Assembly (NCBI RefSeq): GCF_003704095.1
Contig: NW_020843751.1
Span: 248,001-301,525 of the forward strand
DNA from: Pocillopora damicornis
Lineage: Eukaryota
Direction of reading: 5' to 3'
Length of the DNA stretch: 53,525 bases
Shown here: one piece after another, positions 1 through 53,525 of the stretch
How the letters are laid out: every line of letters begins with the position of its first letter
How positions within the stretch are numbered: position 1 is the stretch's first letter
Made by a program: the position numbers and the translations under genes
The notes under the pieces: model-generated
The model's input: the letters and a program-made list of their open reading frames with translations, nothing else
The model's database searches: none
Told to the model about the DNA's origin: nothing

Positions 1-1023
1 AATTTTTGCATATGACCAAGATAGGAAAAAAATTTACTTCCTTATGGAAAAAATGTTCCGGCTTTTCAAGAAACTTGCGAAATAACTTGTAATGCGACAA
101 CTTTAACACTAAATAAAATTTATCGCCTCGCTTTTCCAAACAGATGGAAAATTTCTGAAAAACACTTTACAATACGAAGACCACAGCTTGAAATAAAGTT
201 ATCGCGTTTTGGAGAAATGTCAAATTGCACACAGGTTAATTATCATTTTAACTGGAAAACCACTTGAATCTCTTTGGGGAAGTATTAATGTTAAATAAAA
301 TTTCATTAATTTTTAAATGTGGTTTACGAAGGGCGTTCAAATGTCATCTTCTCGGAATGAACACAATTATAATATTATTCAGAATTGACTTTTTTTTTAA
401 TCGAAGGCGACCTCGATATCAGCCGGATTCTTACAGGTGTTGTTCGCGAAAAAAAAGACTATGACGAGATAAAATTTCCTTCGCTCCGAATCGGCCTCAA
501 AAAACACTATCCTTTTCGTTAATTTCCTATGCCTGCGTTTTCCTGAGTGGGTCAATCAGAATTAACTAACCATGGTTAAAATTGTAAAGTGCAATTATTT
601 TAAATTTAGACTAAATTATTCCATTTGGATATTTTCCTAAAATAGAACAGGAACATTCAAATTTTCTCTTCCGTGGATAATAAATAAAACGTCCCTTGTG
701 CATCATGAAGCATCAATCATATGATGTCATATTTTGAAGTGTGAAAACTGAAGAGGCAAACAAGGAAAAACACGAATCTTAGCGCTTCAAGCATAGACAG
801 ATCTACCAACTTCTCTGCAAAATATTCGGCATGATCTAGGCTGGTACCGACTTATATAGCGCAAATCGAAAGCTGTTGAAAAGCAATAAAATTCTTATTG
901 AATAACTTTCACAAAAGTAGCCCGAAATTAGCCCTCTCAGCTGTCAAAACAAAATAATCGTCCGATAGTTGACAAATTCCCGCCGAGATTGTCACGAATG
1001 AAATCAATACACAGTTCACTCAC

Positions 1024-1144
1024 CGTCATCCATGGGCGAAATACAAGGAAATCCTTCCAACTCTTTGGGTTTTTCTTCAGCATCACTGACGCTTGTTAAA
1101 AGGACGGTCGACGTCCCGTATTTGGTTGTATCTTCCATGGCCAT
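1024..1144 (-). CDS. Probable first coding exon of an unidentified gene that continues left out of the window
   Basis: Minus strand reads ATG GCC ATG GAA... MAMEDTTKYGTSTVLLTSVSDAEEKPKELEGFPCISPMDD, followed by a consensus G|GTGAGT donor (1023-1018). The second ATG has a good context (GCCATGG). No homology recognised. Confidence 0.4.
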
Positions 1145-2337
1145 TTAAGCAAATCGATCATTCCTAACACTGGGCGACGTCCATATCGACTATTAATCCC
1201 TTGATGCAGTGAATACACATTTTAAGCGTCGTCCAAACTTTCCTTGGAAGTCTGGGTAATTTTCTCTGACTTGGGGGTGATCTGGGAAGAGGACGAAAAA
1301 ATCAAAACTCCTGATCTGATTGGTCAAAACCTGTGATAATTTCAGAAGTAATACGTATGAGAAATTCTCCGCCTTAATGATCTTCTGACGCGAATTCTGT
1401 ACTTAAGGTACTCAAGGAGGCCTGTGAATCTTGTTAATATGAAGAGATGATTTCATCCAGTTATTGTTTTAAGGCGAAGAAACTCTTGATTGCAATAAAC
1501 TCAGACTTAAAAAGGATTAGTGGGTAAATATATTAGTGGAAAAAAATAAGCATTTGCAAAAACTGAAAATAAACGAAGACCAAAAACACAGAACTTCAAC
1601 GGGGTAGCTGTTACGTAAACAGCATGAGTGACGACCAAATATTTCAGTGGATGACGATTGCGTGACAGTTTTCCAAAGCAGGTACAGGTAAATGATTTCA
1701 TATAAACCAACAGAATAATGATAGAAGAAAGTAGAAACCCATTTCACTCCCGAAAAAGAGAGTTGTTATTATGGTAAAGCCTTTATGCATGCTACCGAAA
1801 CCTTTTGTTGTGGTTCAATTTTATCCTTGGTTCAAATTTTTTACTTTCTATTGTTTTTGGGTATTGAAATGTATGATAATGAGTTTGAAACAAAGGAAAA
1901 GAAAATTTGAACCAAGGATAAAATTGAGCTACAACACCTTTCTTTATTGGGACTGGGATGGGTTAACCCCCTCACTGTTCGAGGAGGTCTGGGAAAGAGG
2001 CCCGCGACATTTCAGTTCTTGATGTTAAAAACTTAACTTTATTCGTCTCTTGAAGGGTGTCGTTTCATCCCTCTTGAACCGGAAATTAATATACCCTTAA
2101 TATTTGTTTAAAATCAAAATCTTGTGTTTGGTATTTGGAGCTCTACTTCTCAGCAAACGGGGGAGTTACAATCTCTTATTGGAAGAGATTGTGAATGAAC
2201 GAAAACCATTTGTGTCACTGAACAAGATCGAACACAATTTGGCTGGCTGTCGGCTTTTAGGAAAATTAAGTTATTGTTGCTCTTCTGTTTGTTGTTTAAT
2301 AACTTGAAAAACAACAGGTTCTTCAGCTTGTTTGGTG

Positions 2338-5300
2338 ATGTCCTACGTTCGTATTCTGGGTGGAACAGCAGCAGTTAGCTGCAGTCTTTATGCATATTAC
2401 AGATTTCGTGACAATGGAAGACAGGTTTGTGAAATAAATCGATTTCTTTCTGCTTAAAAAAATATTGAGGCGTTCTTTGAAAGGAATGCGTTACATTTGG
2501 CCGGGATTAAATACAATAATGTTCGTTTTTATGTCCATGACTTCGACTCAACTCACAAATAATCCTTTATTTAGCGATGCAAACAATAAAATATGGTTAG
2601 ATGACTGCCCGTGTAGCAAGGAGTTATTGTTATTTCCAGCTGTGTGGTAATTTACACATGAACTGCAAGGGTACAGCTTGGTAAGGTCTCTTGCGTGTAT
2701 GCGAGCCCCTTTCTTTCCGAAATGAGTGAATTTACGATGCTAAAACAAGATGGCATATCCCTCAAAGGCAAGTATAACGACACTGAAACGTTTTCCCCGG
2801 CATGTATCCCTCTTTGATTATGTACTGCCAGGTTGAAGTAATAAACTTTACAAAACCTTACATTATTTCTTTTACCTGAAGTGCTCAGAAACCATTGGTT
2901 ATGTGAAGTTTCATGTAGAATTAAAAAAAGGCTGTGTTAGTTTTACATTTTAGTTATGTAAGATGTGGATCAGATTACATGAGAACTGACCAAATCGTAG
3001 CATCTAATTTCTTCCTAAGATATCTCCCCTGAATCACAAATTAAGGTCAGGAGAATAAAGGAAAAGATCACTATCTTAAAATTCTCTTGATTATTAAAAA
3101 AATTATCCTTATCAGCTTCTTAGGAAATTTACTGTTAAAGAGAGCAGTTTTGTCCAAACATACATACTGGTGTTAGGATACAAAGGGTTAATCCTTTAAC
3201 TCCTAAGAGTGACTAACATTTAATTTCTCCTCACAATATCACCACTGAATCACACATTAATGTCATGAGAATGAAGGAAATGATCACCAACTAAAGAAAC
3301 TCTTGATCATCAAACAAATTCTCCTTGTCAGAACTTAGGTAAATATACAGAGAACAGTATAGAGAATTTGAATACTGATGTTAGGTTAATTTAATATAAA
3401 TCTTCCCTGTCATTTAGAATCCTCTGCTGTCAGTGTCTGCAGCAGAGTCAGGTGTGGCTCAGAGACCAAACAATCCATTGCCATCCAGATCAGTCCAAAT
3501 TGACTCCTTGAAGAACACACCAGAATTTGATGTTTTAGTGATTGGAGGAGGTGCCACTGGATGTGGGGTGGCTCTGGATTCTGTCACCAGAGGTACAAAC
3601 CTGAAATAACAGTTGAAATGTAAATTTTATAGAAAGCTAATTCATTCAGGATGTATTTTTGAGGAAGAGTTAGTTCCTTACAATGTGCATGTGGAGTTAT
3701 GCAGCTGATTTAACCCTTTAACTCCCAGAAGTGATTAGCATGTAACTTCTCCCAATAATATCCATACATTAACCTGCACACAGTTAATAAGAATACTTAA
3801 ACTAATCAGGTGGAGGTTGTTATCTTGATCCAACACCAAATTCTCGTAACTTATTTTCAAGGAGATGTGTTGCAGCTGAAGGAGAGAATTAACAATCAGA
3901 TCTTGGGACTTAAAGGGTTAAGGGTTTTGGTTGTGTTGTTCGTTTCATCGTCAGATAAATGAATAAAAGGAGTAAATTTCTAAAGAAACTGTGGTGCTGC
4001 ATCAGTGGGGCATATTACAAGATATTTTGGTTGTATCAACTGGGTTGATAAAGTAAATTGGCCACCATGAAGAGTTTCTAAAGCTATTTTGATTGTTAGC
4101 CCTTCCTTGAAGTAAACAGTTAGTTTCCTGAAGTTATTTTTTTCCATAATGACCACTTTGAAGAATACTGATCTGTGTGGATTGATTCCTTAGGGTTAAG
4201 TACAGCTTTGGTGGAAATGGATGACTTTTCATCTGGAACAAGCAGCCGCAGTACCAAATTGATTCATGGAGGAGTACGCTATCTACAGAAAGCTATCATG
4301 AAGCTAGACAGAGAGCAGGTCAGACCTGTGGATTCTTATCTAACAAAAGGGATTATTTCATCTTGTGTTAATCTAGTGAGGTTAAGATAGATATTACGGC
4401 AAATTTATGTTGTATATAGTTTATATATACATTTAGATTTAATTTATTTTTCTTAGCTTTTTGAAAAATAATGCAATAAAGTTGTTTATCTCTTAGGTTA
4501 CAAAGTAATTCTTAATTTGTCTTTAAATCTACAGTATCGTCTAGTAAAAGAAGCATTACATGAAAGAGCAAACCTGTTGGCTATTGCTCCACACTTGTCT
4601 GCACCATTACCAATCATGTTACCTGTCTACAGGCAAGTTCAATATAGAGCATGTTTTACGTTAGAGATTTCTCCAAGAGAACCTTGTCTCTAACAAGAAG
4701 TACATGTAATGGTATCCTTCAATACTTGGTATTTATAGCTCAGTGAAGCTGTAAAATTTATTGTAATGGGTGTAAACAGAAGCTTTTAATTTAGGGCTTA
4801 AGTTTCTGGTACAATTTCCAACCATTTAACAAATATTTTGACCCTTAGGTGGTGGCAGCTTCCTTACTTCTGGGCTGGACTTAAGATGTATGATCTTGTC
4901 TCGGGGAGACAGCTTCTCAAGAGTAGCTACGTTGTTGGGAAGCAGAGGGCCTTGGAACTTTTTCCAATGCTCAAGAAAGAGAAATTGTGTGGTGCTATTA
5001 TCTATTACGATGGTTAGTAATTAAAAATATGTCTTTCAAAACTGCCTTTACCAGATTGCAATAGCAGTATGAAGTGATGTGATAATTACACCTTTGACTC
5101 TTAAGAGTGACTTGTATCTAATTTCTCCCAACAGTATTATCCCTGAATCACACATTAAGGTCGCAAGAATCTAGGAAATGATCACCTTCTAAAGAAGCTC
5201 TTGATTGTTAAACAAATTCTCCTTGTCTGCACAATAGAAAGTGTATAAAGAAAAGTATGGAGAATTAGGATACATTTATGTATACAGAAGTTAGAGTTTA

Positions 5301-8300
5301 AAGGGCTTAGTTACACATTTCTGTTGATGTGAAGATTGTCAAGATTGCATCCACAGGGCAGCACAATGATGCAAGAATGAATCTTGCTATTGGCCTGACA
5401 GCTGTCAGGCATGGAGCATCAGCTGCCAACCATGTGGAGGTCCTGTCTCTTCTTAAACAGAAGGGTATGTTCTGTGAGTTTTCAAATATTAGCAATCATT
5501 GTTGGATTTTTTTTTCGGAATGGTACCATGTTGTCTGTTACAATAAGGCAGGGGATTGGTGAATCCTTATATCCCAGTGGACTCTGATTGTCCTAGGAAG
5601 CTCTGAATATATCCCATATGCAATTTTATTACATTAAGTGAGATGGGACTGAAAAATTATGTTTAACATACTTGTACAACCTGATTATGTGGCAATCAGT
5701 CATTGCTCCTTCCTGCAAAATGGGCTTCAAAGTTTGTATGCAAGTAGCAAACATATAAGGCAAAGGTTTGTCAGCATAATCATATTTTCCACCACTGCTC
5801 ATTTACATATGAGGGGTATATCCTGTCCCTATCAAGAGAAAAAGCAGGGAAATATAATTACAAAACAAGAGGGGGATGTAGGGGAAGGAAGAAAGGATCT
5901 TACCCCTCACCCATCATTCTCAACTCCTTCCCATGCCCCTGCCAAAAGTTATATGCTTGCTTTTGCACCTGTCATCTTTGACTGAGAATCTGATGCAGGC
6001 TAATTGTACTAAGACCACAGAACTCAGATTTGTTGAAATTGTATTTCAGTGGAAGGTGCTGAGGAAGAAAGAGTTTGTGGAGCTCATGTAAGAGATTTGA
6101 TTTCTGGAGAAGAATTTGACATAAAGGCTAAATGTGTTGTGAATGCAACTGGTCCTTTCACTGATGCCATCAGGAAGATGGATGAACCAGCGGAAAAAAA
6201 CATTTGTCAGCCAAGTGCAGGAGTACATATTGTCCTTCCTGAATATTACAGGTATTTTGAATACAGAACTCTACGGTAGTCAATTATGTTAATCAGAATC
6301 ATGCTAAAGCACTGCTCAGAAATGTTGCGTTAAAAGTATCAAGTAAAAAGTACCTTGTTCAGCATGATCATCAGTGCCACAAGGAAGTAAGGCCAGAAGA
6401 AGTTCTCCTATGAATCGTCACACACTAGACTTAACACATACTTAACCCTTTACCTCTCATGAGTGATAGAGACAGAATTTATTATTACAATATTAACCAT
6501 TTCACCGCTAAGAGTGATTACTATCTTTTCCCCTGTCAGTATTACCCCTAAAACAAACATAAAAACAAATATATAAATTAGGAGGATATGTAGTTGATGC
6601 AATATCAAGTTCTCCGAAACAAACATCATAAGAATGGTATGGTAGACAGTAAGGAGAACTACTAAGTAAAAGAGATCTTGGAAATTTAAAGGTTAAAAAT
6701 TCAAGCTTCCTATTGCGGCACGTTAAACAATACAACTGTATTTGAAAGTACTCTACCGTAGCTTTCATGTCAGTGGTCACAAATGAGGTTTTATTTTTAG
6801 ACTTAGAGGTAATAACCACGTAGTACCCGAAGACAGGAATGCGTCTCTGAATCAAGAACAATTGTTTGTGTGTTGATTGTTTTGTTTCCGTTCATCGCAG
6901 TCCATCGGACATGGGACTTCTAGACCCTGCCACAAGCGATGGGCGTGTCATTTTTTTCCTCCCATGGGAAGGTGAGCCGAAGTTCTTTGCAGTAATGGAA
7001 AAGTTTGACCAGTTTGCCGTAGAGTAAACTTTGGCTGTAATATTGTTATTGTTTTTTGTAATGTTGCAGGAAAGACGATAGCAGGCACTACTGATACACC
7101 AACAGAACTGTCGTTCAACCCCTTACCAAAAGAGGCCGAGATACAGTTTATTCTGAGTGAGATAAGACACTACCTGAGCCCAGACGTTGACGGTGAGTAA
7201 TTCTATCAAACGGCAGTGTGGGGAAATTTTTTTTTTTTTTTTTGGGGGGGGGGGGGGGGAGGTTTACGAATGTTTCCACTCGGTCTCAGTCCATAAGATG
7301 CAAAAGAACTTTGCAAAGTAATTTCCATTCTTTTCTGACGTTTGGTCAATAACGAGTGTATCTCTCTATCTCATGTTTGGTCGATTGCGTATGTTATATT
7401 ATCCAATTATCTTTTTCACACTTTCTTGCAGTTCGCCGTGGTGATGTACTAGCGGCCTGGAGCGGGATTCGGCCCTTGGTCATCGATCCCAACTCCAAAA
7501 ACACAGAATCCATCGCTCGAAACCATCTGATTCTTGTCAGCAAAAGTGGACTGGTGACTATTGCCGGCGGCAAATGGACAACTTACCGATCCATGGCTGT
7601 GGACACGATGGAGGCTGCTATAAAGGCGTGTGGGCTCAAACCAGCCAGAGAGTGTCAAACAGATGGACTTTTTCTCGAGGGAGGGGAAGGTTATTCACCG
7701 AATGACTTTATACGACTTGTGCAGGACTTTGGTCTCGAAGTGGAGGTTCGTAAAATTCTCCTTAGCACTCTTGAAGGAGCTACATCAATTTCCAAGGAGG
7801 ATTTTTATTGTTTACTTTTGTAATTGTTTTCATTTCATGTTTCTAATACAGATTGCCAAACATCTCTCCCACACTTACGGCAACAAAGCACCAGAAGTAG
7901 CCAAGCTTGCCAACATAACTGGACGTCGGTGGCCAGTCGTGGGGAAACGCCTTTTGGAGCAATTCCCGTACATTGAAGCAGAAATTAAATATGCCGTGCA
8001 GGAATATGCGTGTACGGTGGTTGATTTTCTCGCCCGAAGAACGCGTCTAGCGTTTTTAAACGCGCAAGCTGCCGCGGACGCCATTCCGAAGATTGCCGAT
8101 ATCATGGCGAAGGAACTGAAGTGGTCCAAAGCCAAGAAAGAGGTAACTGATGACTTTTTATGGGAGATAGGTTTTTGCATTGCACGATAATTCCAGTCAG
8201 GAGAAGCCGAAGTGACTTCGATTTGTCATCCTACGTTTGTTGCTTATAGTGACGTCATTTATGCGTCTGTCCGCCAATAGATCATAAGGAAGAACCAATC

Positions 8301-9058
8301 AAAGTGCGTGTATCATTGACCTTTTCAGATGATGACATTTCTTTTTCCAGGCTGAGATAGCAGACGCTAACAAGTTTCTCGAAGCCATGGGATTAGAGGT
8401 TCTTGACCACGTCCGACGCGTGGAGGTCAATTTCAACAACGACGAAATCAAAGAATACGAGAAAATTTTCCAAAAAGCCAACAAATCAAAGCGGGGGTGT
8501 GTGACCTCGGTCGACTTAAGGAACATGCTGAAAGCTATGGGTGAAGATGTGTCAGAGGAACATCTTCATGAAGTCATAGCAGAGGTGGATACCAACAGAA
8601 ACTCGTGTGTCGAACTGGATGAGTTTTTGCAGGTAAAAAAAAGTATTTTTCAGTAAATTAAGGATTATTCATAACCTCTCGTTCTTTTGTTCTTCCGGTT
8701 ATCGACTCTTTCGTTCATTTTTTCGACCGTTTAATAGTTCCTTTGTTCTTTATTTGTTCCTTTTAACTACTTTTCTTGAAGTCTGCTTTCCATTCCATTT
8801 TCCTTGCATGGCCTCGCATTTCCAATTTTCGCGTGTCCTAATTCATAAAATCTTTGATGCAGTATCAAATTCTTACTACTAACATCAATAAATGAAGCGG
8901 ACGATGGTGCGAGAATTATTATTTTTTCTGTGCTTCAGGTCATGAGTGCTATCAAGACTGGAGCAGTCGCCAACAATCGGTTTGCCGTCATTATAGACCG
9001 CCATCATAAACACTTGACACGTGAGATTCCCGTGGATCGTAGCGGCGGCGGACTATGA
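2338..9058 (+). CDS. GPD2: Mitochondrial FAD-dependent glycerol-3-phosphate dehydrogenase, 13 coding exons: 2338-2424, 3418-3592, 4194-4318, 4535-4632, 4849-5012, 5357-5464, 6050-6251, 6901-6971, 7070-7192, 7432-7745, 7852-8142, 8351-8632, 8939-9058
   Basis: Spliced translation contains [18 protein letters not shown] (FAD binding), [60 protein letters not shown], a C-terminal EF-hand [12 protein letters not shown] and the end [10 protein letters not shown]. All splice phases are compatible; intron 4 is GC-AG. Confidence 0.97.
3000..3389. mobile_element. Two adjacent copies of a ~200-bp TTAA-flanked MITE family
   Basis: Both copies carry the internal motif ctgaatcaca.attaa.gtca.gagaat.aaggaaa.gatcac. 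The first ends ...AAAGGG-TTAA (3188-3191) and the second starts there with TCCTTTAACTCC. Confidence 0.7.
3710..3921. mobile_element. piggyBac-like MITE with TTAA target-site duplication
   Basis: TTAA-CCCTTTAACTCCCA ... TGGGACTTAAAGGG-TTAA: a 14-bp terminal inverted repeat with one mismatch, TTAA on both sides, no coding capacity. Confidence 0.8.
3965..4110 (+). repeat. Degenerate partial copy of the repeat at 10853-11090
   Basis: Shares aaaggag...tttct.aagaaactg..gtgc.gc.tc.gtggg and tatcaac.g.gt..ataa.gt.aattggcc..c.t.aagagtt with that element. Confidence 0.65.
5090..5308. mobile_element. MITE copy (TTAA/CCCTTT family)
   Basis: cctttgactcttaagagtgact...ctgaatcacacattaaggtc...ggaaatgatcacc...tttaaaggg; closely resembles 3192-3389. 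Confidence 0.7.
6442..6697. mobile_element. MITE copy (TTAA/CCCTTT family)
   Basis: TTAACCCTTTACCTCTCATGAGTGA ... GAGATCTTGGAAATTTAAAGGTTAA; similar to the copy at 21070-21282. Confidence 0.65.
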
Positions 9059-10852
9059 CGTGGTCAGTCAATTATTTGAGCCAGAGCGCCTTTTTTGGCG
9101 CCCATTTGCCACGCGATTCATTACTGACCAATCACTTTTGTGGTAAATTACGGTGACTGCGTAAATATTTAGCCAATCATTAACGGGTTTTTTCCTTCCC
9201 TGAAGTACTGAGAAAATTACTTAACTGGAAAAATTGGAGGTTTAATCAAATTACTTGAGCAAAGGGAATGAAAAAAACGTCATGTATTGAATCCATTCTT
9301 ACTATATGCTATATTAGTTACCAGTCTATCCACAACGTCACACTGAATTGTTTATAGTTTCCAAATGAGAATAAGAACTCGTATGACGTAACCACTTTTC
9401 TCGTTAACCCGTTTGAAGTGTAAAAGTGGATGTAGACTTTCGGTAACACAAGGGAGGGGAAAAATTGTCTTGTTTCTGAACAATAACAAGAAGAGTTTTT
9501 TCGATTTAATTGTAATGTTATTAATTAATCATGTTATTATCAATAAATTAATAGCAATGCTACTTTGCTAGTAACACGCGATTCTCGCCTCCTAATAGCA
9601 CATTCGGAGTAATGAAGCATCGAACGGCTAAGCACACTTTTTTTCTTTTCCTATGATTTGTCGCTTTTACTTCGTCAAAATATGCTTGTACATGCATAGA
9701 CTATTAATAGCAATAAGTAAAAGTTTATAGGTACGTGAAACGACGCTAAGCCACTATTTGTATCCTAGTGGTAACAATAAAAATGTGTGTATTTTTTGTT
9801 TAATTTTTACCTTGATTTCCAGTGCGGCAGAACTTACTACTAGCGCCAAAGGCAGGATATGTCACCGATGGTAATCGCGGGAAAAATTATGAGAGGCAAG
9901 CGCGGCAAAATGCGCATAAGCCAAGTCACATGTCCTTTTGGACTGATCTTTTATCGGCTGAAAAAATTGCATATTAGCCGTGATTGGTTGGGCTACGTAA
10001 CACGTGCAAACAATCAGGGATTTCCGCCAAGTTATCACCAAAATCAGAGAATTTCGATAAAAAGGGCTCCAGTAAGATTGCGTAAGCTTTCCAGAACTCA
10101 AGAAAGTTGAGGAAAGCTTTCACTTGTTTGAGAATGCCGTTGAATTTAAGAGCGAATTTCGAAAGACCTTAAAACTTCAATGTAAAGGCTCGGTATAATT
10201 CCAGTGCAACTATTGAATAGTCTTAAAAGAACTGGAATGATCATTCTCTATTTGAACAGCTGAAAGGTGTGAGAGAAAAGACTAATTTTTTAAAGATATT
10301 TCATGCTGCTTTCCATACCACACCAACATTTAAAGGACGCCTGAGTTCGAAAAACAATAGGGACCAGAGTTAAAATTTATGTTTATATGAAAGAGCATTC
10401 TCGAGCTCTAGTTAGAAAAAAACTGTCTCTAAGGCGGGAGCCCTAAGCTTTCAATCTACAGTTTTTAATGAGTAAGATATAACACCAAAATTGCAAAAAC
10501 CATGCAAAAATGAATAAAATGTAAACACGGTAGAATACGTACAATGTGCTTTTGTCGCGAAAATGGTGTTGATCTCAGAAACGGTTTGAGGCTGTTGTAT
10601 GCTTCCGTACTTTTAGCAGTTTGCGAAGATTTTGGTCGAATCCCCAAGTTTCCTAAATCTATCACGGACATTACGGAGTCAAAAGAATGGTCATTGTGTG
10701 GCCTCGGATGTTCGAGGCCTTTCTTACACATTATAACATTCATCGACGAAGTCGTTGTTGTTCATTCAGAACCCTTGCAATTTCATTTGCATAAACGGAA
10801 GGCAATTTGCTGAGCCCCTTATCTGAGTCGCCACGTAACATTATAGGACTTA

Positions 10853-11090
10853 ATAAAGGAGGAGGTTTCTGAAGAAACTGGTGCCGCGTCGGTGGGAGAG
10901 TGTAGCAGGGTAATTTAACATTATCAACCGAGTCATAACGTGAATTGGCCGGCGTAAAGAGTTGAAGAGCTGACGTTTCAAACGTTGGGCCCCTTGTCAG
11001 AGTGATTGACGAAGGGCTATCACTCGAAACGTCAGCTTTTATACTCTTTTACGGTGGCCAATTTACGTTATCAACTCAGTCGATAATACT
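10853..11090. repeat. Palindromic repeat (arms of about 80 bp) carrying two inverted minimal hammerhead-like motifs; probably derived from a Penelope-like element or retrozyme
   Basis: 10920-11000 is an imperfect reverse complement of 11006-11087. Plus strand: TTGACGA-A-GGGC-TATC-ACTC-GAAAC-GTC (11006-11033). Minus strand: CTGACAA...GAAAC-GTC (11000-10972). Confidence 0.65.
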
Positions 11091-11641
11091 AAATTATCCT
11101 ATTATAGGACTTGGCCAACTTCACTCAGTGTTTAGTCTGTTACAATGTCTGTTTCCCCAGGGGAACGGCAATTTGCTTACTCAGACCCCTCCTTTGTCGG
11201 TCCCAGATTCACTTAAAAATTTCTCACCAGACCCCACAACGCATTCAGATTTGTGACTTGATAAAATCTGTTTTACAATTCCCTTTACAAACCATAAATA
11301 GCAATTCCAGGAATCGCAGAATTTATTAAGTAAAAACTATGGTTATTTTCTTGTGACCACTTCAAGATAACTAAGATTTACATCACAGAGAGACAGCGTA
11401 GGCTAGGTAGCAATGCACACAAGAAAAGAATTCGCCGACAGTCATCTATTACATGCAAAGTATTGTAAACATCACAATATTTTGATATAATACGCCTCTT
11501 ATTACAAGAAGAGCGTATATAACTGCAGTTTAATTTAGAACCTCCACAGATTTCGGGCGAAGAAATCTTTCATTTCACTGCGATTTGACCTAAAAGGTTT
11601 CATTAAAAATATCAAGCTCTCTTAACTGATGATGACGAACA

Positions 11642-14600
11642 ATGGGCGAAAAAAACGGCGATGAATTAGAACTCCGAGCACTAGTAAATCAGACTGAAAA
11701 CGAACAGAACAGTTATGGAATCAGTAGGGAAAAAAGTGAAGACTCAAGCGCAGGTAAGCGTGTCTTTAAACATGAGTGGTTTATCAAGACACCATCATTT
11801 TACTATGCCTATGAATTTGAGATCAGTAAGAAAGATAACGAAACTCAATAAGCATTCACGATTGATGTTGAAATCGTTAAGTATACTGTTGGGAGGATTG
11901 AATACCCATCCCGTTAAATAAATCGATCGAAACATTGAATGAAAAGGTTTCAAACCACGCTGTAGACCTCGAAGTAAAATCATTACGTGTTTTCGGACTA
12001 AAATTGTTTGAAAATAACTAATTTACAAAATAATTGGCGTGATTATAATTTAGGAACTAGTTAGCCCACTCACTATGTTATTTCCTTAGATTTCTTATCC
12101 TGGAAACTCCTCTAGAAATATTCTCCCCTGATTTCATTTTCTTTAATATTTTATACTATGGAAAACAAAAATAATTTTCATTGGAAACCATTGGACAAAA
12201 TTCATTCGAGAGGGTTTGTTTTGGAAGACAATGGTAAAATTACAAAAGACAATGGTAAAATTACATAAACACAAGCTTATTTTCATAAAGGTATTCTCTA
12301 TTTAACAGACAAAGGAGATGAATTTTACGCATTTTGGAGAAAAGCGGCCATTTGTGTTTCGTGTGCTTCTATCATTTTGACCACAGGATTTGGAGGAACA
12401 TTTTTCGGTAAGTCATTTTTTCAAAATTAATACATCATGCCTTTTAATTTAAGTCGTTCAATATCACCAAATTAGTGGTGGATAACCAGTTATTGTCTAT
12501 AGAGTCGTTAAGTAGTATTCAAATCACAATTTTTAGCTCGTTAATCAAAAATCCTTGTTATTCTCTTCACAGTTTTCTCTCAAATTGCTGGTAGTCCTGC
12601 GGCCTTTGGATTTTCCGTAAGTGTCTTTTATTTAAAACAGTAAGACTTCACTTATTCTTTCATATCTTCAAGATAATTATGTAACTCTGCCAGTAACACT
12701 TTATGCTAACACTATTTTTTTATTCACGGCTGGTGAAATTAATTCAAACAGGTGAATAAAGCTTTGTTCTTGCGCTTTTTGACAGTCTCCGTTCAGTTTG
12801 GACCCAAAAGCAACTATTGCAAATTTGTATATTGAGGGGGTGTGAAGAAAAACACTCCTGGAGGTCGCTTTAATTAGCTGTTAGACTTTTCAAACACAGC
12901 TGATGTTTTCATTATAACAAAACTTGACGTTTCTGTTCTGCCTACGTAAATGAAAAGCTCATTAAGTTTTAGTGTGTAATTTCAAAAAAGTAACTAAGCC
13001 ACGTAAAAATAAGAAAAAAAGTTAAACTGTTCGTGATCTATATTTCAGCAAACGAGACAGCTTTGTATTTAAACTAATGTAAGGCAACTCCGAAGCCACA
13101 AGGGTTTCACAGTATAAAAACTTTTGTATGTATATTCAGGGTTACAGGTCGCTATTTCAAGGAGCAGAGCATTTGTGTAAATAAGTCTGTAATTCTTCAT
13201 AAAACAAGACATACTGTTCCAAATCACTAATAATTGCAGTGTTTCGAAAAAGATTGGTGGATGAATCACGCTAAAACGGAGTTTACGTCATCTGCTTTAC
13301 GTAAATGTGTAGGCTTAAAGAAACTGTAAAGAATAAATGCTGTGAGAGTCATCGAGAAGAAATATTCTCTAAAATCCACTTGGTAATAAACCAAATCTTT
13401 CATTAAAGGTTTGACATTGAGAGTTACATTTTCATTCGCAACACAAGGCTCTAAAGTCTTGCAAATTTTCTGTTTTTATTTCTCGGGAACAAAAGGGTTC
13501 TCTTTCTCTATTAATATCTTGTTTGTCTACGGCTTGTTCTGCCGTTGGAATTATTCCCCGTTTTATGAAAGTAGATGGACATTGTTAAAGACTGAAAATA
13601 ACTTTTAAGTTATCGAAATTTCCTTTCTGAAAATGTTGATTCACTTGCAGCTTGCAGCCGTGTTAGACTCTTTCAGTTCAGCAGTAGTTCTTTGGAGATT
13701 TTCCTTCAAAGAAAGCCGAAAGGATTCAAACTCGTTGGAACGAGAACGAAGGTTCGTATACATCGCTTTAGCTTCTTGCAAAACTTCGGGAACCTCCGCT
13801 TTTCATCGGCCACAAGGATCGACAATATTGTGCACGATATCTCGCGCTCTGATTGGCCCCGTGCAAGGCACTCCAAATATGTACGCCGGAATCTGGAGCC
13901 GGCTGCTCATGAAATACAGCTGCCATGCAAGCACTATAGATTTTATTGTCATATAATTAATTTAATTGTTTCCCGAACAGGAGACATTCCCTGAAATAAA
14001 TTTTGCACGGGTCACAAGGCACGTGACTGGAGTTGAAAAAAATTTTGAAATCAATTTTTTTTTTGCATTTATTACTTTGTAGGGCATGTTTAGCGATAGC
14101 CATATGTTTTATCCTCTCAGCATTTGCCATAGCAGTAAAAACCATCTTCACCTTACTGAAGGACAAAATACCAACCAAGGCAAGAGAAAAAATTATATCA
14201 AAACACCCATCACAAATTTTTGAACGCTTTGACTCCTAAGTTCTGTTCGTCAATTTTCCCATCGAGCTTCTAAACATTTCCTTGTGATTTAGTTATGAGA
14301 ATTTGGTGTTGTATCATAGTAACGTCTACCTGATAAGTTTGAGTAATCTGGATAATGTATGGATATTATGGGAGAAGTTACATGTTAATCACATTTAATT
14401 TGAGTTAATTTTAGGATGTAAAGGGTTAACGTGCCTCCTTAGCATGGGAAAAAAACTGTTTTCTGATTCATAGGATTTGTTGTATACAGTTACACTGCAA
14501 AAGCCGTTAGCTTTTGATAAATGCGTAGAACTCAGTGAATTTTATGTCAATTGCAGGAGTTTTTGATGGAGATTTTGTCAGGTAGCAGCTTGGTTTACCT

Positions 14601-15538
14601 GGTATTTCTGACGGCTTTCAAATATATAATAGCAGAAAAACTCGAGAGCCGAGCAATGAGGATAGATGGTAACACATACATGAAATGTTTGGAATACTCA
14701 TTCTAGCGTTTCAAATTTGATAAATTCTCATTTTTTGGAATTTCTCGCCTCGTGAAGTAAAAGATAATATTCCGAGAGCGATACTTTCCACCAAAGCATA
14801 GTTGATAAAGCGTGTTTTCTTCGTCTCTTTTCAATTTTGCGATCAAATTGCTTTCCAAGAACTTTACTAAGCCACTTGATCATCACACAACATCTTTTGG
14901 AGCTCGTGTCACGCAGAAAATGCAGAATGGTACTCAACTTTTCGCGCTGTCGACCACAAATCGAACTTTCGTTTAAGGTTAACGGATAAGACTTGAATTT
15001 ACTCAAATATTTCACTTGGAAAGCCGCAATTGCGAGGGTCCGCTCGAGAAATTCCTGCTTTGGTGCATTAATTACTAAACATCCTAAATAATGTCTTCAC
15101 TAACCTTATGTGTTTCTTTTTACCTTTTCAATTCTCTCTAGCGATTAATTCTTTGGCTGGTGCTATTATGACCCTCGGTATGGTGGCTAGTGATGTGGTC
15201 TGTTCAAACAACCCGAAAATCTGTTACCTGGACTCTGTCACTGCGATTTTGATAGCTGTAGCGCTCTTCAGTTATGGTGTCATGTAAGTATAACAACTGT
15301 TGCCATTTCTCCCTGCATGCATCACCATCGCTGGTGGCGAGGAAGGAAAAAAAAATCCTGCGCACCGTTTGTCCCATGGGTGGGGAGGTAGAACAGTGTA
15401 TTCACGTTCTCAGGATGACTTTAAGTGGACCTAAACTAGATTTTAAGGTTTTTTTCATTTCTTTTCTTCTGATTTATATTTCTAAGGACCATCACAGACC
15501 TGAAAACAGGCAAGGAGAAGAAACCACCGCGTGACTGA
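11642..15538 (+). CDS. TMEM163: TMEM163-like (cation diffusion facilitator-related) transmembrane protein, 8 exons: 11642-11753, 12309-12407, 12573-12616, 13651-13751, 14083-14179, 14557-14668, 15142-15283, 15487-15538
   Basis: Spliced product WRKAAICVSCASIILT...SPAAFGFSLAAVLDSFSSAVVLWRFS...RERRACLAIAICFILSA...KLESRAMRIDAINSLAG...YLDSVTAILIAVALFSYGV parallels TMEM163 (SAFGFAFDAILDVLSSAIVLWRYS; SRALITDGFNSLVG; WYLDGSIG). Phases are compatible; intron 5 is GC-AG. Confidence 0.88.
14226..14429. mobile_element. MITE copy (TTAA/CCCTTT family)
   Basis: ctttgactcctaag...gagaatttggtgtt...ggagaagttacatgttaatcac...aaagggttaa; reverse orientation relative to 3710-3921. Confidence 0.6.
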
Positions 15539-16594
15539 GNNNNNNNNNNNNNNNNNNNNNNNNNNNNNNNNNNNNNNNNNNNNNNNNNNNNNNNNNNNNN
15601 NNNNNNNNNNNNNNNNNNNNNNNNNNNNNNNNNNNNNNNNNNNNNNNNNNNNNNNNNNNNNNNNNNNNNNNNNNNNNNNNGAGGATATAAGCAGCTTAGT
15701 ACGCCTAATGAGTTAGATTCACTTTTCATTAGTGTTCAAAGATACATTTCTTGAAAATGTTAACTTATAACCCTTATAGGAAAGTTGTAACATGGGTGAA
15801 AATTGCAAACAGCGCGGGCGCTGTCAATTTCCTTCTCTCTTTAACTGTGTGCTGTTTTTCGTGTTAATTATTATTAATCGCGTGCAATTTCGTGTAAATA
15901 CGTACTTGTAGATTCTTCTCGTGCAATTTTCTTGTTTTTGAAAAATTTACTCGTGTTTATTTATACCAAATTAGAGCTGTTTGACAGCTCTGTTTGTTGT
16001 GAACTGGTAATGGACAAGCGCATGGTTCTGAAATACAAATGTTTTGGGTAGTTTAAAAACTGTCTGTTTAACCCTGACTACAGGAGAAGGAAATAATATC
16101 AACTTTCAAACGAAAACATTACAGGTCTGTCAACGTAAATAAAAGACAAATAATTCTTGATACTGTTCTATTGTTAAAATATGAGTAAGATTTAAAAAAA
16201 AATCTTCAGCTTTATTTATTTATCAAATAATTTCAGCTCTATAGTTTACCACGTAGAAAGTACGTCAAATAACATTCTAGGTCACAAATTTAAATCCATT
16301 AACCCATTTAATTTACACCAATGATTACTGCTCAACACTAATTCACATCTCAGTATAAGCCTGTTTGATCATTTCACCAATTCGACAAAAAAAAAATTAA
16401 CATTTTGCGATGTTGTAAAAAAAAAAACCACTGACTGTAAATTGGAATAAAAATGCAGGAAATATTAACAAAGTATAATTCTGATGGTAGGAATTTATCA
16501 GTTAGAAAATACACAAGAATTTGTTTTTCCTTTATCTCTTAAATCAACGAATTTCACTTGTTCTTGAAAGTAACAGAGGTACTACAAATATTTT

Positions 16595-16731
16595 GGATCA
16601 ATGTCAGTTTCTGCACAAATACGCACCTACCCTTCCCCTAAACTAACCACAGTCAACTGATAACAAGTTAAGGTTAACACTGGATTAAGGGAGGGGTAGG
16701 TGTGTAGCAGCTAAGATACTGACACTGATAC
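16595..16731. mobile_element. Hairpin-type MITE (second family)
   Basis: GGATCAATGTCAGTTTCT...CACCTACCCTTCCCCTAA pairs with TTAAGGGAGGGGTAGGTG...AGATACTGACACTGATAC; arms of about 45 bp around a short spacer. Confidence 0.65.
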
Positions 16732-17220
16732 AATATTTTATCAGGTAGAAATTAGAACGTCTGTGATTAACTGGCACAAAAATTGAACATTTTTTAGGGC
16801 GTGGCACGGTGGATAACTCATTGTAAAAAAAATCTCTTTTACAATTGAATTTCAATTCGTTTTGAAACGTTGAATTAAATTAACTTTTCAGATTTGCACA
16901 ATTTTCAAAGGACGATTTGCTAATTCAAGTTGTAATTCATGTTAATATTTCATTGCTGTATTCTTTTTAATCGCTTTTATCTCTTTTATACTTTTTGTTC
17001 TTTTTTTTTACAAAATTACCTATAATACACTGTAAACGACGAACGTGAAGTACCACAAGCGCGTTCCAATTGCGCACAAAGCCCGACGATGCCGAATATT
17101 TCCGAAGTTTTTACGAGCAAACGACGGTTGTTAGGCTAGCGGTCTCTACTTCTTCAGGAGTGTTTGCCTTTTAAAAGCCGAAAAACCTGCCAGGCAGCAT
17201 CTCACGCCGCGTTGCAGAAA

Positions 17221-20200
17221 TTAGTTGATATTATAAACTCCTTTCTTTTTCATGAATCCCATTTTTTCCAACTTTCCTTCCTTTTTGCCAGTTCTCTGTT
17301 CTTTTTCTCTCTGTTTTCTCGCTTTCTGTTCTCGTTCCATCTCAGCCTTAAGCTCTTTGATCCTCTTTTTGATGACAGCTCTGTGGTTCTGACTCACTCC
17401 CATTGCCTGAAAAAAGCGAACTGTGATCAATGTCCACCTTCTCTTAAANNNNNNNNNNNNNNNNNNNNNNNNNNNNNNNNNNNNNNNNNNNNNNNNNNNN
17501 NNNNNNNNNNNNNNNNNNNNNNNNNNNNNNNNNNNNNNNNNNNNNNNNNNNNNNNNNNNNNNNNNNNNNNNNNNNNNNNNNNNNNNNNNNNNNNNNNNNN
17601 NNNNNNNNNNNNNNNNNNNNNNNNNNNNNNNNNNNNNNNNNNNNACTCCGTTCCCCAAGAACCCATGTGATCCCAACAATTCTCCGACCCCCTCCCCCAC
17701 AGGCGATAAATAATGACTGTTCCCTTGCTGAAAATGGCGGTGGGGGAGGGGAGGGAAGAAAAGCCAGAACCAGATACATCATGTCTTCCTGCAGTATCCC
17801 TGCAGAGAATTTCTCTCCTTTTCGCGCTTGAAAATTGAGCAACTTATCTCTTCAGTTCTACAAACTGTTTCGATTATTCTGCGGCAAACTGACACAAAAT
17901 CTAGAAGTCAGCCATTCAAGGCGGCGTGAGAGGTGGGGTAAAGATTAAAATTCTGAAACAAGGCACAGAGCCCTACCTTGAGTCTGGATCCATCTAAGTT
18001 TAATAGTTGTTTTCCATCAATCTTTTTAGCAGTGAACTCATCGGCATACTCGTCCAACTCATTTTGGATTAACCACGCATACACCTAAACGACAATTTAC
18101 AGAAATCAGTCAAATAAATAACATTAACATGGTAAAAAATCATGAGGCCGTTTAGATTACGGTAACATATTGGTACGTGAACTCAAAAAGAAAATTACAT
18201 AATCAAATGACAGCTTGTTTGCTCACTTCCTTTGTATGAGTTTAATCCAACGACTGCAAGAAAAACTGGCACTAGATTCTTATCAGTCCGTTCATTCTTC
18301 TGTCTATTTGTCTTCTCGTCTGTATCTACCTCCTAGTCAGTTATCATGGGTTTCATACTCCCTATTTTACAGTCAGATAATGCCTGTGTTTGTCAGTTTA
18401 TCTCTCTGCCAGTCCGTCCTTCCGTCTGTCTGTCTATCTGTCTGTCCGTCTCTGTCGGTCTGTCTATCAGTCAGTCTGTCTGTCCGTCCATCTGTTCATC
18501 TGTCTGACTGCCTGTCTGTCTGTCTATCTGTTTGTTTGTCTGTCGTTCTGTCTGTCCGTCCATCCGTCTGTACGTTTGTCAGTCAGTCTATCTGTCTACC
18601 ACCAGTCAGTCACGCAACTCCCACACTTTGGGTCTGCTTAACTTTCGGTCTGCAAAACTTCTTTTTAAATGTATCTCTGCTGTATTGTTTACGTGTATCC
18701 CCTTGCAACTCACCTGATCTGTGTCCCAGTCTGAAATCAGCTGTGAATTTCCCGATGAATTTAAGTCTGACCCTGGACTAAGAGAAGAATGCCCGTCAAC
18801 GTTTGACCCTGTGCCTACAGATCGTTGATCGAAGTCTCGCTGACCGCTGGCTGCAAGCAGTTCCGGGGGAACATCAATGGCGGCTTCATTATAGCTTTCC
18901 ATCACGGGAACACTCTTCACTTGTAACAAGGGCATGGCAGGAGGGAGGAATGGAGACGAACCTCGAGAGGAGGCCTGGGAAGAGGCCAAGTCGGAGTCAA
19001 TCTAAAAAATATTACAATTGAAAACGTTAAGTCGCAAAGGAATTGGAAAAAAACATGGAACACCATTTGAGCTTCCTGATTGAACACAAATAGAAAACTT
19101 CAATAAAAAAGACCAAGTTTTCAAGTTGGTCATTTTCAATCCGTTCCAATCTCCTCCATTCTTAACCATCCTTGCTTCTGTACACCACTCGCGTGTACGG
19201 TAGCACCTTCCGCGCGCGTCAAGCGCGTGTAATGCTATGGTACACGCCAGCCGCACTGTACATTCACCATAATCTTTTTGGAACATTCCGTCTTGCCAAA
19301 CAATTATTATGTGATTTTCTTCAGAATGTTCACGTCTCCGCAAATGACTCTTTTGGCTTCATTTGCCCTTGCAACTGAGTAAACTCACCGGATAAGCGTT
19401 ATGGTTTAGAGCCGAAAAAGACAAAAAGAAAACTCAACCCTCTCTCACCCTTCTCGCAGCTTCTTCAATCTCATCCAAAGAATTAGTGGACCCTGAAAAA
19501 CACTCCGACTCCTGATCATCCACCGCACGACGCGCCTCTCTGTCCGCTCGGTCAAGCGCAGTAGTCGGCAAAGATGTCACCTTCACATCAGCCTTAGACA
19601 GCTGCTTCTCCAGGAGATTCTCCACCACGATGTTCCGCGTCTCCTCCTTGTGCGACAAAGGGAAGCTGGCTCGCGTCTCTTGGGGAGGTGACTCACTTCC
19701 CTTAGCAGCTGATTCATCGTACAAGTTTTTCCCTGTGGATCTCAGTTTGAATCCTCCGACAGGCAAACCTGGAAGGACGAATCCTGGTCCCTTAGGGGGA
19801 GCCCTAGGGGACTCGTTTTCCATGGAGGTACTCTGAGAAGCAGCGTCCTCCACGTCAGACACTTCATTACCTCCAAACATCTAAATAGAAAGTCACGTTA
19901 GAAATTCAATTTACATGGAAATGTGAAGTAGCTAGAGGGGAGAATTGACAATCAGATCAAGTGGGAGTTAAAGAGTTAAAATCATGCAAAATACTTTTTA
20001 TGATTGAGTGTTCTAGAACCACTTAGAACCTTAGCCAGTCACATCACCGTACTTTAGCATCTTCAGGCGCGTCTAGCGCATTTAACGCGCGACAATTACA
20101 CGCGCCTTTAAACAGAAAGTTCCACGCGTGCTGAAGGAAAATTACACACGCACTTGAATCAAAGAAATAATGTCTTACGTCATAAGCATCATCATCCAGC

Positions 20201-23200
20201 GACTTTCCCCAGCTTGCACGAGTTGGTTTATATTTCTTCTGCTGCGCTTCAGCGAGTCTTTTTTTCTCCAAAAGATGTTCATTACTAAGTGTTTTTGTGG
20301 CTGGGATGCTGTTTAGATCCACATCATCTTTTGATGAGCTCTCCAAATCGGGCTCTAATTGACAGAAAAAAGAGTTTATTACCCATATGAATTGTGACAT
20401 TTTAGAGTTCAAGGTACCACATGCATTGTAACATCATTATAATTGAAGTTGAGCTTTTCCTTGTGTCCCAGGTGTTTCTTAATGTCCTGCATATCTTTTT
20501 GATTACCAGGTAAGTATATATACACTCAAGATTAATATAAGTAAGTGATTGTACAGTGTAGGGCTGTAAAACTATAACTTTCTCCTCCTATACATGGAAT
20601 GCTGGTAGGTGTTCATGGAATGATGCCTCACCAGAATCCATTTGTTAATCAGATCTCACATGTTACCTGTGACATCTTTTTTTCCAGCTGAATCCCAACT
20701 AAGTTGGAAGTTTGACAAAGCCTGCTCTACTTCAAAAGCCAGTCCATTTTCTACAATTTCCTCCTGAACTTCCTCTCTCCATTTGCCATCAGGCATAGAA
20801 TTCTGTTCTTCAATTTGCACTGGAGTTGATATTGCTTCCTCTTTTTTCACTTCTCTTTCCTTTTCTGACTTTTGCTGTTGAACCATTTTCAACTGGGTCT
20901 CCAGTTCTTTGACCTGTGAAAAATGACAGATGGCTCATTGATTGAAACTTTTAATACAACTCAAAATTCATCAGGGTGAAAATGAAATAGAAAAATGAGC
21001 AGATGATTCAAGTAAAAACAACTGAGCATCAGGAATACACATTGTTTAACCTTCTGCAAAGAGTTTATCATTCAACTCCCATGAGTGACCAAGACAGAAT
21101 TTCTCCTTACAATAATTATTAATACAATATTATGCAGACAGGAGATAAGAATACAGTCAGATAAATATCAATTGAGGGATTCTTAGTTGATCCAATACCA
21201 AATTCTCCCAACTAAAACCCTTAAAATTGTATGACAGACAGTACAGAGAATCACTAATGAGATCTTGGGAGTGAAAATGTTATTACACCTATCTTGCCAA
21301 CAAAAATTTTTTTGTTAGCTATCAGTGAGGTTTTAGTTGCAAATAAGGTTGCCTTTGATGGAAGAGCCTACTGTAAGTGTAGCACTTTGTTACCGTATGT
21401 ACACCACAAATTGTCTAAATTCACACAAAACACAAGAGTGTAGCTTGAACTCCTCAAATTTATGCAAACAGCATAACTTCAGTTATGCAAAATGAAACAC
21501 TTGTTACGCAAACTGTTATTTCCATGACAAATTATTAACCCTTAAACTCCCAGAAGTAATTACCATGTACAGTAACTTCTCCCAATAATATCCATACATT
21601 ATATAGCAAAGAGGTAGTGAGAATACACAAACTCATCAGGTACAATTTACTGCCTTGATTGAACACCAAATTCTCATAATCAATTTACAAGGAAATGTGT
21701 AGTCGCTAGAGGGGAGAATTGACAATCAGATCTTGGGAGTTAAGGGACTAACTTAACATCAACCAAGTCACAAGTACCCACCTTATCTTGTAGTAACTTT
21801 ATTTCAATTGCAGATCTCTCAGCAGTCACAGAATTTGCTTGCTCTCTGCCAGAACAACAGATAACATAATTGTACAGTACATTTATCACCTTCTCTGGCC
21901 TGCAACTCTCTCATAAATGGCAAGCCTACAGGGTGTAATTGTGATTCCCTCCTGTAAACATAACTAAGCCTTCCTGGCCTCAGTAACATGGCTCAAAAGA
22001 ATAGAACTTTCAAAGCAAGGTTAACAAAGGTCATTTGCATACACATAAAGGAATAATCATCTCTACCATTGTGCCCTTGGGGAAGTATTTGCTAAAGAAC
22101 ACAACAATGCCCTCAGGACTTGAACTAAGCCCACCTCCCAATCTGAAGTGCTGTATGTGAGCCATTGGGAAACAACATTTCCCATACAACTAATACAATA
22201 ATTAATAGTATCATTAATATAATTGAAGTTGAGCATTAAATAAAATAATAAGTGAATCAATGAACCACAACATACAAGAAATTCACATGGCTAGAAGCAC
22301 TATATCTACGTTACCATGAAACTTTACCTGTCTTCAAGTTCCTTCACTTTATTTTTTGCAATGTGGTATTTCTTCTCTAATATTAGATACAGTCCTTTGC
22401 TTTCTTCCAACTGCCTGACCATGTCTTCATTCTCTGCTTCAGACACAGCTAAATCTGATTCTAATGAGTTGACTTTCTCTTTCATCTCTTCTAAAGCTTT
22501 CTGTGTTTTCTTGGTTTCATCATCGGCTTGTTCTCCAGTTACCTCCTACAGGATCAATACATAGAAGGTATTCACTGATCTTCATACTTTTTGAACAGTN
22601 NNNNNNNNNNNNNNNNNNNNNNNNNNNNNNNNNNNNNNNNNNNNNNNNNNNNNNNNNNNNNNNNNNNNNNNNNNNNNNNNNNNNNNNNNNNNNNNNNNNC
22701 TAGTACAAGGTTGGTGTATCTACAGTCCAATAACATAAGCTGTATGCTCCCCTATCAGCTCACATACAGTACCAAGTATATACTGAAACATCTTTTCTCT
22801 GACAGAATACAAGTGAATGATCAGATAATAGAGGTTGATGGAGTTTCTCTTGTGGGAGTAACACAAATATTTGCTGCACAGACTCTGAAGAACACAAGTG
22901 GACTTGTAAGGTATGAAGGCTGCGAAATTTTTCCCAGTAACAAATGGAAGCTGTTGTCACTGTGATGATTACCAACAATTTAGGATAATTGTGGATTTTC
23001 TCTTAGAAGTGTCCCTTGTCAAAGTTTATTCATGTAAAACTGAGTCATGGTTTCTTCTATCCTTATTTTGAGCCCCTCCACTCATAGTTTTTAGTCATCA
23101 TACAAATGAAGAGTGCTTTTATCAAGATAAATTTAAAAAACAAAACAAAAAAACCAAATTAAAAAAAGGGTGGGGTGGGTGGGGATGTCATTTGGAATTA

Positions 23201-26041
23201 TTAATGATTAATAAAAAAGTTGCTTTAAAGCATTCTGTCAAATTTTGCATGACTTGCCAATATTTTCATTAACTCAGTAAAAAGGTTTTTTGAGTTGGTA
23301 GCCATAAAGTAGATACTTATTCCTGGACTTCTTGATTTACTTGCAATGTGCAGATGTCTGTAAACTGGAACCACAATGCCTTATTTGGATCAAAATATAT
23401 AGGTTGTATGATATCAACAGTAATTTCCCGATTGCTTAATTGTACAGGTTTCTCATGGGCAGAGACAAAAGCAGAGCTCATGCGTCACACAGGATTGACC
23501 CAAATGTTGAACAACAAATTGAGGCACTCAGACAGAAGCTAGCTGAGGTGGGTATAACAATGTACACATGTAATGTACCTATGTTTGTAATGTAAATCCC
23601 TTGTATAGAGTCTTTTTTCTTATTGAAAATTCAAGAGAAGAAGCTTTGTTAGTGCTACAGTTATTAATTTTACAAATTTTAACAAATTCACAAAGTAGGC
23701 ATTTATAGGGGATGAAAATATTTCAACAATTTTGATCTGAATAGACATATTATATTTTTGAAATGTCTTTTATCCCTCCTCGTGAAAAAAAACCTAGCTG
23801 TCAGACCTTAAGGATGTAAGGCCGAATAGTGGTGATTAAGAATGGCCAATACTTTGAATAACAGCAACTTTATTTTGTTGTGTAATAATTTTTTTTTGGC
23901 AACAAAATATGGGGGGGGGGATGAAGCACTTAATTGTGGGGGGCTGGGGAAGGAAGCAGAGTTAATTTGATCTTTGTCAATTGGTTTTACATATCTGTAA
24001 AATTAATTATTAATTCATGGAAAAGCATCATATTAATGTTTTATGTTACCTTTATTGGTTTTGTAAACTTTTTTTTAAAATTTAGTGTCTGTCATTTTTT
24101 CATAGACTGAAACCAAAGCTGAAGAAGCAGAAAAAAGAGCTTCCTTGGCAGAAAAAATGGTTCAACTTCAGAATAATATGAAAAAACCTGTGAGTAGGTG
24201 TAGTGTACCTTTTCTGGAATTGATNNNNNNNNNNNNNNNNNNNNNNNNNNNNNNNNNNNNNNNNNNNNNNNNNNNNNNNNNNNNNNNNNNNNNNNNNNNN
24301 NNNNNNNNNNNNNNNNNNNNNNNNCTCTTTTTTCCAGTTCCCACTCTGCAGACGCAGTAACTGGATCAATACCATCATTGCCTCTATCATATTCCTCAGC
24401 ACTGTACGTCAGAAACAGATCGGGATTATCCATATTAAAACCAACATTCCTTCTTCCTTTTTTCATCTTGTCTTTGGACAAAGCTGATAATGCTGGCTTA
24501 GCTGAGAAAAGTAACGATACAGGGGACACTGTTTGAAGATGTGCTTCTTCATCAGCATCACTGTGTTCAATAACACTTCCAGTGCTTTCATCACCAGAAC
24601 TTTCAGTTTCTTCATTATGCAATTGGGTTTCTTCATTCTTTAGGAAGTAAACACTGTCATGCTTTGGGTGAGATTCTGAATTCACTTCAAGAATATTTGA
24701 TTTGGGTACTGATGTGAACCCAGGCGTAATGCTTATGGGTGACATTTCTACTGGAGCAGTTTCCTCTTTTGGAATTTCTTCATCTATCCAAGATGCTTCG
24801 CGGATTCGCCCTGGGATGTCATCAAATAAATCATCCTGTGGTTCCTCCTTTCCCTGGGATTTTAATCCCTTAGGAACACTGGAAGATACTTTCTCAGGAT
24901 TAGCAGCTTTGACTTCTGTGTTAGCCTCACTGCTTTTGTTGAGTGGAAAGGATTTCTCTTCTTCGCTTTCAATTGTAGAAGAGGGCTGCTGTTTCGTCAA
25001 GCTTTCCATCGTCATTCCTATGTCTGAATCTGATATCAATGGACTTCCCTGGATAAAATCAACACTGTGCGACTTATAGAGGCCTCTGGTATCAAGTGAT
25101 GGTTTCTTCAAAACAGAGTCATCTTGAGATTGCTTCAGTTTGTCAACAGTGCCATGGTACTCGCCGTTCATAGCTTTAGTGTCAGATGGAAAGCGTTTAC
25201 GAGATTTTATAAAGTACAGAGGTCTTTTGGTTCCTGGATCAGATCTTGTACGAGACCTCTGCACAGGGGTAGGATCATTGTTGCCAAGCAAACTCACATC
25301 TAATTCCTTCAAATCTGGAACAAGATCTTGCAAACTTGGCGATCGTTTCTCCTTCTTTTGTAAATCTTCATTTGAGCCTCCACTTTCAAACATAGCCCTC
25401 CTGGCAGCAATCCCTGAAGACACATGTGGCTTGTGTGAAGGGGTGGGGGGTAAGGTTTTTTTGTAATAGTTGGGTAAGGACCATCGTTCTGTGGTTTCAC
25501 CTTGTGATGTGTCTTTAGCATGATTAGCCTTCACTCTGTCAAAAGCTTCAGAGACAGGCCTGGGTTTCTTGTACGTTTGCTGTGCTTTTATAGCCTCATT
25601 CGCAATAGTCTCATCAAAAATGTGTTTCAGTTTGCTTACATTAGGTTTAACGATCTCTTCAGCGCTGCTTTTATCGTTGTCACTTTCCTGTTCAGTCTCT
25701 CTTGCCGGTTTTCGCGTTATGCCCTGTTTCACGTCGCGGGCTTTCGTCGTTCGTACCACATTGTCACTTTTAAGAGGGGAAATATACGTTTTATCAGTAG
25801 CGATAATTTTTTTCGGAGGTAATCCAAATTTGTTGTACGCTCTGTGTCTCTCCTCTTTAACATCCCCTGTGTTAGGACTGCCCGTTGTTCGCTTTGTTTT
25901 AGTGTCAACAAGATTTTTGCGGGGAGGTACGGTTGAGCTTTGACTCCGAGAACTTTCATTCTCCGCTTTTGGACGACTTGCCACTTCACGACGAGCACGG
26001 AATCTGTTCTCTTTGCCGTATTCAGTTCTTGTAGTAGCCAT
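17221..26041 (-). CDS. PPP1R9A: Neurabin/spinophilin homolog (PP1 regulatory subunit 9 family): large exon 24325-26041, PDZ exons on the inverted contig, coiled-coil exons (22328-22545, ~21782-21845, ~20667-20913 and others), SAM-domain exons (~17977-18084, 17221-17406)
   Basis: RRNVGF (RVxF motif) followed by [28 protein letters not shown], the neurabin PP1-binding signature. Coiled coil [24 protein letters not shown] domain [56 protein letters not shown]. Probably co-orthologous to PPP1R9A and PPP1R9B; the SAM domain is a neurabin-1 feature. Confidence 0.88.
18390..18600. repeat. Imperfect (CTGT/CCGT/CTAT)n tetranucleotide microsatellite in a neurabin intron
   Basis: Direct inspection: tctgtctgtctatctgtctgtccgtc... 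Confidence 0.9.
21070..21282. mobile_element. MITE copy (TTAA/CCCTTT family, eroded ends)
   Basis: actcccatgagtgaccaagacagaatttctccttacaat...gagatcttgggagtgaaa. Confidence 0.6.
21535..21747. mobile_element. MITE copy closely related to 3710-3921
   Basis: TTAACCCTTAAACTCCCAGAAGT...caatcagatcttgggagttaaggg. A 3'-half copy also lies at about 19905-19979. Confidence 0.7.
22086..22187 (-). mobile_element. Degenerate tRNA-derived SINE head
   Basis: Minus strand has a B-box-like GTTCAAGTCC followed by cattgttgtgttcttt.gcaa.atactt, typical of invertebrate tRNA-SINE bodies. No intact cloverleaf. Confidence 0.35.
22806..24189 (+). CDS. PPP1R9A: Three neurabin exons (22806-22910, 23448-23547, 24106-24189: PDZ C-terminal half and start of the coiled coil) on the strand opposite the rest of the gene
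   Basis: [43 protein letters not shown] matches the neurabin PDZ domain. AG/GT sites and phases are consistent. The contig 22700-24224 is bounded by two 100-N gaps. Confidence 0.85.
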
Positions 26042-29000
26042 CGAAAGAAATAACGTCGTTTCCGGTAGCTATGTTGTTCCTTCAGAAACTCTGTGCGTCG
26101 AATTTGTTTTGTATGGAGCTTATACAAGTATTAAAACATCTTATCCAAAACAATTTGGGAACGTGATAAGTTTATAAAGAAACACAGAAAATCAGGCTCT
26201 TAAACTTAGTATTCGCTAGCTTATTAGGTTTCCCAAATGGTGCCAATGCACAATGCAACGTGTACAATATTTGTCCCAGCAAGTTCCATACCACAAGGAA
26301 AATGGCCGACGCGGTTGGCTCCAAAATGGACTCACCGAGTAATCCTGCACCAATCGCCGACTTTCCAAACTGACAAAATATCGAAGTTCCGTTTGTCAGA
26401 CGGCTGGGATAACCCCACGGAGTAAAACTTAACTAAAACCGCTTTTCACACGCCGCCACGTAGAAGCCAAACTTCGCAGGAAGCGAAGTATTTTTGTGGA
26501 AAACGACAAAAGTATTCGCCCGTGACAAATGCATCACGTGATAACAGTAAATATAGAAGGAAGTGGATTTCAAGCGGGCTTGTTTAGCGATGCAAATTAA
26601 CTTCAATTTAAAATTCCTTCGGGAAAGACTGTCTTCCTTTCCTAAACTCGTCAGATATAATCGATGATTCCCAAATAAACAGGCCGTATTTTTAAGGAGG
26701 AGGTTTGTAAGGCGAGTAATCAACATTATGCGCCGTGTTGCATTAGCATGCGAACGCTAACCATTTTTCCTCGCAAATGTTAATTGACAAAGGCAAAGTA
26801 TAGCGTACAATCATAAACGTTCTTAAGTTCACTCAAATTGTTGTATCTGCCCCTTGTAGCCGCTGTAAGCCCAGGAAATTAAGGCGAACAATGAAGTTTT
26901 CAAACGAGTTTTCTGTGTTTGTAAACAGTACGTTTCGATGAAAGGTTCGACCAATATGATTTGCATTTAGAATGAATTCACCACTTTCATGGAACTTTCA
27001 CGAAAAATTAATCAGAACAGCTGCAAGACACAACATGAAATAGAAATTTAGCCACTGGAACATTATCATTATTTAATCAGCTTGGATGGAAAATCTGATA
27101 GGATATGAGTATATTGATGTTTGATGATCCCGTGCAATATACGTAGCGATTTAATTCACAATGGCCTAGAATTTTTTAGAAAAGTTATGGAAAAGACTCG
27201 ATATTGCTCAGACTATTTACGAAAAAAAATTGTAATAAACAAAACCCATATCGAAATAAACATAGAGGCGACAAAGACGAAAACTGGAAAAGTGTAAAGC
27301 TTGAGAGAATGCTGAATTTCATTTCATAGTTGAACTTGGCCATTCGCTTAATCACATGCTATTTATTTATTTATTTACATACATATTTATTTCATTTTAT
27401 TTTTGTGATAATCTTCGGTTTGATCGTGAGAGTTATGAAAGGAGATACATCACGGTTTTGGGCAACTTAAAAATATTATCCTACAAGTTTATCAATCAGA
27501 GTAATCGGTGGACACCTTTACTATTATAACCCTTTCAGATCAAGACATGAACTTTCCAAACCTCTCTAATATAGTCTTCAAAAATTCGGCTCTGAGAATT
27601 TAGCTTTAGATCAAACAAAGACAAAAGATGTTTTCTCACTTCTCATTTCCTCTTTGCTTGAAAATGTATTATTATGGAAAGGAAAAATTTCTTTCGCGTC
27701 ACTTTACATTTCCAGAAGTAACTGGGTCAACAATTCTGTTTTCTTCTAGATTCTATTTCTGACCTCTTTGGTGTTCTTTCGAACCTACAATTCCTCATAT
27801 AGATATATATATATATTTTTTTTTTGGGCATAATTTTGATATACTTTTCACCTTCTGACTGAAATTCGCGGTTGATAAGAATTGCAAAGTCGATTATGAT
27901 ACAATCGCTAGATTAATTGATTCATAAAACGGCGAGGAAGTTAAAAAAAAGTTTATATTTTTTCTTACAGATCAACCTAGTTCTTCTGGGTTTCTTAGTG
28001 ATTTAAAATTTCTCTGACGTAACTCTGTTTGCTTAAACTCAATTATTATCATAGCTTAATTGCTTTCCTCAAGCCTTTTATTTACATTGGATACTAAAAT
28101 GACCGCAGACAGCTTCACTTCCTTGTCATGAACAAACAAATTGTGAAATAAATTTGAGCTAAACTCAATAAAGAGGCAAAATTTAGCAAGTTCTTTGGTT
28201 CCCTTACTGGAATTTTACTACCAGTTACAGTCTGAAATTTTTTTTCTCGAATTTTCTCGTCATTCTTACTTTCGTCAGAGCGTTAGTGGCAAGACTTGAC
28301 TTTGCTGACGTTTCCTAAAAGTTCCGCATTTTTCCATCATTAAGTCTTGGTTTTTTTCAATGCAACATGTCTTAACAGAAGAAATCCTACGCTTAGGCGC
28401 CCACTCCATATTTATTTATGAGAATACGATGACGTTATTAGCACAGGCGCATCTGAAAGCCTTAAAGTTTGAACAACTATCATCTCTGTTAGCATATACC
28501 GGTTGCCATTAAAAGATATGCGCGCACCGGAACTACAATCGAAAACCAATTTTTCACAGACAGTAGTTTTGATCGGCTAAAGGAACGGATAATGTTTAAT
28601 CCTTAATCTTGTTAAACAATCCGGTGATAGGTCTAAATCTGTGAAAGCCAACCTGTCAAAGATTATCATCAAGCTCAAGCACTTAGTGTCAATGTAAACA
28701 TATCCTTGGCATTTAAAATTGCATGACCAAGAAAAGCCCCCAGAAGCCTGTGCGGTGCGCACTCACTCATGTTTCATCAACGCTAGTCTCACGTGCGTCC
28801 AATAGCCACTTTTGAGGACTAAATCATGAAAGGTACTTGTGGCTACTGCGACTTACAAATTAATGTTTGCTTATTCCAAAGAAAAATTGTAACTGCGTGG
28901 AGAGGGATATTACAGTAAATTTAGGGGGTGTTCCTTATTTAGAAGTAACGCGATCCTTGATAGGATTCCCCAGTTTCTTTCATTTCCTCCATAATCCGAT

Positions 29001-29768
29001 AATCCCCTATTCAAGGCTCGATTTCTAGCTGCTATTCAGGGAATGAGCTCGCTTTCCCCCCCCTCCCACTCCACTTCCCTACCCCCCCTACTTTACAAAA
29101 TGTTCCTCCCATGGGGGATCGAGGATCAGACACGAGGAAACAGTAGAAATGAAGCTTGAAGGTTCACTCACGAACGCTTGCGAAACAGCCTCGTTTTCTA
29201 GTTTCGTTGTGTTGCAATTTTTAGAGCACCAAATTTATATAAAGAGGAACGAGTTATTTTTCGGTTTTCTCCACTCTCTTTTCGACTCTCCTCCAATAAC
29301 GAGCCATTTTAAGGTTCTTATATTTTCTGTTGAATATTGATTTGTAACGAGACTTCTTTCCTTGAAATCGACTAAATTCATCACCATCGGTGACAGTAGC
29401 TTACGTGAAGCCTTTCCTTCCCCTCCCCCCAATTAGAAACGGTCACTCCTTGCGGGGAAGGTACGGCTACGCGTGAGCTATGATAACAATTCCATTTTTA
29501 GGAAAACACTCAAGCGAGTCCGAGCACGTATTGGAATGTTTTACCGTGGTGGTATTATATCCGCCTTCTTGGAAAATTCCAAAATATTCCCAATCTTGGA
29601 AACCAATAAAATCGAAATCTCTTCGTAACTGACCTTAAGAAATCGCACAATTGGTCTATCTATTGATGAATATAAAACGAGCTCGTTACCCTGTTACCTC
29701 TCCAGTGAAACAAACTTAAACAAGATCTGTAACGCGTGACTTTTCGTGACATTTCTGGTCAGTTCGCT

Positions 29769-29847
29769 CACTTCCGGTGTAAAAATAACGCTCACGTTCG
29801 TCGCCACAGGAAACGGAAATTCCCGGTGAAATCTCTGTATGGTAAGG
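29769..29847 (+). promoter_or_regulatory. ETS site plus overlapping IRF/NF-kB site, followed by a candidate splice donor
   Basis: CACTTCCGG (29769-29777), GAAACGGAAA (29810-29819, GAAANNGAAA), GGAAATTCCC (29815-29824, reverse complement GGGAATTTCC), G|GTAAGG at 29841/29842. Confidence 0.45.
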
Positions 29848-30142
29848 TCTGGCTAAAAATAACTTCATTTGACTCAGAAATGGCTTTATTTGACCGAGTA
29901 TAGATTGTTTTATTCAGACAATAATTATAATTCGCATCAAAAATTTCATAAATATCTTCACAACATGCCATACAACCGAGACGACGGAAACAAAGGAATA
30001 GGTCTAAACCTAATCAACAAAGTTGTATTATCAAACCACTTAAGTTCTTTAGAATGTCGCTCTTTTGTTAGCATATCAATGAATCCGATATGCATCGAGA
30101 AATATACAATTCAAAATAATAATTTTTTCAGTTTTCCGATTT

Positions 30143-30739
30143 TTACGCTACTCCCACGTAATGGAGAACAGTTTTGCTTGTAGTTTGCCCTCTTAGTCGC
30201 GAGAATGTTTCAAAATAATGTTTTTCAACAACGCTGGGGTTGTACTGTTTTCGTCCGTGATTGTTTTGGCAGCCATTTGCTTGACAAGAGCAGGGAAAGC
30301 GTCCGTAATCAACTTGGCAGGCTATTCCACTCAAAATACACTCGCATGTTTGTGGGTAACAAATATCCCCACAGCTACAACCACAAATGATCCGTGATAA
30401 TCTCAGCTGAGCGCAATCTTGCTCTTCTTTCTTGAGAATCCGGCGAACGCCGGCAGTTTTAAGAATAGTTTTCCTCGCTTTTTGCGCCACCGGTGCAAAG
30501 GGTTTGCGATCGCCAATTGTAACACCGTCCACTTCAAAATTGACTTGGATTTTCTCAATCAATACATGTTTTCTCGCCATTCCCAAAGTAGTACCTCCCG
30601 ATGAAGGCACGGAAACAAAACCTTGCTTTCTTGGGAAATGGTAGATTGTAACTTCACCAAATCGTACCTGTTTTTTCAGCCGCTTACAAGAATCGTCGCT
30701 TTCATCTCCGCTATCGGTACTGTGTTTTCGCTTCCCCAT
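30143..30739 (-). CDS. CSRNP: Compact intronless cysteine/serine-rich nuclear protein (CSRNP/AXUD1 family), 198 aa
   Basis: KKQVRFGEVTIYHFPRKQGFVSVPSSGGTTLGMARKH and the Cys-rich RLSRIICGCSCGDICYPQTCECILSGIACQVDYGRFPCSCQANGCQNNHGR are the two hallmark CSRNP blocks. Confidence 0.9.
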   Translation of the reverse strand: MGKRKHSTDSGDESDDSCKRLKKQVRFGEVTIYHFPRKQGFVSVPSSGGTTLGMARKHVLIEKIQVNFEVDGVTIGDRKPFAPVAQKARKTILKTAGVRRILKKEEQDCAQLRLSRIICGCSCGDICYPQTCECILSGIACQVDYGRFPCSCQANGCQNNHGRKQYNPSVVEKHYFETFSRLRGQTTSKTVLHYVGVA

Positions 30740-30819
30740 TTTTAGCTAACGCGAATTCGAACAAGGTGCGTCTAACCTTCACTTCGTTGACTCCTCTCGT
30801 TTCACAGATTTTGGCATTT

Positions 30820-30940
30820 CGTATTTAAACGCCGAGATCTCAGGTTTCTATTTTCATGACATACGTGCTCGTCTTGTGACGTCAAAAACACGCAAAAAAT
30901 GACGTTCCGATTGCAATCCAATGTTTTTTATTGGTCGACG
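30820..30940 (-). promoter_or_regulatory. CSRNP proximal promoter: TATA-like box, full CRE, half CRE, two CCAAT boxes
   Basis: TTTAAATA on the minus strand at about 30822-30829, TGACGTCA 30877-30884, TGACG 30900-30904, CCAAT 30918-30922, ATTGG 30930-30934. Confidence 0.55.
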
Positions 30941-32747
30941 TGTGATCTTGAAATCGTTGTGGGTCGAAGAGCGGTGGTCGGGGGGAAATTGAAATGTGAT
31001 GTAAATATTGGGGATAAAGATGTTTTCGAAAGAGAACGTCAGAAAAAGCCATTTACACCCTTTTTTTTTCGGTGTTGACTTCAAGACTTCCTTTGACTTC
31101 AGAATAAATAATATGAATTTGTTTGACGTTATGACTTATTATGCTATAATTGATAAAAGGATTATTCTGCTCACGACCACGCAAAATTTTAACTCATCAT
31201 TACGTTTGATGGCCTTTAAAATTTTATTCGCTCGGAGCTTAAATAGGATGCACCCACACGTACAAAAGTTAACCAACACATTATTGTTGAAGAAAGTGGC
31301 TTTAAGAGTTATTTTGATCGTAATAAGAGCCGTCGAAGTCTGAAAATTGTGCCTTGAACATAATGTTAAACAGAGCAAGGAATTTACGGGTGAAGAGAAG
31401 CTTTCGTGAAAAAAGCTGTCTTATCAGGAACGTTCGAAACAAAGAATTGAGGAAAATCTTGATAACGCTATCGTGGCGAAAAATTCCACATAATACGTGA
31501 CTCTAGAAAAAAAAACTGCGTGAAATTTCTAAATATTAATAAGAAAAGCTTTCTTTTTTCCCTGTAGACTAAATAAACACGAACGTGTTTAGACGAACCC
31601 AGCAAATTTACATGTAAGCAATATTGTAGATCGTTCCAAGCGCGTCTCGAGTCGGTTGAAAAGAAAAAATTCGAGAACGAAAGATTTTCCCAGTTTCAGA
31701 GAAAATAGGATTTCCTCGACGAAAAGCTTCCTGGGGATTATTGTGTGGGCTCTAAGAGAGTATCCGTTTTTGATATGAAAGGAGATAAAACAAGAACTTG
31801 ATTGCACGGTTAAGCTGAATATAGTTTTCGTTATTACTGAAATTAACCACGTTCTGGATCTAAGAAAAAATTACTTGGAACAAAAAAGTTTCATCGATTT
31901 TCTACACCAAGTTTAATCTTCATTCTAATGTTTCAAGTCAGTTTTAAGTCAAATATTGCTGTCTTGATAAAGAAGGCTGCGTAATTTTCAACATAACATC
32001 GCAAAAAATTTTTATCCCGTGGGCTTTTTATTTAGAGGGAATAAACTTACCTATAAGCGGAACTCGATGTTATCAACAGCTATCAGCACCACAAAATTTA
32101 AGCATGTAACTAGCTGGGGATGATTTTTATTTCGAGGCTTGAGGTTATTTTGTATTAAATTGCATTCGCCTTTAATCAGCAAAAGTTCCTTCAAAAGGCC
32201 TCGCAACGAAAATAAGAACCTTGTTCCCGAGCTCCTCTACCTTCATATATTTCCGAGGAGGGAGAGAGAGGTGCCTGGGACCAAGTTTCCAACACTTGTA
32301 AACGTAAACGTAAGGCGTATTTCAAATCTCGTATTTCTCATCCAAAAAAGCTTAAGAATTTGTTAAAGAACTTCAATGCCTTAAATAGAAAACTGTACAT
32401 TTAACACCTGTTGTCTCATTTCGCAGCTTTTACGATACCGACTATGTAAAACGAATTGAAGAGTCATGTGCAATATCTTTCCTGTGAATGAGGCATATTT
32501 ACAATGACTGAACAAAAGCACTTTTACAAAACTTAGCAAAGGATGATACTCGTGGGATATTATATTACTCAAGGCTGAAAACTGTTNNNNNNNNNNNNNN
32601 NNNNNNNNNNNNNNNNNNNNNNNNNNNNNNNNNNNNNNNNNNNNNNNNNNNNNNNNNNNNNNNNNNNNNNNNNNNNNNNNNNNNNNATCATCTCTAATCT
32701 TGAACGAAGCTGATGTAAATTCTTTTCATATTTGCTTTCATATCAAG

Positions 32748-34115
32748 GTCCACTTGGAATGACAAGTAACAGAAGTATCGAAATCGTCCAAAAGTCGACA
32801 TCCTGTGAAAACCTCCACGCTATCGCACCAGGAACAATGGGAAAAGGTTCTGTTGGCTCACCGGAGAGTCGACTTGAAAAACTTGAAGGAGTTCCGGACG
32901 ATACCCGTGTTTTCAAGGGGGAACTGGAGGGAAATCTTCCCCCTGAAACGTTGTCAAGGCCACCACGACAGCTAAATCTTCGAGGAGGCGGGCAAATCTT
33001 TGTAAAAACATTGACTGGAAAGACGATCAGTTTGGAAGTGGAACCGTCAGACACCATTGAGAATGTGAAAACAAAAATTCAAGACAAAGAAGGAATTCCA
33101 CCGGAGCAGCAAGGTCTTATATTTGACGGGAAGCAATTGGATAATGGCCGTTATCTGAGTGACTACAATATTCAGAAAGAATCAATACTTCACTTGGTTT
33201 TAAGACTGCGTGGTGGCATGCAAATATTTATAAAAACATTGACTGGAAAGACGATCACTTTGGAAGTGGAGCCTTCAGATACGATAAAGAAGGTGAAACG
33301 GAAAATTCAGGACATAGAGGGTATCCCACCAAGCAAGCAACATCTGATCTTTCATGGGCAGCGATTGGAAGATGGCCGTTGTCTTAGTGACTACAATGTT
33401 CCGAAAGAAGCGACTCTTCACTTGGTTTTAAGACTGCGTTGTGGCATACAAATCTTTATAAAAACATTGACTGGAAAGACGATCACTTTGGAAGTGTACC
33501 CTTCAGATACGATAAAGAAGGTGAAACTGAAAATTCATAACAAAGAGGGTATCCCACCAAGCCAGCAACATCTGATCTTTAAGAGGCAAGAACTCAAAGA
33601 CCACCAAACGTTACATGAATACAAAGTCACAAACAAATCTTCGGTACATTTGCGACTCGAGGACGAACTTGATAGAATACTTATCAATGTGGAGTTTTCA
33701 ACTGGAAGGAAGATTTTAATAAATGTTTCACCAAAGGATGATCTTGAGAGCGTGAGAAAAATGATCTCTGATAGAGAAGGGATTCCAGTTGATCAACAAC
33801 GCCTCAGTTTTGCTGGCAAAGAAGTTGTAGACGACCACCTTCCTCTAAGTGAGTACCACAATGAGATTGAATTATCTTTGCAACTGGATGTGAAACAACA
33901 AAAAAATGAATTCCTTCTTCATGTGAAGACACCAACCGGAAAAACAAAGATCAAAGTTGAAGCTGTATCGGGAGATACCATCCACGATGTGAAAAGGAAA
34001 ATAATGGAAGAGATTGGAATACCGCCACATCAGCAACTACTTATGTTTAACAGTCAGGAAATTGAAGATGAGCGCCGCACGCTGGAAAGCTACGACATCA
34101 ACAGCGACTCCATCA
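32748..34115 (+). CDS. Degenerate poly-ubiquitin / multi-UBL ORF: ~80-aa leader ending LRGG, Ub1 32990-33217, Ub2 33218-33445, Ub3 33446-~33670, UBL4, UBL5; truncated by a gap
   Basis: Ub1 differs from ubiquitin at 10 of 76 positions and ends LRLRGG. Ub2 ends LRLRCG and Ub3 ends LRLEDE. UBL4 and UBL5 keep GIP..QQ.L.F. A pyrimidine tract plus AAG acceptor ends at 32747; first ATG at 32759. Confidence 0.9.
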
Positions 34116-34219
34116 NNNNNNNNNNNNNNNNNNNNNNNNNNNNNNNNNNNNNNNNNNNNNNNNNNNNNNNNNNNNNNNNNNNNNNNNNNNNNNNNNNNNN
34201 NNNNNNNNNNNNNNNATAC

Positions 34220-37200
34220 AGCTAATCCCTTATCACACCAAGTGATTGCTTGTTCAAATCTCTTCAGTTCAACACAGGCAAAGGCTCCTGCAGGAAACAA
34301 CACAATGGAGATATAATGACTATGGCTTAATTCCGAGAAAAGAACCAGAAATCATTGAAAGCTAACTTATTACAGACCAGGAAAGACAAAGCAACTAAAT
34401 GGAAAGAATAAACAGGCCCTATTAGGTTTCAGTTAGATTAGTTTTTGATAATTGAAACTTCTGAGGACATTTGAGTTGAGACTAACAATTCCCACAAAAT
34501 CACTAAGAGATATAGATATAACAAGACATGCCATGGGAAAACACAAAAAGGAAAATCACTTTTTTTTATTTGATAATGGTACATTTTTTGGTTAACTTTT
34601 TTAGAACTGGGTTTAATTTCAACTTCAATCAAAATACAAGAGACTCAAGCTACAGTTTAAAGTTCACCAACAATAAGATTTACTCATGCTGTCTCTAGTT
34701 ACATTCTTATTACATGTATTATAGCCTTTAAAGTTGAGTTATACTTGATGAATGAGGAAAGTTTCCTTACAGTTTTGAGTTCAGGTAAGTCCATTACTTC
34801 TTTTCAAAACAGCTAGATAGTGACTAAACATACCTGATACCACTACCTAACCCATCGAACAAAAGGAAACTAAAATACTCGTGCTGAAATTTTGCCTTTA
34901 ACTCAGCACTGGGATCTTTATCCAACTCAAAATAATATTCTCATTATAATGAAAAGTCATGGCACAGCAGTCTTGCACTCCTAATTGAAGTCGATTGAGA
35001 CAAGATTTAACTTTATTTAACCTTAAAGTGTTCAGTTCTTGTTGTTATTATTACTATTAAAAGCACAGCAATTATATCTAACCTCTCACAATTGCCTTGA
35101 GGTAAGTTGGATTTAACTCAATGGCTGCTTCTGCATCCCTAAGTGAATCCTGGTGATTTCCTGTTTTTTAAATACATATCTCTGATTAGCTGTAAATATA
35201 GCAAATCCACCACCCTTACATTAATTTTATGAAATCATGTGATGCTGATGTTATCTGGTGTAAGAGGTTACTTCTTTGTATGTTTGAGAGGCCAATAAAA
35301 AGCATATATTTTTCTAGAGAATTTCTTTCTGGGCATATACATTCATAATTATCACCTTTTTCAGAAAACTACTACGGACAGCCCTTTAAGTTTCAAAAGA
35401 GGAAAATTGCATATTTGTTAGCTCTCATCATCTTACCAAGTTTAAAATGTGCAATAGCCCTGTTGTTGTACAGTTTGGCCTCCAGTTCTTTCTCATTGCA
35501 GTTCACTTTAATTCCTCTGGTGTAAAAATGAATAGCATTGATGAAATCTCCTTTCTTGAAGGCCTCATTACCCTCATTCCTATAAACATCAGCTGTGGCT
35601 GCAAAGAAAAAAATTAAAATAATTTGTGTCAAAGTCTTTGGTTGTAGTTAATTAGTGTATAAGCATAAGCAGCAATTGTCTCCCTCCGTGCCCTAAAAGG
35701 AAAAAACCCACTCAGTTAATTTATGAGATACTCTTTTTGCTTGAAAGCTCAATCTATTAGACTCAGTTTCTGTTGTGGTCATCATTTAGAAGAAAGGGTT
35801 GTCCCTACTTTGAAATAATCTAAGCGCAATCAAGTAAATCAAGATAAGAGCCCTAAGATAACCATAATAACATTGGATATGGGGAATCTCCCTGCCAATG
35901 AGAGAGAGTCAGCATAATTACAAGTGTTAAAGAGTCTACTGCTTTAATTACATTTAGATAGTTAATGAGTCAATAAGATCCAAATGTTGCAATCATAAGA
36001 ACTAGAAGCAATATTTCTTATTGACAAACACAGTTATTATATAAATGATAAGAATAATGATGAAGAAGATGAGATTAATAGTTATGATGATGCTAATAAT
36101 GTGGGTGACAATACTAGTAATAATAATAATGATGAAAATCAAGTGTCCTCAATTTGAAGTAAACCCCTGGGCATTTAAACTTTTGTAGAATGGTTTCCTA
36201 AAATTCCTATCCCTTTGGGTAAAATATGTGTTCATATGCCCCACCCAATTTTTATGTAAAAAACAAAATAATTACAAATAGCAGCCATGACTTTCAACAA
36301 ATTGACCAAGCTTGAAAACCGAGAACTTGAAGACTTTTTCCTTCCAAGCCATTTCTTAGTGAAAGTGCACTAACCCCTAACACCTCCATATTAAATAATA
36401 TCACACTTGTATTTTACTGGAAATTAGTCTTGACACTTGTGGTTCAAATTCCCCAATGCCAGTCGAGCAAACTTCAATTGAGTGCTCTGCAGTCACATAA
36501 ATTACCCTTTTTGCAGAGATCTGCATTTTCTGCAAATTGATACATTTCTCAGCTGGCTATTCAAAGACATTTGTGTATTCTGTTAAACTATTGGCTTGAT
36601 AATATATCTACTTCTTTGGGCTGGCCAAGATAAAGGAGTTGATCAGTTTCCTTAAAATGATCATTAAATTTCTTGAATGATACCTGTCTAAATTTGGTGA
36701 AACAACAAATTTGTTAACATGTTGAGGGGGCATAAAAAAGACATAACTTGCAAACCTCTGCTAATGTGTTTTAAAGCATTGATGATTAGACGATGCCCTG
36801 TTTATTCAGTTAAAGACAGCTCTCCAAAACACTTTGTATGTGCTCACCTGAACCCTGCAGAAAAAAGTTTCGTGCAGCCTTGTACTCCTCCAGCTGAATA
36901 GTTGTTGTCAGTCTCAGCTCAGTCAAGTCAAACTCCTTCAGTATGTCCTTTGTCACAAGATATTTCTGTGCCATGTCATTCAGGTTACCTGTGCAATAGT
37001 CATACCACAGGGCATCCAGTATCTCTAGTGAAGTACACAGGACTGTTACTATCAAACTTCCTGACTGGGCATCCAGGACAAGAACCTTGCGCACATCTGT
37101 TAAATACTCTAGAAATTCAGTTCATTCCTCACGTTTGGTTGTGTCAACTGTCTGAAAGTACTTGTGTGCGATGAAATCCAGAACTCCTTGTGTGTTGGGT

Positions 37201-38774
37201 ACAACATAGGTTTTAACACCTGCTTCTTCGATGCTTTCTGTTCTTCCCACGAGTGGTAGACCAGCAGATGCAGCAAGCTCCACTGCCTTACGCTTAGCTC
37301 CAGTAACTACCATCTCAAGGCTTCCTGCCTGGGTATCTTGTGTGCCTTTAGGCATTCCTTCTGATGTTCCAGTAGCTACCAGCTCATCACCACAAGCTTG
37401 GGTACCCTGACTGGCTACAACCACTGTCCCTGGTGTCTCTAGTTGTGAAAGAGGGTTTGTGATGGCCTCACAATCAATCTGCATTCGAATTTTAACTGTA
37501 AGGGAAAAAAGTGTTATTAATTGCAGCAACTAGCCATTACAAAAGAGGCAAAACAGACAATTACTTTGAGTCATTGTCCAGCTACAAATAGTCAAATAAC
37601 AAATAACTGACAGTTCTCTGCTTCAAAAATGTACGAAGCCATTTCTGTCAAAATACATGTAACAGTGAGCACTGCACAGGTAACCCTGATACATTGTGTA
37701 AGTGCCTGTGTTAGAGGAAAAATACTTTACTTTAAAGAAAAAATAAACAAGCTGACCTCCAGCTGAGGAATTGGGTTGACCACCAAGTTCTAATCGATCT
37801 TTGATGTCTTGGGCTACATCTCGTAACTCTTGCCTCAAGCACTGTACTTCTTGGGCTGTAGATTCTACTTTCCCTCCAAGCTGATCTTTGATGTCTTGGG
37901 CTTCATCTCGAAGCTCTTGTCCTAAGTGCTGAACCTCTTGAACTGAAGATTCTACTTTCCCTCCAAGCTGATCTTTGATGTCTTGGGCTTCATCTCGAAG
38001 CTCTTGTCCTAGGTGCTGAACCTCTTGCGCTGTAGATTCTACTTTCCCTCCAAGCTCATCTTTAATTTCTTGGGCTTGTTCTCGAACTTCATGTTCTAAG
38101 TATTTCTCCAAATGCTTCACTGAAGATTCTACTTTTTCAAAGTATTCCTTTACTTCTGTATCATTCTGGTACCAGCATTGCAATTCCTGCTCATTTCTCT
38201 TGTCCTCCTCTGTGAGGGGATCTTTTAAAAATGTATCAATGGCATTTTGCCATTCTTTTGCCTTTGCTGGACTGATTTGACCTGCAATTCTCACCAGAGC
38301 CTCACTAATTTCTCCCCAAAGAACTGAAAACTTGTCATCTGAGATTTCCATGTTCTCCTTCACATGACCATATATCGAATTGCGGTAATATTTTATTCTG
38401 GCTAAATATGCTTCTAAACTGTCATCTGTACTTGCTGGTAGTGCATCCCAGCCTGTGACAGGAGCAGTGAGGCCACATATTGTCCTTAGCAACCGGAAAA
38501 GGAGAGTTATATCAAAGTCTGTTGACTTTCCATACATCCCAGGGGAAGGGTACAGGCAGTCCATCTGTGGTTTGGTGAGCTTTGCTGCCTTAAGTAGCTT
38601 CTTCATGGCTGGATTCTGAAGTATAGTAGGAAGATTACTTGATGGAGATTTGATGTCAAAAACCTCCCTCAATAGTACAGTACCTCCACTTATCAAAAGC
38701 CGAGCCAGACGTTGAAAATTATCTCTCCCTCTCGAAGAATGAAGCACCTCAGCAGGGTCCAGAGTGGCAGCCAT
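34220..38774 (-). CDS. HEPN (DZIP3-type) - coiled-coil repeats - TRADD-N-like - TPR protein, copy 1; exons 37757-38774, 36848-37495 (in-frame TGA at 37122-37124), 35437-35598, 35083-35160, 34220-34287; 3' end lost in a gap
   Basis: DFDITLLFRLLRTICGL..P..GWD.LP...D.S.EA.LARIKYYRNSIYGH is a DZIP3-like HEPN with an R-N-x4-H motif. GSLIVTVLCTSLEILDALWYDYCTGNL resembles TRADD-N-like domains. YRNEGNEAFKKGDFINAIHFYTRGI / LYNNRAIAHFKLGNHQDSLRDAEAAIELNPTYLKAIVRGA are co-chaperone-type TPRs. All four introns are GT-AG phase 1 and join in frame. May be a recent pseudogene. Confidence 0.75.
37797..38080 (-). repeat. 87-bp (29-aa) coding tandem repeat, about 3 units
   Basis: EAQDIKDQLGGKVES(S/T)(V/A)QEVQHLGQELRD is repeated with near-identical DNA. 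Confidence 0.9.
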
Positions 38775-39127
38775 TTTAAAAAAGGAAAAACTGAGGCAGG
38801 ATCAGTTACAAGACCTCCCTAACCTCATGATTGCAACCCAAACTGCAAAATAGATCAACAGAGTGAACAGTTAATCTCACAAATGACAGATATGGCTAAT
38901 ATAAAATGTCCCAGCTTAAGTAGGATGGATGGATGATTTAAGAGGAGAGGATCAAAATGGATTGCTTTCAATAATATTTAGAAATTTTCATTCCATGCTA
39001 TGTGGGTATAATTTTGCTGGCAAGGAGTTGGTGTTCAACTACTTAGATGTGTTTTTTCAAGCCTATGTAGGTTGAGAAATTTTACAAAAATACCTGAAAT
39101 ACTCTGATCTTAGTCCCTTTAGCAGGC

Positions 39128-39243
39128 AAAATTTCCGCACAGCCCCATACATCATTATACATCCATATATGGGGCTTTATTATACAGTGTATCACCAGTA
39201 AGATGTACATGCATAATTAAGTATGGGGCTGTGCGGAAATTTT
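39128..39243. mobile_element. 116-bp MITE-like element with perfect 23-bp inverted repeats
   Basis: AAAATTTCCGCACAGCCCCATAC (39128-39150) and GTATGGGGCTGTGCGGAAATTTT (39221-39243). Absent from the paralogous positions near 40845 and 48070. Confidence 0.7.
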
Positions 39244-39776
39244 TCCGACTGTTCTTGCAAAAAGTCTATAATCCTTTTACTTTACAATCTTTTCAGTTTA
39301 TGAATACATTATTCAGTTACAAGAGACTTGAAATACGTTTCCTCAAAGAAGGGAAACTAGGCGCGCTAGAATGTGTAGTACGTTGCGTGACACAAGAAAG
39401 AAATCACTTAGCAGTCACAACGTGCTTGCTAGCCACCTACGTCGTTTACTTCCTATGATTTACAGGAGTTGACACACAAATTTCATATCATCATTCTCTC
39501 CCGAGGTAACAATGTATGATGTATCAGTTATCAAAAACAAAGATGTTATCCATTCGCTGGAGCGGGGTAATGATAATAAACTAACGACACGCTTGCCGCT
39601 TTGATCATTCTCTGTGGAGGAATCAATTTATCAACTTCAACCTAAATTTTGACCGAACAGGAACCCAGCGAGGCTCNNNNNNNNNNNNNNNNNNNNNNNN
39701 NNNNNNNNNNNNNNNNNNNNNNNNNNNNNNNNNNNNNNNNNNNNNNNNNNNNNNNNNNNNNNNNNNNNNNNNNNNN

Positions 39777-40494
39777 TATCTTGGGCTTCTTCTCGAACCT
39801 TTTGTCTTACGTATTGAGCTTCTTTCTCCAAATGCTTCATTGAAGATTCTACCTTTTCCAGGTATTTCTTTACTTCTGTATCATTCTGGTACCAGCGCTG
39901 CAATTCCTGCTCATTTCTCTTTTCTTCCTCTGTGAGAGGATCTCTTAAAAATGTATCAATAGCATTCTGCCATTCCTTTGCCTTTGCAGGGCTGATTTGA
40001 CCCGCAACTCTCACCAGAGCCCCGCTGAGTTCTCTCCAAAGAACTGAAAACTCGTCATCTGAGATTTCCATGTTCTCGTTCACATGACCATATATCGAAT
40101 TGCGGTAATATTTGATTCTAGCTAAATCTGCTTCTAAACTGTCATCTGTACTTGTCGGTAGCGCATCCCAGCCCGTGACAGGAGGAGTAAGGCCGCATAT
40201 TGTCCTCAACAACCGGAAAAGGAGAGTTATATCAAAGTCTGTTGACTTTCCGTACATCCCTGGGGAAGGGTACAGGCAGTCCCTCTGAGGCTTTGTGAGC
40301 TTTGCTGCCTTAAGTAGCTTCTTCGTGGCTGGATTCTGAAGTGTTGTGGAAAGATTACTTGGTGGACATTTGATGTCAAATGCCTCCCTCAACAGTACAG
40401 TACCGCCACTTATCAAAAGCCGAGCTAGACGCTGATAATTATCTCTCCCTTTCGAAGAACGAAGCACCTCATCTGGGTCCAGAGCGGCAGCCAT
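39777..40494 (-). CDS. HEPN paralog copy 2, open frame running into a gap
   Basis: MAAALDPDEVLRSSKGRDNYQRLARLL...ADLARIKYYRNSIYGH; highly similar to copy 1, including about 900 bp of upstream sequence. Confidence 0.8.
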
Positions 40495-42764
40495 TTAGAA
40501 AGAAGGAAAAACTGAGGCGGGATCAGTTATCGGACCGTCCTTACCTCATGACTGCAACCCAAACTGTGAAATAGATCAACGGAGTAAACGGTAGATCTCA
40601 CAAAACACAGATATAGCTAATATAAAACGTACCCGCTTAAATAGGATGGATGGATGATTTAAGAGGAGAGGATCAAAACGGATTTTTTCAATAGTACTTA
40701 GACATTTTCATTCCACGTTATGTGGGTATGATTTTTCTGGCAAGGAATCAGTGTTCAACAACTTAGATGCGTTTTTCTTAGATTAAATGAGAAGAGAAAT
40801 TGTAAAAAAAATACCCTAAATACTCTGATCTTAACCCCTTTAGCAAAAGCGACATATATAGTGGGTCGAACGAGTAATTTGAAATCTCGGGACCTGCATC
40901 CTTATTTAAATCACATTTAAAGATTGTTCGCACAAAAAGTTTATTACCCTTCTACTTTTCAAGCTTTTCAGTTTATGACAACACCTAGGAAAACTAAATA
41001 CGCAAATGACTGTGAAGCCTAATTTCCATTTACTTTTTACATATTTTCTTTAACAAAAATAAATAGAAGTTTGGGAAGTTCAGCATTAATACGGCTATAT
41101 AGGTTCCCAGTTTAACCTGGTTGTCAAAAGAGTCTGTTTAAGGAGGTGAAAACATGATTCAATTACAAAAGACTTTAAAAAAATTTGCTCAAAGAAGGGA
41201 AACTAGGTGGGCTAGAATGTGTAGTACATTGCGTGACACAAGGAAGAAAACACTTAGCAGTCACAACGTGGTTGATAGTCACCCACTTCATTTACTCCTT
41301 ATGATTTACAGGAGTAGATACACAAATTTCATATCATCATTCTCTCCTGAGGTGATGCCTTACTTATCAAAACAAAGAGTATCATCTATTCGCTGGAGCG
41401 GGGTAATGATAATGAAATAACGACACGCCGGCGGCTCTGATCATTCTCTGAGGGGGAATTAATTGATCGACTTCAACCTAAATTTTAACCGAATAGGAAC
41501 CAAAGGAGCGAGGCTCAAAATACCAGTAATATTCTTATTGAGCTGGTTTGCTAGTCAGTCATCCTTCAAGTATCGCAAACGACATTTCATAGAGATTCGA
41601 AACTAATGAAAATCTCTCAGATTTGCATTTGGAAGCTGGTTCATACACGCCACTCACTTAAATTACGCTCATTGGACAGATTTCTCAATCACAAAAGCAA
41701 TCACTTCAACAGATCTTCAGCAAACCTTAAAATTAAGAGTTGGGAGATTAGCTCATGCAGAGAAAATGTCAAACAGGCTTCTTACCTTAAGAGTTTTTTC
41801 CTTCGATTTACATCAAACTACGGTCTGTGATTCTTTAGCGTTGGCAGATATGCAAATTTCCTCTCTCAACCGTGAAAAGCGGAAGTCAATGGGTTCGCAG
41901 CGTATCATAGAGGGGGGGAGGAGGTATTACAAGATGATCAACTGAGTTGATAATATACATCGCCACCATAGAATATAGAAAGCGAAATACTTCAGTAGTA
42001 CATTTGTTTTCACGCGATTTAGCGATTCTTTTTATATTTACGTGTTTTTAAGATCTCTAGCTATCTAGCTATCAGATATGTCGTAAATGTCTTTTTGTAA
42101 TACAAAAAAAAACATTTTTTAAAAAGCCTCAATCATTTATATCGCAACGGTCTGTAATATCTCCTTGAGTCTTATAGTCCGTGATCATTTTCTCCTGGAT
42201 GTTTGTCGGCGATGTTACTCCATGCATTTACTTCTGGAATATCGTCGTCTACATTGCCTCCTGAGATGTCCCTCTATGCAGTAAATCTCTTTATAAACTC
42301 TCCTGCGCCTGCTATGATTGTATCAGGGTTATCTCCAGCAGTTAGCACCTTGGGATCATTCCCATCTTTCTTAATCTGATCGGGAAATGCTTTTATTGGA
42401 ATGTTACCTTAGTCAATGTAATATCCTTGAATATTTTTCTCTGGTCTTTTCACTCTTACAGTTCATTCTTCTGGAAAGGCGTCCCTTAGCCTCTTATCCT
42501 GCGAGAAATAGTCCTCTAAACTGTCATTCTTTGAACCTACATTCCTTACGTCTCTATTAGAATGTTCTGAACAGTTGTCTTCTACAATGATCTCTTCCGA
42601 AATATCCTTCTCTGAGCTGAGTTCCTCTGAATGGTAATCTCTCGATTGGTGACCTCTGAACTCACTTATTTATTACGCCCACACACACGTGCATAAACAG
42701 AAACAAACAACTATAATTCAGTTGGAATATATGAAAGGTGGCGTTATACCATCTAAGGCGATTG

Positions 42765-42905
42765 GTAAGCAAACTGAACCTTTCGCTAGCGTTTCTGGCG
42801 CGATATTCTGGAGCTTTTCACAGGTTGTCGATTCTTGGCCGATTCCCATACTTCTGCTTCTTTTCATGCCAAGTGGAACATGATCTGAAAGGAAATATGA
42901 AAAAA
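42765..42905 (-). pseudogene. Paralog of the 5' leader exon of the poly-UBL ORF, without the ubiquitin units
   Basis: Minus strand ttttcatatttcctttcag|ATCATGTTCCACTTGGCATGAAAAGAAGCAGAAGTATGG...ACCTGTGAAAAGCTCCAG..ATCGCGCCAG...AAAGGTTCAGTTTGCTTACC aligns with 32723-32862 (+). Confidence 0.75.
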
Positions 42906-43504
42906 ATTAAATTATATCGACCTAATTCAAGATTAGCGCTGTAATCTATTCCTACGTCTTAACCCAAATAAATGAACTGAGTGGTTCATCACAGTAAGTC
43001 TTATCAATCTCAGTTACATTCCTTTCTTTCTAAAGTGTTTTTTATTTGTTTTAGTTACTCCTTGTACGAACTTATCCATCAGTATGAGGGTAATGTAACC
43101 CAATTAAGAGGAAACAAAAATATCCTTCTCTCTCGGGTCTACAAAATATATTTCTCAGACGGATCACCATATATATATATATCTCTGCTGGTTACTGAAA
43201 GAAATTATTTTTTAATTTAAAATCACATCGAGACCATATAGGTTTGTCAATACTCTTTATCTGTCGACCTGTCAGTATATTTACTAGAGCCACCATTAGA
43301 TGAAGGAATTCGATCAGTTGCCTAGAACTGTGGCCCCCAGGCCCCCTCCAACTGCCTCAATCACCATCCCTCGACCAAATTAAGACAGCACATTCACAAG
43401 TATCAGCTCTGAACACTAAATTTCCTAAATAGTACCCATCTGAATCTGGTAAAACAACAAATTTAAATAATTTATTTAACTCCTCTGGTTTAGTTGGGTC
43501 AACG

Positions 43505-44051
43505 GCCTTAAATGTAAACCATCTGAGTGGTAGAAAGAAGTGAAAGAGCTTAGTGGGTGCTCAGTTGCCTCCACGGCGCGAAGTGACACTTTGAAATCGC
43601 TACAACATCTGCATGAGGGTATTGACCAAATCAGCCTGGCTAACATCATCAATGAGGCTTTCTTATCGCCAATGCACTGCTTCACACCGCTTCCTGCTGC
43701 TTTTTTGTGCACTACTTTCAGTAACTACTTCGAAAACTCCCTTGTTGTGTCGGTTGAGTCAGTCCGCAAAAAACTATCAAAGTTGAACCCGTGCAAAGCC
43801 AACGGTTCAGACGACATCCCAGGATGGTTGTTAAAGGAACACGCAGACATTTTAGCTGGTCCGGTATCTAACATCTTGAACTCCTCGTCCCATGAAGGAC
43901 GCTTGCCATCGTCATGGAAGCACGCATATGTAGTCCCTGTGCTAAAGCAAAAGCCTGTCCGTGAAGTAAACAAGCACTTACGCCCTATTTCACTAACCCC
44001 CATTTTGCCAAAGATGTCTGAAGCTTATGTGGTTGACACTTATGTCAAACC
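43505..44051 (+). mobile_element. Non-LTR retrotransposon reverse-transcriptase fragment
   Basis: KLNPCKANGSDDIPGWLLKEHADILAGPV..ILNSS...GRLPSSWKHAYVVPVLK...HLRPISLTPILPKMSE is a LINE RT N-terminal region. Confidence 0.9.
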
Positions 44052-44151
44052 NNNNNNNNNNNNNNNNNNNNNNNNNNNNNNNNNNNNNNNNNNNNNNNNN
44101 NNNNNNNNNNNNNNNNNNNNNNNNNNNNNNNNNNNNNNNNNNNNNNNNNNN

Positions 44152-44875
44152 GATCAATTTAGTCAAAGGCTTTGCGAAAGTCAAACAGTACGGCTCTCAT
44201 AGTAGCCCCATTTCCGTCAGTCGATTCCAACCAGGAGTGCAACATGCTGATAAGCGCACGCGTAGTAGAAGATTTAAGTACGAACCCAAATTGTTGAGGA
44301 TCAATCCTCTCCAGCACAGCAGGTTTGACGTAGGTGTCAACCACATAAGCTTCAGATATCTTTGACAATATGGGGGTTAGTGAAATAGGGCGTAAGTGTT
44401 TATTTACTTCACGGATGGGCTTTTGCTTCGGCACGGGGGCTACATAAGCGTGCTTCCATGACGATGGCATGCGTCCTTCACGGTACGAGTAGTTCAAGAT
44501 GTCAGATACCGGACCAGCTAAAATGTCTGCGTGTTCCTTTCACAACCATCCTGGGATGTTGTCTGGACCGTTGGCTTTGCACGGGTTCAACTTTGATAGT
44601 TTCTTGCGGACTGACTCAGCCGACACAACAAGGGAGTTTTCTGAAAGTAGTGCTCGGAAAAGCAGCAGGGAGCGGTGTGAAGCAGTGCATTGGCAATAAG
44701 AAAGCCTCATTGATGATGTTAGCTAGGCAAATTTGGTCAGTATCTTCATGCAGATGTTGTAGCGATTTCAAAGTGTCACTTTGCGCCGTGGAGGCAAGCG
44801 AACGCCCACTAAGCTTTTTCACTTCTTTCCACCACTCAGATGGTTTACATTTCTTCAGGTGTTCCACCTTGGCTT
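44152..44875 (-). mobile_element. Second copy of the same LINE RT region, frameshifted
   Basis: PSSWKHAYVAPVPKQKP...LRPISLTPILSKISE...QQFGF...STTRAL...VLFDFRKAFD; strongly similar to 43505-44051 in inverse orientation. Confidence 0.9.
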
Positions 44876-45084
44876 GGCTTATTATTATTTAAAATTGAAC
44901 TGGTTGTTATAAAATATTTAGGATAGTATGCATGCCTTCTTTGGTCTATAGGTTTTGGTTGATAAGTATGTAAACACGATGTAANNNNNNNNNNNNNNNN
45001 NNNNNNNNNNNNNNNNNNNNNNNNNNNNNNNNNNNNNNNNNNNNNNNNNNNNNNNNNNNNNNNNNNNNNNNNNNNNNNNNNNNN

Positions 45085-45262
45085 ACTCGGCCCCCGGTCA
45101 TTTCTAATAATGATTAATGACCTGAGAGTGGCGAATACGAACATCTGGATGTATGTGGATGACACCACCCTCGCTGAGTGTGTGGAAAAGAACGGAACCA
45201 GCTCGATGCAGTCGCGCGTTGATGAATTTGTTACAGAGTCTCGTGCTGATGGTTTCCAGTTT
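45085..45262 (+). mobile_element. LINE RT catalytic fragment
   Basis: LGPRSFLIMINDLRVANTNIWMYVDDTTLAE, containing the YxDD motif. Confidence 0.85.
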
Positions 45263-45391
45263 TGTGAGCTTCGCTATTTTAAGTTTATTCTTCATGGCTG
45301 GATTGTTAAAAGCCGCTCTATAGGAAAAAAATTGCTTTTTCCACTTGTTGTAGGTAAAACTCCCTCGATTGGTACCCGTACCAGTTGCCAT
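45263..45391 (-). pseudogene. Fifth, highly eroded HEPN-paralog 5' fragment abutting the RT sequence
   Basis: Starts ATGGCA. One frame gives EGVLPTTSGKSNFFPIERLL (cf. EVLHSSRGRDNFQRLARLL) and another gives NNPAMKNKLKIAKLT (cf. QNPAMKKLLKAAKLT). Confidence 0.55.
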
Positions 45392-46329
45392 TTCTCAGCT
45401 AAGAGCTCGCACGGATTAACAATTAAACCCGAAAATTCATATGCAGCTACAAAGAACACGACGTTGTTAGAAACGAACAGGGTTTTTTTCTCTTCGGGTG
45501 TTTTTCACAGACAAGTTTTTGGCCGATTCTTTCTGAATGGTGTATTCTATCAAATAGCGGCCATATTCAGAGTTGCTTGCCGGTAAATATTAGTCTTCCA
45601 GCTATGAATTAGTATACATGGAAATTATGACACCGACAGCGTTTTGAGAGGCGGCGTCAATAGTCGATTTTTGGCAATTTTGGAGACCATTTTCAAATGA
45701 ACAAGTTACACTCGGGAGTCAAAAGAGGAGAGTGGTAAATGTTTATGGACACTTTTTAATTCCGGTTATAAAAATAAAGTTTCCTACAGCTATGCAGTTT
45801 TCTCCTGGTCCCTAGAATGAGGACAAATAATACTTACATAACAACTCATTAGGAATATCGAATGGCGGGAGTCATGACGCCAGAGGCGTAAGAGCATGTT
45901 CAGTCGTTTTTCGTCAGCACGAACACAGCAGCAAAATGAGTGCACATGCATTGAGCGTCTAGGCTATGATTCTTCTGCAAACATAGGCTGATGCGTAGCC
46001 ATGTTACGGCTGCTCAACTTCAGCCATTAAATGCGCACCTGTAACCACAATACGTTTTTGTTGAGAGAGATATGTGACGAAGGAGGGTCGACAGAAACTT
46101 TCCTGGAGAAGGCAACCCTTTTCTGTTTTGGTTTGGGCTTATCCCCACGAAATAAGAACAAACAATAGAAATTTTAAAAAGGCCGCCATTTTACCTCGGT
46201 AGTGTTACTATGGAAGTATTGTCGTTCCCATTCCTTTGCACGCGTAACTTTCTCGCGAGTTACAAGCATGCGCCTTCGTTTTGCCGCTGTATCGTCAGCA
46301 CAAACATATTTAAGTGTGCTGCATCGGTT

Positions 46330-47728
46330 CCAACACCTGCTTCTTCGACGCTTTCTGTTCTTCCCGCGAGTGGTAGACCAGCAGATGCAACAGGTTCCAC
46401 TGCCTCGCGCGTACCACTAGTAACTACCATCTCATGGCTTCCTCCCTGGGTATCTTGTGTGTCTTGAGGCGTTCTTCCTGATGTTCCAGTAATTACCAGC
46501 TCGTCGCCACAAGCTTGGGTACCCTGACCGGTTATAACCACTGTCTCTGATGTCTCAAGTCGCGAATGAGGGTTTGGGTTAGTCGCACAACAAATCTGCA
46601 CTCGAATTTTAACTGTAAGGAGAAAAAGTATCATTATTTGCAGCGACTAGCCACTTACAACAAAGGCAAAGCAGGCTATTAACATGAGTGGTCGTCCGGC
46701 TAAAGTCAAGTAACTATATATTAACTAATTGAAATTTTTTTTATGCTTCAAAAATATACCAGGCCATTTCTGTCAAAATAAGGGCACAATGTGCACCGTA
46801 CAGGTAACCCTGATACGTTGCGTAAGTGTCTATGTTAGAGGAAAATACCTTACTAATAACAGATATACAGAATAAATCAACAAGCTGACCTCCAGCTGAG
46901 GAATTGGGTCGGCCATCTATGTCTAATCGATCTTTGATGTCTTTGACGTCTTGCCTTAAGTGCTGCACTTGTTGGGCTGCAGATTCTACTTTCCCTCCAA
47001 GCTCATCTTTAATATCTTGGGCTTTTTCTTGAACCTCTTGTCTTAAGGATCGAGCTTCTTTCTACAAATGCTTCATTGAAGATTCAACCTTTTCAAGGTA
47101 TTTCTTTACTTCTGTATCATTCTGGTACCAGCGCTGCAATTCCTGCTCGTGCCTCTTGTCTTCCTCTGTAAGGGGATCTTTTAAAAATTTATCAATAGCA
47201 GTCTTCCATTCTTTTGACTTCGCAGGGCTGATTTGACCCGCAATTCTCACCAGGCCTCGCTGATTTCTCTCCAAAGACGTGACAACTCATTACCTGCTAA
47301 TTCCATGTTCTCGTTCACATGGCCATGTATCGAATTGCGGTAATACTTAATTCTCGCTAAATCAGCTCCAAAGCTGTGGTCTGTATTTAAAGGAAAACAA
47401 TCCCAGCCCATGACAGGAGGGGTGAGGCCGCATATTGTCCTCAACAACCGGAAAAGGAGAGTTATATCAAAGTCTGTTGACTTTCCATACGTCCCTGCAG
47501 AAGGGTATAGGCAGTCCCACTGTGGTTTGGTGAGCTTTGCTGCCTTAAGGAGCTTTTCTGTGGCTGGATTCTGAAGTGTTGCGGGTAGATTACTTGTGGA
47601 CATTTAACGTCAAAAACCTCCCTCAATAGCACAGTACCTCCACTTATTAAAAGCCGAGCCAAACGTTGAAAATTATCTCTCCCTTTCGAAGAACGAAACA
47701 CCTCATCTGGGTCCGGAGCGGCTGCCAT
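46330..47728 (-). pseudogene. HEPN paralog copy 3 (exon 46890-47728 plus truncated exon 2, 46330-46612)
   Basis: Same sequence family (RIKYYRNSIHGH) with 1-nt frameshifts near 47597 and 47255 and a TAG at 47062-47064. Exon 2 homology (VKIRVQI...QGTQACGDELV) stops before the TRADD-N-like part. Confidence 0.88.
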
Positions 47729-49419
47729 TTTTAAAGAAGGAAAAACTGAGGCAGGATCAGTTACCATACCTTCCTTGCGACTGCAACCCAAACTGTGAAA
47801 AAGATCAATGGAATGAATGATTAATCTCGCAGAAGACAGATATGGCTAATATAAATCGTCCCTGCATAAATAGGTTAGATGGAGGATCAGAGGATCAAAA
47901 CGGATTGCTTTCAATAATACTTAGACATTTTCATTCCACATTATGTGTGTATGATTTTGCTGGCACGGAATTGGTATTCAGCAACTCACATGCGCTTTTC
48001 TGAAGGCTATCTAAGAAGAGAAATTTTACAAAAATACCTGAAATACTCTGATCTTAGCCCCTTTAACAAAAGCGACATATATTTATAGTGGGTCGAACAA
48101 ATGACTTGAAATCTCCAGACCTACGTCCTTATTTAAATCACATTTAAGGACAGTTCGCACAAAAAGTTTATAATCCTTTTACTTTTCAAGCTTTTCAGTT
48201 TACGGCAGCGCTGATGAAAACTTAAAAACGCAAATGACACAGAAGCCTGATGTCCGTTTACTTTTTATCTATTTTTTTATACCATAAATAAATTAAAGAT
48301 GAGAAAGTTTAGCACTAATACAGCTATTTAGGTTCTGAATTTCACCTGGTTATCAAAAGACTCTATTTAAGGACTTGAATACATTGTTCAGTCACAAGAG
48401 ACTTGAAATACGTTTGCTCAAAGAAGGGAAACTAGGCGGGCTGGAATGTGTAGTACATTGCGTGACACAAGACAGAAAACACTTAGCAGTCACGATCGGC
48501 ATGGTTGATTGCCACCCACTGCGTCTACTCCCTATGATTTACAGGAATAGATACACAAATTTCATATCATCATTCTCTCCCGAGGTAACTATGTATGATG
48601 CATCACTTATCAAAAACAATTTTTTTATACTTGCTGGAGCAGGGTAATGATAACAAGATAAGGACACGCTGGCTGCTATGATCATTATCTGTAAAGGAAT
48701 TAATTGATTGACCTCAACCTAAATTTCAACCGAACAGGAACTGAGCGAGGCTTAAAATACTAGTAATATTCTGATTGAGCTGGTTTGCCAGTAAATCATC
48801 CTTCAAGTATCGCAAACGACATTTCTTAGAGATTCCAAACTAATGAAAATCTCTGAGATTTCCTATGGGAGCTGGTTCAAATACGGCACTCACTTGAATT
48901 GCGCTCACTTGACTGATTTCTCAATCACAAAAGCTATAACTTCAACAGATCTTCAGTCAAACTTTAAATGAAGAGTGGGAGATTAGCTCATGCAGAAAAA
49001 TGTCACATTAAGCTTCTTACCTTTAGAGTTTTTTCCTTTCGAGCTACATCGAACTTAAACGTCGTCACATGCGGAAGTGAATGGGTTCGCAATGTAACAT
49101 GGAAAAGCCCAACAAAAAAATAACATATGGACAGGGATGGTAGAGCATCGAATTGTCTTCCTTAGGTCAGTTTATCCTTTTCAAGACTTCTGGACATGCA
49201 ATTGCTACTCTTATTTTGTTCAAAGAATGGAGCCCTTCAGAAAAACACTTAATTATTTTCCATTTTTGATTCTATTGTCACATGCGCGATGTAGTATCGT
49301 TAATGGTTTATTTCTGGCTTTCGATCTCGGAAAATCACGAGAATCATTCCAGAGACATTCTTGTACAAGCCATTGACAATAAAACGAATTGAATCAATAA
49401 AAACAGGATAAGGCCGTGA

Positions 49420-49850
49420 TCTATTAGAATGCTCTGAACTTCCACAATGATCTCTTCCGGAATATCTTCCTCTGAGCCGAGTTCCTCTGAAAGGTAATCG
49501 TCTCGATTGGTGACCTTGTACGAACTTATCCATCAGTATGAGGGTAGTGGAACCCAATTCAGAAGTCACAAAAATATCCTTCTCTCTCAGGTCTACAAAA
49601 CATATTTCTCAGACGGATGATCATATATATCTCTGCTGGTTACTCAAAGAAATTAGCTTTTAATTTAAAATCACATCGAGACCATAATACTCTTTACCTA
49701 TGGAACTGTCAGTATATTTACTATTTCAAGCCAGCATTGGCTAAATCTGTCGCTTTAGGGCCACCTCCAACTGCCTCAATCACCATTCTCGACCAAACTA
49801 AGACAGCACTTTCACAAGTATCAGCTCTGAACATTAAATATCCTAAATAA
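49420..49850. repeat. Segmental duplicate of 42555-42655 plus 43060-43430, lacking the intervening ~400 bp
   Basis: Shared strings such as acaatgatctcttccg.aatatc, ttgtacgaacttatccatcagtatgagggta and cacaagtatcagctctgaaca. Confidence 0.8.
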
Positions 49851-50309
49851 TACACGCGTATAGGCGCATTCCACCCGCCCCATATAGGAAACAATAGGCT
49901 AAAAATATATATATGCATTAACGATTTTACAATGATTGTACAGAATGACGTGTTCTGATTGGTCAATGATGGTTCATATCTTGCCATAATCGCTCCGGGC
50001 TGGGTGATTATAATTGCTTTCATCTTAACTTTACAAACGGCCGAAGCACTGCCATGTTTTGCGTGGAGATGTTGCCCCCTCAGTGGTACAGATTTTCAAC
50101 GCGATAAGCGGTGGAGAAGATTTTGAAACTGACCTTCAACAGACAGACCGAATGAGGCGCTACGACTTCTAATCTCTTTCAGTACCGCTCCCAGTCAACT
50201 TAAATCGCTCCAACTGCACTCCTGAGGTCTTCCATGTTTTCATTGATTGCCTGAATCGCTGGCGTCTTCCCTTCAGCCACACTTCGTGGCTCCTCTAATA
50301 TATGAACAG

Positions 50310-50912
50310 TGATTTCTTGTAGGTCTTCCACGGATTTATTTACTTTTGCATCCTGTTTATACCAGTCGAACAGTTCCTGTACCTATCCTTCGTCCTCTGA
50401 TGTGAGGAGATCGTCCAGGAACTTACCAATAACTGCCTGCCAGTCATGCCTCTTTGAAGGGTGGATTTTGCCTGCAGTTGTTACAAGAGCTTCGCTGATT
50501 TCAAGCCACAAAAATAAGAACTGGAAGTCATCTGCTATCTATATATCAGACTTTACATGATCATACACTGCTTCCAAACTGTGATCTGTATTCAACGGTT
50601 GAGTATCCCACCCTGTGACGGGAGGGATGAGGCTGCAAATCGTCCTCAGAAATCAGAAGGGGAGAGTGACATCAAAATCTTTTGATTTGCCGTACACCCC
50701 TGGGAAGGAGTCTAAACAGTCCCGCTGTGGTTTTGCTGCTTTGAGCCGCTTTTTTATAGCTTGATTTTTCAATATTGTTGGAAGAGAAACTGATGGACAC
50801 CTAATGTCAAAAGTTCGGCTCCACCACTTATTAACAGTCAAGAAACACGGTGGAAATTATCTCTACTACTCGTCAAACGGGGTATTTCATTTGGTTTTGG
50901 AGCAACCGCCAT
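50310..50912 (-). pseudogene. HEPN paralog copy 4, strongly decayed
   Basis: MAVAPKPNEIPRLTSSRDNFHRVS*LLISGG...PGVYGKSKDFDVTL...RTICSLIPPVTGWD...TDHSLEAVYDHVKSDI*; several stops and frameshifts, and the catalytic segment is deleted. Confidence 0.8.
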
Positions 50913-51202
50913 TTTAAAAGAACGAGTGAATAACCGTCAGTTTCACAGACGATGATTCAAATTTCAGTGAGATTTCTGCATCGAAAGAGACGTTGAATTC
51001 GTAAGCACTGTCTCTGAGCAAACTAGGCAATGGTTAAACCTGTGAACGGAATCTTGGTCCATACACACAAAGTCCTCTCAAGGAGAATATTGACTGGGTA
51101 GTAAAGGAAAGGGCGTGGTACTATATACATTGACCATGTTTGTTTCATCACTGAATACGTGACAGCATAAGATCATCCATAGTATTTAATTAACTGCCTT
51201 AG

Positions 51203-51382
51203 TACCCTTACACCCCAACATCAGTAGGCATATTCTCCATACTGTTTTCTGTACATTTCCTAAGGTGTTAATGAGGTGAATTTTTTTCCTTTATTCTCGT
51301 GACCTTCATCACGATGTGTTTGAGGGGTGATACAGCAAGGAGAAATTAGATGCTTGTCACTTTTAGGGAAAGAAAAGGTTAA
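51203..51382. mobile_element. MITE copy (TTAA/CCCTTT superfamily)
   Basis: acccttacaccccaacatcagta.gcatattctccatactg...ggagaaattagatgcttgtcacttttaggg...aaggttaa; reverse orientation relative to 3192-3389. Confidence 0.6.
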
Positions 51383-51995
51383 CACGAACTGCATCGTTAC
51401 TTCTGTATACACTTGGAAAGGTTGGACACTGAGGGTTCGTCTAATTGCTATTAATAATTCGCATGTAGTAGTAAGGATAGAGATTTTCCAATGACCCTCT
51501 CCCCGTGCAATGCAACGCTCAGATGAAGCAGTTACAAGGTTCTTAACGTATCACAGAAGGGAAATAATGTTACTTTTTTTCAATTTCCTGAAAATTATTA
51601 TTTTATTCCTGCTAAATAAACACAAAGATCTAAAATTTTCCAAAATTTTTATTTTGGTATCTTTTTCACTTTTGGAGATATAAAGCAAAACGTGATTTGA
51701 GAGCAGAAGAGAAGGCGCAAGGTTTATGACACTTCACGTCAACTTCTTCTCGTCACCTAGTTAACAAATACAAAACCACTAATGATTTACGATCGCGCTA
51801 TGCAACGATATTTCATAATTTTGTAAAAACGACGCATTTTGTGATAAAGGTAGCGGCATTTTGTAAGGGCTTACACAATTTGTAAAAGGTACTGCAGCGT
51901 TTAGTAACCAAGGCGACCTACTCGTTTTCTTAATAAGGACTGTAGCAATTTTGTAATAATCGTTGGTCAACGCAATTTGGCACAGATATATTGAC

Positions 51996-52365
51996 ACATG
52001 GAACAGTTTACCGTCATCGGTAGTTGAACTTAACTTAATGAATAGTTTTAAGAAGGCTCTAAAATCAACATTATTTAACTTGGCCTATAAGTACAAAATT
52101 AAATTATTCTATATATTGTACATCATTTAATTATTCATCGTTTCAAAAGAATTTTTATCTTAGATATGTCTTCTTTACTTAGATTTTATACTTATATAAA
52201 TATATGCTTGTATGTAAAATGTTGCAGTGTGTGTATATATATATTGCATAGTATTAAATATTTACATTTGGGGTATAGTTTACAATGAGGATTAAGTTCC
52301 TCCCTTCTATAATCCTTTTTTAATAATAATATATTCTATATGTTATGATTTAAATAAAGATGTTA
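51996..52365 (+). mobile_element. 3' end of a 5'-truncated LINE (CR1/L2-like ORF2 tail plus AT-rich 3' UTR)
   Basis: TWNSLPSSVVELNLMNSFKKALKSTLF matches the typical ORF2 C-terminal WN.LP...FK..LK motif; AATAAA near 52352. Confidence 0.55.
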
Positions 52366-52724
52366 TAAAAAAAGTTGTTGTAATCTCAACTTTACCACAA
52401 AATCTGTTCAAAAGTAATACAACGATTATCGTTCGATGGAGCATTTTTTTCTTCCGAGATTTCGACTAGATCTCGGCGATATCTCCGAAGAAATGCCGGG
52501 AACCAATGGGGTCCATTTTTCTAAGATCAACAAATTTTTCATGTTCATTGTAACTTTTTTCTTCTTCTTATATGTACAGTTGTGGTGACGGTTTCTTGAA
52601 GTGGGGATGGCATTTGTCCTTAGCATTTGAAAGGTGAAACCTCCCCTCCCCCACTGAAAAAAAAAATCACGAATACAAACCTTGATCAACAATAAGCATA
52701 AATACATTAATTACAGTTTCATTT

Positions 52725-53525
52725 TTACTCATAATTTGAAATTAGTCTCAAGTTGGTGTCCTCGGAGATCTTTCTGGATAAGCTTTCAAGAGCAATTTGC
52801 ATTGGTGTGGCTAAAGCACAAAGTTTATATGAATCTCGATGCTCGCCAAAGATAATGCCAAAAGCTTCAAGATTTCTATCTTCATCTCTTTCAAAGAGTA
52901 CTGCTCCAGAATCTCCTTTAGTTGCAAACACTTTTGCATAACCAAGACCAAATGGATGATCTATACATAAGCAGTTCTTTAACCAAAGACGTTTACATAG
53001 AGTGGCTGTGTCTTTTTTACAAGAGTCACAAGCAGCAGCAGTAGACTCCAATTGCTCTCCAATTCCAGATTTTTTCTTACAACTTTGACAGAGTCTGACA
53101 CGTTTCAACACACTGACCAAACCCTCATTTTGGGCATTCACTTCATATAAGGAAGCACTGAGAAACATTGATGGTTGCACATGACGACCAGACTTAGTGA
53201 ATCCTGTGGTTCGGCCACTCTTGCACAGTTCTCCACTGGCTTTTAGTCTTGAACTGCATTCCCCACTTAGGTGATCTCCTGTTCCAATCATTTCAGCTGT
53301 TTGACTCTGTCTTAAACTATCAACTTCTTCTGGAGTCAACTCAGCCAGGGCAGCATCAACATAGTATTGTTGACCATCATTCCAAGTCACATTACCAGAA
53401 ATGCCAACAGAGTATTTTGCTATGACCCTGGGTGGTGTCAAACCTTTCTCAAAAGCTCTTTCATGCAGCTCTAAAGCTTCTAATTTCCTCTTTGTCACCT
53501 TTGCATGGTGTTGGTGGTTTTCTTT
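52725..53525 (-). CDS. C-terminal part of a trypsin-fold serine protease (Nal1-like) with a Cys4 insertion; frame is open to the window edge
   Basis: YVDAALAEL (candidate catalytic Asp), LCKSGRTTGFT, FATKGDSGAVLF (catalytic Ser), FGIIFG, LATPMQIALESL. CQSC...CDSC lies between these motifs. The catalytic His would be outside the window. Confidence 0.72.
   Translation of the reverse strand, partial: KENHQHHAKVTKRKLEALELHERAFEKGLTPPRVIAKYSVGISGNVTWNDGQQYYVDAALAELTPEEVDSLRQSQTAEMIGTGDHLSGECSSRLKASGELCKSGRTTGFTKSGRHVQPSMFLSASLYEVNAQNEGLVSVLKRVRLCQSCKKKSGIGEQLESTAAACDSCKKDTATLCKRLWLKNCLCIDHPFGLGYAKVFATKGDSGAVLFERDEDRNLEAFGIIFGEHRDSYKLCALATPMQIALESLSRKISEDTNLRLISNYE

What the first reader, a model, noticed from the sequence alone, without database searches (positions are those of the whole stretch)
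32687..53525. Candidate innate-immune/conflict locus: HEPN RNase-TRADD-N-TPR array, degenerate poly-ubiquitin and a trypsin-like protease
Seen: within 21 kb lie five HEPN paralogs, a TRADD-N-like exon, TPR exons, a five-unit Ub/UBL ORF and a GDSG serine protease, with heavy duplication and decay, directly beside conserved housekeeping genes. Known: HEPN R-x4-6-H RNases, TRADD-N adaptors, TPR sensors, UBLs and trypsin-like peptidases recur as parts of prokaryotic defence and animal death/immune systems, and DZIP3-type HEPN domains are expanded in invertebrate NLR-like proteins. Inference: these genes may form a sensor (TPR) - adaptor (TRADD-N) - effector (RNase) module regulated by ubiquitin-type processing or proteolysis. 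I do not recognise this combination as described.
Basis: partly seen in the sequence, partly recalled or inferred. Interest (0 to 1): 0.8.

Follow-up and report, generated by a model that had tools for sequence, protein, structure and literature searches.

The report
Coral HEPN–TRADD-N genes with swappable tails
The "locus" is a tandem array of one known kind of coral immune-type gene: an RNase-like head plus a TRADD-N adaptor, spliced to a poly-ubiquitin, TPR or protease tail. The poly-ubiquitin piece looks like a separate gene only because its small contig is flipped in this draft assembly.

Summary
The domains are mostly real. There are four HEPN_DZIP3 copies rather than five, one TRADD-N-like exon, three TPR exons, five ubiquitin units and a trypsin-like protease. 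They are not separate cooperating genes.

Gap-free Pocillopora scaffolds show HEPN → coiled coil → TRADD-N → poly-ubiquitin on one strand, repeated in tandem. RNA contigs from two studies join the TRADD-N exon in frame to the poly-ubiquitin exon across opposite strands. The 1.4-kb poly-ubiquitin contig, which lies between two gaps, is therefore most likely inverted in this assembly.

Other RNA contigs join the same head to the TPR exons. These exons lie in a 2.3-kb inserted segment of a TPR–CHAT gene family. In related scaffolds the protease ORF is a NAL1-like serine peptidase and forms the tail exon of a further head; that unit runs off this scaffold's end.

No unit is intact as assembled: A has an in-frame TGA, B is cut by a gap, and C and D are decayed.

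This architecture, including the poly-ubiquitin, TPR and macro-PARP tails, is already catalogued for corals in Kaur et al. 2021 (eLife). It is a new member of a known kind. The protease tail and the alternative tail splicing are the modest additions. Function remains inferred.

The parts
37757..38774 (-). Unit A, exon 1: start codon, DZIP3-type HEPN domain (R-x5-H kept) and apolipoprotein-like helical repeats (coiled coil). Phase-1 donor.
   Evidence: Pfam HEPN_DZIP3 7e-41. RNA joint 37757->37495 with GT..AG ends in 3 of 4 runs.
36848..37495 (-). Unit A, exon 2: acidic/Thr-rich linker, an in-frame TGA at 37124-37122, then a TRADD-N-like domain (37121-36849). Two phase-1 donors lie 6 nt apart (exon ends at 36854 or 36848).
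   Evidence: The tool refuses the translation because of 1 stop. L006 has TTA (Leu) at the stop position.
34216..35598 (-). Three phase-1 TPR exons (35598-35437, 35160-35083, 34287-34216, the last running into a gap). They lie inside a 2.3-kb segment (36477-34216) that belongs to a multi-copy TPR–CHAT (TTC28-like) family and is absent from the gap-free relative L006.
   Evidence: Pfam TPR_1 7e-10. RNA joints 36848->35598, 35436->35159 and 35082->34286. 77-82% DNA identity, introns included, to L009 and L011. L010 shows the same three exons followed by a 1149-aa TPR+CHAT exon.
32748..34115 (+). Poly-ubiquitin tail exon of unit A, on a 1429-bp contig that is inverted in this assembly. Phase-1 acceptor, 78-aa leader ending LNLRGG, Ub unit 1 (ends LRGG), unit 2 (ends LRCG), then three divergent UBLs without GG. 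The 3' end (rest of UBL5, UBL6 and the stop) is missing in the gap.
   Evidence: Pfam ubiquitin 1e-103, 5 stretches. L006 has it co-oriented with HEPN and CSRNP. RNA joint on opposite strands, 32750<->36852, in X3 and X12. Full-length relatives are 546-621 aa.
39777..40494 (-). Unit B: HEPN exon, open, 85% aa identity to A, cut at about codon 238 by the gap at 39677-39776. No linker or TRADD-N exon is assembled.
46326..47728 (-). Unit C: HEPN exon split over three reading frames (breaks near 47597 and 47255), plus a linker remnant (46643-46326). No TRADD-N exon.
42764..42936 (-). Relic of the poly-ubiquitin leader on the minus strand (77% DNA identity to 32694-32862), downstream of unit C. It shows that the tail belonged to the duplicated unit and faced the same way as the heads.
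50299..50912 (-). Unit D: old, decayed HEPN copy (about 50% aa identity, several stops and frameshifts).
52728..53525 (-). C-terminal 266 aa of a NAL1-like trypsin-fold serine peptidase (Asp motif VDAALAEL, CxxC..CxxC insert, GDSGAV). The His motif, the N-terminal domain and the presumed HEPN–TRADD-N head lie beyond the scaffold end.
   Evidence: Relatives P0057 (421 aa, 93% identity) and P0069 (593 aa). H/D/S are near-invariant in 30 relatives. AF2 model pLDDT 85.5. Foldseek hit to rice NAL1, E 5e-14. Head→protease units on one strand in L012 and L026.
43510..44852 (.). Two inverted reverse-transcriptase fragments (90% identical) flanking the gap at 44052-44151: a retroelement insertion inside decayed unit C.
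   Evidence: RVT_1 E 8e-5.

Best explanation
The region is a tandem, partly decayed array of paralogs of one gene type. Each unit encodes a single polypeptide with a constant head and a variable tail.

The head has three parts: a DZIP3-type HEPN domain, a helical-repeat coiled coil and a TRADD-N domain of the DEDD2-like clade. The head ends in a phase-1 splice donor. The tail is carried on exons with phase-1 acceptors. Three tails occur here:
(i) a leader plus a linear poly-ubiquitin/UBL chain
(ii) three co-chaperone-type TPR motifs, captured from a TPR–CHAT family segment
(iii) a NAL1-like serine peptidase, for the unit that runs off the scaffold.

Shown here:
- the domain identities
- the head→poly-ubiquitin and head→TPR splice joints in RNA
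- the inversion of the poly-ubiquitin contig relative to gap-free relatives
- the recurrence of head→tail units in other Pocillopora scaffolds
- coding constraint on the sequences (dN/dS of 0.2-0.6).

Inferred, following Kaur et al. 2021:
- the HEPN domain is the RNase effector
- the coiled coil and TRADD-N mediate assembly or switching
- the tail senses, or connects to, an invader or a signalling partner.

For the poly-ubiquitin tail, only unit 1 keeps LRGG followed by Met. I therefore infer that deubiquitinases could cut there at most once. That would leave a head carrying one ubiquitin with a free GG end, plus an uncuttable four- to five-unit linear UBL chain. Alternatively, the intact tail could act as a built-in linear-ubiquitin-like platform, comparable to the tandem UBLs of OASL.
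For: - Pfam: HEPN_DZIP3 at 1e-40 and 1e-41, ubiquitin x5, TPR. TRADD-like_N in 13 of 15 exon-family members.
- L006, a gap-free scaffold whose flank is 98.5% identical to window 24367-32586, has HEPN → linker/TRADD-N → poly-ubiquitin → CSRNP on one strand. The window's poly-ubiquitin contig aligns in the opposite sense.
- L007 has three such units in tandem, and L008 has a diverged one.
- Donor and acceptor phases match: G|GT donor with ..caag|GT acceptor, giving codon G+GT.
- RNA contigs join 36852<->32750 on opposite strands in 2 runs from 2 studies (sides of 58 and 123 nt). They join 36848->35598 with GT..AG ends in 3 runs.
- The ATG of the poly-ubiquitin ORF is replaced by Ile in relative P0002.
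- The protease tail follows a head on the same strand in L012 (twice) and in L026, with a phase-1 acceptor.
- dN/dS: HEPN 0.17-0.6, TRADD-N 0.3-0.5, tail about 0.5.
- Literature catalogue of the same architectures: PMC8195603.
Against: - As assembled, no unit in the window is intact. A carries an in-frame TGA (37124-37122), B is cut by a gap, and C and D are broken.
- The RNA came from other colonies, so expression of this exact allele is not shown.
- The head→TPR joints rest on short contig sides (25-28 nt).
- The TPR exons run into a gap, so it is unknown whether TPR and poly-ubiquitin ever occur in one transcript.
- The window's own TRADD-N exon is below Pfam's cut-off.
- No RNase, cleavage or binding activity has been measured for any family member.
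Confidence: 0.78

Rival explanations
1. One reading: separate neighbouring genes (HEPN RNases, a TRADD-N/TPR protein, a poly-ubiquitin gene, a protease gene) cooperate as a multi-gene sensor–adaptor–effector module regulated by ubiquitin processing or proteolysis.
For: As assembled, the poly-ubiquitin ORF is on the opposite strand and has its own ATG. The protease ORF stands alone at the scaffold end.
Against: RNA joints fuse the TRADD-N exon to the poly-ubiquitin exon and to the TPR exons. Gap-free scaffolds put head and tail on one strand, 0.6 kb apart, with matching splice phases. The ATG is not conserved.
Confidence: 0.07
2. In this individual or haplotype the array is a gene graveyard. 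All four units are pseudogenes or assembly debris, and any function lies in other copies or haplotypes.
For: - In-frame TGA in unit A.
- Frame breaks in C and decay of D.
- Retroelement fragments in unit C.
- Four gaps.
- The genome holds at least 90 HEPN_DZIP3 matches, so loss of single copies is cheap.
Against: - RNA contigs match the window's poly-ubiquitin exon with 1 difference in 280 nt (record 1).
- The HEPN exons of A and B and the 456-codon tail exon are open.
- dN/dS is below 1.
- The TGA could be a single-base assembly error or a segregating allele.
Confidence: 0.25
3. The poly-ubiquitin ORF is an ordinary ubiquitin-supply gene (UBB/UBC type) that lies beside the HEPN genes by chance.
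For: Units 1-2 are 79-88% identical to ubiquitin.
Against: - A 78-aa conserved non-ubiquitin leader with a phase-1 acceptor.
- Only one unit ends in GG, and three to four units are strongly diverged.
- dN/dS is about 0.5.
- The leader occurs only at this locus in the genome.
- The exon is spliced to the head.
Confidence: 0.02

Closest known systems
Cnidarian HEPN + coiled-coil + TRADD-N (DEDD2 clade) + UBI(n) proteins catalogued by Kaur, Iyer, Burroughs & Aravind, eLife 2021 (e.g. Stylophora pistillata XP_022800602.1 and XP_022800615.1; Orbicella XP_020617640.1)
   Same: Same domain order, and the same family of corals for Stylophora (Pocilloporidae, from my own knowledge). The published model is the same: constant head, variable tail, lineage-specific expansion.
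   Different: The published entries are predicted proteins from other species. Here the poly-ubiquitin tail is hidden by an inverted contig. Splicing is supported by RNA. The tail has six units (five of them assembled in the window), graded from ubiquitin-like to divergent.
[quoted passage not shown]
   Same: The TPR-tailed form matches what unit A's contig encodes. The PARP14-like form matches the paralog seen at G000:C1462.
   Different: I could not fetch these accessions, so identity of RMX40274.1 with unit A is only a guess.
OASL (oligoadenylate-synthetase-like protein with two C-terminal ubiquitin-like domains) and ISG15 (my own knowledge)
   Same: An RNA-directed or nucleic-acid-related immune domain fused to tandem, non-cleaved ubiquitin-like domains. 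This suggests a built-in poly-ubiquitin mimic.
   Different: The head is unrelated (OAS fold against HEPN). OASL has two UBLs rather than six, no TRADD-N domain and no cleavable first unit.
Human DZIP3/hRUL138
   Same: Same HEPN subfamily (PF18738).
   Different: DZIP3 carries a RING E3 ligase domain, and has neither a TRADD-N domain nor a ubiquitin tail.
Rice NARROW LEAF 1 (NAL1) serine protease (PDB 7y77, 8has, 8pml)
   Same: Best structural match of the protease tail (Foldseek E 5e-14). Trypsin fold with an H/D/S triad and large inserts.
   Different: About 14% sequence identity. The coral family has a CxxC..CxxC insert and a roughly 260-aa N-terminal domain, and it follows a HEPN–TRADD-N head.
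TTC28-like TPR–CHAT proteins expanded in cnidarians
   Same: Unit A's three TPR exons are 79-93% identical to the first three exons of such genes. L010 shows these exons followed by TPR_12 repeats and a CHAT domain.
   Different: No CHAT exon is assembled in the window. The segment looks like a captured 5' fragment.

Membership tests
HEPN_DZIP3 (PF18738) | Profile match above the curated cut-off | tested here: met
   A 139 bits, B 142 bits, C 117 bits against a cut-off of 27. D scores 44.5 bits in the six-frame search.
HEPN_DZIP3 (PF18738) | R-x4-6-H catalytic motif | tested here: met
   R131..H137 (RNSIYGH) is invariant in A, B, C, L006, L005 and L012.
HEPN_DZIP3 (PF18738) | RNase activity | not testable with these tools
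   Needs a biochemical assay.
TRADD-like_N (PF20694) | Profile match above the curated cut-off for the window's own exon | tested here: not met
   16.3 bits against 23.7, E 0.009, covering 38 of 69 profile positions.
TRADD-like_N (PF20694) | Homology to sequences that do pass the profile | tested here: met
   A 59%-identical paralog (L005) scores 30.9 bits over profile positions 2-68. 13 of 15 members of the exon family hit PF20694, best 1.8e-13.
TRADD-like_N (PF20694) | TRADD-N fold | not tested
   The profile search against PDB sequences found nothing.
Ubiquitin family (PF00240), poly-ubiquitin type | Head-to-tail ubiquitin units | tested here: met
   Five stretches, 339 bits. Alignment to poly-ubiquitin-C.
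Ubiquitin family (PF00240), poly-ubiquitin type | Every unit ends in RGG so that monomers can be released | tested here: not met
   Only unit 1 ends LRGG. Unit 2 ends LRCG, and the later units have no GG.
HEPN–coiled-coil–TRADD-N–variable-tail expansion (Kaur et al. 2021) | Head and tail in one polypeptide | tested here: met
   In-frame RNA joints from head to poly-ubiquitin and from head to TPR. Matching phase-1 sites.
HEPN–coiled-coil–TRADD-N–variable-tail expansion (Kaur et al. 2021) | Lineage-specific expansion with differing tails | tested here: met
   At least 90 HEPN hits and about 20 TRADD-N-like exons in the genome. Tails seen: poly-ubiquitin, TPR, protease and PARP14-like.
PA-clan (trypsin-fold) serine peptidase, NAL1-like | His-Asp-Ser triad in that order | tested here: met
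   H257, D384 and S533 are invariant or nearly so in 30 relatives. The window holds the Asp and Ser motifs only; the His lies off the scaffold.
PA-clan (trypsin-fold) serine peptidase, NAL1-like | Fold | tested here: met
   Model of relative P0069 has pLDDT 85.5. Foldseek hits NAL1 at E 5e-14 and S. griseus protease B at E 3e-8.
PA-clan (trypsin-fold) serine peptidase, NAL1-like | Pfam profile above cut-off (Trypsin_2, Nal1_C, Peptidase_S64) | tested here: not met
   Only sub-threshold hits: Nal1_C E 0.03, Trypsin_2 E 0.004 in 1 of 30 members.
TPR–CHAT (TTC28-like) | CHAT peptidase domain after the TPRs | tested here: not met
   Present in paralog L010 (PF12770, 3e-58). Not assembled in the window, where the TPR exons end in a gap.

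The most novel reading that the evidence does not exclude
The poly-ubiquitin tail may be a genetically encoded linear-ubiquitin bait or platform on an RNase. Two conserved LRGG sites flank one near-canonical ubiquitin: one ends the leader and one ends unit 1. Downstream of them lies an uncleavable UBL chain. Cutting at these sites by an invader's LxGG-specific protease or deubiquitinase, or by host enzymes on stimulation, would separate the HEPN–TRADD-N head from its tail and switch the RNase. This would be a 'tripwire' comparable to protease-sensing NLRP1/CARD8. In addition, one head can be spliced to alternative tails (TPR or poly-ubiquitin), which would give combinatorial receptor–effector diversity from a single locus.
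Probability: 0.12. Interest if true: 0.8.

Novelty: new member of a known kind. Interest (0 to 1): 0.38.

Why it matters
It corrects a draft-assembly artefact that hides a fusion gene. It adds RNA-level support for a domain architecture so far known only from predicted proteins. It also adds a NAL1-like peptidase tail and alternative tail splicing to the repertoire of coral HEPN–TRADD-N proteins.

These genes are candidates for antiviral or cell-death effectors in reef corals, but none has been tested experimentally. The graded poly-ubiquitin tail offers a concrete, assayable hypothesis: cleavage at one site, then binding of linear-ubiquitin readers.

Tried and rejected
- AF2 on P0057 with a 13-sequence alignment gave pLDDT 32 and was unusable. 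The deeper alignment A4 was needed.
- Pfam found nothing above cut-off for the protease ORF.
- A profile of the protease family hit the synaptobrevin SNARE motif in the PDB (E 0.018). I reject this as chance. The aligned stretch is the CxxC..CxxC insert that is conserved family-wide, and Pfam Synaptobrevin did not match.
- A TRADD-N profile against PDB sequences gave no hit.
- The claimed fifth HEPN copy at 45394-45107 showed no significant similarity.
- A search for further copies of the poly-ubiquitin leader in the genome found only the two in this window.
- Paralogs at C2969 and C1462 carry no TPR or ubiquitin tail.
- No gap was filled.


Full report
SETTING

The window is the last 53.5 kb of scaffold C386 of a 234-Mb assembly in 4,393 contigs. 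Coral metagenome scaffolds from Tara are 98.5% identical to its housekeeping flank.

From the assembly statistics (my own knowledge), and because Kaur et al. list GCA_003704095.1 proteins with these architectures, I infer that this is Pocillopora damicornis. This is an inference, not a tool result.

GAPS

The window has nine runs of N. The poly-ubiquitin ORF lies on a 1,429-bp contig (32687-34115) bounded by gaps on both sides.

- In the gap-free scaffold L006, positions 13438-21638 align to window 32586→24367 on the minus strand at 98.5%. L006 9929-11354 aligns to window 32687→34115 on the plus strand at 93.9%.
- In L006 the HEPN exon, the linker/TRADD-N exon, the poly-ubiquitin ORF and the CSRNP gene all lie on one strand.
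- The small contig is therefore inverted relative to its neighbours.
- About 2.1 kb of L006 (11355-13437) has no counterpart in the window. This stretch includes the end of the tail ORF.
- The gap at 39677-39776 cuts HEPN copy B. On its other side lies the upstream region of copy A.
- The gap at 44052-44151 lies between two inverted, 90%-identical reverse-transcriptase fragments.
- I filled no gap.

WHAT IS PRESENT

Pfam confirms HEPN_DZIP3 in three ORFs (1e-40, 1e-41, 8e-34), five ubiquitin units (1e-103) and a TPR exon. tblastn and the own-genome search give four HEPN loci, A to D. The claimed fifth is not significant. The R-x5-H motif is invariant.

The TRADD-N-like exon scores below Pfam's cut-off on its own. 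It nevertheless belongs to an exon family of about 20 copies in this genome. Thirteen of 15 tested members match PF20694, best 1.8e-13.

As assembled, unit A carries an in-frame TGA at 37124-37122, where L006 has TTA. C is split over three frames, and D is decayed.

ONE GENE, NOT SEVERAL

The TRADD-N exon ends in two phase-1 donors 6 nt apart (CAG G|GT TCA G|GT GAG). The poly-ubiquitin ORF is preceded by a pyrimidine tract and an AG, giving a phase-1 acceptor (..tcaag|GT CCA). A spliced reading therefore continues in frame.

The three TPR exons are also phase 1-1. So is the protease exon in L012.

RNA contigs from four runs were laid on 32687-38686, with these joints:
- HEPN exon→linker exon (37757→37495, GT..AG) in three runs.
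- TRADD-N exon→poly-ubiquitin exon, reported as a joint on opposite strands (36852<->32750, 3 ambiguous letters). It appears in two runs from two studies, with 58 and 123 nt on the shorter side.
- TRADD-N exon→first TPR exon (36848→35598, GT..AG) in three runs, with shorter sides of 25-28 nt.
- The two TPR–TPR introns.

Most contigs covering the first TPR exon carry a different upstream exon (loose end at 35600). That exon matches the TPR–CHAT paralogs. The head→TPR form is therefore a minor product within a large family.

One contig runs from the TRADD-N exon into the intron (36521-36974). This is compatible with a head-only isoform or with unspliced RNA.

RECURRENCE

- L007 carries three tandem units of HEPN → about 216 aa (linker and TRADD-N) → poly-ubiquitin.
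- L008 carries a more diverged unit.
- The window keeps a relic of the poly-ubiquitin leader on the minus strand at 42936-42764, downstream of unit C.
- The leader occurs nowhere else in the genome.
- The ATG of the ORF is Ile in relative P0002.

THE TPR SEGMENT

Homology between L006 and unit A stops at window 36477. From there to the gap at 34216, the window is 77-82% identical, introns included, to other loci of the genome (L009, L011). A more distant paralog (L010) shows the same three small TPR exons followed by a 1,149-aa exon with TPR_12 repeats and a CHAT domain.

The TPR exons are therefore a captured 5' fragment of a TTC28-like TPR–CHAT gene. It sits in the intron between the head and the poly-ubiquitin exon of unit A. 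A chimeric contig cannot be excluded, but the RNA joints argue that the junction exists in nature.

THE PROTEASE

The ORF at 53525-52728 has no Pfam match. The evidence for its identity is as follows:
- Relatives extend it to 421-593 aa.
- In 30 diverse relatives, His (LSCxHV), Asp (FVDAAIA) and Ser (GDSGA) are invariant or nearly so. Four Cys of a CxxC..CxxC insert are also conserved.
- A model of P0069 reached pLDDT 85.5.
- The model matches rice NAL1 at Foldseek E 5e-14. It also matches bacterial S1 proteases with TM-scores of 0.65-0.77, normalised by target length.

In L012 (two copies) and L026, this ORF follows HEPN exons and a TRADD-N exon on the same strand. It is thus a further tail, and its head lies beyond the scaffold end. 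In another coral (L013) a relative lies between zf-CCCH/WWE and PARP ORFs.

CONSTRAINT

Pairwise Nei–Gojobori dN/dS is mostly 0.17-0.4 for the HEPN domain (up to 0.6 between the closest copies), 0.3-0.5 for TRADD-N and about 0.5 for the tail. The tail ORF stays open over 450-620 codons in five copies. These are coding sequences under relaxed or mixed selection, unlike true ubiquitin.

THE TAIL ITSELF

Read from the alignment, unit 1 differs from ubiquitin at 9 of 75 positions. It keeps all seven lysines and ends LRGG followed by Met. Unit 2 differs at 16 of 76 positions and ends LRCG. Units 3-5, and unit 6 in relatives, are divergent UBLs without GG. The leader ends LNLRGG in all relatives inspected.

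LITERATURE

Kaur, Iyer, Burroughs and Aravind (eLife 2021, PMC8195603) make two relevant statements. [quoted passage not shown] Second, this clade shows fusions to TTC28-like TPR and to polyubiquitin.

Their Fig. 4-source data 1 lists the following:
- HEPN+Coiled-coil+TRADDN-DEDD2+UBIx8 (Stylophora)
- +UBI+UBI (Orbicella)
- +TPRs and +RRM..Macro+Macro+PARP (P. damicornis)

No trypsin-like tail appears under HEPN heads in the parts I read. Noel et al. 2023 (PMC10236652) note many N-terminal DZIP3-like HEPN domains in coral immune receptors.

VERDICT

The combination is already described at the level of predicted architectures.

New here:
- the assembly inversion
- RNA support for the fusion
- alternative TPR and poly-ubiquitin tails on one head
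- the NAL1-like peptidase tail.

Mechanism is inferred: an RNase effector, a TRADD-N/coiled-coil assembly module and a variable sensing or coupling tail. My confidence in the specific poly-ubiquitin mechanisms is low. Earlier notes of this scan on the same stretch proposed the flipped contig and the phase-1 modules, and I tested and confirmed both.

Noticed in passing
window 37122-37124 (minus strand): In-frame TGA between the linker and the TRADD-N-like part of unit A. The gap-free relative L006 has TTA (Leu) at this position. It could be a nonsense allele or a base error. RNA letters at this site were not among those listed.
   Followed up: partly
window 43510-44852: Two 90%-identical reverse-transcriptase fragments in inverted orientation around the gap at 44052-44151, inside decayed unit C.
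   Followed up: partly
window about 52950-53130; alignments A2 and A4: The Cys-rich insert of the protease (CxxC..CxxC, then W..NC) gave a weak profile hit to the synaptobrevin SNARE motif (E 0.018). Family-wide conservation of the four Cys points to a zinc-ribbon-like insert instead. No function is known.
   Followed up: partly
L013 (ENA ctg25820_51x_l, 425076-445885): In another coral assembly, a 66%-identical protease ORF lies between zf-CCCH/WWE ORFs and a PARP catalytic ORF on the same strand. This may be a PARP12-like protein with a NAL1-like peptidase module.
   Followed up: no
L002+L005 (G000:C1462:525000-539500): A paralogous head (HEPN exon, then a Ser/Thr/Glu-rich repeat plus TRADD-N exon that passes Pfam) lies upstream of RRM-like, macro and PARP ORFs on the same strand. 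This matches the published HEPN–TRADD-N–PARP14-like protein RMX48053.1.
   Followed up: partly
G000, whole genome: At least 90 six-frame HEPN_DZIP3 matches, often in tandem or inverted clusters (C1045, C4043, C2182, C612, C3384). About 12 close copies (79-93% aa) of the first TPR exon, many on tiny contigs, which suggests recent and poorly assembled duplications.
   Followed up: no
L012 5387-7533 and L026 3662-5808: The protease-tailed units carry two HEPN exons in a row. The second ORF starts with a linker-like stretch fused to a HEPN domain, so the head itself is internally duplicated.
   Followed up: no
window 36521-36974: An RNA contig (X7, depth about 30) runs from the TRADD-N exon through both donors into the intron. 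Read through, the frame stops 12 codons on. That would give a head-only protein like the published 515-535-aa HEPN+CC+TRADD-N entries, or the contig is unspliced RNA.
   Followed up: no
window 30143-30739 (minus strand): CSRNP_N-domain ORF (Pfam 4e-52) immediately downstream of the array. The same neighbour appears in L006, which anchors the synteny.
   Followed up: yes
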